Below are positions 1 to 64,000 of a stretch of DNA of 64,000 bases, piece after piece (position 1 is the first letter of the stretch; each line of letters starts with the position of its first letter). The notes below the pieces were generated by a model, which was not told the origin of the DNA, made no database searches, and worked only from the letters and a program-made list of their open reading frames with translations. The position numbers and the translations under genes were made by a program. Origin of the DNA: Amphiscolops sp. MND2022 (Eukaryota); contig OZ076409.1 of NCBI GenBank assembly GCA_964187785.1, positions 41,108,001 through 41,172,000 of the forward strand, read 5' to 3'.

Positions 1-777
1 AGACGCGGCAAGCCGACTACTATCATCAGCGATAATGGTACTAACTTCGTTGGATCAGCAAGAGAGTTGAAGGAGTACATCAACTCATGGAATCAAGATC
101 AAATAACGCCAGAGCTTGCTCAGAAGCACATTGTATGGAAGTTTAACCCTCCTGGCGCACCCCATTTTGGTGGTGTATGGGAGAGATTAGTTAGAAGTTG
201 CAAAAAGGCAATGGTGGCTATATTGGGTAATCGATCTCTTACAGATGAAGTTTTATTGACAACTATGTGCTTAGTGGAACAAACATTAAATGCGCGTCCT
301 ATTACTCCAGCAAGCGATGATCCTGAAGATCTTGAACCACTTACACCGAACCATTTTATTATTGGTCGAGCGAATGTTTGCATTCCCTTTATTCCAAACG
401 CAGAGGTTTATGCTAACCAAAGAAAGATGTTCAGATCAAGCCAAGCTTATGCAGACATGATTTGGAACAGATGGGTGAACGAATACCTCATTTAGAACAA
501 TGTAAGAGAACAATGGAAGGAGCCAGAGCCAAATATTCAAGTTGGAGATCTTGTTTGGCTGATAGAAGACAATGTTAGAAGGTCTCACTACAAGATGGCG
601 CGAGTCATTGAAGTATTCCCTGGAAAAGATGGTATTGTGAGATCAGCACTAATCAAAACTGTCAATGGAACCCTGAAACGACCTGTGGTTAAACTGGCAC
701 CACTTTTTGAAAAGCGTTTTCGCGCTGAAAACGGGGCCGGCATTGTTGGCGCCTCAAAATTTGTTCCGAAAAATTGA
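1..777 (+). pseudogene. BEL/Pao LTR retrotransposon pol, integrase core and C-terminus (5' end outside window), one premature stop
   Basis: Frame 1 reads RRGKPTTIISDNGTNF...WKFNPPGAPHFGGVWERLVRS...LNARPI...PLTPNHF, then TAG at 493-495, then in-frame VGDLVWL...GKDGIVRSA...KRPVVKLAPL, all typical BEL/Pao integrase motifs. Confidence 0.93.
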
Positions 778-1102
778 AGGAAAAATAAGTCGAGTTAGTC
801 AATTTTAAAATGCTGTAAAAATGTGTAGAATTGAATTCGAGTGCTAGTTTTCGCCCAATCGACATATTTTGACCCAAATGAGAGATTTAAACTATAAAAT
901 CGAAAATCGAAGCCAAAAAATTTTCAATTCCCTTCTTACGTCCCATTTTGGATTCCTTTTTCAAAGTCAGTGTATATTTGGACTTTATTCTTTGTTTATC
1001 GTATTTAACTTGATATGAACTCCATATTTGGGCTACGTGGGTGTCTCTAGGACCCATGAGGACTATTTGTCAACTTCACTGAGTATTTCAAAGCAAATAA
1101 CA
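744..1102 (+). repeat. 3' LTR of the BEL/Pao element
   Basis: Starts TGTTGG just after the purine-rich tract GAAAACGGGG, ends ...AATAACA (TGTT/AACA termini), contains TATAAAA. Confidence 0.65.
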
Positions 1103-2877
1103 TGTGTAAATGTATGCCTTAATCTTGCTTAAATGTATGCCTTTTATATATACTTTTACATATTTTGGTGTATACCTCAAGCCCAGTTAAATAGTTTGTT
1201 TCTGCTTATTCTATATGTCAAGGCGCTTGTATGGTGATGTTAAATTTAACCACAAACATCCGCCATTTGGTATTTCCTGTATGCTAAAGTAACCAGAGTT
1301 AACTCCTACTAAGACACACAGCAACCAAGTAGAGATTCAAATCAGTCGACTTTGCTACTCAAGTATTGAAGAAAGTGAAAGCTTGGAAGTTTCTCGTACA
1401 ACTAATTCAGTTAACTCTGGCTATTGAAGAGCTTTTTGGAGTTGAGCAAGTGATATTATATTGTTTCGAAGTTCCAACGTCAATTTATTATATTGCATAT
1501 GGTTGCGATATTTTTGCTTGAGAAAGTTATCGTGGACACATAGATTGGGATCGATCAATTGGTTTAGCAGATCAACAGAAGCTACTCGTCATCAGGACAG
1601 CTAAGTTGATTCCTATAGTTACAGTTTAAAGCTACTTTATGTTTGCGAAACAGAATGAGTGCAAAGTCAAAGATGCAGTAATTGCTTCACCGACTTCCGA
1701 AATTTATTCAAAGTAACGCAAGCAAAAATTCTCATTGAAATTAGTTGCGAATTACCTATTGAAGGTTCTTGATAAGTGTTTTTTGCAAGTGCCTTTCCTG
1801 GACATATCAGATATAGGAATTGTCCGCAAGTTGTCAACCAGGCCGTCGTAAAGCTTGGTAAGTGTTTCTGTTAGTTTACTTTGTAGACGCAAAAACGGAT
1901 AAAATTGCTAAAACATTGGAATTGTGCCTGTTATTCACCAACCCGCAGGCTGCTGCATCTCTTCTAGTGTGCACAATTTGTCATATTCACAAGATTTTAG
2001 AAATATAAACCCGTACTGGCACTCCACCGCAAACCCCTGGTGACCACCGGTGGAACACCAGTGACCACCGGTGGATGCAATTTTGGATAATCAGCTACAG
2101 TTTCCACCTGTGGACATCGGTGTTCCACTGACTGACACCGGTGGATTTTTTCAAAAAACATGAATTGTGAATTCCGGGAAATTCTTGAAGACGTTTTTTT
2201 TATTGTTATTATTTCATTATGGAACCCGGAGAGTATTTAAGTTTTCGAAAACTTACTTCTGCAGCAATAAAGACAACTTGCCACCGCGTGTCCGCAAGTC
2301 CGTAAGACAAGAGCTGATAGCGTAGAGGTAATTGATTTTGCAATATTTTGTACACAACATAAAAATTATTCCACCGGTGGGCCGCTGCTGGACTTCAGTG
2401 GCCCATCGGTGCGACTTCGGGGGATCATCGGTGACGACCAGGGGTGTTAAATATTGTACTGCATTATATTGTGACTCTACATTTAAAAATTGCAATTATT
2501 CTATTTCTGAAAACAATTATGTTTCACAAAAACAAATTATTGTATAGAAAAAACAATAATTGTAATTATTTTTGATTTTTCAACAATTTTTCAGCAATCA
2601 ATTCATTCCATAAATTTCGATTCGCCATCAGGAAAATCTGTGATTCAAAGTTCACTGGAGTCACTGTTTTACGACAGTCCGTTTAGACAAATCCTGCACG
2701 ACTGAAAAACAGTTCAGTAATATTGGATATCGAGGAAATCCATCCAAGTTCTAATAACCCCGGTTCACACTTTCGTCGTTTAAAGCTAATGTATTATAAG
2801 TAGGGCAACCAAAAAGGGCAAAAGAACAATAGGGGCAAAAACGGCCGATTTTCATTTCTTCATCTTTCTTCAATTAA

Positions 2878-3120
2878 GTCCTAAAAATCAAAAATTGAAA
2901 CGACAGATTATGCTTGAGGTCCTAGTGATTCGATTTCAGACACCTTTGGTTATAAACCATGAAGACAGACCTCGGGACAAATTTTTGTGTTAAAATACCC
3001 GTCACGTCCTAAAAACCAAAATTTGAAACGACAGATTATGCGTGAGGTCCTAATGATTCAATTTTAGACACCTTTAGTTCTATACCACGAGGACAGACTT
3101 CGAGACAAATTTTTGGGGTA
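2878..3120. repeat. Tandem duplication, ~128-bp unit, 2 copies
   Basis: GTCCTAAAAA.CAAAA.TTGAAACGACAGATTATGC repeated at ~2878 and ~3006. Confidence 0.85.
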
Positions 3121-3391
3121 AAAAATGAATGGCAAATCTTGCGTTTTATCCCTATATCCTTAGCTCCTGCTCACTCACGGCTCAACTACGCAAAACCACC
3201 GCTGGTACCAGGAAATACAAGTTTTGGCCGCCGCCCAGCCACCGTTATACGCCGATTTAGCCTGTTATACGCCGATTTAGCGGGTTATACGCTGAAAAGC
3301 TCTCTAATTGTCAATAAAGAGACCCGTTAAACTTGTATTTAGAAGCTCATTTCTGCGACAGAAATTGTTGAGACAAAAATTGAATATTGAG

Positions 3392-4174
3392 ATGCCACGA
3401 ATTCAGCCTTTAACAGCCTCTAAAATAGCAATACAGGAGCATTCTGTTTTGAGAATTGTTAGTAGAGAGAGTGATAAGCTCAATGTTTTATGCACCGTTT
3501 GCGTTCCTGATTTTTCGTGCTCGAAGACCAATCATGTTAAAGATCACATTGAAAGACAAATTCACCAAGCAAATGTGACTTTAAAAAAACCCAGTCCAAT
3601 TCACTTTCGATTTGGTTGATACATGGATCAAAGCTGGCATTTCTATTCATACTTTGAAAAATTCTTATCTGAAAAACTTTCTGGGGATTTTTTGCAGTAA
3701 AGTTCTCTGTACATTTACTTAATATACAACTTATTCTGACAAAGATTATGAGGAGAAATGGAAGAAATTCTTGGCAGAGTTTTCAAGTGCGGAACCTTTT
3801 TTACGTTTTGTTCAATGAAGCAGAGTACTTCGGAGAGAAATACTATGCATTTCCTGTTGGCAAACTTGAAAATTTTGCAAAAAATGTAATTGATAGATGC
3901 AACCCAAACTGGAAACCCCTTTGCAATAGTGGGTCTAGAGAAGTTTCAAGAAGTTCGTCGGAAAAATGCAGGGCTAACTCAAGCTATAAATCTCACCAAA
4001 GGAATTGGCATCAAGAGTCCTATGGATGTATCAATTTCCACATTTCCACCGGTAACGTCGGTGGATGTCGAAAGATTATTTTCAGTTTTGAAGTCTTTGG
4101 TGGAAGATCGGCCCCATATACTGGAAGAAACTATGAATCATATGATTTTCATTCGATATAATACCGATTTGTAA
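3392..4174 (+). pseudogene. Internally deleted hAT (CGGBP-like) transposase remnant
   Basis: N-terminal Zn finger LCTVC...HVKDHIERQIH (3392-3619) and C-terminal hAT dimerisation motif PVTSVDVERLFS...FIRYN (to 4174). Confidence 0.7.
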
Positions 4175-7036
4175 CAATAAAATTTTCAAAATTCGAACAG
4201 TTTTCACGCCGAAAGTTCACGCCGAATTTTAGGGTTATATGCCGGAAATCGGCGCCGAAAACGCGATTTTCGTGCCGAAAATTGTATTTCTTGGCTGCTA
4301 CACAAAGCTTGCCTCCTATTGGTTTATATTTACGCTGCAAGTTCGACGTTGCTTGCGTGGTTGCTTGCTCGCCTACAAGCTTGCTTGCTCGCCTGCATGC
4401 TTGCTTAATTTGGTGTTAATTGACAGTCAGTGCAGTGCCTAGAGTTTTAGAGAATGAGTCAGTACACTCCACAATTATTGGGCAGTGGAAACAATTAATT
4501 GTAGTTAAAAACAATTATTGTTACATAGAGTTCTGGAACAGTCAATAATTTAATTTATTTTAATACAAAATTTTTTTAACACACCCCTGAAGACAGCCGG
4601 TGGACTGCGATTGGTTTCCAACCCGGGAACCCTCTTTCGGTTAATTAATTTTGATGATTAGAATTAGCGAATTCTCTGAAGAATTTTCTTTATATCAGAG
4701 CACCATATTAGAACGTTTTTGCCCTATACGGTTTTCAGAAGCCAGACAGGCGGTGGTCCTGATTTTTTTCTAAATGACTGTTATTTCAACAGTTACAGGA
4801 TGGGATACACTGGAGGGAATTTATGAAAAACGGGATCGCACCTCGGGACATTTTTTTCAGCATATGAGGCCTGTGCCGGGCGAAAAAACACTATCCTTCC
4901 GACCCTTTTTTGTTCTCAATGACAGGCTCGGGCATTTGTAAAGGTTTTTGTTCTTAGCTTCTGAGATAAGTTCATAGTCTTTTTTTTCAGATCCTTATCG
5001 ATTCTTCAATCGGTTACATCGATTTTTTTGAATGTTTCGACTTTTTCAGACGTTATCGCACTTTCAGACTAGATTCCCAGCGGTTTTTCAAACTTTATTT
5101 CTTTCATTTTTGTCGCGCCTGTTCGGGTTGCTCTCGAGTTGCAAGTTAAGCAACAGCTCTGATCAAACAAATTTTGTGTTGAACGAGGAGAACATGCGTT
5201 TCGTAGTAAAATTCGTAGTACGCGGTTTACGATTGATACGATCATGTTACTGTTTTACTGATAGACATTTTAGTGCTGTGAAAGTATCTTTAATCACATT
5301 TGAAAATTGTCAAAAAACTTTTTAAAAAGGATTCTTAGATTCAGTAAGGAAGGTACAATTTTGTTTTCGTCAAAAGAAATTGGTTAGATCTATTGTGACA
5401 ATAGAACAGATTAAGAACTTGTATAGGAGAAATCGCCAAGCCAACCTGAATCAAATTCGAGCAATCAAAAGCATGCTAAAAGACATGCCGTCTAAGATAA
5501 TCATTATAATATATTACGTTTGAACAGATAATCAGTTCAACCTTTGTCAAAAACAGGATCACAGTCTCATACATCCTCTCTTCCACAACTTTCGCCAAAC
5601 TGGCTCAAATTTTTGGAAAATTCAAGCTGAAACAGCAAGTAAGTTTCTCTCAAAAATCTCAATGAATGATCAGTCAACATTTGCTCAGTGAAATGAGGTT
5701 GATGCTAAAAAAAATCAGCGACAGTCCGGGGCAAATATTGATCCGGAAATACAGAAGCAAGTGTTTCTTGGATTGGCGGTGTATATAAAAGGGCCTGTCT
5801 TTTAGTGATAGTGGTATAGAGCAATCTAGAAAGATAACCGAACCTGAATCAGAAGCAATAGTCGTTTACTAGAATACAAGAACTCAATGGTGCGACCAAG
5901 AAAAAATTTGCTGGAGCACGTTTGTGACCTCAGCTTCATCTGTTTAATAAGTTACAATAGTTTTATCGATAGAAACTTCAAGACACTTGGAATTTGGTTG
6001 CTTCAATGTTGATGTAAGTAATGGAAAAATTGACTCGACATTGGGAACCTGCTGCAGAAAGATTTTTTGTTGTACATATTTCGACGCATAACCCTACACT
6101 TTTTGAAAAGAGCGGCATTGACTGCTAACCGCACTTAAGACTTGCAAGACCTGGAATCCGCTGTTTTACAAGACGGCTTTCAAAGACACATTTTATAACA
6201 AGTGCAGCGGAATCCGCAAGCTTTTTTGCTAGATTCCGGGGACAAATCTCTTTACATTAAAGTTGTAGTGGATTCCGGAGGCAAATCTTATTATATTAGA
6301 CAGCAGTGGATTCCGCAGTCACTGTACCGGAATCCGGGGTTATATAATAACACACAGCATGAAAATAAAAACAGCGGATTCCAGAGACAAGCTTTCATAA
6401 AAAAGAAGGAAAGACATCGGAATCTGCTGCTGCGACAGCGTATTTCGCAGTCGCAGCAGTGGATTCCACTGTTGTGCAAGCGAATTCCGCAGTTTTTAAC
6501 AACCGCTGTTTTTAACAGCGCATTCCACTGCAAGATACTGCAAAATCAGCACCAAATCATGTTCAATCAACACTTACAACTCGTTTTCTGTTTTAGGACC
6601 CTATATATTCGTTCTTGGTCATCACCCACCAGCACACATCAATGAAACGTCGATGCAACACACACAATTTGGATTTCAACGGAGTTTTTGCTTAATGTTG
6701 GCTGGTACACAGAAACGTAGCGAAAAGCAGCAGTTGCGACTATTCAAAATCCTGTGGAGTACTCATTCAAAGATACACTCAAAAAGACCAACAGACGCTG
6801 CGGGAGTCCCTCAAACTGTTAAATAAGACGAAATCGCGAGGCAATAGCAATGAGATTGAATAAGAACGAGTTTGAAAAACAAAACACTCCTGGATTCTGG
6901 TCGCCAGTTTCCATTCAAAAACAATGTTTGCGATCCAAGGTCCAATGATGTCCATGAAAACTTGGTTCAAAATCGGGAAAAACGCCCAAGAATAGAACTC
7001 GTGGGTTTTCAGGAGAAAGGCAAATTATTTAATTTT

Positions 7037-7240
7037 TAGTTGAATCAATTTGAGTCAATTTGTGTCAAATGTTTTGTAATGAAGTTAATATATGTGTATA
7101 TTATCAATGAAATAATTTTTATTCAAAGCAACATTTTAGTTCTTAGTTGAATCAATTTTTGTCAATTTGTGTCAAATGTGTTGTAATTAGGTTAATATGT
7201 GTTTATCTTATCAATTGAATATTTTTTTTTCAAGAGCAAA
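7037..7240. repeat. Tandem duplication, ~105-bp unit, 2 copies
   Basis: TTAGTTGAATCAATTT..GTCAATTTGTGTCAAATG at ~7037 and ~7143. Confidence 0.8.
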
Positions 7241-8620
7241 ATGATTGAGGTAGTTCGAAGTATATAGCATTCGAAGATCAAAACTCGTGATCGTTCCAAA
7301 CGAGAAATTTGCAAAAACCCAAACTTCCTAAGTTATATTGAAGTACTTTGGGGTTTTCAGTTTTCCCCCAACCACTAAAATTTCTTCGGAAATAAATACG
7401 TTCGAATTATCTGTTTTTTTTGAGACTCAAAACTGGATGCTGTTGATTTCTCTATCAGGAATTTGTGACTTCATAAGGAAAAAAGTGTGAGCAAAGTTTG
7501 CATCTGTATTCTAAACTATCACCTAGAAATAAAAATCTAAACTTGAGGGTTTCTGCTTTGCCTTCAAGTCTTTTTGTTAAAAGATTCCACCAAAATTGGT
7601 GGTGGGGGAGAAAAGAGCTTTTATTTAGTCACTATCTAGTTGTCAATAAAGCAAAAGCAATTTCAAGAAGCGTGTTCAACTCTTTGTGTTTGAGAGAAGA
7701 CATTGTTGAGGCCTACACTTGTTTAAAATTCTGAACTAAAATTTGTTCGGTAGAATATACGTTACATATTACATAATGTCATATATTATACGTATCTCTT
7801 TTACGTATCTATTACACATATCTATTATATTTGTATAAGTTGTATTAAATCTTGTATATATAGTCAAAAAGTGTGTCGGTAACTATAGCGACGCGCCGAC
7901 CACCTTAAGCGCGCAGGCGCCAATCTCACTCTTCCCTGTGTTTGAGAGAACGATGCATTGCTCTCATGTCTGAAATTGCACGACCACAGAATAAAATAAA
8001 CAAACCGTTTTGTCAGTATGTGATTAGTTACGACTAAAACAAGTTAAGCTCTACCCTTTACAGTTCACCTGCCTGCGCCTATTGGATTATTCTCGTTTGA
8101 AGCCATTTGAAAAATCTTAATTGAAAGTCATTCTCTAGTCTTGGTCATTGAAAGTCAAATCTTAGTTGAAGAAATCTTATTCTCCAAGTCTATTTAATCA
8201 TACTCTTCTTTTTATTCTAATCAAGGTGAGTAACATCTAAGTTTGTCAGCTTAATCGGCAGGCTCAAGATTGGGCTTATTTAAGGGAATCTCTGTATAAG
8301 ATAAAATAGCTGCATTTAGAACAAGATCGGGTTCTTTTAAGGGAATCTCTATATTTAAAATAATTTTATAAGACACAAGTTGATGTTATATATAACTTTG
8401 AATCGGGAAAGTAGGCCGAATACAAAAAGCTCGATACAAAAAAAACGTTTCAATCATAGATGTACTTTCAGGTAGCTTCAAGTAAAGAAATTAACGTTAA
8501 CTCTATCATTTCTGACGTTTTGATTCAAAACAAAAATTAAAACGAGTATGTTCCATCTGAACAAACACTTGATGAGTTACTAAATGAGTATTTTAAAATT
8601 TCAGGTCTACAAGCAAAGAT

Positions 8621-9578
8621 TTATTCGGTAAAGAGTTCTTGGGCTGTCCTATCACTATAATCGAAACGTAGTTGCTCGAAGGGTTCTATCTGTCGTCTAG
8701 CCTTCATTACTACGACTCTCATAGGGGATCTGTATGGACCAGGTGGGTGCTAGTTGACTTCATGCTGGCTTCTTTGTTGTCAGCGTTGTTTCTTCTCTGG
8801 GTTGCGTGGTTGGCTAAACGACCCATACACAAATTCTTTGGATGATCCACACAAATCTCGGAACTTGCATCTATAAGTCGCTTTGGTGGACCTGCAACTT
8901 CCATGACAAACTCGATCGTGACGCCGGGTTGTTGCACGTACTTCTCAAACCTCTGGCCGGTAATGAATTTCCCCTCGGTAGTCTAGATGTATTGTGTCTT
9001 TCTCCAAATTTTCAAGACTGACAATGCCTCGACCAAGTTTGATGAACTGGGTATCGCAAAGTCACTCCCAACTTTGGTTATAATTCGATCTTTCAAACCT
9101 ATCTGGTTTTCGTATGCCAACCTGTCTCCGCTGCCGATGATGGCATTGAAATGCGGCCTGCAATTATTGGATCGTGGTGATGCGCACTTCAACTGTTCAA
9201 AACACAAAGCATTCAAACTCTATAAATTCTTCTAACAACCATCGATCGCTTAGCATGGGGCAGCTAGAAAATTCTGCAGGCTCCACATAGATTGTGGTTC
9301 CTGCTGCTAGTGCTGTTTCGTCTTCTGTCTTCTCTTGCGAGGAAGAGATGGCCTTTGTAACAGCATCCACTGTCAGCTATTTAACACTTTTATCCATCAT
9401 TGGTGGTGCTGCATGCTTTGATAGGAAACACGCCACAGCACGAAAGAACATTGTTCTCTGCTAATATGTCAGAGCTTCCCTCTTCTCGTACTGCTGTACA
9501 ACGTCCCTGATGGCTATCTCAAGTTCTTCTCCAGTGGTCTCGCCGCACGTAGCCCTGACAGAAGTCTTCGATGTTCTC
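8621..9578 (-). pseudogene. SETD8/PR-Set7 (KMT5A)-like SET-domain gene, frameshifted
   Basis: Joined across two frameshifts: LGRGIVSLENLEKDTIHLDYRG / ...RLIDASSE...MGRLANHA... / MRVVVMKARRQIEPFEQLRFDYSDRTAQELFTE*; matches SET motifs GxG, YxG, GRLxNH and ELxYDYGDR, with no post-SET cysteines. Confidence 0.8.
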
Positions 9579-9879
9579 TAAATGAATACAAATTTCAAAG
9601 TCAAGTTCAAACATTAGAATGAAAGTCAAACAATATTTATTTCAACAAGTTCAATTACAAATTCAACTGCAAAATACTTTTCAAATTCTACTATTAATTG
9701 AAGCTACTATTTGATATTTGATGTTTGAAAATCATTTGACAATTAAATCCTAGGAAACATGAAGTGTTGTTTTCGAAGTTTCCGCATACTTTATTCCATC
9801 GTGCAAACAGTTTGGGATGTGTGACATGATCCGTCTTTTCTTGAAAGTGAAGGCCGAAATAAAAAAAACTCCCCGACAG

Positions 9880-11660
9880 CTCAGCCAAGGCGGCAGTTGG
9901 ATATTTTCCCGAGGTATGGTACAGAAAACTGACCACGCAATGTATTAAGGTTTGTCTGCGGATTCCGCTGTACATGTATTAACATTTGTCTCGCTAACAG
10001 CGCAATTCACTGTTTTATGCTACTAAGCAGATTTGGATACTTTTTCGAGGAGTAGGACAGGAAACTGAAAACGCAATCTAATACGATTTGTCTGCGGATT
10101 CCGCAAATATGTATTAACATTTGTCCCTAAATACTGCACTGCATTTTTAGAAGACATTACTATGGGACATAAAACAGCGGATTTCACTGTTATAAAGAAT
10201 AAAACTGCTTTGCTGCTCCATGTCGTTCTAGTCGGTGAAAATCTCCTGCTTCAGTTTGAAGGTTCCAATTGAAATTTGAAAACATACCTGTGGAGTATCA
10301 ATAGTTGTAGAGCTGCCTGACTTTTCTGGCTTTCTTCAAGTTGGTCAGTCGGCGAAGCTTCAAGGGGAGGAAGAAAAATCTCCGGCGAAAATTCAGGTGG
10401 TGAAAGAACGTCACCATGCATGGCGTGTTGAAGTTCGCGCGAAATTCAATCCGTGTTGAGCCATTGCGTTGGTTTCAATCAAAATTTGTCTGGTGTGAAT
10501 ATTGGCGAACTGCAACAGGACTCCTTCCGGAAGGGGGTTGTCAAATAATCATACGATCGGGAGAGAGGGGTTAATATTGCAACTGGATGATGAGGTAGTG
10601 TAAATGTAATCGTGTCGGTTTGTTGTTGCACTGGCGTTGAGGTAACTAGTTGAGGAGATTGAAGTTCTGTCAAGTTTCCTAGATCTTTCAATGGTTGTCG
10701 CTGAATTTGATGAGTTTGCAGAGACATTGTAGATTCCTTCGTGAAAAAAAAGCTCTACAATCGACTGATTACTAGTAGAGCAACTTTATGTTATGAATGG
10801 CATTATGATATTACTTTACTGAAACTGCTAAGTACTAAACTGATAATTACTATCATGGTAATTTAACTCTTCCACTTTGGCAAATTACTAAACGCCTCAT
10901 CAGACGCTGCCAAAAGGAAATAATAATGATTATGTATTAATATTGATTATAATTCTATAATTATTGCTATTATAATTTTTGACAGCGCGTGCTGCGGTTT
11001 TTAATCATTTGGAAGTGTTAAAACCACACATCATTTATCATTTGAATCAAGTAATCAGAACTTGATTCGTTGTTCGTCCTTTGTTCCGAAGGAAGGTCCG
11101 ACAAGGTTTCAACAGGACTTGAAAGATGACCGCGTGAAACACAAGTACCTCGGATTGGCCGGCTGACATTTACGGCATGAACAAAACCCTATGTAAAATA
11201 ATTATACACAATCTATGTTACACAAACTAGAACAACATGGAGAACCAAACCTTTTTTTCCTCATAACAGCGGAATGGTTTATATTCCGTATTATTGTCAT
11301 CAAAAAAGCAGTGCGGACCTTAGGGAAAAATGTTAAAACATGTACAACAGAATCCGCACACAAATGTTGATACATTGCGATTTCAGTTTGGTGTACCAAA
11401 CCTCAGGAAATAATCCAAATCTGCTTAGTGGCATGAAACAGCATTCAGCAGTTGGCGAGAGTGTTGCGCCCTATAACAGCGAACCCGCTGTTTTATATTT
11501 CATACTGTTGCCTGCCATAAAAGCAGTGTGGAATTTAGGGCAAATGGTAATACATACATGTACAGCGGAATCCGCAGACAAATGTGAAAACATTGCGTTT
11601 TCAATTTCTTGTACCATACCTCATGAAAAATTTCAAATCTGCTCAGTGCATAAAACTGTG
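9880..11660. repeat. Inner inverted repeat pair, two ~130-bp units per side
   Basis: TTTGTCTGCGGATTCCGC..ATGTATTAACATTTG at ~9950 and ~10087; reverse complements at ~11325-11440 and ~11535-11655. Confidence 0.8.
10288..10727 (-). pseudogene. Ser/Thr-Pro-rich coding exon with D-box-like motif, possibly the 5' exon of the SETD8-like gene
   Basis: ATG at 10727, RQPLKDLGN (RxxLxxxxN), several SP/TP sites, coding-like continuation to an AG|GTATGT donor near 10288. Confidence 0.35.
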
Positions 11661-12406
11661 TTTAAGAATTTGTTCTTTTTTAAAACCCTGTCTTGAAAAG
11701 GAACTTTTGAAACCAGTAATTTTAAATTTCCCACCCTGAAATCTAAATTAACTAGAATCCAAGTAGAACCCATAAGATTCTATACGTGTCTTTGTGTCTA
11801 TATTGTCCTATAAAGGTCTTCAAGTGTCTATAAGCGTCTATTGAAGCTTTTGTGGTCCGTCCCTCCGAGGGACTTGGGAGTCGTCGCAGGATGCTTGAGG
11901 CAGTCGCAGGGGGCTTGGGAGCAGTCGCCATCATGGTGAAGTACATTGCCCAAGTAAAAACTTGTCCGGGAGATAACCGGAAAACGGAACTCATTCCGGT
12001 GACCCAGAGAACGGGGAACGAAACTGACACCCATAGAAATTTCAGTTAGAGTTTAAAACTTACATCTAACGAGACTACAGTACGGTAAGGCGAGGCGATC
12101 TCTAGATTTTGCAGTTTGTGCAGTGCAATCAAATCAAATAGAGTAAATATCACGTAACGATTGTACATCTGCCATACTAATTTGTGCATTGTGTCATGAT
12201 TACATGTAAGACTGATGCATAGCTCTGGAAGTTGGAAAAGTATCAGTACGCGCGGCATGTAAGACTGCTGCTTACTTCTGGAATTAGGAAAGTTATCAAT
12301 AATCTCTTGTAAACTAAGACCAAATACTATTGCAGAATTATTGAGCAACCTCTGCATTCATGAGCAAGATTGAAGGAAATTGTATCAATCCTAAAAACTT
12401 AACTGT

Positions 12407-12850
12407 TTGAAGGATCTCACTGGAAAAATTTCGCTATTTCAATGCCCCACGTGCCAACTAACTTTCTTAAACAAGGGTAATCTGACCCGGCACGTTAACC
12501 AGATTTACGGTAAGAGAGAGCAGGAGCGCGGAACAAGAATGAAGTGCATGTTTTGTGGCTCTCTTACAGATGGCTCATTCTTCAAGGACGTGCAGCAGAC
12601 TGCTGATCTTGTGCTGACACTCCGATGCTGGAATGCTCGAAATGCCCTGACAGCGGATGTTCGAGCAACCTTACTTGAGCCCACACGAGAAAACTTTGTT
12701 CTCGTAAGAGACACTTACCCGGGGTGCAGGAAGGCCTTCTCTGCAGAAGCGAGGACGAGGAAGTTCTTCGATCAACCGCCTATATCTAAGACGATTAAAC
12801 GAGAAGTCAGTGCGACATCGACATCAACACCGCGGTGGCCGGTAATTTAA
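12407..12850 (+). pseudogene. C2H2 zinc-finger-containing fragment
   Basis: FQCPTCQLTFLNKGNLTRHVNQIY with the second His replaced by Tyr, plus a second CxxC (CMFC). Confidence 0.55.
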
Positions 12851-14518
12851 CCGAACATTACTTTAATCCAATATAATGGTACTTTTTGTGCATGAATAAG
12901 AATCAAAATATAGTTTTTGATTTTGAGTGATTTACATATTTGAGTTCAAATGATTTATCTTTGAACAGGTTACTGAATGCAGCAGCCCTGTGCAGCATGC
13001 TGGTGTTGTTTTATCCTCCTCCACCATTCACTTTGCAACAGTGGCGGAAGAAGCTATTGCGGAAGAGTCCATTGTCTTTCTTGAGGAGAAGAAAGAAGAA
13101 GAGGCAATCGCTTCCATTGTAGTTTTAGAAGCCTTCAAGGTTGCAGAAGTCAATCACATTCAAGTGAAAGAGCCCAAAAGTGTATGTATTTTTATGTATG
13201 TATGTTTCATGTTTCATGTAATACTTTTCAGGATGTGTAATGTCTATTGATTTCCAGTTTTAAAAGTATATTGGGTTGGAGGGATTTAAACAACTAATAA
13301 TTCTGTTGCCTAAGAAAAAGTGACAACGGAAACGACAACGTTTGCACAAGAGTGTATCACGAATGCCAGTGTCATTTCCAAAGCTGGGCAGATGCACGCT
13401 AACCATGCGAAGGCTAAACATGACAGATACGCACCTCTTGAAATCGTTGGCTAGCATCTGGGAACTACGTGACATTTTGAGTCAAGTAAGAACTTCTCTG
13501 GATTTAAGAATGAAATCTCTTCTCAGAATTTAAGAATGAGATCTCTTTTCCAAACTCTAGATCTAATCAGATTTGAGTCTCTGGATTCACGAATACGATA
13601 TCTTCACTAGATTTATATCTTTGGATTGAAGAATAGGATTTTCTCTTCTGAGGATTGTGATTTGTATTAAACTTAGATTCCAAATGCTACCTCGATGCGG
13701 AGTGGCATTACACTAGAAGAAGTCACACAGGAACTGCTGTCAGACCCGGCCTTTTGGACGGGGAATATGTCCTCGTCATCCGACAACGTTCGAGGTGAGC
13801 ATAGTGAATATAACTGCTAGTAGAGAAACAATCATCAATTTTGTTCTCTTTTATGAATTTAAGGATACATGTACCTGACCTGATGTTTATTAGTTAGGAA
13901 GGGAAGAGAGTTGTATTGGGGAACAGAGTTACTGAGGTGGTGGAGTGTGACTCCTCCCCCTCCAAATTCTACAACGTCATCGACGCCGAGGCAAACAAGT
14001 GCCCAGGAGCCTCATTCAAGAAGCCCAGCGATCTAGACGAGGTTTCCCTTGGGCACACGAACTGGAACGAGACACCTGCAGAATTGCGTCCAGAGCGTGA
14101 ATTCAATTATTCGCTCGTTTCACAAAATGGCGCGAGGTTCCACCAAGATTTTTCATCCGAAAGTGTCATGTATTATCTGGCCATAGGTTTGTGCCAGTTT
14201 TTAGTACAATATATAAAACAAAAATAGTGTAATAAAACATGTCGTATTTCATGACTAACAAACTATTGTTACAGAAGTTGAAGTTGTCCATGCTGTGAGG
14301 CCCACTGCTAGAAACGTGGACTTGTTCAAGGCGTTCAAACATCTCCGCAGGCATGTAATATTGTTTATACTTACACTACACAGCGTTTTTTTCTGTTATG
14401 CATGTATGACTAATGACAGGGAAAATTTTATTGTTGTTAATGATTGTTTAGAAAGCATTTCTTCTTTGGCACCCAAGAGGACAGGCGCTGATTCTTCAAG
14501 CAAAGATGATCAACGCGG

Positions 14519-16200
14519 TCAACGCGATTTCCATACACTTTCGAATAGGTTTGTTATGTCTGGAATCATATCAGAAATCTCTCCTTTGTTGGCAATCGCT
14601 GAAAGTGCTGCCCACCCAGAAAGTGATGCTGCTCCGACAGTCTTCACTTTCTGTCCAGATTTGGTAGTCGTATCGAACTGGAAGTGCGGTTTCTTCACAT
14701 CTCGTTTGGTCAGATTTTCTTCCAATTGGGCAAGTGACTCTCTCTCTTTAGGATGCTTGTCATCAACAAGCTTCCGCGCAATTTTTTTCAAGTTATTTTC
14801 CACACATCTGGTTATCATGTGCGTTAAATCAGGGCAAACGCATCGTATGTCGTCGTAGCTTACAAGAGACGTTGCAGGTAGATCAGTGAGAAATGGAACT
14901 GTAACTTTGCTTCGGTATCCAGATTCTGGATCGACTGTTGTAGGTAGAAACGTGTCGTCCGTTCCCAGAAACAGTGGCATGAGTGACGGGAAATCTGAAC
15001 TGCGATCGTTTGAGATTCCAAGAATTCTGCCTAAATTCTGCCCAAAATATAAGACTCTGCTGCCCAAAAAAAATTAAACTCTTCTCAAATTACAGCACAA
15101 ACATTACAATGACAGAAACTCTCTTAAATCCAGAGTTCATGAATCAGTTTGCAAATAATTTCGGCCACCGTGGCATCTAATAATTTGACAAAACATCTAT
15201 CGTTCAGCAATAAATTGGAGCAAAATTAAATGTTGCTCACAGGAGAAAGAACGGATTGTCTCCGCTCTAAGTCAATTTGACGCCAACTTTTTTCAATGCA
15301 ACAGTCTGCTCGAACGCCCACCCTGATGTTTGGTCCTCAACTTTCTCACATCCCACATTTTGCTCCAAAGCAAACCTGCTGTCCTCGGTACGCAGCAAAA
15401 CAGAAGACACTGTCAGATGATTGCACACTTACTTCCTCACAGATCAATCTGACTGCCAGCCTTGTTACTTCTGTTCCCCCAAATGCGAAAGCATCTCCCC
15501 AGATATAAACCTTCAATCCGGAGATGTTTGTAGTTTGAAGGATTGCGTATGCAGCAAAATTGACGCATCGAACAACATCCACTCGGAATCCACTAAGGGT
15601 CCTTTTCGGATTGCAGAGTTTCTTGAAATGTTGGGTGAATTTGGCATTGGACGTGACAACCGTACGAATTGAGGGTGCCATGTTAATGCCGAGGCCAGGA
15701 ACTGACAATCGAGAACGGATCAGATTGATTACGCCATTTACGTTACCAGACTTTTTATTAATTGCCAAAGCGTCGCGAAAGTCAGAACAGCTACCCCTGT
15801 CCTTGAAAAATCCGCTAATGAGTCCCCCTATTATGTTCATTTGCTTCTCGGATGTTCCGTTCTGCCTCTTCCTTTGATCAGCTTTTTTATGTGCTGCTTC
15901 AGTCAACCCACGAACACTAATCCCTTTGTACCTGATGCACTAAATGACTTGTCTCCGGAAGCTCTTCAAGCTCAACTTTTCCCCGGCTTTACAGGCATCC
16001 TGAGCCTTTTTACGAAATGAAAATTTCGGTCTGCTCTTAATTCGGTTGGCTCGTTTGATGGTTCCTCCAGATGTGCCAGAGGTAACGGGTATCGACAAGT
16101 TGCTAGGGGCAGAAGCAAGAATGGGGACGTTATTTGGGACAGATACGTTGTAAGGGTCAACATCAGGAATTAGATCTCCATTACGATACATATGCCGCAA
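14519..16200 (-). pseudogene. Transib/Chapaev (RAG1-like) DDE transposase, decayed
   Basis: Motifs in expected order: IWGD (D1)...QSSDSVFCFAAYRG-(frameshift)-DSRFALEQN...LT*SGDNPFL (D2)...ILG...CPDLTHMITR (DxxH)...SLSG; in-frame stops at ~15940 and ~15268. Confidence 0.55.
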
Positions 16201-17119
16201 AAGTGTGTTTTGTCATCCAGTGTAAATTGTACGTTTCGGAAAACGAGAGCGAACCGTATTCTAGTCAAATAGTGCACCGTGTTCATCGCGGATTGTGATG
16301 CACAATGTAACAAGAAATTATGCATGGTGATCATTGAGCGTGATTGTGTGAAGTAGTCATTCATTGTATTTTGACTACGCGTTACACCAAATCACAAATA
16401 GTAACGAGCAAAACACGTAACGCGTATATGAAATAAGTACGCGTTTTTATTGGCTTTTAGTCGATTTAGCAAGATCTTGCTTGTTTGTTGCGGCATATGT
16501 ATCATAATGTCGGGAGAAAAAAGGAAACGAAGTCTTTCCTGACTCTTTTCCATGCGTGATCTCTCAACCCGCAAACTATGATAAGTTTCATAATTTTTGC
16601 AGTTGTGTAGACTGCTTCCCGTCCTCCTTCTGACCAAAACTTCTGGATCAAGGGAGGTACCAGTAACAATTTGTTTGACGGCTGTAAGGATACTACGATG
16701 CCATTTGATGGAATTTATTTCCGCAAGAGATATCTTCTCTAGAGTGTCGCTGTTGATAAACTGCCTATTCGACAATCAAAAGTGTTGATCCCAAAAACTT
16801 TGTGTATAACTTGATCCTGCCATTGCAGATGAAGGTGAAAATCAAAATAAGAATGGAGAGGTTAATATCATCTCAGAGGTTCGCAACTCAACTCAAAAAA
16901 CACGTTAAAGTGTTATTTGACGCTTTTTCAAATAATTTGACGCCTTTTCAAAGTGAATTGACGCTTTTCAAAGAATGTAATAAGGCGTCTTCAACCGAAA
17001 GAGTGGTTTAGCAATTCGGTTTTACTAAAATTTCTACTGGTAGTCAGTCATTGTATTCATTATACTTTTGTGAATTTACTCTACCTGTTTACCTATTTAC
17101 CTGATTATTATTTCCCAGT

Positions 17120-17431
17120 ATGTCTACGCCCACGGACACTTTTCGCCCAAACGAAATTGTTCACGATATTGATGAGAGTATATCTAGGTGGACAAAGGCT
17201 AAAATCATTGGCATTGTTAGCGACTGGTCTGTTAAAATAAAGTGGATTGTCTACACTTCCATTTATCCTTCAGAAACTATCGAGGTGCCAAAGGAAAAGC
17301 GTAGAGATATGTCGTTATGGAAGCTTCGAAAAGTTATAGAAAAGACACAATTCTCCATTCTTACCAGAGAGGACAGACAACAAACACCACGGGCAGTACA
17401 ACTCGAGACAGTGTTCATGACGATGATGTGA
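17120..17431 (+). CDS. Small Tudor/chromo-barrel-like ORF
   Basis: FRPNEIVHDIDESISRWTKAKIIGIVSDWSVKIKWIVY resembles the Royal-family pattern F..GE.V...D....W..AKI....V.I.W.GY. Confidence 0.4.
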   Translation: MSTPTDTFRPNEIVHDIDESISRWTKAKIIGIVSDWSVKIKWIVYTSIYPSETIEVPKEKRRDMSLWKLRKVIEKTQFSILTREDRQQTPRAVQLETVFMTMM

Positions 17432-18052
17432 GTTTCAGTCCAAATAAAGTTTTTATTATGGAAATCAGTTCGATTCAAAACGGATTCGCGACTGAGGAAT
17501 CCGCTGCTGCCTAATTTAATAAGATTTGCCGCCGGATTCCACAAACAACTTAATGTAAAAAGATTTGCCCCGGGAATCCAGAAAAATGCCAACGGATTCC
17601 GCTGCACGTCTTTTAAAGTGTGTCTTTGAAATCCATCATTTAAAACAGCTGATTCTAGGTCCTGTAGGTCCTACATGCTGTTAGCAGTCGATTCCCTTCT
17701 TTTCAAAAAGTGTAGGGTTTTGCATCGTATTGTGACATGTACATTGTAAGATTGTATTTCTGTGGGAATAGGAGAAGAGTAGTTGGAATACCTATTAAGA
17801 CTTAGTCCGTGTAAGATTATACACCTGTGGATTTAGGAGAAGAGTTATGTATTAGGACTAATTTTTGTATCTGCGCTAATTAGGATTTATTCCATGTAAG
17901 ATTTGTATACCTCTGGATTTAGGCATTTTTGAAAGTTTCTCTGCATTTAGTTTTAACCTTTTATTTATTTAGATGACTTCTTAGACGAATCAGAAGACGT
18001 TGCCGTTGTAGATCATGGACGAATACTGCTTAATAATCCGTTCCTACAATAA

Positions 18053-18865
18053 ATGAGCGTTTTCGTAGAAGGCGAAGTGCCTCGATACCTTTCTTACAGC
18101 GTACTACGGAACCCCGTCCAGCAAGTTAGTGCCAACGTCGCAAAAGTAGAAGACGACGATGACGACTCGATTCCTCGTCTGCCGGCTCGAAAGAAGCCTC
18201 GTTCTCAGAAGGAGAAGCCTTTAGAAGTTGATATGATCAACGCAAACCCCGTGCTTCCGGACGGTGACATCAGAACAAGCGTGCCGTTGACTTGCGCTCC
18301 GCGCACAAACGGCTTCCTTGTTATAGGGAATAAGGGTTTAGATCGAGGATACACTTGCACTTTTGAGATGCTGGAATACGTCATTTCAAGAAAGACGGCA
18401 TTTGTCAGTTTAACATGGGATGAAAGTGCGGACTTTACGGGCCGAATTCAAGCGTCTTCAGTAAAGCTCCGAGAAGACAATTACATCACTGTGGACCCTG
18501 TGAATCTAGACAGAATGGTTTGTCCCATTGATCGAGGCTATGCAGTATTTTCTGCCATCAAGCGGGCTTTTGGTCTCTGTCGAAAAAAAAATTCTGTGAA
18601 TTTCAATGTTTGCCCCGCTATAACTTTCACTAGGCGATGTGCTGGATTCGAAGCAGATTCGGCTCGGGATAATGTACGTATGTCAAAAGTAAATCTGTCT
18701 AATAGTAATTATATCCATAGGCGATTGTTAACCAAGAGTAGTGAAACATTACAAGATGATAGTTTTTTTGAGTTCATGTTATTGTTTAGGTCAGGTTTGC
18801 TGCTCATATTGAAACTGGATTCAAATTGGAAATTAAAAGGTCAATTAGGAAGATCATTAAATTAA
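18053..18865 (+). CDS. Unknown 270-aa ORF, transposon cargo
   Basis: Long open frame with acidic then basic (RKKPR) patch; no family recognised; 3' part may be intronic. Confidence 0.35.
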   Translation: MSVFVEGEVPRYLSYSVLRNPVQQVSANVAKVEDDDDDSIPRLPARKKPRSQKEKPLEVDMINANPVLPDGDIRTSVPLTCAPRTNGFLVIGNKGLDRGYTCTFEMLEYVISRKTAFVSLTWDESADFTGRIQASSVKLREDNYITVDPVNLDRMVCPIDRGYAVFSAIKRAFGLCRKKNSVNFNVCPAITFTRRCAGFEADSARDNVRMSKVNLSNSNYIHRRLLTKSSETLQDDSFFEFMLLFRSGLLLILKLDSNWKLKGQLGRSLN

Positions 18866-19976
18866 ACATTAAATAATTGTTAACTAAGAAAAGTGAAGCA
18901 ATACAAATAGATAGTTTGTCGAGTTCAGTTATTGTTTAGGTCAGGTTTGCTGCTCATATTGAAACTGAAATTCGCGGTTGCCGCCGCTCGTGGGATTAAG
19001 TCTTTGGAGAGCGATGAGATATCGTGTTAGGAGATGGAGAAGAATCGCTGGACACACTCATCAGAGCAATCCGATTCTCAGAAACCCAAGACTTTCTCTT
19101 CCGAACCATTAAGGTTCAGATAAACTTTTGCGAAGGACGCTTCCGAAACGAAGAACAATATCGGGAATTTGTGAATGTTAACTCTAAACACAATGAGGGA
19201 CTCTAACTATTAGATATTTTGAGTAGAATGTATATTCATGTGTTATTATGTGTACTGCTTGTTTGTATGCTAGAATCAAGTTATAAAACTTGATCGTCTA
19301 TCCTAATTTCAGGTAGATAGTGAAATACATGTAGTAATAGTAGCATGTAAGCCTATGTTACAAAATGGAGACAATAATCGTAATCCGAGAGACCATAGTA
19401 GAATACATGTAGTATCAGTACCATATCATATATTAGGCCTATATAGATAGGTCTATATTACATATTGGAGACAGTAATCTTAAACCCAGAGACAATAGTA
19501 GAATACATGCAGGCCCATAATACATCATGGAGACACATCACTATCTTCATTTCAGAAACTGTAAACACCCAATTAAACACAAAACACTGTAGCTGATACG
19601 AGCTTTACAGTATTATAATACAGAATTTAATATACTACTGACTCAAAGATTTAGGTATTCTTGATAATTAGATTCAATGGAAAATGCTCGCCAAATAATC
19701 TTACGCTATCCCCCCTTCGCAATCAACACTCGTTATTCTCCGTTTCTAACGTTCTAGCGTCTCTAAAGGTATGCAGCATGCAAGCTTTATACAAGCAATA
19801 GTCTGCGGAATCCGCTGTCATACGACCCGAAACAAATGTCGCGCACAGCTTTCAGCGGATTCCGTTTCACAAAACAAACATATTATTACATGCTTACATT
19901 AGTCTGCGGAATCCGGTGTCACTGCCCCGGATTCCACTAACACTGTCCCGAATTCCGCTTTTACTGCCCCGGAATG

Positions 19977-20124
19977 ATTTTGCTGAAAATAATCCTAAAT
20001 TCAACTAGGATTGAATCTCAAACAACTTTTATTGTTGCTGAGTTTGTATCCATACAAACTCAGCAACAATAAAAGTTGTTTGCGATTCAGTCCTAGTTGA
20101 ATTTAGGATTAATTTCAGCAAAAT
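19977..20124. repeat. Near-perfect palindrome, 73-bp arms and 2-nt loop
   Basis: 19977-20049 is the reverse complement of 20052-20124 with 3 mismatches. Confidence 0.95.
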
Positions 20125-20454
20125 ATTTTGACTAATTTCATTCTCAGGATACAATACAGAGAAACGAACAAACAAACAAACAATTAAGTGCTCACTGTGT
20201 TGTTGTGCCATGGTCTTTAAGAGATATCACATTTTGTGGTGCAGTTTATAACAAGTTTCTCGGCACTGTTCAACAAACAATCTTTGTGCAGCAGGTGCGC
20301 AATGCAGACTTCGAGTCAGTTTTTTCATTACTTACATGAAGCAACCCAATTCCAATTGTCTAGAAAATTCTATCATCGATAAAACTATTGTAACTTATTA
20401 AACAGAAGCTGAGGTCACACACGTGCTGCAGCAATTTTTTTCTTTCGTGTTGGC

Positions 20455-20554
20455 CATGGTACGGTCTTGGCATGATCATGATCATGGAATGACCATGATC
20501 ATAGTATGATCATACTATGATCATAGCATGGTGAGTATGTTTGGTTAACCTGGG
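20455..20554. mobile_element. Right end of a CCCAGGTTAACC-type CMC MITE
   Basis: CATGAT/ATGATC subterminal repeats ending in GGTTAACCTGGG. Confidence 0.45.
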
Positions 20555-20619
20555 AAAGAAAAAATAAATAACTCGGGCATGGAGAAAATGTATGTTAAAG
20601 GTTAAAATATAAACTGATT

Positions 20620-21470
20620 AAAATCAGCTGATTTGATTGCCATTGAAAAGAAAAACGATAAAATGGAGTCAGAAAAACATAGTACAATCAGTCTTCTGAG
20701 TTCAACGCGCAAACTCTTAAAGCAGTTAAAACTTAAGCGGATAAGTACAACATTTTATCAACGGCTAAATGCGTTTTTAGGACAAAACTGTCGTGCATAG
20801 ATGCCATAGCAAAAATCACCGACTACATGAGGGAAAATAAAACAGAACAAGCCTGTTCCATCGATTTAAAAAAAGCTTTCGACATTATCAATCACAAAAT
20901 TCTTTTGATAGAACTAGAATGGTTTGGCCTTGGACGTAAATTTCCATAACTGATGACCTTTTATTTGACCGATCACTGGCAATGGCAATGCAAAAGCACA
21001 AGAGATCACAAACCATCCTGAATGAAAGTTCGCACTTGTGGTACACAGGGATAGGTGCGATTGCCTATACGCTTCATCTTATTCATCAATGATTTGGAAA
21101 AATGTCTGAGAGAAATGCAAGCCTTGTAGTTCCCTGACGATGCATCATTATATAGCTCGAGAAAAAAAAACGAGAAAAACTGCAATCGAATCTGGATACA
21201 AACTAGTAATACATACCTACAAAATTAACTGTTGTTATTGATAAATGTTGAGCAACTTTAATTACAGGAAAACCATACAATTGCAGGAAAACCATACAAG
21301 GAAAACCATATACTTGATGAAGATTTAATTATCCTTCAAACAATCATGTAAGTACTTTGGGATACATCTAGATTAAAATATCAAGCCTCGCGATCATATT
21401 GAAAAGTTGTTTAAAAATCAATAAAATCGTTGGCTAATCTACCGCGTTCGTTAATTTTACACCTGAAAAC
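20620..21470 (+). pseudogene. Degenerate LINE reverse transcriptase
   Basis: ISLLS, IDLKKAFDIINHKILL, GTQG, FILFINDL, FPDD (FADD-like), KYFGIHLD with many stops. Confidence 0.85.
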
Positions 21471-22406
21471 GAAATTTTCAATTCACATATAAAGCATTTT
21501 CAAATAATTCATGAATGCCTCCAATTACATGATCGAAATGATTTACTTTCATTGAAGTTACCTATATCTATTCAAAGCGCACACTACTAATCTTATCTTT
21601 CTGAAATATCATCAAGTTTTCCAGACTGTGAATTAAAAACATACGAAGTAACAGAAATTATGACGAAATATGGCGAGCTTGCAGTCAGCGTCGATTTTGT
21701 TCTTGTTTTGATGTTTCTTCTGATAAGATATTATTCCTCATAAGTTCCTGTTAAGGTATTGTCTGAAAGCTGCAGCAATTTTACTATCAAAGAAGTGTCC
21801 AGCTTTCGTTGAACACTGCTAGACAGTGTGGTACATATTTTGTACTTTTAAGTAGTGATTGACATTCCAGATTCCTCAATTATAAAGTTAGTCGCATGCA
21901 GCATTTGCCGTCGTGGAAATGGATAATTGATCTTAAATCCCTCTTAATCTCTGCACTGCCGTCAGTACCATTCGCATTTGACTGAATATATTTTTTCCTT
22001 CAAATAAACAAGGTTCAATCTTTTTGAGTAGTCTAAAATTGTTCAAAAAATAATCTACAAAAAAGTTTTTCACCAAATAGTATTCGTTAGTCTCAAGCAA
22101 ATTTTCTTGTTCTTCATTCAAACAATTGTTTCACAAGTTTTCTCCAAACCTACAGGAATTGTTTTATATAGATTAATTCCTTGGAATGAAACTTATTCAG
22201 GGAAAAACACCAGCAATCACAACAAATCTCTTTTTCATCCAAGCTTTTTGAATGACTCATATTTACAATTACGTGCAAATGTGTTCTTTATCTCCGTCCT
22301 ACTATTCAGTTTATCGGGTTTTAGATATCCGTCAGTCAGTCAGGAAAACGCCTAATTTCTCTCACAGCCTTTTCATTTTACTGCACTGAATTTTATCTTT
22401 TACCAA

Positions 22407-23434
22407 CCCGGGTTGACCCTCCATGGATATCTTAGTAAGATCTTGGCAAGATCTTGCCAAGATCTTGGGAAATTCTTAGCTAAGATCGTGACAAGATATT
22501 GCCAAGAATTGCAAGATGCCATGGTAAGATCTTATCAAGAGAGCCATGTTTCCAAGAAAAATCTTACTAAGAAGGCCAATATGGCAAGAAAAATCTAACT
22601 AAGTAGCCGAATATGGCAAGAAAAAAAATGCTACGAACTGCTCGATATCGAGAAAAAGTAAAATCAGAAAACCATTTAGAGTTATGCAAAAATAATCTAG
22701 ACATCACTCTGATTGAACAAAATTACTGAATGATTTTTACAACCATTTCGATATCGATTTTTTTTCAATTGCAAAACTGTCGCCAACAACGGCGTCAGAT
22801 AAGCCTTGAGCTGTCATTACCCAAAATAGAGCAATAAGTAATAAGGCTGCTAAACAGGCTCAAAGAAAGCTGGAAATATGATTCTTACAAAAATTTCAGG
22901 ATTTTAAGGTCTTTCCTTTGTAACTTTCCGATAGTGGATCTGGACGTTTGAGAGCATATTTCTCCGTCTCTGGAATCGACAGGAATGATAAATTACAAGT
23001 TTTGAAAAGCCCTCGAAATTACCTTTCATTTGGTACATTCGGCATTTTTCAGTCTTAAAGAGGTGAGGAATTATTAGGATTCTCGTCAGAATTTCTGAAG
23101 CCAGACTACGTTATCGTAATTTTTCACGCATTTTTGCATGCAAAATTTTTTCAGCAGGTTTAAGCATTTTGATTATGAAAACGAGTAGAAATAGTCGTTG
23201 TTGGGTGAAATGAGCCTTTAGATTGAGTCTCGGCTGCTTGTACCGAAGGTATAGTGTTTTTTAATAATCTTAGAATTTTGTCCATCGTGATAAGATACGA
23301 TCTTGGAATAAGTATTATCTTAGTAAGATCTTAATAAGAATCTTGCCATGGGATCCATGGCTGCCAATATGTACTAAGAATTCGGCAAGATCTTGCCAAG
23401 ACAGCCAAGATGCTAGTAAGAGGGTCAACCCGGG
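22407..23434. mobile_element. Non-autonomous CMC/EnSpm-type MITE
   Basis: Perfect 15-bp TIR CCCGGGTTGACCCTC, 2-bp AA TSD, TCTTGGCAAGATCTTGCCAAG subterminal repeats. Confidence 0.9.
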
Positions 23435-24149
23435 AAACGTAGTTACCTTTATCAGTTTGTTTAACCCTTTTTGAAGTCCAAAAATCTCACAATGTGAAAT
23501 CTCACAATGAAAGCTAATCTCAGTCTGAATTCATGATGCTTCCATGTGATTTCATGCATGAAATCATGACATCCATGCGTTTTCATCCATGGAACCATGA
23601 TTCTATGCATTAATTCGATTTAGGACGAAAAAAATACAAAGTATACGTGAAAAAGTTACAATTCAAGTACATTTTAACAAGTAGTTCAATTTCAATTTTA
23701 GTTCAGATGGTTCACCTGGGTAACTTTTAATTTTTCGTCAACTGTGTTATCACAAAGTGAAGATCATTATACCACGCAGACTGTGACTGTCATCAACAAC
23801 CTTAAACTCTTAAAAATCGCTTCGTGTATTCAATGCTTGTTTGGTTCTAAAAGGATAGGGAAGAAACAAGTCCTTCAAACATTTCATTTGTCAGCAAACT
23901 GAATGTCAACTGTTTAATCTTTGACAGATAAGAGGAAATACTTCCTCTTTACAAGACTCAATTAACATGAAAAAGCACCTGATGGCACCACAAAAATCCT
24001 TGAACGATGAAGAAAAAGGAAAAAAGACGAGCACCGAATTAATGCGCCACAGCTTGCGTGCTATGAATTAGACTTGATATCTTTTCGAATCATTTTTATT
24101 CTAGATAAAATTTTCTTCGGCGGAGTAATTTTTCTTGTTTTTTCACAAT

Positions 24150-25435
24150 TGTTGGAACTAAGGTTCCTGGAAATGTCGTTATTTTCTAGGTCTTCGCTTG
24201 GTCCTGTTTCAAGTTCGAAGCGCCACGCCGGACCTGACCGTTCTGAGGTCGGGCTTGAGAGGTTGTCTACCTTTGACGTGAGAGTTTCAATTAATCTTAA
24301 AATCTCTCTCTGAGTAAACTCAGTGTATCTCAGCCTCTTGGATAGACGGTTTTCGATCTTATTCGATATGTGCGAAAAATCCTGGTCAGTCAGGCAGGTG
24401 TTTTCATCAGAGGCCTGACTGAATACTTCAACGTTTTCTTGGCTACTGCTCTGGTCACTTCTGAGTTTCCTTTTCTGAGATTTCTCAGGCATTTTCGAGA
24501 AGATTAGCGGTTAAAATAATCCAATTAAATTCACTATCTTAAACCGAAATAAATATTAAAACAAACGAATTAAATGTTAAATGTTAAAACAGTTTCGAGC
24601 TATTTCCAAGCAGAGTTAATCAAACCGAATGATAGCAAATCGAACTTCAAATATCAAACGAAACGGAGTATATATACGACATAAATGACAATTAATGTAG
24701 GGAAAGTTTCAAAACTCGGCAAAATACTTATTCAAGTTAATTTTACAAAGCGATGAGAAAGCAATAAATTAATGGCTCCTTCCTTAACCCGCTTCAGGTA
24801 CATATACTTTACGCTAGACACGCGGGATAAATCCTGCGCGTGAATTCACACCTTGTTCAGTTCGGTGTCAATCCGAGGCAAGGAATTCCAAATTAGGTCT
24901 GCTTCCTCGGGACTCGGCTTTCAGCGTCATCTTACTTTAAAGGAAAACTGGGAATCAGCTTCCTGCCGAGTCCCAATTCCGCGTACTTTCCTTCTTCATT
25001 CCCCGCCAATTCAAGACGCCGAACCAAAGTTGGCACTGAAATTCATGAACCTAGCTACTGAAGGCGGGAAAAGGAAATGAAAATTACATCAACAGACTCT
25101 CGGGTTGATTCAACAAAATCAATGATAATCTTACTAAATAACTTAACAGCCCTGATTCTCTTCGTAATCAGTTAATTAGCACTGTTAATCTATGATTCAA
25201 ATGGGAACAAGCAACGAAATACTAGGGCGAACACTTGGTCACCAAACTTGACGCTGAGTCGCCTGGTTAGATTACCAGGTATTTGACTCGATAAACGATG
25301 CATGGGGGGATAATATAAACGGGACAAGCTAAAGAGGTGAGTTACTGTTAACAAACGGAGTGATGATTATCAAAAGGGGGGTGGTTGTATGTGAAATACT
25401 GCTCGGAATTTGTTGGAAAATTATCCGGTCCAACA
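24150..25435 (-). mobile_element. Probable solo LTR containing a gag-like ORF start (24492 to 24150)
   Basis: TGTTGGA...TCCAACA termini; ORF MPEKSQKRKLRS... runs through the 3' terminus; no clear TSD. Confidence 0.55.
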
Positions 25436-26284
25436 TTCCAAGCAGACAACTCAGTGTGTTGCCTGGGCGGTTGCCTCAAATATATATAAACAAAATATCA
25501 TAGTAGCACTCAATTACCTTTTGTTACCGATTATCGAACTTTCTTTTAGTATTAGGCTTCTCTTAGGTGATGTATTTCTATCCAAAGTTCACATCTAAAG
25601 CATCGTTTAATATTAATGCACTAGAGTATTCTGGCAGAGCGCCTTAGTGTGCGCCTCAGCTTCAATCGACTGATAAGCTGCCTGGGACGTCGACTCAGAT
25701 TTGTTGTTTAGCATCAACTGCGCTCAATTCTGATTGGTTAATAAGCACAGAACTATTTAGAGTTCACTACTGCCGCTGAGGCAACTTTCTAGTCGACGCG
25801 CTGATCGGATTAGTTTTCGGTCAGCGTGCTGGTTGTTTGACTAAACAAATACTGCGCTCCTTGTTATTATTTAATTATTTATATAATTATGTATTTTAGG
25901 TACTGCACTGGCGTATTAATTATATATTTACATAATTATTTAGTGATGGTAAGATTGTTTGTTGGTTTCCTTTCTAGATTTTATGGTGACTCTCCTGGCC
26001 TATTCGGGTCAATTTCTTCGTTTCCTTCTTTTGGCGTTCCTCTTGAAGTTGATGTCTCGCGACGCCGCGGGGGTTGCGACAACAATCTTTTCTTCTATTC
26101 AACAGGTAATTCCATTGATTCAAATCATTATCAAGAGTTTCTGATAACGAAACTTCGATATTGAAACCTTTACGGCTTCATTTGTTCACAGATGTTGATA
26201 GAAAAAATTAACCGATCACTCCGTCATCCTGGTTTTTTTTGTATACAGAAAAAACGATTATGACACAATAATCGGCATAGGAAC

Positions 26285-28428
26285 TGTCACGACCCCCTCC
26301 CAGTTGGTGCTTCACTTGTCACGATGGGATCCACCGATTCGTGAGAGGGTCTGGCCACGGTAGACTATCATATCAAGCTTCTAATGTTAATCAACTAAAA
26401 TTCCTACTTACAGTACAGCAAGATAGTTTAACAGAAATCCTTCTAAATAAGAAAAGCTAACGCAAGGGCAACGGACTTTTTGGAAAAGAATTCTACCTAA
26501 CTGAAACATCCGGTCTGATCTTTTTACCTTTTTTTGTTTCCGGTTAATCTTCTGAGATTCACATACTAATCTAAAAAGCAAAACAGAGACGAAATTCACA
26601 ACAGAAAATGAGTTCTTCTTTTCTACCCTAAATGAAAAATAAGGACAGCGTTCAACTCCGCGATCCTAATAGAGTTCATACAAATTAAAAAGAAGCGGAC
26701 ATACAAAATAAAACAGTAGATTGTTTTTCAGTACTAAAGTAGTTGTTAAAACCCACTTAAATTACAGTCAAGCAATTTAAGCGAGAAATTACGACGTTAT
26801 GACAGCATGACTTATCAGTACTGGTAACTGGTGTCTCCATTTTACGGACCAATTGAGTCGTCCCTCGGTTGATTTATTTGCGATCAGTCCAATAAGAATG
26901 ATTTTCTTGTGACGTCACTAGCTGAGAGAAAGAAAAGGAACGCATACGGTCTCCGCATTCTCTCCGTTGGTCGCTGCTCAGCTGTACTTAATCATATTAC
27001 TTACGGAGACGTCACGGTGTAAATTGAAAAATTGTAACTGAAAGGGAGCTTTTAACCAATGGTTGAACAGGATTTTGTCAAATAATGATGCATTAGGGAT
27101 ATTTTAGGAACAAGATTCAGCGTGTTAAAGCTGTACTGTAGGGAAGAATTGTGAGACTATATCCTTGAGCTTAATGATGTTTCAACTTCCTAATTGAAAT
27201 TACGTTGCAAACAATTTATGTTCGAGAAATTGAGATTGTATGTGCATTAGAACGACAAACTATAGCTTTGTAATCCAAAAATGCAACGTGAGATTGTCGT
27301 TATCGTTATTAAACCTTGATTCTCCACCTTTTTACACTATACTCATTGGCGAACACGGCAGTGTTAATTTTATTTAGATTTCTACTACTTGATACGTATT
27401 GTGTCCGGATTTGTACTGACGTTCCTGTTGTTTTTTTGCCTTAAGTACTCAGTTTGCCGTTGCAAGGGGTTTCAATGTAAGTTTAGACACTGCAGTTTCA
27501 AGTTTATGTTCATGATGATTGTAATATGTTACTTCAGCATCATTCGTTCCTTTCTATCAAAATATAGTTATTTCCGCTTTCGGAATTACTCGCTCCGCTT
27601 GAACCGCGTTGCCATTTTTGCGTGTCATACTTTTATCTTGACCTTCGAAATTCCCAATTTGGAAATTGACTAACTGATCACGCCGGCATGCCTCCGTTGA
27701 TGAAAATATTAAGCGATTTGTTATTTTGCCGCCTTTTCAAGACTAAACAGGAAAGGCACTAGCATGAACAAAAATGACTTCAACAAGTGTTACGGAAAGG
27801 TGACGAAACTAGGAATTTCGATACCTGATTCTATGACTGAAATGGTATATAATACTGGGGATTTTTATTGAACAAACCCGATTCTTATGACACCTAGGAA
27901 TTTTTAGGTGAGGAACAAATGGAAAATCATATATAGATGTAGATGACATGTAAAATTTTAGTCAGTTTTTTTGTTGTTTCCTTGATCACACATCCTTGAC
28001 AAAAAACATTTTTCTACGAATCCACCAATTCCAAAGATATCATCTTTTCAACGAAAAATGACCACTAGAAGTCAGAAAAGAAAAGCTGTAGCTGAACAAG
28101 TATCAGGAGATTTCGAAGCCTCATTAGTTGAGAATAATCAAACTGAAAACTACGTAGCTGTTCCGAATAAGTCGCCCAAAATTCAATCTGAGAAACTCAA
28201 TGAGATTAAAACGTACCCAAGAAAAGAGATCGTCATGTAACGAAAGCTTAGCTAAGAACCAAAAGGGAATGTTAACACTAATAGCCCCAGCTGTTACAAA
28301 TCCAGTAACTCTCCAAATCCTCGAAAACTCAGATTCCGAACCTGAAAACATCTTTCCCAACACAACTTCAACCCCAATAAAAACAAAAGCGACTACTTCT
28401 AAAACTACACCGGTAACTAGTCGTAACA
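26285..28428 (+). mobile_element. Probable solo LTR (2.1 kb) containing a frameshifted gag-like ORF start (28058-28428)
   Basis: TGTCACGAC...GTCGTAACA termini (8/9 inverted), flanks GGAAC/TGAAG; ORF MTTRSQKRKA...STPIKTK...VTSRN reaches the terminus. Confidence 0.6.
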
Positions 28429-30299
28429 TGAAGACTTTCGCTGTGATCAGGCTAAAGTAAATCCAGAGAACGGATTCTTTCATAGCCCTAATTTATTTAG
28501 TTTTTTTTCAATAAACGTTTCTATACAAAATGTATTGTGAAATAAGACGGATGCAGCGTATATACTTTGGTAAAAATTCTTTGATTATAAATTATTTGGA
28601 ATTTTGGGTGATAATTTGTTCAGTTTTGACAAAACATTTCTTTAAAGAATATCGGCTACATCATGATCGTCTGAATTGTCTCTTTTTACGACGATCGAAT
28701 TGAGTTTCATCTCTTCCGTAGAAGGAGAATCTTGATAAAAACGAGTTTGAGATTTCAGTGACGAAGTTTTTGTTTCCCATTAAAACTATTCTACAGAAAA
28801 ACAAAATGTTACTTAATTGGGTATCCTCCCCAGGGATACAAAAATCATCTTTTTGAGCTGTTTCTTCCGTTTCTATTTTCAACCACACCTTTTTCTCATT
28901 TTTTCCATGCTGGCAAACTCGACGTGAAATGAGATGCGATTGGCGGAGACTTTGTCAGTTCGGGGAACACCAAACGTACGTATCTCTTTCTTGGATCTTT
29001 TCGTCTGTATAATGTTTCCTAAGACAGTTCGTCATAGACACATTGATGTTGAGAGGAATTTAGGTATATTTGAACTGAAACAAGTTCGGTCAAAAATTTT
29101 CAAATCTAGTAACATAACTCCATCAACACAACTTGAAACGCAAGAAAGTTATCAGAAAACGCTAATTTTGGTGTTCTTCTTATGTTTGAAGCCATATATC
29201 TCTAAGGTGCGAAACCTTTATCGAGAGAATTCGCTTTTTGTCATTTTTCTTCAGAACCTTCTCTTCAAGAGACACTTCTTCTATTACTGAGAGATTATCG
29301 CAAGCTGCCGCCTGTCACAATGTACACTACACGATCAACTGTGACGAAGTAACGCAAAATATTCACCCAGAGACTGTATAGAAATATAGACTATATCCCT
29401 ATATAGAAAGCTAGTCACATATGCTCTAATTACTTTCATTAACTTCGCTGAAGTCGTGGAACCAATTTTTGTTATAAGGTCACATTTAGGTCACCATGAC
29501 CCAGCCGTGTAAATCATATATTTTAATAGTGCTAAACACCATTTCTATGCATATATTGGACAAAAAGATGAATGGTTTGAATTCGTACATGCTCAGGAAT
29601 CTCAAAGCGATGATAACAAAATTTGGCAGCTACTTGACCAACGAATGAATGAATGAACATTTAAATTCGTATTTGTTGCCCTGCTCGCTGTTACAAATTA
29701 CAGAGTTTACCATTTACAGCGAACGTAATAGGTAGTTAGTTTACAAAATTTGGATAAATTATATAGTTTGGAGGTGCAACTCAAGTTCATCAACTTATTT
29801 AGTTTACGAAGATTTGAGAACGTATGAAACTCTTCCGCCAAACATTTTTTCGCACTTACTTTAGGCTCATAGAAACTCGAAGTGAATGATATTCGTCCGC
29901 CAGCACGTTCTTGTCGCAGAGAAAACAAAGCATTTCAGTTCTTCCTAAAACGTTTTGTCTTGTATGAGCATTCACAAAAGAAACACATCGGAACCTACTA
30001 AATTAGTTTCTGTAAGGTTGTCTCAATTTGATAAGGTATTTTTTATGCCGTTATTGGACTTGTATAAGAAGTATGTTTTACGAAGAGTGCTCTCGTTCAA
30101 TGATTGTTGGCCAAGATTGTATAGCAGCATCCTTCAATTGTGCTATCAAAAAACCTCATCAAGTTTGGTTCTGATATCTCAGCTGCATATTGAAAACTGC
30201 AGGTAAACCACACGCTATTAGATTTTTTTTCTGTATTGTTTCTAGGCTGTTTGTCTTTCCACATGTCGTATTGCAGTTTTAGAGAAGATTGGAATACTT

Positions 30300-31900
30300 A
30301 ATTGTGTACGAATTAAGAATTCAGTTTTCCCAGTTCACCATGTAACAACGGGTTCGGTGCCCCTTTGCGAAACTGTAAAATATTTTTTACATCGGAGGAA
30401 AATCCGATGAAAAATCACCAGGTGATCAAGATATTTGTATCCAAAAACTACGCATTCATCAGTGAGTATATGTATAATCAGCGAGTCTAAAGTGATTTTT
30501 AGGTTCGGATAGGTTTTGGCCCGCTATTTTATATATGCGCTTGAATAGAGCTTTTTACGGCTTTGGCCACAATTTTTCTACCAATTGGAAAATATTGTTA
30601 TACTTGAAAAGTGATAAAACTATTTACGCGTTCAATAGCGTAATCGTTCATTAACATTGACTTGGCTTTGCCCACTTTATCACGGGAAAAAATCAGTAAT
30701 TTGTTTAGAGCAATTGATGTTCAGAATCGAAGACCAGGTACAGTCTCTAGTGCTTTTGCATATCTTCTTCACTCCAAATAATAAATTAATGTCGTCAGGA
30801 TACAGAAGGACGAGCAGGTTAAAAAACCTTTGAGTCTAATACTTATCAAGATTTTCTTCGACAAACTTTTCAGTGAAGCTTGACCATTACAGCTGTTTCT
30901 GAGAAAAGGTTCAACATCATTGATATAACTAGTGAAAGTAAATGTGACCCAATATCATCTTCTTGCTTGACACCCACGCGGCAATAAAAAATGGAACCTT
31001 TTGCAATGATCATAACAAAAGCTCGTGTTTTCGAATAGACTTTTCTCAAGACACCTAAAACCTTTCTATTAATGTTTTAAGTCGTCAGTTTTTGCCAAGG
31101 TAAACTTCTGTCAACTAAATGCTTTTTCATGATCAATAAAAGTATCATAGAGTCGCTCTTCTGGTCAAGAGGTGTTGTGTTTCACGTCGTTAGCATTATT
31201 TGAACTTGGGCACCGAGATAATTCGAATTCACAATGAAAAGCGCAGTGCACATCCGACAAACCGAGGTCGAAACTTTCAAATTTGAGTTCACTAAATTGA
31301 TCCAAGAATAAATGATTCTCAACCATAAAATTCATAACAGTTCTAGAGTTATAGTTAGGACAAGTGTGTTCGTCGATATTTCGATGAGAGCCAATGCATT
31401 CATTCACAATGATTAGACCGGCTGTTTTACACAAATCAACCAAATGTCTACCATTTTAAAAAACGTTTTTAACTTAGTTTTTGCGTGCCGGTAACGCAGG
31501 AGTTTTGTCGTCCAGGAAAATGTAGTCAGAAATTTTGGTGTTGAAATCTCCAGAAAACAAAATTTTTTGTTCAATGTTTTCATTCCGATCAAGTCATCGA
31601 GAAAAACGTTTCCAACACTTGACTCCAGTATTTCGAGCTCTCATATGGCATATATACAACACCAAATATAGGTTACCCCTCCGATAATAATGTTTGCCCA
31701 TAGCTTTCAGTCTGTTTCACAGAAGTTTTGTCAGAGATCGTTTTTAACTAGCAAATCTGAGTCGTGATGATCTTTCAATTTGCTTTTATCAGCACCAATA
31801 AAAATGTCAAAGTTTGCGAACTCACCTTCTGAAAAACAGTTAGTTAGTGTTTTGGCAAAACCAATTATCTCATATTTGTGCTCAGAGTTTTGTACCAGTT
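30300..31900 (-). pseudogene. Degenerate LINE, endonuclease and RT remnants
   Basis: GDFNTK and DLCKTAGLIIVNEC...SDVH (APE endonuclease); GVKQE and LLYPDD (RT); heavily interrupted. Confidence 0.75.
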
Positions 31901-34900
31901 AAAGTTTTTATTTTAATATGAAAACCTCGGACAAAATTATTCTTCAGTCCTACATTGATATCATCAACAGGGAAAGTAGCCATGTTTTCAATTGCTACTT
32001 AGAGAACACTTTCAGCATGGCTACCGTCTCCCAGTTCATTTTTCTCCGGAGATCAGATAATGTGTTGATGAACCCAGCTCAGAGTTATTTTGTAGTTGAT
32101 ACGACATTCGTCAGTCGCCACTTTATAGCCAGCTTTTTTCATGAGGTATATAGCTCTTGCTCTTTCCTCAAGTCAAGCCATGACTAGTCACCAAACTACG
32201 CCCATTAAATTTTACAAGCACTTTTTGATCACTGACAGGTACTGTATGAATCTGTATGTACTGTATGTACTGTATAAATCATGAAGAAGTTTTCAAAGGT
32301 GTGTCTCTTCGCATATAAAACACTTTGCACTTTTTGAACCTTCATGGGATCCCGTATTGTTTCTGAGAATTTTTGGGTTCAAGATACCAAAACTAGTGCT
32401 GCGATTATGTGCCTCTTATCGCTGCCATATAAGGTCAGTTTGGGGGTTTCCGAACGAATTTTTGAAATTTTTAGTATTTTTTTGCTGAGAATATAATTGC
32501 AAGCTTCAAATCCTTAATTACAAAACCATTTCCCATAAGAAAAGAAGTTAATTCTTGCCAACTTTTAGGTACGCGCTTCTTCAATCTTCTATTCAATCAA
32601 AATTTTGCCAAAAAGAATAGTTTTCTAGACCGAAAGTGCCACCTCCAGGAAAAGCTAATTTGTAGTAAATGTTTGCAGCTACTTCACATGGAAGCGATTT
32701 TGAATACCGTTTAAAAGTGAGTTCGAATTATGTACCCAGTTTCTTCTCCCGAGGATTATTTTCTCAACGTTTACAGTAATTGAAATTCTGACAAATATTG
32801 AACAAGACTTCATGTTGCATAATGCGGCTTAGCACCCAACATTTGAAAGCTTTTTTCCGGAATCTCCATCACTCAGAAATCACTTATTACACTACCTCAC
32901 TAGTGTAGAACTGTCACATAAGCTGTATTTGAATTATCTGCCATAAAATGCACTAAACTGAGCGCAAGGTATAGCATTTTTTAACTCTTTAGTGTTTGAC
33001 AGATGCAGTATCCTTGCTTTTTGTTCATTTCTCTAATACGAGGCTCTCACAAAATCTCTGTGAAAAAACAGGAAAATGCATTTAATCAAGGCAGCACTTC
33101 ATTCTAATATTTTTTCCATTCGAGATCATTAACACGTCATTAGAAGTCAGCGGATACGATTGTTTACTACGGGTGCTGAATGCTTTTATACAAATGTACA
33201 TGAAGTAAAAATGGGCGGTTGGCAAATGAGGGACTTTCGGTGGTGTGGTGGCAGCTCGTTAGTCTGTTGTGAACAAACAATCGCTAGACCTGGGTGATGG
33301 TACCTGTCATTATGCCAAAAAGAGTGCCTTGCGGGGTACAAGGAACATACACCTGGTGTTGCATCTACACACTATACATTCAAGCGTCTATTCCCAACAA
33401 CTCGTAACTCCATAAACTACAGGTCTGAATTGGATAAAAATCAATCTAGGATTGACCGCCTGGAACTTTTTTGCAGTAACCGATCTTCACCCCCGGGATG
33501 TGTTGGTGGGTTATTCAGTTATCGTCTGTCCCATATACTTTCTTTCTCATATGGTACGGGCAGGACATGTTAACCTGCTCATCTCATGTGTATTGTAGCT
33601 GAGGAGCACCGCCGGAGTTTCCTTATCATTATTTCTTATATCCCACCAGCAGCTCGACTAATATTCACACGGGTTTACAAGACTATAGTCATCCTTCACA
33701 GTCAAAATTACATTTATTTCCTTTTTTGCATCACCGCGTGATGAGAAAACCAACAAGTGTTTCTTCACACATGTCGAGTATTCGTTCACACTTTTTTCAC
33801 ACCAGTCAAGAAATATTTTATGTCAGTTAGCACCCTCTAGAAGGAAAATGAAGAGCTCTCGAGACAAGCACATACCTACTCATGTTAGTGTCACTTTATT
33901 TTCATTTTGGTGAATTTTCAATTCTTGGATGCCAATTGAAATTTTCTAATACCCATGGGTACAGTAACAAAAATTAAGTAATAATCGCTTTTGTTTCCAA
34001 AGTAAACTTCATACCTTCTCATTGCAACATTGTTTTGGTTGAGTCAGTTTCTTAATACTTTGAACCTTGTGTTTCATCAGCTTTATTAGAACTCAAATTC
34101 TTGACCTAGCACCTCAAAAGACGTATTTGAAGATTTTAAAACTCTAAACACTACTGCTGACGATGAAAAGAAACACTTAAAACATTTATTTACAGCAAAT
34201 TTCGTTTCGAACATGTGACAACTCTAACGCTTCTGGATTGAAGTTACAGGGTTCATAAACAAAACCTGTGTTCAAAAAGGAATGGCATAAGGTTGCGGTA
34301 CTTTCTGGCACCATCAAAGAAAAAATCAGAGGTACGATGAGCGAGCAGCGTCTGTACATATAGAAAAAACTTGCTACCCTGAAAATATTTTCGGCAAAGT
34401 TACCGATATCGGGGTTGGAAATTGAGTTTTACATTAACTTCAGGTATGGAGTAAAGATTTCTCATGCTATTATGATTGTTGAACAACATTTGAAAACTTT
34501 CTGCATAATTCTTGTAAAGTAAAAGTGTAGAGTTGGGGTCGAAAAACGTCGTTTTGGAAACAATGGATATTGGATGCTTTTCGTAGCTTTTGTTTTAGTA
34601 TTCAGAATTTTGGAGAGAATATTCTTACTTTGAAGTGTCCCCAGCTGCAGTTTTCAACTCCACAATTAGGTTTGTGATTGCGTTCTTGCCCGGTGTGAAA
34701 TATCTTGCACTTTCGTGAAACCTTTGCACATCGTGAAATCTTTGCTAGATTCTTATCAAGAGTGAAAAGAATGTGCACGATCTTGCCAAAACTTTCAATA
34801 GGAACGCTGGCAAATGTGAATGAAAATACACGAAAACCATCTCCAACCGCTGCTTGATCAGCGTACCTATCATTCAAGCCACCACACCTTGAAATTAATC

Positions 34901-35659
34901 CTCGTTTCGGTGACTATTCAAATCGTAGAATATTCAAACGCCGAAAAAATCAAGGCTATTCAAAGCGTCGAAAGAATTCTATAGCAGCGATTATTTTCAG
35001 ATTATAAATTGAAGAGGTTAGCATATTTGTTGTATGGCTCGGTCGCTTCGCTCCATTCGCCAAGTAGCAACATTGAGGCATGGCCATATGGCACGTCGCT
35101 CCGCTCCGCTCCGCTTCGCTCCTGCATTTAGGGCACTAGGGGTATGTGAGCATAGCTGATTACATTATCGTAATTAGTTCGTCGCTTGTGCTGTATTCAT
35201 TTTACTGAATTTGATGGGCTCCCCTAGTCGAGCCTGCATGAACTTTTTGCATGTTGCATGAATGCATGCAGGGAAACTTTTTAAAAAACCTAGAAAATTC
35301 AGGGATCCTGCAGGGAAAAATCTTGTAAAACTTCCCTGCATCTTGGAAAATCATGTAAAACTTTCCTGCATCTTTGAAAATCTTGGAAGTTTTACCCTGC
35401 GCTTTCAAAAAAAAGCTCTGCAACCTAATAAATCTGCGGAAAAATGACCAATTTTCAGATGAAAACTTTTAGAAAAAGTCACTGGAACCTATGAAATTTT
35501 GAGCAAGAGTTCACTTGAAAACGATGACTTCGCTCGAAATCCTCTTCTGATAGAAAACAAAAAAAATAGAAAAATACACTAAATTTGATAAGTGAATTTC
35601 AAAACAAATTATAAAAAATGTATAGAAATTCTAAAACATCAGTTTCAGTCTTAGCTGAG

Positions 35660-38600
35660 GTTTTCGGGAACCATCTGACATCAAGAAACGGGACATCAAA
35701 CTCGTAGAGAATCTGCAATAGTTGCGAGCAAGCTTCCACGACAGAAACGATTCCACGAGAATGCTTCTGAAACAGAAAATGTGTATCAGTTCACTGATTC
35801 CAGAAAACACTCTAAACTGGGTAAAAAGACAACACAATGAAAAGTTTGGAAGGCTTTTCAGTAAGAATGAAATGTGGTCCTTTTCTGACATTAGAAACAT
35901 GGTTCTTCGCTGATTCGGTTACACCAAAGACAAATTGCGCTGACAAAAAAGTTCAGAAACGCTTGCTTTTTGCAACAGAATATATGTTAATAAAGCCCAA
36001 AGGGTCCCCCTTTTACATTTTTCGGCACTAGGCGACATTTTCTGAAAGAAAAAAATTCGCTTTTGCGCTTTTTGAGCCTTAGATATGGCGCCGACTTTAG
36101 ACGTTCCCGTCTTGTTCCTGATTCGGTTACACCAAAGACAAACTGTGCTAACAAAAAAGTTCAGAAACGCTTGCTTGTTGAACGAAAGACAATAAAAAGA
36201 TGTTTTCCAAGGCGAAGTATGTCATAGTCCTTTTGAAAAATCTCGCTTTTTTTCTGATAAAAAGAACAATACTGCCCAGCACGATGGTTGAATGCGGAGG
36301 TCCACAGAAAAGAGGTTTTTGGAAGCCACCTGACATCAAGAAACGGGACATCGAACTCGTAGAGAATCTGCAATAGTTGCAAGCAAGCTTCCACGACAAA
36401 CGATTCCACGAGAATGCTTCTGAAACAGAAAATATGTATCAGTTCACTGACTCCAGAAAACAGTCAAAACTGGGTAAAAAGACAACACAATGAAAAATTT
36501 GGAAGGCTTTTCAGTAAGAATGAAATGTGGTCCTTTTCTGACATTAGAAACATGGTTCTTTGCTGATTCGGTTACACCAAAGACAGATTGCGCTGACAAA
36601 AAAGTTCAGAAACGCTTGCTTTTTGCAACAGAATATATGTTAATAAAGCCCAAAGGGTCCCCCTTTTACATTTTTCGGCACTAGGCGACATTTTCTGAAA
36701 GAAAAAATTCGCTTTTGCGCTTTTTGAGCCTTAGATATGGCGCCGACTTTAGACGTTCCCGTCTTGTTCCTGATTCGGTTACACCAAAGACAAACTGTGC
36801 TAACAAAAAAGTTCAGAAACGCTTGCTTGTTGAACGAAAGACAATAAAAAGATGTTTTCCAAGGCGAAGTATGTCATAGTCCTTTTGAAAAATCTCGCTT
36901 TTTTTCTGATAAAAAGAACAATACTGCCCAGCACGATGGTTGAATGCGGAGGTCCACAGAAAAGAGGTTTTTGGAAGCCACCTGACATCAAGAAACGGGA
37001 CATCGAACTCGTAGAGAATCTGCAATAGTTGCAAGCAAGCTTCCACGACAAACGATTCCACGAGAATGCTTCTGAAACAGAAAATATGTATCAGTTCACT
37101 GACTCCAGAAAACAGTCAAAACTGGGTAAAAAGACAACACAATGAAAAATTTGGAAGGCTTTTCAGTAAGAATGAAATGTGGTCCTTTTCTGATATTAGA
37201 AGCATGGTTTTTTGCGGTTTCGGTTACACCAAAGACAAATTGCGCTGACAAAAAAGTTCAGAAACGCTTGCTTTTTGCAACAGAATATATGTTAATAAAG
37301 CCCAAAGGGTCCACCCTTTTACATTTTTTGGCACTATGCGACATTTTCTGAAAGAAAAAAATTCGCTTTTGCGCTTTTTGAGCCTTAGATATGGCGCCGA
37401 CTTTAGACGTTCCCGTCTTGTTCCTGATTCGGTTACACCAAAGACAAACTGCGCTAACAAAAAAGTTCAGAAACGCTTGCTTGTTGAACGAAAGACAATA
37501 AAAAGATGTTTTCCAAGGCGAAGTATGTCATAGTCCTTTTGAAAAATCTCGCTTTTTTCTGATAAAAAGAACAATACTGCCCAGCACGATGGTTGAATGC
37601 GGAGGTCCACAGAAACAAGGTTTTCGGAAGCCACCTGACTTCAATAAACGGGAAATCCAACTCGTAGAGAATCTGCAATAGTAGCAAGCAAGCTTCCACG
37701 ACAGGAATGATTCCACGAGGATGCTTCTGAAACAGAAAATATGTATCAGTTCACTGATTCCAGAAAACAGTCAAAACTGGGTAAAAAGACAACACAATGA
37801 AAAATTTGAAAGGCTTTCCAGTAGGAATGAAATGTGGTCCTTTTCTGACATTAGAAACATGGTTTTTTCTGATTCGGTTACATCAAAGACAAATTGCGCT
37901 ATCAAAAAAGTTCAGAAACGCTTGCTTTTTGAACGAAGGACAAAAAAAAGATGTTTTCCAAGGCGAAATATGTCATAGTCCAATCGAAAAATTTCGCTCT
38001 TTCGTCTAATAAAAAGAACAATACTGCCCAGCACGATGGTTGAATGCGGAGGTCCACAGAAACGAGGTTTTTGGAAGCCACTTTACATCAAGGAACGGGA
38101 CATCAACCGCGTAGAGAAACTGCAATAGTTGCAAGCAAGCTTCCACGACAAACGATTCCACGAGGATGCTTCTGAAACAGAAAATATGTATCAGTTCACT
38201 GATTCTAGAAAACAGTCAAAACTGGGTAAAAAGACAACAGAATGAAAAATTTGAAAGGCTTTCCAGTAGGAATGAAATGTGGTCCTTTTCTGACATTAGA
38301 AACATGGTTTTTTCTGATTCGGTTACATCAAAGACAAATTGCGCTATCAAAAAAGTTCAGAAACGCTTGCTTTTTGAACGAAGGACAAAAAAAAGATGTT
38401 TTCCAAGGCGAAATATGTCATAGTCCTATCGAAAAATTTCGCTCTTTTCTCTAATAAAAGGAACAATACTGCCCAGCATGATGGTTGAATGCGGAGGTCC
38501 ACAGAAACGAGGTTTTCGGAAGCCATCTGACATCAAGAAACGGGACATCAAACTCCTAGGGAATCTGCACTAGCTGCAAGTCGGCTTCCACGGCAGAATT

Positions 38601-40345
38601 GATTCCACAAGAAAGCTTCTGAAACAGAAAATATGTATCACTTCCTTGATTCCAAAACGAAACAGTCAAAACAGGGTGAAAAGACAACATTGAAAAATTC
38701 GAAAGGCTTTCCCGTAAGAATGAAATGTGGTCCTTTTCTGACATTAGAAACATGGTTTTTCCTGATTCGGTTACACCAAAGACAAATTGCGCTAACAAAA
38801 AAGTTCAGAAACGCTTGCTTTTTGAACGAAAGACAATAAAAAGATGTTTTCCAAGGCGAAATATGCCATAGTCCTATTGAAAAATTTCGCTCTTTTCTCT
38901 AATAAAAAGAACAACACTGCCAAGCAGGATGGTTGACTGCGGAGGTCTTCGGAAACGAGGTTTTCGGAAGCCATCTGACATCAAGAAACGGGACATCAAA
39001 CTCCCAAGGAATCTGCACTAGCTGCAAGTCGGCCTCCACGACAGAAAAGATTCCACGAGAAAGCTTCTGAAACAGAAAATATGTATCTGTTCCTTGATTC
39101 CAAAAAGGAACAGTCAAAACAGGGATAAAAGACTACACAGTGAAAAATTTGAAAGGCTTTCCCGTAAGAATGAAATGTGGTCCTTTGCTGGCATTAGAAA
39201 CGTGGTTTTTTTAGTTGGCGCTTTTCTAGTGAAAAGTGCCCGACTATTAGAGTTGCTAGTTTTTTTTCTTTTATTTTTGTCAGACTACAATCTCACTCTG
39301 ATTGGTCAACTTTTCGTCCAATCGAAACTACTAAAACTACTACCATAAGGCCAAGTCCGGTCAGCGGTAATTAGTGCAAAAGGGTCCCCCCTTTCATTTT
39401 TTACCTTTTAACGTAACCTACAAAACCGGACGAGACTAAAGGGTCCCCCTTTCGATTTTGTGGCCTTGTGCGACTTTTTCGAAAATTTTTTAATGTCTCA
39501 AAAAAACCCTCTTTCAAGTTTTGTGATATTTTGCAACAGGGAATGTTAATAAAGCCCAAAGGGTCCCGCTTTTACATTTTTCGGCACAATGCGACATTTT
39601 CTGAAAGAAAAAAATTCGCTTTTGAGCTTTTTGAGCCTTAGATATGGCGCCGACTTTAGACGTTCCCGTCTTGTTCCTGATTCGGTTACACCAAAGACAA
39701 ACTGCGCTAACAAAAAAGTTCAGAAACACTTGCTTGTTGAACGAAAGACAATAAAAAGATGTTTTCCAAGGCGAAGTATGTCATAGTCCTTTTGAAAAAT
39801 CTCGCTTTTTTCTGATAAAAAGAACAATACTGCCCAGCACGATGGTTGAATGCGGAGGTCCACAGAAAAGAGGTTTTTGGAAGCCACCTGACATCAAGAA
39901 ACGGGACATCGAACTCGTAGAGAATCTGCAATAGTTGCAAGCAAGCTTCCACGACAAACGATTCCACGAGAATGCTTCTGAAACAGATAATATGTATCAG
40001 TTCACTGACTCCAGAAACAGTCAAAACTGGGTACAAAGACAACTTAATGAAAAAATTTGAACAGCTTTTCAGTAGGAATGAAATTTAGTCCTTTTGACAT
40101 TAGAAACATGGTTTTTTCTGATTCGGTTGCACCGAAGACAAGTTGCGCTACCGAAAAAGTTCAGAAACTTTCGAATAGTTCCAAGTTGGATATAGAACGA
40201 TGTCACTGGGTACCAGAAACGCTTGCATTATCGAATGAAAGACATTGAAAATAGAAGTTTCAAGGCAAATTATCTGTCATCTGAAAAGTTTGTTATTTTC
40301 TGTAGTCGAGAGAAACAATTTACCCAGCACAAAGGTTGAATGCTG
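35660..40345. repeat. Tandem array: 446-bp base unit, 652-bp derived unit, about 8 copies
   Basis: ACATCAAGAAACGGGACATC-type motif recurs with spacings of about 655, 652, 652, 446, 446, 448 and 913 bp. Confidence 0.95.
39209..39675 (+). mobile_element. Non-autonomous Helentron (HINE/DINE-1-like)
   Basis: Inserted in a T-run of the 446-bp unit without TSD; 5' subTIR/hairpin AGTTGGCGCTTTTC-TAGT-GAAAAGTGCCCGACT, 3' subTIR GGCGCCGACT, 3' stem-loop GACG-TTCC-CGTC then TTGTT. Confidence 0.75.
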
Positions 40346-40504
40346 TTCGGTCCGGCTGATTTACTGTGAGGTCCAAAGGGCCCAGTCTTCGATAAGGCGG
40401 TGATTACAACATCAAGTCTAGAACAAACATGTGTCATCAGTTTGGATTCATTTTCGAGTTATTTCAATCAATTATAAAAAAGCCAGTGGATAAATAACAA
40501 GCAG

Positions 40505-41103
40505 TCATAACAGAGATTTTATTAGTTTATTGAACAAGCGCGCTGCATGGTAAACCCCGAAGTCATTTAAGTGAACATTGTCTTCAAGGAAATGTCCGTG
40601 AGCGCCAATGGCTCGAGGACTGTAGTAGCACTCAGGAAATGTTTCTACTAATAAATTGTTTGTTTCTGTAACGAGCTCTCGCTCAACATCTGGGCGAGGG
40701 ATCATCCCAATTATGTGCAACTGCGCATTGGCATTTCGCTTTTGCAAAAGAGTATTGAAAATTAGGAAACTGTTTGCAACATCTCCTGGACTCTCCGCCT
40801 TCAGGTTTTCTTTGAACGGGTGCTGGGAAAGGTCATTATTCCCACAAAAAAGAATAATATGATGGTAATGATCAACCAGATCGAGCAGTTTTCCGAGATG
40901 CCTTGCCCGCAATCCACTTACTGCGCACCAGTGGATATTGCTACTGAAAACAAAATTGAATTAGAATCAATCGAACTGCAACACTCACAGCAAGCGAACG
41001 AACTACTTACTCAAGACCCATATAATTGCGAAGAAGTGGATCTTCGGAGAAAGGCACTATGCACCTTTTTAAGTTGGAGTCCCCAATAACGAGAACAGTG
41101 GTG
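40505..41103 (-). CDS. SGNH/GDSL hydrolase; exons 41103-41011 and 40943-40505, first exon not located
   Basis: Spliced (GTAAGT...TTTCAG, 67-bp intron): VLVIGDSN...VSGLRA...LFCGNNDL...GMIPRPD...DNVHLNDFG, all four SGNH blocks intact. Confidence 0.85.
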
Positions 41104-43557
41104 CTAAGAACAAAAGTGAAGCATTTTTAAAATTTACAATGTACAGCAATGAAGGTCTGACGATCTTCAGACCAAACTCTTCACCCGAAGCATGAATCAG
41201 GCGTGTTTCTACAGGTTTTATTTATTTTTCAACACTCAAAAAAGCCTCTGCTTCAGTTTGCAGTAAGACTATCGCCGTGTGTTGTATACATGTTACTATG
41301 AAATTATTCAAAATCACAAATTTGCGATATATTGACGAATCTAATGCAAGCAGCGTTGAATTAGGATGGAGGAAAGGATATCATTGAAAGTTATTTATTT
41401 GCTTCTACGTTGTCGGGAGCTCTAATATTCACTGTCTAGCACTAATTAAGTCAATTGGAAGTTCATGGATAAAATGTCGAGAAATGTTCCGTAGAAGTCG
41501 CATCCAACACAGCCAGTGCTGCATTAGATGCGTTGTTATTCAAAGTGAACTACAATGAAAAAATGATTTTTACGGACTATATTGATTAGCATCTGGGACT
41601 GAATTGGAAATTTGTTCGAAATCGTAGTTTAGTTCTATTTCCAGTAAAAATGACGGGCATATAAAACTGTTTTTTTTTTCATGTCAATGCGAGCTCAGTT
41701 AACTGATAACCAACAAATCGGTTTTTGTTGACGTCAATGAGTCTCGAAACAATTGACAGGAAAACGAGACCAAAAATTAGTATTCAAACAACTGAATTCC
41801 GCTGTACCAAAAACTATTCCTTTTTGGCAAACTCTCTTTGCCACAAAATGAACATTGATGAATTTCTTTCAGCTAGGCCAGGTCGCTTGTTGCAAAAATC
41901 TAACCAGCCAGCCACTCACTAAGCTCCGATGGATTTCGAAAACAATTCGATTAAAATCATTCGAACTCATCTCACAAGAAGCAAACAAACTATTCACTCA
42001 AGACACATATAAGTGCGAAGGAGTGGATCTTCGGAGGAAGGGGCTATGCACCTTCTCAGGTTGGAGTCCCCAATAACGAGAACAGTGGTGCTAAGAACAA
42101 ATGAAGCATTTTTTGAATTAACAATGTACGGCAATGTACCAAACTCTTCACCCGAAACGTGAATCAGGCGTGTTTTTAGGTTTTAATTATTTTTCAAGAC
42201 TCAAAAAAGCATCCGCTTGTTTGCAGTAGGACTATCGCCGTGTGTTAAATACATGTTACTATGAATTTATTAAAAACACAAAATTGCGATTTATTGATGA
42301 ATCTAACGCAAGCAACGTTGCATTAGGATGTAGAAAAGGATATCATTGAAAGTTATTTTTTTTTGCTTCTACGTTGTTGGAAGTTTTAATATTTTTTGTC
42401 TACCACTAAGAAAGTCGATTGAAAGTTCATGGATAAAATGTCGAGAAGTGTTCCGTAAGAAGTCGCATCCAACACAGCCAGTGCTGCATTAGAGGCATTG
42501 TTATTCAAATTGAACTATATAAAAAAGTGATTTTACGGACCAGATTGATTAGCATCTGGGATTGAAATAGAAAGTTGTTCGAAATCCTAGTTTGGTTCTA
42601 TTTCCAGTAAAAATGGCGGTCATATAAAACTGTTTTTTTCATGTCAATGCGAGCTCAGTTATCTGATAACCAACAAATCGGTTTTTGCTGCTGTCAATGA
42701 GTCTCGAAACAGTTGACAGGAAAACGAGACCAAAAATTAGTATTCAAACGACTGAATTCCGCTGTACCAAAAACTTTTCATTTTTGGCAAACTCTCTTTG
42801 CCACAAAATGAACATTGATGAATTTCTTTCAGCTAGGCCAGGTCGCTTGTTGCAAAAATCTAACCAGCCAGCCACTCACTAAGCTCCGATGGATTTCGAA
42901 AACAATTCGATTAAAATCATTCGAACTCATCTCACAAGAAGCAAACAAACTATTCACTCAAGACACATATAAGTGCGAAGGAGTGGATCTTCGGAGGAAG
43001 GGGCTATGCACCTTCTCAGGTTGGAGTCCCCAATAACGAGAACAGTGGTGCTAAGAACAAATGAAGCATTTTTTGAATTAACAATGTACGGCAATGTACC
43101 AAACTCTTCACCCGAAACGTGAATCAGGCGTGTTTTTTTAGGTTTTAATTATTTTTCAAGACTCAAAAAAGCATCCGCTTGTTTGCAGTAGGACTATCGC
43201 CGTGTGTTAAATACATGTTACTATGAAATTATTAAAAACACAAATTTGCGATTTATTGATGAATCTAACGCAAGCAGCGTTGCATTAAGATGGAGAAAAG
43301 GATATCATTGAAAGTTATTTTTTTGCTTCTACGTTGTTGGGAGTTCTAGTATTCACTGTCTAGCACTAAGAAAGTCAATTGAAAGTTCATGGATAAGGAT
43401 AAAATGTCGAGAAGTGTTCCGCAAGAAGTCTCATCCAACACAGCCAGTGCTGCATTAGATGCGTTGTTATTCAAATTGAACTATAATGAAAAAATGAATT
43501 TTACGGACTATATTGATTAGCATCTGGAACTGAATTAGAAATTTGTTCGAAATCCTA
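40945..43557. repeat. Tandem array, ~960-bp unit, ~2.7 copies, each with the GDS exon
   Basis: Near-identical ORF pairs 41725/42685 and 41855/42815 are 960 bp apart; more diverged copy from 40945. Confidence 0.95.
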
Positions 43558-43578
43558 TTGAACATTTCTCGCAAAATT

Positions 43579-46500
43579 CTAGTTGTGTTCGAAACCTTCT
43601 TCGATCAAACTGACAAGACAGTTCTCTATGTTACCAGAAAGAAAAACTACTCTGGTAGCTTGAAAGTCATTAACTTCAGCTGTGTCATAATTGGGATCCA
43701 GATCTCCGATCTCGTAGTAAAACGTTGTTGTTGAGTTGACAAAAGATTTTGGTCTTGCTAAACGGTATTTCTGAACAATCACAGTAGTTGATCCTTTCGG
43801 GTCATGATGATAAATTACAGTGACAACGAAATCCCCGTTCTTCAATCTTGTTATACACTCGCTCCAGTTTCTCTCGAGTCGCGAGTATGACAAGGAAGCC
43901 AAGACTTGCGACCAGCAGGGAAAGCGATAACGACTGCAAAAATGTCCCGGTCCACACTCGAGTGTTGCGAAAGTCTTACTTGTTCCCACCGGCGCTGTGA
44001 AGGCATCATCGAGAACTTCAGCTTCAATTAAAGCAGGTACTCTTTGCTGGCGTAGCAAAAAGTTATCCACTACATGCGACAAACTTTTGTTAGTCCCTTG
44101 AACGGAGCTTAATAAGAAGTGGTTGGCCGACTCGAAGGCAAACGCTGAGTTTCTCCAGAGCGGACCTTTACGGTGTACCTGTTGAGTAACATGGAGGAGT
44201 TTTGTAAAAAAAAAGAACTCGAAACAACACAAACTGATGACGACAATAAACGAATTTTCAGTCATCCCCGTTTTGTTTTCAAAAAGGCCTCATACGTTGC
44301 CAAAAAATGTGCTTCTCGTAGCCTGATTGCTGTGACACAAGATTCTAAATGAATGAGTTTTTAGAAAAAAACCTTGAAAAACGATTTTTATCGACAACTT
44401 CAAAAAGGAAAGTAACTCATCCCTGATCAGTTAGATGTCGCAAAGTTTGGAAGTTGAAACTCTGGGAATCACGGCCATAAAGCTCAACGAAGTTCGCTAG
44501 GAAGTCACATGTGAGTTTCGTTGACTCTGAAAGGTGGGATTCAACACACTTTCTCATTGAGAGTAGCCTTATAACATATGATAACTGGTTGAAGGAAAGG
44601 TGGAACTCGTATTGTATTAGTCCTTCCAAACAAAAACTGCCATAGTGAAAAAGGAAACATTTGAAGTCCCTGGCTTTCCAAAAAAGCAACTCAGAAAGCG
44701 GTTTCGCCTTCACGTTCAAGTACCTTGGACTTCTACAGTTTCTTAGACGATCTTCTGCTATCACACTGTTATGTTTTGACAAAGACCCAACAAGAGCAAC
44801 AATTATTGACTTTGCACACCCCAGAAAAACTTGGTGCATGGCATCAATGGGTACGTCAAAAGGTATTTGAATGATTTCGTCCAAAAAGCATCGTCCTTTT
44901 ATCCCATTCACAATTTTTTTCTCATATTCAGCTGAGATTGCATTGGCACGGAAATCGCTGGGAGAACGGCACACGAAGGGTTCTGTACATGGATAAAGGT
45001 ACCGATGATTTTCGTGAATGCCGCGCATATAACAATATATGCAACCATTGCAGCCATTAAACTGTACAACATTCAGCGATGGGGCTTTGGCTATCATATC
45101 GCAGATGAAATCTCCAAAAACAACTTTAAAATATTTCGCCAATTTATTGCTGTAAATGCCGGACTGGATGTCTAACAACTCTTTCTTGATGAGAGATCCA
45201 CAGTTCTTAAAATCCGGCTTTCCCTTACCTAGTTGAATTACCTAGTTGAAATTGATCTAACGTTTTGCAATTACATGTCCAGTCTAAAGCGAAAAATAGT
45301 AATGTTTTCGGAACTTTTTGACTTACATGAAACCGAATCGGGCAATAATTTGACAGTGTTCGATTAACTATACATACTTCCGAGATAGATATATAAAAGA
45401 AGTGCTGACTCTTTCATCTGGTTATAGTCGCAGATTAACTTCGGAAATTTATCAAAACTCGATTCAAAGCACCAGAGTGGTCTTACTTTAAAGAAGGCAA
45501 ACTCTCGTCATGTGTTGAGCAAAAAAACATGAACCGAACAAAACATCCGCAAAAAGTCCATCTGCTGCTCAAATCATTTCATTCTCGAAAAAAGTTTTTG
45601 AAAAGAATTTCAGCTAAGTTCACCTTTCCACAAAGCAATGAGTATCATATTCTCGAGGGCTGTTCGGCGAGGATTGGGAATATTGTCAATGAAAGCCCAA
45701 AAAGGCCAGAAGGACATGTTTGCGGAACGAAACGGAGAAGCGCCGTCTGTATTCCAAAACAACGTAAGTGTTTCTTCTCCAATCAAAGCATCATGATTCC
45801 TATCAACAACACGTGAAATCTGTTTTCTGGCGTCTAAAACCTCAAAGCCTTCAGCTGTGATTTTTGCTCTGCGGTGGTTCAAACTTTTGGGGACGTTGTT
45901 TGGCGTCGGTAGGAGAACCCTGATTAACTTCAGAAGTTCCTTCAAAGCATTGTCCGCCAGTTTATGTCGTACTGTGAAATCAATTACCTTGTTGCGAAAA
46001 CTTTCAACTGTCATGCTTGAGCCATCGAAGAGAAAAAAGTCATCACCAGATGAACTTTCTTCGTTGCTATTCGAGTCGGCACTTTGTTCCACAAAAGAAA
46101 ACTCCAGAGGACTTGGTAGATGCAAAGGCGTCGAACAACGAATGACTTCAGCATCGACAATTTCCGACTGTTCTCCAGTGGACTGGATAGCAGAGGAACA
46201 GGATAGTAAACGTGTTTCACTAGGTCCGGATGAACTGGAGTAAGATGAATCAGAACTTTCAAAACAAATACTCTGGTTTGATGTTTGTTGCACTTTGGGT
46301 TTTTTGCCCTGATGATTACCGTAACGCCCGACGATTCTTTTCGATTGTCTTTCAGGCAGTTCCACTTGCTTTGTTTTGACTGTACATGGACCAATATGTG
46401 TTTCAGTTAACTTTTTTTTCCTTCGCGACCGTTTCATTTCCTTAACTCTCCCCTTTTCGCCCGTAAAGCGCGCTTGAGCCCGAGTTCGACTGCTCAAAAC

Positions 46501-47294
46501 AAGAATTCCTGTACCATGGAATTCAATATGGGGACAAAGACAATCCATGTTATTCACTCCAAAGTACTCTGGCCCGTATTTCACTGTTATCTCTTCACCT
46601 CTCGTGATATTTCGCAGTAGTCGCAGCGACATCAATTGATCTTGGAAAACAACATGATTGGCTGGTGTCAAACAACAAGTTTTGATGTTTTATCATAGGT
46701 CCTTCAGGGTTTTATTAAAACCATCAATTTATACCTGATACCAATTTAGGCAGTATCAAAATTTTCTCGGATTCATTCAGTGTTTTCCAACTTTCGGGAT
46801 AACCAGTTAATTTCAGGTGTTTTCAATTTTATGAAAGAATTTAATGAAACCGTTTTATTGAGCGAACCATGTTTGACAATATAGACTGCATTCGGCCAAC
46901 ACGAATGGTTTACAAACGACAAAGGGCCTAACATCAGCTCTTCACCTTTGCGCTTGAAAATCGAAACGCTGATATCTTCAGGAAAATCGTCAGACTTTGG
47001 TAATTTGGCAAGAAACCCATCCAAATTGATAAAAGATTCTTTTTCTATTTCCTTCTTTGCGAAAACGCCGAGATTCGTATACCTTAGTGAAGGTAAATAA
47101 TCAACTGGACGGAACTCGAAATCAATACAAGCCTCTGCATACTTCTCAGTCATCAAATCGACGAGATTCTTGTTGATCTTATCACTCGAATTTGGTATCA
47201 GAACTTTGTGAGACTGCACTTGGGAGTTGTCGAACATCTGATTGGTAACATAGGCGTCAGCGATTGCTAGTTCTTTCCAGGTAAATTTGATCAT
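43579..47294 (-). CDS. SUV4-20 (KMT5B/C)-like SET domain fused to CACTA/EnSpm transposase; exons 47294-46868, 46640-45624, 45228-44423, 44178-43579 (~949 aa)
   Basis: SET: KELAIADAYVT..FD....SHK, LMLGPLSFVNHSCWPN, LRNITRGEEITVKYGPEYFGVNNMDCLC..GTG. Transposase: NTDGASPF..S.WP, LWKGKGKP, DMIAK..QFNGCNGCIYC, DAMHQVFLG, WKARD, GPLW..SAFAFES. Exon phases 1,1,0 are consistent (2850 nt); third donor is non-canonical GG. Confidence 0.88.
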
Positions 47295-47556
47295 ATCAGT
47301 TGTCACTTTTTCTGAAAAAAATCAAAACACAATACTGTAAGATCACCTTGCGCGTTTGACCAACACATGTGAGTGTTCAAACATCCACGAATGTTCCAAG
47401 TATTTTTAGTTCAGCTATAAGTAACAGTTATAATTGCACTCAAGTCTGAATGTTTTCCTTTACATTGATGATGCCTTGCTTTGAATACCAATTTCATCAA
47501 ATTTATATTTCACAAGAAACTAGAAAAATCAAACATATACTATTCAAAAATTCTCA

Positions 47557-48025
47557 TTGTTCTTCATCCTGCTTTTAATTTCAGTGCCAAGTTGATTGAC
47601 GCTGTTTCTTGCTTTGACATAGAACCCAGCTACTGAAGCGAATTTGTGCTCGATGCACTCTGAACATAGACAAAGATCTATTATTTAATGGGAAGTCAGT
47701 GGAAAATTTGGCGAAAATTAGGTCAAAGTTTACCACAAGTTATCGTGAATTAGAATGTTACCTCCAAGTCGAACAATGGTAATTACCTCGAAATAGCGCT
47801 TTTCTGGTGGGCGTCATCGCAACCCGCGGCGTTTGCATATACTCCAGGTCTTTACCTGGGGACATGATGCAAGAAGCAAGTTCCTCCTTAGACTAAAAGA
47901 CGCGAGCAATGTTTCGACCGTAAAGTGATGGTGGGTAACCAGTTAATGTCAAAAGGTCCTTTCCATCAAATATTTTCTGAGCTTGTGGCTCATCTTGGGA
48001 AGGTGCCACATTATCATGTTCCACG
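47557..48025 (-). pseudogene. Partial duplicate of the BEN-domain exons with premature stop
   Basis: Copy of ~48700-49160; IARVF*SKEEL (TGG to TAG) but correct frame RKALFR|ECIEHKF across the intron. Confidence 0.75.
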
Positions 48026-48649
48026 TATTTTTAGTTTAGCTATAAGTAACAGTTATAATTGCACTGAAGTCTGATTGTTTTCCCTTAACATTGATGATGC
48101 CTTGCTTTGAATACCTAATTCATCAATTTATATTTCACAAGAAACTAGAAAAATCAAACATATACTATTCAAAAATTCTCCCGTGACACAGGATTGCCAG
48201 ATAGAACAAAAAAGCAAGCAAATATTCATCTGAAGGAATTTGATTCAGGTGTCACTTTGGTTAAATCTAAAACCCCTTACACACAGAGAATCGTTTGTCT
48301 CAAATGCATTTCCTTTCTGTCACAGCCAGTGCTGCACCAGAAAACCGCATGTGGTTCTTGCAAAAGTCCTCCATTTTCAAAAATTTTCTTCTTTGAAATG
48401 ACCAAGACTGGTTTTGGAACAATATTATTAACTTCCTTTCTAATGACGCTTGAAAATCCAAAGATTGACAACTTTCACGTGAACAATGAGATGTTGCGTT
48501 ATCACAGTAATAACATAAAAGAACAAAAGCAAAGTTTTCTCCAGACAGATGTGCTAGAGTGTCTTCAACAAAAAAGTATTCGGAAACCTCTCATATTCTC
48601 TGGACCATAAGTTTACCGAAAGATCCAGTTTCTTGGCAAATGGTTTGCT

Positions 48650-50359
48650 TTAGGGGGTGTCGACTCCCAGGAGTCCAACTACAGGTGATTCCGTTGACTT
48701 GTTCTTCATCCTGCTTTTAATTTCAGTGCCAAGTTGATTGACGCTGTTTCTTGCTTTGACATAGGACCCAGCGACTGAAGCGAATTTGTGCTCGATGCAT
48801 TCTGAACATAGACAAAGATCTATTACTTAATGGGAAGTCTGTGGAAAATTTGGAGAAAATTAGGTCAAAGTTTACCACAAGTTATCGTGAATTAGATTGT
48901 TACCTCCAAGTCGAACAATGGTAATTACCTCGAAATAGCGCTTTCTGGTGGGCGTCATTGCAACCCGCGGCGTTTGCATATACTCCAGGTCTTTACCTGG
49001 GGACATGATGCAAGAAGCAAGTTCCTCCTTAGACCAAAGGACGCGAGCAATGTTTCGTCCGTAGAGTGATGGTGCGTCATCAGGAAATGTCAAAAGGTCC
49101 TTTCCATCAAACATTTTCTGAGCTTGTGGCTCATCTTGGGAAGGTGCCACATAATCATGTTTGCTTTGGAGCCAATCCATTACCAACGTTTGCGTCTTTA
49201 TCTGAATAAAATTGGTTTTAAGTGTCAGTTTGGTTAAATCTGAAACCCTCCACACCCAGAGAATCGTTTTTCTCAAATACATTCCTTTTCCGACACAGCC
49301 AGTGCTGCACCAGAAAACCAAATGTGGTTCTTGCAAAACCACATGTGGATGTTGCCAAAAGTCCTCCTTTTTTACGTTTAGGTTATTTGTAACAAGTTCA
49401 TTGCTGTTTATAACATTTTGGAGTGACGAAAAAGCCTGACACACTGCTGTACACTGTTTCCTAAATTGCAAAGTTTACAACGAAGTTGAACCTACTGTGT
49501 AAAGACGACTGCGAGGAAATGGAAAGGTTTATATCGGAAACGAAGAAGCTAAACAAGGACGAAGAAGTCTGAAACTATCCAATTAGTGGACTAAATTAAT
49601 TGATGAAGAAGAGAGTTGAAAACTATGTGAACTGACAAACATCCTCCCGCAAATAGGGGTTTTTAGAACAATATGCATCATCATAATAAGAACAACAAAT
49701 ACTAACAATTGATTTGAAATCCTTAACATTTTTTCTCCATCTGGACTCGCAATTGTCATGTGCAGATCTCGAAAGCTCGATTTTGTCCTCCATCCTCAGA
49801 AGACAACGAAGGGTTTGCTGCATGATTTCTTTCTAAAGACAGGAACATGTCCATTCAGTACAAAAAAAGCTTTATTGACTCTTTTAGCAAACATACCATT
49901 TCCGATATGTCCGCAGACATATTGTCTTCTTTACCCGAACTCGAACTTTTCTCCAATTTCGCACTTTTGGGGGGAGGGGCAAGTTCATCTTCACTGTCGG
50001 AATCCATTTCCATCGAAAAATGTGGAGACTCGGGGACGTTGGACACCTTACGCGCGTTGCCTTGACTCTGGTTGAGTGAAATATCAGAGACATTTATATT
50101 TTCGCCGTCCTCGATTCGTCTCATTATCTGCTCAGCTTCTTTTTCTTGCACTTTGACTTCGGCATTAGTGCCGAGGAACCAAATTTTTCCTACATAATCA
50201 CCGCTCGCGCAGCGAACAGTGATTTTATCATTTTTCGCGAGCCCTAAGCGCTCAACTAAGTCAAGTTTGACTATTGCAGGAGATCGGTAATCAAGGGCAA
50301 CGTACGAATTGTCCACAGTGAACCGCACTATAAAGGCACGATCTCTGTCTTCAAATTCC
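48650..50359 (-). pseudogene. BEN-domain accessory gene of the CACTA element; exons 50359-49897, 49832-49707, 49201-48929, 48801-48650, 1-nt frameshift
   Basis: Canonical GT-AG introns; coiled coil then FDGKDLL..PSLYGRNIARVLWSKEELASCIMSP..RVAMTP..ECIEHKF..ARNSVNQLG, a BEN-like pattern. Confidence 0.65.
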
Positions 50360-50399
50360 CTGAAACCTTTGTTGAGGCGCTTCGAGCTGAAATTGATAA

Positions 50400-53300
50400 C
50401 CAGCAATAAGGAACAGCTCACAAAATGAAATACGAGATCGAAAAATCCACTATTGGAAAAAACGAACCTTGTGTGTTTGCAAGTAAATTTTTAGTAGGTT
50501 GATAAAGTAAAAATTCGGAAGTTTAAATGTTGGACGGTTGTTTGAACATTATTGATTTTTTGAAAGTTTCCAGGACCTCTTTCGTCGGAAGTCGCATCTA
50601 CCACAGCCAGTGCCGCACTAGAAGTACAACCGACCATGGAAAAAAGTCTTTGGCGAACAGAAACCAATATCCGCCTTGTTAAGGTTCGCCGAAACTTTCT
50701 AATTGTTCCGACGAAAAAGTGAAAAATGGTACCGAATTGTGCACAAACTAGTTGGAGGATAACTTGAACTATAAGACAAGCGGAAAAATGCAATTCGTGA
50801 GAGACACAAAATATTACGATAGTCATGAGTCGGAAAGTCAAGGAGAACAATTTCCGTCCCTGTAAGTTAGGAGCAAAGCACAAATACGCGGGAAAATAGA
50901 AAACCACGTGAATCAAGTTATCTCCCGGAACACGATCGAAGCAACATGTAGAACTAACGAACTCGTAAGACCCCATTTGATGGAAATTTTCCGCAGCAAT
51001 AAGGAACAGCTCACAAAACGAAATACGCTAGAGATCAAAAAAACATTATTAGAAAAAACGAACTTTGTGTGTCTGCAAGTAAATTTTGTTTAGTAGGTTT
51101 AGTAGGTTGACGAAGTAAAAATTCGGAAGTTTAAATGTTAGACGTTGTTTGAACATTATTGATTTTTAGAAAGTTTCCAGGACCTCTTTCGTCGGAAGTC
51201 GCATCTACCACAGCCAGTGCCGCACTAGAAGTACAACCGACCATGGAAAAAAGTCTTTGGAGAACAGAAACCAATATCCGCCTTGTTACGGTTCGCCGAA
51301 ACTTTCTAATTGTTCCGACAAAAAAATCAAAAATGGTACCGAATCGTGCACAAACTAGTTGGAGGATAACTTGAACTATAAGACAAGCGGAAAAATGCAA
51401 TTCGTGAGAGACACGAAATATTACGATAGTCATGAGTCGGAAAGTCAAGGAGAACAATTTCCGTCCCTGTAAGTTAGGAGCAAAGCACAAATACGCGGGA
51501 AAATAGAAAACCACGTGAATCAAGTTATCTCCCGGAACACGATCGAAGCAACATGTAGAACTAACGAACTCGTAAGACCCCATTTGATGGAAATTTTCCG
51601 CAGCAATAAGGAACAGCTCACAAAACGAAATACGCTAGAGATCAAAAAAACATTATTAGAAAAAACGAACTTTGTGTGTCTGCAAGTAAATTTTGTTTAG
51701 TAGGTTTAGTAGGTTGACGAAGTAAAAATTCGGAAGTTTAAATGTTAGACGTTGTTTGAACATTATTGATTTTTAGAAAGTTTCCAGGACCTCTTTCGTC
51801 GGAAGTCGCATCTACCACAGCCAGTGCCGCACTAGAAGTACAACCGACCATGGAAAAAAGTCTTTGGAGAACAGAAACCAATATCCGCCTTGTTACGGTT
51901 CGCCGAAACTTTCTAATTGTTCCGACAAAAAAATCAAAAATGGTACCGAATCGTGCACAAACTAGTTGGAGGATAACTTGAACTATAAGACAAGCGGAAA
52001 AATGCAATTCGTGAGAGACACGAAATATTACGATAGTCATGAGTCGGAAAGTCAAGGAGAACAATTTCCGTCCCTGTAAGTTAGGAGCAAAGCACAAATA
52101 CGCGGGAAAATAGAAAACCACGTGAATCAAGTTATCTCCCGGAACACGATCGAAGCAACATGCAGAACTAACGAACTCCTAATACCCCATTTGATGGAAA
52201 TTTTCCGCAGCAATAAGGAACAGCTCACAAAACGAAATACGCTAGAGATCAAAAAAACATTATTAGAAAAAACGAACTTTGTGTGTCTGCAAGTAAATTT
52301 TGTTTAGTAGGTTTAGTAGGTTGACGAAGTAAAAATTCGGAAGTTTATATGTTAGACGTTGTTTGAACATTATTGATTTTTAGAAAGTTTCCAGGACCTC
52401 TTTCGTCGGAAGTCGCATCTACCACAGCCAGTGCCGCACTAGAAGTACAACCGACCATGGAAAAAAGTCTTTGGAGAACAGAAACCAATATCCGCCTTGT
52501 TACGGTTCGCCGAAACTTTCTAATTGTTCCGACAAAAAAATCAAAAATGGTACCGAATCGTGCACAAACTAGTTGGAGGATAACTTGAACTATAAGACAA
52601 GCGGAAAAATGCAATTCGTGAGAGACACGAAATATTACGATAGTCATGAGTCGGAAAGTCAAGGAGAACAATTTCCGTCCCTGTAAGTTAGGAGCAAAGC
52701 ACAAATACGCGGGAAAATAGAAAACCACGTGAATCAAGTTATCTCCCGGAACACGATCGAAGCAACATGTAGAACTAACGAACTCGTAAGACCCCATTTG
52801 ATGGAAATTTTCCGCAGCAATAAGGAACAGCTCACAAAACGAAATACGCTAGAGATCAAAAAAACATTATTAGAAAAAACGAACTTTGTGTGTCTGCAAG
52901 TAAATTTTGTTTAGTAGGTTTAGTAGGTTGACGAAGTAAAAATTCGGAAGTTTAAATGTTAGACGTTGTTTGAACATTATTGATTTTTAGAAAGTTTCCA
53001 GGACCTCTTTCGTCGGAAGTCGCATCTACCACAGCCAGTGCCGCACTAGAAGTACAACCGACCATGGAAAAAAGTCTTTGGAGAACAGAAACCAATATCC
53101 GCCTTGTTACGGTTCGCCGAAACTTTCTAATTGTTCCGACAAAAAAATCAAAAATGGTACCGAATCGTGCACAAACTAGTTGGAGGATAACTTGAACTAT
53201 AAGACAAGCGGAAAAATGCAATTCGTGAGAGACACGAAATATTACGACAGTCATGAGTCGGAAAGTCAAGGAGAACAATTTCCGTCCCTGTAAGTTAGGA

Positions 53301-54078
53301 GCAAAGCACAAATACGCGGGAAAATAGAAAACCACGTGAATCAAGTTATCTCCCGGAACACGATCGAAGCAACATGCAGAACTAACGAACTCCTAATACC
53401 CCATTTGATGGAAATTTTCCGCAGCAATAAGGAACAGCTCACAAAACGAAATACGCTAGAGATCAAAAAAACATTATTAGAAAAAACGAACTTTGTGTGT
53501 CTGCAAGTAAATTTTGTTTAGTAGGTTTAGTAGGTTGACGAAGTAAAAATTCGGAAGTTTATATGTTAGACGTTGTTTGAACATTATTGATTTTTAGAAA
53601 GTTTCCAGGACCTCTTTCGTCGGAAGTCGCATCTACCACAGCCAGTGCCGCACTAGAAGTACAACCGACCATGGAAAAAAGTCTTTGGAGAACAGAAACC
53701 AATATCCGCCTTGTTACGGTTCGCCGAAACTTTCTAATTGTTCCGACAAAAAAATCAAAAATGGTACCGAATCGTGCACAAACTAGTTGGAGGATAACTT
53801 GAACTATAAGACAAGCGGAAAAATGCAATTCGTGAGAGACACGAAATATTACGATAGTCATGAGTCGGAAAGTCAAGGAGAACAATTTCCGTCCCTGTAA
53901 GTTAGGAGCAAAGCACAAATACGCGGGAAAATAGAAAACCACGTGAATCAAGTTATCTCCCGGAACACGATCGAAACAACATGCAGAACTAACGAACTCC
54001 TAATACCCCATTTGATGGAAATTTTCCGCAGCAATAAGGAACAGCTCACAAAACAAAACACGCTAGAGATAAAAAAAC
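50400..54078. repeat. Highly homogeneous tandem array, 607-bp unit, about 6 copies
   Basis: Near-identical ORFs at 50908, 51515, 52122, 52729, 53336 and 53943 (exact 607-bp period). Confidence 0.98.
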
Positions 54079-54097
54079 ATGCCCATTTAGAAAGATC

Positions 54098-54905
54098 CAC
54101 CGATGTTTTCGATCTTTGCGAATCTGTGCAGATCTGCAGGATTTTTGCAGCTCTTTGCAGATATGTGCAGATTCGAAAAACTCGACATAGGCAGATACAC
54201 AATAAAAAACCCACAGCGATGTCAAACGAATAATAAAAATGTTTAAAACTGGAGATATCTCATTTACGACAAAATGATAAAAAAATTTTCTGTAGCAATC
54301 TGTTAAGGTCTGTAGAGATTACAAATCTTCACAGAGCCAAACAATGACCAATAAATTACTATAACGTATTCCAAGTCAACAGCAACTACTAAAAATACTC
54401 CAGCAAACTATGTTGCGGAAATATTATAGCAACACTTTATCAACACACCGACCAACCCAGGTTGCCACATGTCAAATTTCATCCGCCAAAATTAAGTCAA
54501 TATGGCAAACGAGCCACTCAATGATCAACCACCACTTCTGAAAAGTTCAAGTGAAATGGATGAATTACGGAGTATAACCAATAGCGCACTTTCTCCCGTC
54601 ACCAAAATTGCCGTGATGGGGACAAATTTTCCTTCTCGAGAATTTTGAGTGATGGAGAGTTTCAACTGACTGGCCCTAGGTCAGCTAAAAGTCTCGATAA
54701 AGTAGTTGAAGAAGTCCAAAAATGCAGTATATTGGTTCCTTAGAAGCTGCAGAAAACCATATTTATGCAAAAATCTTCAAAGAAAATCTGCACACTTCTG
54801 TAAAGATCTTGCAGATCTGTATGGATCTTCAAGATTCAGTGCAACGATCTTTGCAGATCCCTGCAGAGAAAATACTGTAGATTTGCAAAGATCGAAAACC
54901 AAGTG
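54098..54905. mobile_element. CAC-terminated CMC-type MITE nested in the large element
   Basis: Left CACCGATGTTTTCGATCTTTGC, right GCAAAGATCGAAAACCAAGTG; TGCAGATC subterminal repeats. Confidence 0.7.
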
Positions 54906-56447
54906 AACAGTTCAATTTAACCACATTCTTGGTTTATTCATAATTTAGGGACAAATAAGAAACAATCAGTTATGTAAATTAACATTGAATCTAAAGTCAA
55001 ATACTAAAAGTAGGGCTGATTTACATTAACCACAGAGATCAGCACATAGGTTTTCAATTCCAGATGGGGCTCCAGACAATATTTGCTCGAGCTCATTTAA
55101 GGAGTATGCAATTTTTTTATTTTTTTACTGGCTGAAACATTGAATTAGATATAATACACACAATGTAAAAAAAAACAAAGGTGCACTACAATAACAAAAC
55201 AGACAATTTACAATAGTATCTACGTTTCAGTGCAAGCATCGATGAAGTTGGCTGATAAGGATTCGTTTGGACTATGCGCACAATTTTGAAACTCAAACAT
55301 CGACCCTCATTAATCTAACAGCATAACGAGCAAATAGCCGTTCTCAACATTGAACCAAAATGAAGTACTATCCAACAAGATTAACACGAATGCTAAATGA
55401 GGTCGCAGACTTATATCCACAGATATAATTAATCAAATATTGCAATATTTCAGCAATAAAAGCAGCTCTTCGGAAATAGCCAATGCAGATAATTTGAACG
55501 AGCGATTTTGACAGATAACCAAGAAACAACATATAATCAAAATAAATTGTTTGGTGACATCATTTTAATCCTCTTTATTTTTCTATCTTTTCTCCTCTGC
55601 TTTCAGCTTTTCTTTATGGGGACCGTGCGAAGCGAAACTATGTTGGTCTGCAACAGGAATGATGGCCCAGAGTTCAAAAAAACAGACAATTTACATGTCA
55701 AAGGATGAAATGGCACTAGGGACTAGGGTCAAAGTCAGTGATAATCTAGAAAGATCGAAAACCTGGGTTCAAACCTTAATTAAACCCATCCAGTTAAAGA
55801 TGTCAAAAATCCAGCATAGTGTTTAGAAAATTTTGAAAATTGTAAATTCTCGCGCACCTTTACAATTGTAAAAAAACTTGAACAGTGCTGGACGCGAACA
55901 CAAATTCATGGTACCTAGCCGCGCACACTGACCAAAATACAGGGAAACCACTGAGTTCGAAAACGATTGTTGTCATAAAAAAAGGATTTCCCAAAAGATC
56001 CTAAGAATCATCCTGGGATCTCATATTAGGAAGTTTTAAAACACTTGAATTTCTGTTATTTTACTAGATTGAGAAAATGTAATACATTTTAAAACTGGTA
56101 TGAACGCTCGGAAACGCTCACCTTCTTTCTGATTGAGAGGATGATTCGGTCATGATTGAGGGTACTAGTTTCCAGATCAAAGGCAGATTCAGGTTGATTT
56201 TGAACAGAACAGTGTTCAAGGCTTCAAATTCACAACAATTCTGAAAAATGCAAAAAAAATTCTCAACTGACAATAACGATGATGAAATTGCAGAAATCTG
56301 TTAGGTAGCTTTTCTTATGTAGAAAATATTTTCCCATGCTTTTGTAAATTTTTTTTAGTGCCGCCTTAGAACTAATGGAAATAGGACTAATTGAAATAGG
56401 ACTAAAACAACTTTTGGCATGGAAAAATTGCAATTAGGTAGATCAAA

Positions 56448-56702
56448 TTAGAAATCAAATTTGTCATAGTCTGCTATGAATGCTCCACAGCATTTGCAAC
56501 AACGGTTGCGGAAACAAATTTCGCATACCATATGACCACATGGTCGTAACAAATAAGAAATTTTTTCCTCACAACCGCAACATAGACCAAAATTTTCTTC
56601 CGATTCAGTTTCTGAGCAATTGAGAACATTGTTTTTGTCAACTTCGTCATTTTCATCGTCAACATCCCTCTCATCATCACTTTCTTGATAATTTCCAATC
56701 AC
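56448..56702 (-). pseudogene. C3HC4 RING-finger fragment after an acidic tract
   Basis: CCGCEEKISYLLRPCGHMVCEICFRNRCCKCC; upstream in-frame stop. Confidence 0.75.
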
Positions 56703-56861
56703 GACACCGCAGCCTTGTCTTCAATGCATCCGAGTTGTTTTTCGTATATATGTAGCCATCATGGACATAGTTTTTTGTGTTCTTCTTCAAACCTTCGATT
56801 ATTTCGAAATCTGATGACATCACTCCCTAGAAACTTTGAAGTTTGTTAGTTCTAATTCAGG

Positions 56862-57128
56862 TTACCCAAAAATTTTATGCACTGTTTCCAAGTTATGGGA
56901 TCTGAGAATTCGAATTATGGATCTGTTGCAAGCTAATATAGTATAAACTCCGTCAACAGACATGATTACGTCATTAATGGTCAACCTTTCCTCGGGGCTA
57001 CTGGATTCGTCCAAGCTTGCAATTACCACTCCTTCCAGAGAGAAAACTGACAAAGAGGTTTTGCTGGTTGCAAGTATGTATCCACTAGCAGGGTTCAGGA
57101 CTACGTTTGAAACAATTAGTTCTAACAA
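56862..57128 (-). pseudogene. WD40-repeat fragment resembling BEACH-protein C-termini
   Basis: GYILA..LSVFSLEGVVIA..INDVIMSVDGVYTILAC..IRILRSHNL beta-propeller blade pattern. Confidence 0.45.
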
Positions 57129-58827
57129 ATTAGTTCTAACTCCCGTAAAAATTAGTTCTAATTCCTGTTTGAGAGAATACGAAATTAGTTCTATTTCCTA
57201 TGAACGTGTCAGAAATTTTGAGCATGTTAGTCCTAATTCCATTAGTTCTATTTCTTTAGTCCGATTTCCGTTTCCCCCATATTGCTCAAGATTCAAATTT
57301 TGTACTGCCGTTTATCTTCGCTGTTGCAAAAAAATTAAAATGATAAAAGTTATTCGACTTTTTGAAAAAAAAATTTCACGTCGAATGAAAAAAGTTTCGA
57401 TTTTTTTGTTCCTTCTGAGAACTTTTCACTGAAAATAGCGTCAGTTCTTTTCTTTTCCTTTTGATTCTCGACTTTAATAGGTAATAGGAAAGTCAAACTA
57501 TGAAGTTTTAAACAGTCCAATGAAAATCTCTCATTTTCAATATTACGCTCTAAAGTAGTTCCATCGAGATTTTCTCAGGATACCATGAAAACTTATAATT
57601 TTCTGCCCTAATGACTTTAAGTCGTGACAAATTTTCTATGACCTTATGTTTTTCAGGCGAAAAAAAATTGAACCGCGCTGACGATTTTTCAGTGAGACGA
57701 ATTTTTTTGCTTCAGTGGCACATTTAGATGAGTTTGTTCACATCTGAAGTAGCGTCTGTGCATACAAGAACCCTCACTTTGCCCGCAAAAACTAACAAAA
57801 GTTTTGCGGGTTTTCGTCCTCTACAACTTTGATGCTTCTCGTAAAACCCGCCAAATTTTGCATAAACCTTGATTAAAACCTGGATAATTATCAGCTCAAC
57901 AGCGAAATTTTCGAGCATGAAAACATCTCAAAGAATCACCCAAAATTTTATTAAAAGTATCAGGCAACCTATAAAAACATGTAAAAAGTTCATGCACTGT
58001 GAACAAGGGTCATTGAATGAAAGTTTGGTCACGTGACTATGACGCGCAGTATTTACTGCGTGTAAACTACTTTCGACGCTTTGAATATTCTACGATTTGA
58101 ATCGTCCCCACTCGTTTCTTTTTGAAGAATACTCCGTTTTGATTGAAACTTCTGCCACAAAAGGTCGAATTTTTAACATTCAGGATCAATTCGACGAGCT
58201 TCGATACCGAATAGAAAGTTCTCGCGAATTAGAAGTAAAGGGTCTAAACAAAAAAGATTGAGCAAACTGAGGCTCTAATAGGTCAGCAAACCGATAAGTG
58301 CTCACAAAAATTTTGTTTTTAACTGAACTGCTCTTTGTAAGAGGGAAACACATTTCAGCGGGTAAATTTCTTTATTGCTGAGTTTTTGCAAACAGTTTGA
58401 AAGACGGGCAAAAAAGTCACTATAGTCACTATATATACTCAGTCCGTATTTCAATGAACGTGGACTCAAAGCAGGTGAAAATCAACTGACATTGACGAAG
58501 ACCAGGGCAAATCCTTCTAAGAATTCACAAAATCAGCTTCTTTCATCAACTATTTTGTCTAAAAACTTTTGCCTCAGAACGCAAAAATCACTTCATTGTA
58601 GAACACTTTATTCTTAATGAATTTAAAGTATTCATATGTTCATTGAAAACAAATGAAGAGACTTGAAGTGAAGGTGTTACTTCTAAGCTTATATCAGCTC
58701 ACTCGTGTGTTGTTGCATCTAAAAATACTAAAGTAAAAAGAGAAAATAATAGAAGCAGTTTTATTCAGCATCTGATCTAGAGCTAGCGCAAAATAAAACT
58801 AAACTGAGTTATAGTTCTATATAGACA

Positions 58828-58837
58828 TCTGATACCA
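58828..58837 (-). other. Primer-binding-site-like TGGTATCAGA (tRNA-iMet type)
   Basis: Minus strand ATTAAA...CTGTAAT-TGGTATCAGA; the 5' end of the adjacent LTR was not identified. Confidence 0.45.
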
Positions 58838-60553
58838 ATTACAGTCTTATGAGTTTGTATTTAATTAGACTAGCCTGACTACACACATTGCCACTTCTGC
58901 TAGTGTGTGTAACGATAAGCGCTGGCGCTTGAACCGCAACGTAGAGTGGAGGAACTAGAACAGCGAATATAATCTGGGACCTAGATCTCCGCGGCTCTAG
59001 CTCATTTTCCCTCCGAAGGAGCCAGTCCCAAGGTGGGGGAACCGTCTTGTAGGATACTCTCTGGCCTGGTCCTAGTCTGTAACTGCTAAAAGTAACAGGC
59101 ATCTTGCAAGACTCAAGACCACTGCTCAACTAGCCTTTAAAAATCGGGCTGAAAATCGATGAAGGTTGAACCGTAATATTGGAGAATCTGATAAAATCGC
59201 CAAATTGGATAAACTGATGTTAAATAACAGCTCTCGAGCACATTAATTTATCACATCGAAAAATACAACAAGAAATCAAGAGTTCAGAGTCATTTGATTG
59301 AAATTGACCTCAGCTTCCCAGCGCTAGCGCTAGTTGCCACACAGGATACCGCAGGGATACTCAGGCGAACATCTGGAACACTGGTTTTCTCTACTTGTAG
59401 TAATGGATATCTCCTAGAGATGGACACAATACCGTGCTCTGTATGCGTTGGGGACGTCTTTTTAGTCGTCTCCGGTGCTTGTTCGTCGCGAGCGGCGATT
59501 TCTGCTTTTCTGGGGTGCTTTCTCTGGCAGGTACTTCGTCTTGAGCATGTTTGAGTGCCACGTCAAATTTGAACGAATTTTTGACAAAATTTCTAAACAT
59601 GTCGGTTGATATTGCTGTACCAGAGCTTACCGTTACATCACTCCCCAGGCTCCTGGCTTGTCGTCCCTGGCAAGCGGCGTCTGGCTCGTCTGGAAACTGC
59701 ATCACAGTGACTGCTGGAAACCATCATCCACACATCGGGGAACAAGGACGAGTCCTTGTTTTTCGGCAACAATTTCGGTCAGTTTTTGCGGTTTTTTCGC
59801 GAAAAAAAGCTTACTGCCTAGCTATTTGTACAAAACACGAACGAGGTTTTAGCACCAGCTCGAGAGCTAAAGTTTTCAGCCGGTTAAAACTCGTTTGGGC
59901 AGCCAACTTACGTAAAAACTTTTTTGCGACCAAAGTCGGCTAAAATTTCTTTTTCTTACCATTTGATACTTGTAGTCTTCAATTCACTTCTGGCGGTTAA
60001 AAACTTTTTTTAGAGCTTGCGGGCTCTTGCGGTGAACAACCAAATTGATGAAGAACACTAGACTAGAAAGAAGAATGCAATCAAGAGGGATAAAACTTCT
60101 TTTGATTGTGACAACTCAAAAACACCGCGAACGGTGCGCAACAAAAATAGCAGTTTTCTGAATAATAGTTTTTCTTTTCTTTCTGCTTGGTAGTTCAAGC
60201 CACTGGGGCAGGCGTACTCTATTGGCCGTACACCCAGTGCAACATTAATGGTACACTAATCATATAACCATAACTATGAACAAAAATTGCACTTCGTATT
60301 GTAGCACCGTTTTGGATGAGAAGTTTTAAGGCACTGTTTGGTTGGCAGTTTTCGAGTGTATAGGGAGCGCGAACGCTCCCGTTAGCGGCTGGGTTTATTG
60401 AGCCGAACTGCGTCGGGTCCGCTCTTTAGTGGCATCATCTGGGTTCTGTTCTGGGTTATCAGTCGACACTGACGCTCGACGTCGGGGAGAGACTTCTGTG
60501 GCAACCGTTTCAGAGTCCGACAGATCTTCGGGGAGCGACAACTCGGCAATGGG

Positions 60554-63500
60554 CTACACTAGTGCTGCATTGGGAGTCAACTCAGCTACGTGCTCTCCGG
60601 ACTGCTGCTGCAAGGACTGAGGACTAGTTCGTGACGAAGACGGGCCAACTGGTTCTGGCTCCAAGTTGTGGGTTGGAAGGTTAATGGTGATCAGTTGAGA
60701 GATGGGCCGATCCAAAGACATCGCCATCGTTGGCGCCAGCATGGTAGGCGCGAGCGCCTGTTGTATCGCTATTTCTGCTCTGCCTTCTACGGCTAATGCG
60801 ACTCGGCGTGAGATCCACCCAGGTTGGCTCCAGAGCTCGCAAGCTCTCTTCCATTTAGGGAAGCTAGCAATTTCCAACTCCAGACAATACTCTTCCCATC
60901 TTGCTCGTTCTGTCGAGCCCAACACGGAATTGATCTCATCATGCTGGACGATGGACATATCTCCAGACATGGTCATCTTTCCTGTAGGCTTCCATGCCGA
61001 CTTCCGGGGGAAGGGGATAACGCGGGATTGGAGATTTCTTTGCCTGATCTGAGCAGCGCCTTCAATCCATCCTGGGATCTGGGCTGGTTCCAAGTGCTGG
61101 ATTTGACGGTTGAAAATCTCAGGGGCGCGTCCAACGGGTTTCGCCCTTGGCCAACCTAACGGCTCCTTCCAATAGCGGTTTGGGAAGGCGATGCATTTAA
61201 AGCAGTACAAAGGGTCTACAGGTGGACCAGCACTAGTGCTGGCGCGAATCGCCTTTCTTATGAATTCCTGACTCCACGGGAATCTGAAGGGGACTCCTTC
61301 CAAACTGAGAGGTGCGGAGTACCAATTCACAGGCCCATGTTCTCGAGGCAGAGGACATGCTTTCCTGGTGCGCGCGCGCAACAAACCCATCAGGTTCTCC
61401 TCCAGCTCCCTTTCAGACTTCACGGTCGTATACCCATGCTGCACTTCACCACTCAGCACGGCATGTATTACCCTTGGATATGCCAGTGAGGGACGGCCTC
61501 GCAGATAGGTGCTAAAGGAGACCATGTGTACTTGGACTGCTGTTGCTAACGGTTTGGTAGGGTATCGGCACACGCCCACTGCACCAAAGATGGGGGCCAG
61601 GACGGGAGCCATGGCTGCCACGAAATCCTCTACCTCAGCCAGGGTGAGATCAGCGATCTGCTGCGGCAAGAGGAATCCTGCCGTTTCCCGTGGGATTTGC
61701 TGATCTGAGTGGTGTAGTGGTTGGGATTGGTCCACGCCCACGAATAGACCGGAGGCGAACACCAGGGTGGAATATAGCCAGTGCTGGATCGACGCACGCA
61801 TGCGCTCCAGTTGGGCGGAATAATCTTGTTGGTCCTTTGAGGTCATTAAATGTCCCCAACGGGTCAGGCTGCGTAGTTGTCCTTGTGCCAGGACCAAGTA
61901 GCTGTAGAATACGGTGAGGTCGCAGGCAATCACGATGTCGACTAGTAGGGCTAGTGGTCCGGCTACAAACTTCGTTGGACCCATCGCTAGCGCGAGCGCT
62001 AGTATTTCTCCGACAGTTGCCTCTCCAATGGTTTCTAGTAGCTCGTCCGTTTGCGTGGGGGTCAGCGAAAACTCGGAAGTTAGCACTTCAAGGTTCCATC
62101 CCAGACCTAGACTGGTACAGAAGGCTTCCAATGGACAATTGAGCTCTCGAGCTACTTCTGCTAGAGTCCTGGTAGCAAACCTAGTCTTGTACCAATAGGC
62201 GTGAGTGGTAGCTGCGGCGTCGACCTCGGCCTTCAGATTGGTTGCTTCAATTGCCACGATGCACCGCAGTCCTACAGACAGCTTCACGGGCTCGATTCCT
62301 GAGGCGAAGTGGATCTGTGGGATTGTCCTCTCAACGGTGCGCGCTGCAGGCCATGCACCGATTTGTTTTGTCAGTTCGGCTAACTCTGCACGCACTGGGA
62401 TTTCTTTGTCCTTTCGCATCAGCCAATTGTACCGACGAACAGCCTCTCGTTCGGTCACATTTGACTCTCGGGCGATGCGGTTGCCTTCAAGGTCGAAGGC
62501 CATTCTGCCCATCCGCATTCCATGATCATAGAGGAGAGCGTCGTCAATGGTTAGCTGGGCATTTCCCGAGCGTTCTATAGCAACGAGCGCTCTAGATACA
62601 GCGGCAAAGAAGGCTGGATACGATAAGGTATCTGGGCGCAGGTCCTCTCGGTCGACACGCAAGTTTGGTGCACAGATAGCGAATTCGACTCTGCGCGCCT
62701 TGCATAACTCCAGCAGGATGTAGACGAACTGCTGCAGACTTCGTGGCCAGTACATAAATCCTGGTGGGGATACAAAGAGCGCGAGCGCTCCCAGACGACC
62801 CCAAAGGATCCCTGCGGCACGTTCCATTGCACCGACAACCTCATTTACTAGGGCTGCAATGTCTCCAGGTCGTCGGAAATTGGACATTATGGCGTCTAGG
62901 TCACGCAGCAACCCTTCGCAAGCCATGTGATCCAGAAGATTGGCAAGGATCACGCGCTGTGGGGGTGGCTCCTTCTGTGATCCTCTTAGGTTTGGATCGT
63001 ATATGGCTCCAACCATCTTAGCGATCTCAGCGAAGCGAGACAGGGGCATAGTCAGTACCAGCACGTCAGGCATCAAGTTGTCAATAGGCAGATCACTCCG
63101 GCAGGTAGAATCAACCGCCATGCAGTAGCTATGCTTTCCATAGGGGTTTCAGAGATCTCAAGTTGCGGGCGTAGCGGGCGTTCGCTTCCCATGTCTCACC
63201 TTCTCGCAACACATATCGTGCGGGGAATTGCTCGGTAATGTTATGTTGCAGGGGTGCCATGTAATCGTTAGTTGTCGTGGGCAGCTGCTCTCGAGTACGC
63301 TGTTCCCAAGCCTGCTCCGACATATCTGCGTCACGGGGGCGCAGCGAACGTGTAACCTGCGCCGGTATTGTGGTTCGATTGATTTCCTTTTGCTCCGTCT
63401 CAGTGGGAGGGGCCCTTTTCTTTATGGCGCATTGACTGGGGTAGAGATGCTCAGCCGCCATCCAAATGCGTTTGCTATCATTTGCGACTACTGAACCGGA

Positions 63501-64000
63501 TACGTCATCAGATGGAGGGAGGAAGGCTGGAGGGCGGGCCTCCTCCACCGTCTCAGGTATCTCCAGGGACATATCTATTGGATTCGTGCCCGAGGGCACA
63601 GAGCTCACTTCCGAGCCTGCGTCCGGATCTCCATACTGCTCGATTGCGTCCGCTAGAGACATCTGAGGCGCGCCTCGGCCTAGATGACCCACTCGGTATG
63701 GAGGCCTAGGGATGACTACTCTTTTCAGCTGGGGTCGAGGTACATCAGCGCGCTTGTCGGGAGGGGGACGACTAGTCGGGCTCTCGGTTACTGAGCCAGC
63801 TGGGGTGACTGAGGCAGTTTCTTCGGTTAGTCGCTTTCTCCCGGCTTCTTCTCATGTGCCAGTAGCAGCGCGTGCGCTGTTGCTTGGTCCAGCAGCAATT
63901 TCCACATCCATAGATGCCGTCTCGACTAAGGGAGCAGGGGGGTCACAGCCCGAGGGCTGAACAGCAGCTTGCAGATAAGTGGCTAGTCCAGGGATTCTCT
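60554..64000 (-). pseudogene. Long GC-rich ORF (>1140 codons, open beyond window), probable retroelement accessory protein
   Basis: 855-aa ORF joins the 63129-63692 ORF through one frameshift near 63150; that frame stays open to 64000 except one TGA at ~63853; no introns; GC content much higher than flanks. Confidence 0.65.

Follow-up and report, generated by a model that had tools for sequence, protein, structure and literature searches.

DNA transposons that carry a SET methyltransferase gene are already a known concept, since such genes have been described in the oomycete Phytophthora, in its HarbingerS and MuDR families (PMC12730594, available text, citing Kojima and Jurka 2014). That article also assigns EnSpm, Mirage, Chapaev, Transib, ESTA and RAG1 to the CMCT clade, whose defining features are a C(2)C motif between the second Asp and the last Glu and 5'-CA..TG-3' termini with a 2-5 bp duplication. 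A SET domain and a transposase also occur together in SETMAR (Metnase), which is a host fusion gene; it belongs to another SET class (28 bits with the profile A2 described below). An animal transposon gene resembling SETD8 was not found in the literature covered, a scope that stops short of Repbase Reports and most subscription journals, and the available text of PMC3212892, PMC6431247, PMC4411706, PMC2200798, PMC10629977, PMC9406493 and PMC3537659 contains none.

We analysed a 64,000-nucleotide stretch of the genome of Amphiscolops sp. MND2022 (here referred to as the window) and found what is probably the pseudogene of a lysine methyltransferase derived from SETD8, kept as a standing accessory gene by a family of large cut-and-paste animal transposons. 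As in HarbingerS and the SET-bearing MuDR elements, as far as the available text describes them, a DNA transposon with terminal inverted repeats (TIRs) bears a SET methyltransferase gene, but here the element resides in an animal and its transposase cannot be recognised as Harbinger or MuDR. In contrast to SETMAR, SET and transposase are separate genes in this element. The encoded protein family is like SETD8 (PR-Set7, KMT5A) in its SET fold, N-terminal helix, short C-terminal helix and lack of a cysteine post-SET, and in its GRG, YHG, RLxNH and final DY motifs. However, the switch Tyr is fixed in SETD8, whereas the window family has Phe, Trp or Tyr there and about 25% identity; it also has a C-x-H-x-C insert, another substrate-groove strand and an unrelated N-terminal region, and is multi-copy and element-borne.

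The last coding exon of the broken SET gene lies at 8621-9192 on the minus strand and encodes a pre-SET helix, the SET domain and a short C-terminal helix, followed by a stop. This SET-domain remnant (9192-8621) is confirmed as real, because its frameshift-aware alignment to the last exon of L002, a metagenome locus where that exon is intact and which served as the reference, scored 396, compared with 24-38 for the controls (12 shuffles and 6 other stretches of the window). Identity to L002 was 53% (87/164 amino acids), and the same procedure gave 90/122 identical residues with the relative P0002 and 56/70 with P0029. The motifs on which the sequence-only reading had based a hidden SET gene were all recovered by six-frame translation in minus-strand pieces: GRGI..DYRG at 8948-9061, RLIDAS..GRLANHA at 8722-8982 in a different frame, and ARRQIEPFEQLRFDYSDR at 8624-8749. 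The gene is, as that reading held, not a single ORF, its pieces lying in separate frames that the frameshift-aware alignment to L002 joins. The damage had been underestimated as two frameshifts; there are three in the last exon (at about 9080, 8974 and 8726), plus a TGA at 9062-9064 where the relatives have Trp. An ending of the LxYDYGDR type had also been proposed, and the actual one is LRFDYSDR, with the terminal stop TAA (8623-8621) 8 codons past DYSDR. Two further stops, at 9461-9463 and 9377-9379, interrupt the second exon. Sequencing error alone is an unlikely source of the homopolymer frameshifts, since they come together with three stops and a deletion, and the window copy is a dead pseudogene with no present-day activity.

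Searches with isolated pieces recovered part of this signal. In the ESM Atlas, SET clusters made up 29 of the 30 neighbours that the middle piece had, and the last piece gave a weak Pfam SET match (E=0.1). The other six pieces of 8624-9577 had no match in Pfam, the middle piece on its own had none in the PDB, and a word-based protein search with it returned none among 7 candidates.

The last exon closes a longer, intron-containing and internally deleted gene that extends over about 10727-8621 on the minus strand. The second exon (9266-9577, minus), with its two stops, encodes the start of the family N-terminal region; it matched the corresponding L002 exon by tblastn (E=3.7e-9) and reached a frameshift-aware score of 114, with 8 shuffles at 25-33. 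It spans columns 11-82 of the 301-column profile of that region, and because the remaining roughly 220 columns are absent, some 220 codons have been deleted ahead of the last exon, near 9200-9260. Position 9578 is the acceptor of an intron and not the start of the gene. This GT-AG intron (9578-10287, minus; 36% GC) has donor and acceptor sequences and contains one cluster of the GCGGAWTCCGC repeats of the element, and in L002 an acceptor occurs at the matching codon. Upstream of it lies the probable first exon (10288-10727, minus; 45% GC), with a donor and a Ser/Pro/Thr-rich translation from an ATG at 10727 that includes a stop and a shift of frame. This exon did not align significantly with relatives; the long relatives P0022, P0041 and L002 likewise open with a low-complexity stretch. 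The full-length relatives P0022 and P0041 measure 640-664 amino acids, and the SET gene of L002 looks intact, with four exons. The closest relatives (74-80% identity) are apparently split at the Cys before GRLANH, and their protein ends suggest an intron there that has no counterpart in the window copy. Spliceosomal introns, along with the remains of retrotransposons nearby, are evidence of an animal host.

With the frame 8722-9219 as query (the single stop in it read as X), phmmer retrieved 54 relatives at E<=0.001 from 1.84 billion representatives, of which 39 match Pfam SET at E<=0.01 and which have no other domain in common. These relatives make up a family of their own, and among the solved classes SETD8 comes nearest to it, both by profile and in fold. 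When profile A2, built from 24 relatives and the three window pieces, was searched against 177,635 PDB sequences, the top 14 were all SETD8/KMT5A (57.4-51.6 bits), followed by Cryptosporidium SET8 (47.1 bits) and MLL1 (32.7 bits), and single relatives searched without any window sequence gave an identical order of classes. P0022 was modelled with AlphaFold (mean pLDDT 57, with the SET part mostly at 70-90), and the model aligned to SET8 over 146 residues at 27% identity (VIA Z 14.7, rmsd 3.8), with a Z of 11.9 for MLL1, and Foldseek also placed SETD8 best, with a narrow lead over MLL1 (4.1e-9 vs 7.6e-8). Helices on both sides of the SET core, the one after it being short, are part of the fold match. 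The best matches are therefore not to another SET class, SETD8 coming first by profile (57 vs 33 bits) and by fold. In structural alignments, identity to human SETD8 is 23-27%, about 25%. A cysteine-rich post-SET is not present in the family, in agreement with what had been proposed from the window copy: within 20 residues, 31 of 36 tails are free of Cys and the other 5 have one.

The GxG, RxxNH and final aromatic-D-Y motifs were found in the window pieces. Among the relatives, D[YF]HG occurs in 37/54 and R[LFI]xNH in 46/54, 36 extend as far as the final Tyr and 35 of these have it, and all 15 sister sequences have DYHG. The window copy keeps the DY of xYHG and has a frameshift at the next codons. 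We take the Tyr of xYHG to be the active-site Y245 of SETD8; the Y245F entry 3f9z scores lower, which is consistent with this numbering. Since the catalytic and cofactor motifs are otherwise kept, intact members of the family are taken as enzymes, a reading that the sequences suggest. Ahead of GRLxNH, a C-x-H-x-C insert is found in 43 of the 46 relatives that cover this part, and may be a metal site.

The residue that precedes the final DY, the switch position, is Phe in the window copy and in all four of the closest C-terminal relatives. Across the family, where 36 of the 54 sequences reach the position, it is Phe in 17, Tyr in 10 and Trp in 9. The Phe of the window aligns with that of PDB entry 3f9w, a Y334F mutant of SET8, and this entry heads the PDB list for L002. 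The Y334F exchange turns SET8 from a mono- into a dimethyltransferase (PMC3356298, available text), and 3F9X is tabulated as Y334F with a dimethyl-lysine H4 peptide (PMC3529403, available text). The strand lining the substrate groove also differs from that of SETD8 (EFVMEV in the family vs CYMYYF), hence H4K20 should not be assumed as the substrate. The switch Phe and the groove strand both fail to support the earlier designation of the gene as an H4K20 monomethylase. The broader description as SETD8-like fared better, SETD8 being the nearest solved class by profile, by single relatives and by fold, but it probably does not extend to orthology. The window gene is probably not a SETD8 orthologue, because it has Phe at the Tyr334 switch and because its family has the Cys/His insert and an N-terminal region of its own; the multi-copy state also argues against orthology. 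It looks like a gene derived from SETD8 that is not a member of SETD8.

Related, uncharacterised SET proteins occur in fish (P0136 and P0137 in Channa striata, P0138 in Gadus chalcogrammus). They have a homologous SET region (hhalign, 99.3%) with SETD8 as the nearest PDB class, and they share the Q-x-W pre-SET, DYHG, a C-x-C-H-P insert and Phe or Trp at the switch. They differ in keeping a SETD8-like YLYFF strand, and they form a separate clade in a midpoint-rooted tree of 28 rows that includes no SETD8 orthologue. By eye, they contain putative tyrosine-recombinase-like motifs. The idea that the N-terminal region of the window family is a tyrosine-recombinase remnant shared with these proteins found no support: the three fish N-termini scored no better than 90 shuffles against the N-terminal family profile, and hhalign joined the fish proteins to the family in the SET part only. 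No recombinase match for the N-terminal region was obtained in Pfam, PHROGs or NCBIfam, and this part of the P0022 model is of low confidence.

The SET gene lies inside an element of about 14.5 kb with TIRs of about 180 bp. The left TIR (5891-6076, plus) is alignable over 5898-6076, its terminus at 5891 being a guess, and the left end reads TGC; the right TIR (20267-20449, minus) ends in GTG at 20447-20449, which is 5'-CAC on the other strand. Between the arms 5898-6076 and 20267-20444, 154 of 188 columns are identical (91% of the ungapped columns), which bears out the earlier placement of the gene between the inverted repeats of a 5893-20449 element. No clean target-site duplication was found at the element ends; the flanks ATGG and TTGG agree at 3 of 4 positions, and several exact 3-5-mers occur at shifted ends, in a number that chance can give. 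Clusters of short palindromic repeats of the CATGATCATG and TCTTGCCAAGA types are located at 20450-20555 and 22429-22507. They are probably small non-autonomous elements, and the first of them abuts the right end, where it may hide a target-site duplication. A near-perfect palindrome of 148 bp (95%) is found at 19977-20124, just inside the right TIR.

The element contains other inverted repeats. An inner arm (6075-6320, plus) abuts the left TIR and begins with CAT, preceded by TA, and its partner (17490-17739, minus), located in an intron of the neighbour gene ORF-C, ends with ATG followed by TA. These arms of about 250 bp are identical at 81% of the ungapped columns (6075-6320 vs 17490-17739 reversed). 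A further inverted pair, 9897-10240 and 11218-11660, agrees at 74-85% in pieces and carries the motif GCGGAWTCCGC, which has 17 matches within 5891-20449 and none elsewhere in the window, and clusters of which make up the inner inverted pairs. The outer and inner arms were also considered as one long TIR split by an insertion, and this was rejected because they have diverged unequally (91% vs 81%) and ORF-C spans the inner arm. Whether the outer or the inner repeats are the ends, the SET gene is enclosed together with the transposase-like gene.

The transposase-like gene is decayed, with stops and frameshifts, and was delimited at 14522-16823 on the minus strand by tblastn of P0078 and P0088. 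Its product has 11 relatives, ten of them at 79-84% identity and one at 47%, which by eye retain W-G-D, S-G-D and D-x-x-H motifs, and we take the spacing of the two Asp motifs and D-x-x-H to resemble that of RAG1/Transib-type DDE enzymes. We call it only transposase-like, because it has no library match (none at a useful E value in Pfam, PHROGs, NCBIfam or the PDB), its structural model failed (pLDDT 32.5, unusable for fold classification) and the C(2)C motif is missing: inspection of P0088 and of 14522-15073 in the window did not reveal it, in sequences that end before the region of the last Glu is clear. Compared with the CMCT clade, as the available text defines it, the element is alike in its 5'-CAC right end and in the spacing that recalls RAG1/Transib, but differs in the missing C(2)C, in the TGC of its left end and in having no library match for the protein.

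The conserved neighbour gene ORF-C (17120-19200, plus) has two or three exons. ORFs of L002 match it at 17135-17332 (E=3.7e-9), 18005-18685 (5.2e-12) and 18943-19185 (7.8e-17), and its homologue there lies at 664-2283 of L002, on the minus strand. ORF-C had no useful match in Pfam, PHROGs or NCBIfam; by eye alone, the small domain at its N-terminus resembles a Tudor domain and, if it is one, ORF-C might be a methyl-lysine reader beside the writer. An ORF piece at 12395-12847 (plus) matches C2H2 zinc-finger families of Pfam (zf-C2H2, E=0.001-0.005, below the curated cut-offs) and is probably the start of another decayed gene of the element. In locus L005 (1645-4250, plus), the frame that comes after a more distant member of the SET family has a weak C2H2 match (E=0.019), which recalls this zinc-finger piece.

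The nearest of the SET clusters counts 45 members, found on contigs of up to 855 kb, and the transposase-like clusters have 54, 20 and 18 members which, with 7 singles, make 99 records. Both kinds of cluster are found on contigs of many different sizes, pointing to dispersed copies. For at least 12 of the 22 listed SET records, the longest contig equals to the base that of a listed transposase record (9,713 bp and 32,440 bp are among these sizes), a common contig thus being read from equal size and not from the DNA itself. The chance of such a coincidence is 6e-8 if the assembly measures 100 Mb, and 1e-4 if it measures 50 Mb. The transposase side of this comparison consisted of 52 of the 99 records, so that about half (53%) is the ceiling, and 10 of the 22 SET records had no size match among the listed transposase records. 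L002 (5,845 bp), one of five metagenome loci recovered, has its SET gene head-to-head with the ORF-C homologue, the two genes being oriented to each other as they are in the window. Neither a transposase nor a TIR was found within its 5,845 bp, and the other four loci (1.6-4.3 kb) contain neither neighbour gene. Together, the equal-contig test and the L002 neighbour lead us to favour a standing gene of the element over a recent capture. The earlier description of the gene as cargo stands in that it lies inside the TIRs and travels with a transposase-like gene; as a recent capture of host SETD8 it is unlikely, because the family is diverged (about 25% identity), has its own N-terminal region and shares its neighbour with a distant locus. 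It seems to be a gene of long standing in the element and not fresh cargo.

Other explanations of the locus have to be weighed against a standing accessory gene. The mobile unit might be the inner segment 6075-17739, lying within or beside a second element that owns the outer repeats; the SET gene would still be accompanied by the transposase, but the boundaries of the sequence-only reading would be wrong. Inverted arms of 250 bp with CA..TG ends and TA flanks fit the ESTA/CMCT pattern (PMC12730594, available text), but the right inner arm sits in an intron of ORF-C, whose parts are intron-joined in L002 too, the inner arms are more diverged than the outer ones (81% against 91%), and the outer arm does not resume past 17740 (score 24; controls with a mean of 23 and a maximum of 37). 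We consider this arrangement unlikely. An expanded host gene family or a segmental duplication, with no transposon involved, is the least probable of the explanations and would agree with the lack of a clean target-site duplication and with a transposase that no library recognises; it has to contend with TIRs of 180 bp, with about 99 near-identical transposase-like records, many of them truncated, and with the joint decay of all the enclosed genes.

The remaining alternatives concern the origin of the SET gene. If the SET/ORF-C pair were a module of some other kind of mobile element, such as a tyrosine-recombinase or virus-like one, nested beside the transposase, the adjacency of both genes in L002 with no transposase between them would be expected. 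The same explanation could draw on the presumed recombinase-like motifs seen by eye in the three fish proteins and on the weak Atlas matches of the transposase-like protein to recombinase clusters (0.82-0.84, under the lead threshold of 0.9). It is nevertheless quite unlikely, given that SET co-occurs with the transposase family in at least 12 of the 22 listed records, that the 108 ORF pieces of the window include no recombinase, capsid or polymerase match, and that the N-terminal family profile does not pick up the fish N-termini above shuffles; nor was a relative found in viral contigs, where 0 of 40 pattern matches were confirmed as such. A fragment of host SETD8 that was captured recently and then passively carried and amplified (Pack-type cargo) appears very improbable to us. 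That SETD8 is the nearest solved class and that the window copy is dead and deleted are what such a history would leave, but identity is 23-27% to human SETD8 vs 53% to L002, the family-specific insert is found in 43 of the 46 relatives covering it, and the N-terminal region and the neighbour gene are common to a distant locus.

With a standing accessory gene as the preferred reading, intact copies would produce a protein of about 640 amino acids that binds S-adenosylmethionine and methylates a lysine, and those with Phe at the switch would add two methyls rather than one. The leading candidate for the target, though short of an even chance, would be K20 of H4 on the element or close to it; a different lysine, in a histone or in another protein, is a less likely target, and a non-catalytic binding role, or no role, is somewhat less likely again. 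The outcome would be a chromatin state of the element shifted in its own favour. H4K20me2 is tied to 53BP1-dependent end joining. H4K20me3 is tied to repeat silencing (PMC9406493, available text), and through these links the element could gain by shifting the H4K20 state.

Another element of the window contains a second, frameshifted SET gene, at 45613-47321 on the minus strand. For both of its pieces the top PDB match is SUV420H/KMT5B (E=0.003 and 8e-5), and it has post-SET cysteines. The frame downstream of it and 44420-45241 resemble, by eye, an EnSpm/CACTA-type transposase, and short inverted repeats at 34909-34946 and 58071-58109 may bound this element. Tandem arrays at 50400-54070 and 35650-40170, the one a 607-bp unit repeated six times at 97% and the other a compound 445/652-bp array, lie inside the putative second element. 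A 151-aa frame at 40508-40960 (minus) resembles by eye a piece of an SGNH-type hydrolase, with no Pfam match. At 1-492 (plus) we found the last part of an integrase frame from an LTR retrotransposon, which by eye resembles BEL/Pao, and at 60557-63851 (minus) a GC-rich frame of 864 aa with no Pfam match, which is probably another retroelement.

Between them, two elements in one window carry the two H4K20 methyltransferase classes. It is conceivable, though doubtful, that animal DNA transposons run an H4K20 pathway of their own, with a retuned SETD8-derived writer distributed from invertebrates to fish and a SUV420-like writer in another lineage within the same genome. If this were true, the SETD8-derived writer would make H4K20me2 directly from unmodified H4 at element loci, and the elements would set a mark that steers silencing, or the repair of their own excision breaks. 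The window copy itself is of value as a pointer to the family, because it is dead. That family supplies natural variants of the switch (Phe, Tyr and Trp) whose products are directly measurable, and many animal annotations such as "KMT5A-like" or "SET domain-containing" may be transposon genes. Writing the H4K20 mark is normally the task of one essential host enzyme. In plants, fungi and oomycetes, transposons are known to bring chromatin-modifier genes of their own (PMC12730594, available text), and a SETD8-derived family in animals would extend this chromatin-modifier arms race to H4K20.

Follow-up and report, generated by a model that had tools for sequence, protein, structure and literature searches.

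SET-bearing transposons are already known, with HarbingerS, the MuDR elements of oomycetes and SETMAR as examples. Kojima and Jurka (2014) reportedly described both HarbingerS and the SET-bearing MuDR families of Phytophthora. Animal EnSpm families often have CCC ends and 2-bp target duplications, and the H4K20 mark is linked to the repair of breaks, to replication licensing and to heterochromatin. PMC12730594, which cites HarbingerS and the Phytophthora MuDR families as DNA transposons with a SET histone methyltransferase, also defines the CMC/CMCT clade, and a strict definition of CACTA elements that includes CACTA/TAGTG ends is given in PMC4158355. According to PMC6431247, En/Spm families of Chondrus crispus are enlarged (16-20 kb) and GDSL esterases occur in Terminons. 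For the SUV4-20 methylases, PMC3874154 reports that a Phe-to-Tyr change in Suv4-20h1 caused a "dramatic loss of activity", that in other SET domains a Tyr at this switch position canonically marks a mono-methylase, and that SUV4-20 recognizes H4 mostly through main-chain contacts. Here we describe a locus in a 64,000-nucleotide stretch of Amphiscolops sp. MND2022 (contig OZ076409.1, positions 41,108,001 to 41,172,000; hereafter the window), where a decayed CMC/EnSpm-type cut-and-paste DNA transposon carries a transposase gene model, colinear with relatives that lack introns, in which a SUV4-20 (KMT5B/C)-type SET domain is joined to a DDE core of RAG1 fold. Our search of the published literature found no report of a SUV4-20-type SET-CMC transposase fusion.

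Results

The element is nested in a MITE. Its terminal inverted repeats (TIRs), CCC at the left and GGG at the right, match at 25 of 32 positions and are flanked by a TC target duplication (35220-35221 and 58010-58011; one site only), confirming the ends of the original prediction (Table 1). The TIR match alone is not beyond chance, with 2.5 such matches expected over all position pairs in the window. When the element is removed, the flanks rejoin as a 411-bp MITE whose ends match at 28/30 positions (2.4e-5 expected by chance), and inside it a second inverted pair matches at 18/18 positions. Given these MITE ends, simple arithmetic puts the expected number of inner TIR pairs within 500 bp of each end at ~3e-4. 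The MITE had been credited with a 9-bp target duplication, and its two copies are identical at 8 of 9 positions; because of the 9-bp duplication, the MITE is probably Mutator-like. We found no second MITE copy within the window, and no internal copies resembling the TIRs or the MITE ends. Together the TIRs, the TC duplication and the enclosing MITE support a single insertion.

The label CACTA, which the original prediction had used, does not hold. The ends are CCC/GGG and the duplication is 2 bp, and because the element has neither CACTA/TAGTG ends nor a 3-bp duplication we reject a strict CACTA assignment in favor of a CMC/EnSpm-type element. The NTDG, CDMI, GCNGC, DAMH and FES motifs of CMC/CMCT are all present in the transposase model, and TC, at its one site, lies within the 2-5-bp range of target duplications for this clade. 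The CA..TG ends of the clade are replaced by CCC..GGG, although such ends are described as occurring "in most cases" and are not an absolute criterion (PMC12730594). The element was also thought to be cargo-laden, but internal tandem expansion accounts for most of its size: four tandem or duplicated blocks cover 12,752 of its 22,788 bases (56%), and with each block counted once it would measure ~13-14 kb. These blocks, the FLYWCH-like piece, the lesions and the hairpin described below had been missed earlier. Every recognizable gene lies on the minus strand, as had been noted.

Table 1. Features of the element and the interrupted MITE, in window coordinates.
Feature	Position	Strand	Remark
Left MITE target duplication	34900..34908		8/9 identical to 58110-58118
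Left MITE part	34909..35221		Final two bases are the TC duplication
Left TIR (CCC...)	35222..35253	+	Followed by CCTGCA-rich subterminal repeats to ~35520
Tandem array A	35657..40168		Units of ~653 and 447 bp, 85-97% alike; no recognized gene
SGNH/GDSL hydrolase gene	40505..41103	-	Exons 41103-41011, 40943-40505; no start codon found
Tandem array B	40946..43557	-	~2.6 units of 960-990 bp; SGNH exon 1 and a hairpin copy in each
Best hairpin copy	41497..41532	-	Pairs 15/15, ACUG loop
Further 15-nt hairpin core copies	42473-42487, 43439-43453, 48321-48335, 49294-49308		
SUV4-20-type SET-CMC transposase model	43579..47294	-	949 aa, four exons, no internal stops
Transposase exons	47294-46868, 46640-45624, 45228-44423, 44178-43579	-	
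Second, partial BEN-exon copy	47557..48020	-	Premature stop
BEN-domain gene in pieces	48649..50490	-	Upstream ORF 50490-49897; BEN exons 49201-48929, 48801-48649
Tandem array D	50401..54080	-	Six units of 607 bp (94-99.8% alike); a hairpin copy in every unit
15-nt hairpin core in array D	50602-53651		Six copies
FLYWCH-like piece and RING-like finger	56448..56820	-	FLYWCH 56820-56680, RING ~56582-56454
Short ORF, earlier called WD40	56862..57197	-	WD40 unsupported
Right TIR (...GGG)	57978..58009	-	Followed by TC at 58010-58011
Right MITE part and target duplication	58012..58118		MITE 58012-58109; duplication 58110-58118

The predicted SET-transposase gene was borne out by the four-exon model, in which the SET domain is recognized by Pfam (E 3.5e-5) with SUV420H2 as its best PDB match. 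The catalytic residues are the D of NTDG, the D of CDMI and the E of FESAN, accompanied by CxxC and DAMH motifs. Residues 5-949 align with the intronless relative P0054 at 31% identity (E 3e-128). The introns are in order GT-AG, GT-AG and GG-AG; junction 1 is spanned by P0190 and P0047, and junction 2 by P0039. ENA contigs of 49-811 kb contain five exon-2 near-copies (92-99%), each of which stops at the same read-through into intron 2; they could be alleles or come from other assemblies instead of other loci. Since junction 2 is shared by 5/5 near-copies and the joins restore colinearity, we reject one-off damage as the origin of the first two interruptions. The copy is broken, with a GG donor preceding the catalytic Glu and both BEN copies disrupted, and is likely now non-autonomous.

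Rather than incidental cargo, the SET domain is a long-standing component of the transposase, in frame with it throughout a diverse family. Among 1253 candidates, 31 match the SET region of P0002, and 30 of these 31 carry precomputed SET and DUF1258 annotations. The one named relative among the 31 comes from Convolutriloba macropyga, an acoel, and the subfamily it belongs to is ~26% identical to the window protein. SET and transposase core occur together in 16 of the best 150 representatives, a count obtained with a search profile built partly from those same rows. We assembled a family set of 49 SET-bearing proteins reaching down to ~25% identity; relatives are many and diverse and often lack introns, and they form clusters as large as 54 members. 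A count of the motifs (19/21 full-length proteins) is rough, as the second-D pattern falls at an incorrect position in several rows, and we place no weight on it. In a quick, midpoint-rooted tree of 49 transposase cores, 15/15 SET rows fall within one 18-row group (SH-aLRT 83) whose remaining three rows start in the linker region. The tree has 4 label changes compared with 13.1 for shuffles (0/500 as low), of which at least 3 are required by the starred branches. Scanning metagenomes with the family profile gave 68 loci with SET-only matches and a transposase hit at 0/68, and on viral contigs 0/122 pattern matches were confirmed.

By both sequence and structure, the SUV4-20/KMT5B-C family is closest to the SET domain. 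Against the PDB, the family profile matches SUV420H1/H2 at E 2.7e-31 to 5.6e-28, with KMT2D as the next family at 9.8e-12. Foldseek with the AlphaFold model of P0054 ranks Suv4-20h2 first (3.9e-12) and RAG1 second (8.8e-12) and also matches BbRAGL (4.3e-10), a RAG1/Transib-like fold modeled on this relative, not on the window protein. Its predicted fold is a SUV4-20 part, a disordered linker and a RAG1-like core, and identity to SUV4-20 in the Foldseek comparison is 21-28%. Numbering residues via the PDB match and PMC3874154, the Ser161 equivalent is Ser in 49/49 family proteins and in the window model, and the Tyr217 equivalent and each of the three zinc cysteines are likewise present in 49/49. 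The NHxC motif keeps its Asn in 47/49 and has its His replaced in 39/49. At the Phe191 switch the family has Tyr in 42/49, Phe in 6/49 and His in 1/49, and the window protein has Tyr.

The accessory genes fared unevenly. The SGNH hydrolase is supported by an ESM Atlas match (0.96) and by blocks I, II, III and V (GDS, SG, GNND and DNVH), all in one open spliced frame, with no Pfam match to the window ORF; a search returned two relatives (51%, 69%). The BEN assignment is provisionally supported by an ESM Atlas match (0.95) to clusters with BEN in 12-25% of their members, with no Pfam match and a single-sequence fold of the BEN exon at pLDDT 43. This gene has a 1-bp frameshift ahead of its last donor, and we found no single middle exon joining the upstream ORF in frame. 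The RING fragment is weakly supported (Pfam E 0.0025, below cut-off; PDB RING matches E 0.046-4.9) and is separated by a frame change and an acidic linker from the FLYWCH-like piece, itself below the Pfam cut-off (E 0.0036). We reject the WD40 identity given to a neighboring ORF, which has no profile or structure match (Pfam E 0.044-0.077; no WD40 in the PDB search). Exact look-up of eight window ORFs in the protein collection found none.

A sense-strand RNA hairpin with an ACUG loop is present in 11 intergenic copies and is absent from the rest of the window; it precedes BEN, transposase and SGNH, three otherwise largely unrelated contexts. An Rfam search gave four sub-threshold matches, none at a hairpin copy. 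By inspection we rejected a CUGGC loop, the Smaug-type motif, as that register pairs 3 bases only. The hairpin likely serves as a signal for RNA processing or for control.

Discussion

We propose, at what we judge to be even chances, that this is a decayed CMC/EnSpm-type transposon in a MITE whose transposase model has a SUV4-20-type SET domain that likely binds both SAM and the lysine-20 tail of histone H4 and likely acts as a methylase of H4K20; homology suggests H4 as the substrate. Mono-methylation is predicted, on nucleosomes at the element ends or the target site, and might serve to steer repair of excision or insertion breaks or to keep a new copy from silent chromatin. The fusion would likely let the element mark or recognize the chromatin of its excision and insertion sites. 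BEN is likely the ORF2/TnpA counterpart, an accessory protein that binds DNA sequence-specifically, and SGNH is likely an accessory esterase. We speculate, more tentatively, that an undescribed animal CMC lineage captured a SUV4-20 methylase once, retuned it for H4K20me1 and bears it on its transposase, which would then edit chromatin at the sites of cutting and entry, and that the co-oriented genes are expressed much like an operon, punctuated by the conserved hairpin.

The SET domain could instead be a non-catalytic reader or tether, its lysine channel binding H4K20-marked nucleosomes to direct insertion, in parallel to the presumed role of Chromo and PHD fusions. We regard this as possible if somewhat improbable: it fits the prevalent switch Tyr, the loss of the NHxC His and the crippling of Suv4-20h1 by the equivalent mutation (PMC3874154), and reader fusions are the commonest chromatin-transposon fusions (bioRxiv 2021.11.30.470311). 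However, the SAM-motif Asn, the Ser and the SET-C Tyr are kept across ~25% identity, and a Tyr switch is the mono-methylase state cited above. Activity on a non-histone substrate, be it the element's own transposase or BEN protein or a silencing factor of the host, appears unlikely. The deep divergence from SUV4-20 and the changed switch residue favor it, and main-chain recognition of H4 could ease a change of substrate (PMC3874154), but the SUV4-20-specific Ser and the SET-I motif are invariant and all top solved relatives in the PDB profile search and Foldseek act on H4K20. We reject as very improbable that the SET-transposase has been domesticated by the host as SETMAR was; its introns and the SETMAR precedent are outweighed by its location, flanked by TIRs and a target duplication and enclosed in a MITE, by the damage to this copy and by the diverse, often intronless relatives.

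A further alternative bears on the gene set, whatever the SET domain is taken to do. An ordinary CMC element may have gained BEN, SGNH, FLYWCH-RING and the arrays after insertion, so that only the SET-transposase is the family's own, which we hold to be rather unlikely. The share of tandem or duplicated sequence argues for it, as do the exact look-ups without a match, the two SGNH relatives, which sit on contigs that agree in length with none of those bearing exon-2 near-copies, and the FLYWCH-like piece, FLYWCH being usual in Mutator elements. Against it stand the single strand of all genes, the hairpin shared before three of them and absent from the rest of the window, and the failure to find internal TIR-like or MITE-end copies.

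With the intronless, apparently intact members P0054, P0093, P0140 and P0002, the writing or reading of a histone mark by a transposase becomes directly testable, and with it the question of whether such a mark is used to choose or protect an insertion site. Its active site, a natural pairing of Ser with Tyr, also offers a test of the SUV4-20 product-specificity model, and the intergenic hairpin is a putative cis-RNA signal.

Among known systems, the element resembles CMC/CMCT transposons (EnSpm/CACTA, Mirage, Chapaev; Pfam DUF1258, Transposase_21) in having a DDE core with C(2)C and H motifs, a fold like that of RAG1, a short duplication, one or more accessory genes and left-end subterminal repeats. 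It differs from them in its ends and duplication length, and it adds an N-terminal SET domain, an SGNH gene and an intergenic hairpin. Its size and multiple ORFs recall the Chondrus crispus En/Spm families, with size here largely due to tandem expansion, and its esterase recalls the accessory gene of Terminons, which are retroelements. SUV420H1/H2 (KMT5B/C) and fungal Set9 are the best sequence and structure matches and share Ser161, Tyr217 and the zinc cysteines, whereas the window protein has the switch Tyr and the transposase fusion, its family has often lost the NHxC His, and its subfamily lacks the last zinc cysteine, with His residues nearby. As cited in PMC12730594, HarbingerS and the oomycete MuDR families share the carriage of SET but belong to other superfamilies and hosts. 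SETMAR/Metnase also has SET fused N-terminally to a transposase, yet it is a primate gene, domesticated, that pairs a mariner transposase with a SET domain of the H3K36 type, whereas the fusion described here belongs to an element that has ends and to a diverse family. In SETMAR a host has tamed a fusion of SET and transposase; in the present family one with an H4K20-type enzyme appears to have been kept and diversified by the transposons themselves.

Boundaries and size of the element

The element, nested in a 411-bp MITE, is a real but decayed member of an apparently undescribed lineage of SET-fused CMC transposons. Its ends are as originally predicted: inverted repeats at 35222 and 58009, identical at 25 of 32 positions, start with CCC and end with GGG, and TC flanks both sides. 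Across all position pairs of the 64-kb window, 2.5 such matches are expected by chance, so the pair alone is not significant. The ends of the enclosing MITE, however, match at 28 of 30 positions (2.4e-5 expected), with an additional inverted match of 18/18, and by simple arithmetic an inner pair this near both MITE ends is expected about 3e-4 times, given those ends. Because the MITE ends exceed chance and so close an inner pair is improbable, we conclude, in agreement with the original prediction, that a single insertion split the MITE. Neither end has a second copy elsewhere in the 64-kb window. The proposed 9-bp target-site duplication of the MITE is present as flanking 9-mers but is imperfect (8/9 identical), and the strict CACTA label is withdrawn, since CCC/GGG ends with a 2-bp duplication fall outside the definition given in passages of PMC4158355.

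Four repeated blocks (see table) hold 12,752 of the element's 22,788 bases; counting every block once gives approximately 13–14 kb. A cluster of 8–9 (A)TCTGCA repeats, ~15-fold enriched, resembles the left-end subterminal CCTGCA repeats, none of which occur at the right end itself.

Features of the element and of the rest of the window
Feature	Window position	Strand	Remark
Array A	35657-40168
Array B	40946-43557		repeats of SGNH exon 1 and the stretch preceding it
Region around BEN exons	47391-49338		duplicated; repeated in part only
Array D	50401-54080		six 607-bp units, 94-99.8% alike
15-nt hairpin motif, 11 copies	41497-53660	minus
Hairpin context 1			126 bases past transposase stop; in repeats preceding SGNH
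Hairpin context 2			314 bases past BEN stop; duplicate within broken BEN gene
Hairpin context 3			every 607-bp unit preceding BEN
Transposase intron 3	44179-44422		AGG at each end
Transposase intron 2	45229-45623		AGGT at each end
(A)TCTGCA cluster	54100-54900
RING-like finger	56448-56600	minus	after frame change; below Pfam cut-off
FLYWCH-like piece	56680-56820	minus	below Pfam cut-off
Inverted repeat copies and 148-bp palindrome	5898-6320 with 17490-17727 and 20267-20444; 9897-11660; 19977-20124
C2H2 zinc-finger ORF	12395-12850	plus
Transposase-like ORF pieces	14519-16775	minus	by eye
Rising G+C	59000-64000		~38% to 45-56%
864-aa ORF	60554-63148	minus

The SET-transposase gene and its family

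The predicted SET-transposase gene was borne out: four joined ORF pieces give a stop-free frame of 949 aa, colinear over residues 5–949 with P0054, an intronless family protein (31% identity, E 3e-128). Junction 1 is spanned by the relatives P0190 and P0047 and junction 2 by P0039. The core shows the CMC-clade motifs D, D, E, CxxC and DxxH, as defined in passages of PMC12730594. Introns 1 and 2 have GT-AG borders. Intron 3, ahead of the exon with the catalytic Glu, opens with GG, and this copy is therefore likely defective; we infer a point change or an assembly error. Exon 2 has five near-copies (3–22 differences, 92–99%) on ENA contigs 49–811 kb long; they could represent alleles or separate loci, and all stop at the identical intron-2 read-through. 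The AGG at each end of introns 2 and 3, together with the absence of introns 1 and 2 from close relatives, points to a possible recent gain of introns.

With exon 2 as query, two of 5031 longer candidates matched, one being P0002, a 1072-aa SET-DUF1258 protein. Its SET region in turn retrieved 31 proteins from 1253 candidates, 30 with precomputed SET and DUF1258 and the last with SET by the family profile; the only named one is from the acoel Convolutriloba macropyga. A search of representatives gave 464 proteins, and the best 150, classified with profiles built partly from those same rows, comprise 16 with SET and core, 13 with SET only, 114 with core only and 7 with neither. Seven full-length SET members share 23–36% mutual identity. 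A quick tree was built from 49 cores, leaving out rows that cover <55% of the core and reducing the P0002 subfamily to 7. In it, all 15 SET rows fall inside one group of 18 (SH-aLRT 83); the remaining three rows of that group, which start in the linker, are possibly fragments. These sequence comparisons suggest that the fusion likely arose once. The window's G+C (~38%) lies within the acoel range of 36.7–39.1% (passages of PMC9911081), which is not diagnostic.

The SET domain

SUV420H2 is the sole PDB match to the window's SET ORF, and the family profile finds SUV420H1/H2 with E values between 2.7e-31 and 5.6e-28; for the next family the value is 9.8e-12. The AlphaFold model of P0054 has a mean pLDDT of 65, mostly 70–94 in SET and core and <50 in the linker (199–363) and tail (844–1006); its structure matches rank Suv4-20h2 first and RAG1 second.

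Across 49 family proteins there is no variation at the equivalents of Ser161 and Tyr217 or at three zinc cysteines; in SUV4-20, the target lysine is held by Ser161 (Southall et al., PMC3874154). We take this invariance to mean that selection maintains a functional site for SAM and lysine, and thus predict an H4K20 writer, likely mono-methylating, a reading to which we give about an even chance. The switch position, equivalent to Phe191 of SUV4-20, is Tyr in 42/49, the usual mono-methylase state, and Phe-to-Tyr there crippled Suv4-20h1 (both from passages of the same paper). In the NHxC motif, Asn is kept in 47/49 and His in 10/49, the window protein among those retaining His. A non-catalytic tether is rather unlikely, and action on another substrate less likely still. 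The best metagenome match, L001 9827-11590, is a SUV4-20/Set9-like gene that stands alone, with no transposase near it, and has Phe as its switch residue.

A repeated hairpin

A 15-nt motif, chosen by eye beforehand, has 11 exact copies, all on the coding strand within the element and none in the window outside it (0.12 expected by chance; 0/100 shuffles). The copies occupy three contexts that share only 16–35 bases. On the coding strand, 7/7 folded copies form an identical ACUG-loop stem (z -1.5 to -6.0); the opposite strand of four gave z ~0. In an alignment of six distinct rows, 91% of cells pair, against 31–50% in slid controls. Four of 15 pairs are altered on both sides, from only three independent contexts, a count not above shuffles (114/500). 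Viral contigs contain the same core 78 times by chance, with 3.5 of the 9 outer pairs formed on average. Of these 78, 0–1 reach the 8–9 of array B copies or the 7–8 of hairpin copies in the duplicated BEN region; eight reach the 6 of array D copies, and 32 fold as well as the array D copies do. No Rfam family matched. The invariant G-U pairs point to action as RNA, and one hairpin per gene interval would fit a processing signal of a co-transcribed unit; a DNA-level or promoter role may instead explain the motif. At least one acoel makes common use of spliced-leader trans-splicing (10,433 genes; passages of PMC9911081).

Other genes and the rest of the window

The SGNH hydrolase was upheld: two exons form a single frame holding all four blocks (ESM Atlas score 0.96), with two relatives (51% and 69%) among 15 candidates; no start codon was found. 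The predicted BEN domain has an Atlas score of 0.95 and no Pfam match; both copies are disrupted, one by a 1-bp frameshift and the other by a stop. Upstream of BEN, the predicted RING fragment corresponds to a RING-like finger of sub-threshold score, accompanied by a FLYWCH-like piece; the two may be remnants of a disrupted accessory gene, or a fragment of Mutator origin. Profile and structure searches did not support the WD40 fragment.

Elsewhere in the window, ORF pieces resembling a second, unrelated transposase-like gene have no Pfam family at E <0.05 and, at 15349-15939, no PDB match. A C2H2 zinc-finger ORF was also seen. The 864-aa ORF, with neither Pfam nor PDB match, is perhaps part of a retroelement; G+C climbs in this region. 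The dispersed inverted repeats and palindrome are probably other non-autonomous elements.

Comparison with known systems

No publication on a SUV4-20-CMC fusion was found in a literature survey that relied mostly on listings, with Repbase Reports and Dfam outside its scope. The passages of PMC4455052 and bioRxiv 2026.08.24.746577 contain nothing on one. Already known are SETMAR and, in bioRxiv 2021.11.30.470311, a set of 823 models of chromatin-transposon fusions in which SET is represented; Supplementary Table 6 of that study could list a fusion of the present kind. SET genes have also been described from HarbingerS and from MuDR elements of oomycetes (cited in passages of PMC12730594). Neither En/Spm elements that are large and multi-ORF nor cargo esterases are without precedent (passages of PMC6431247).
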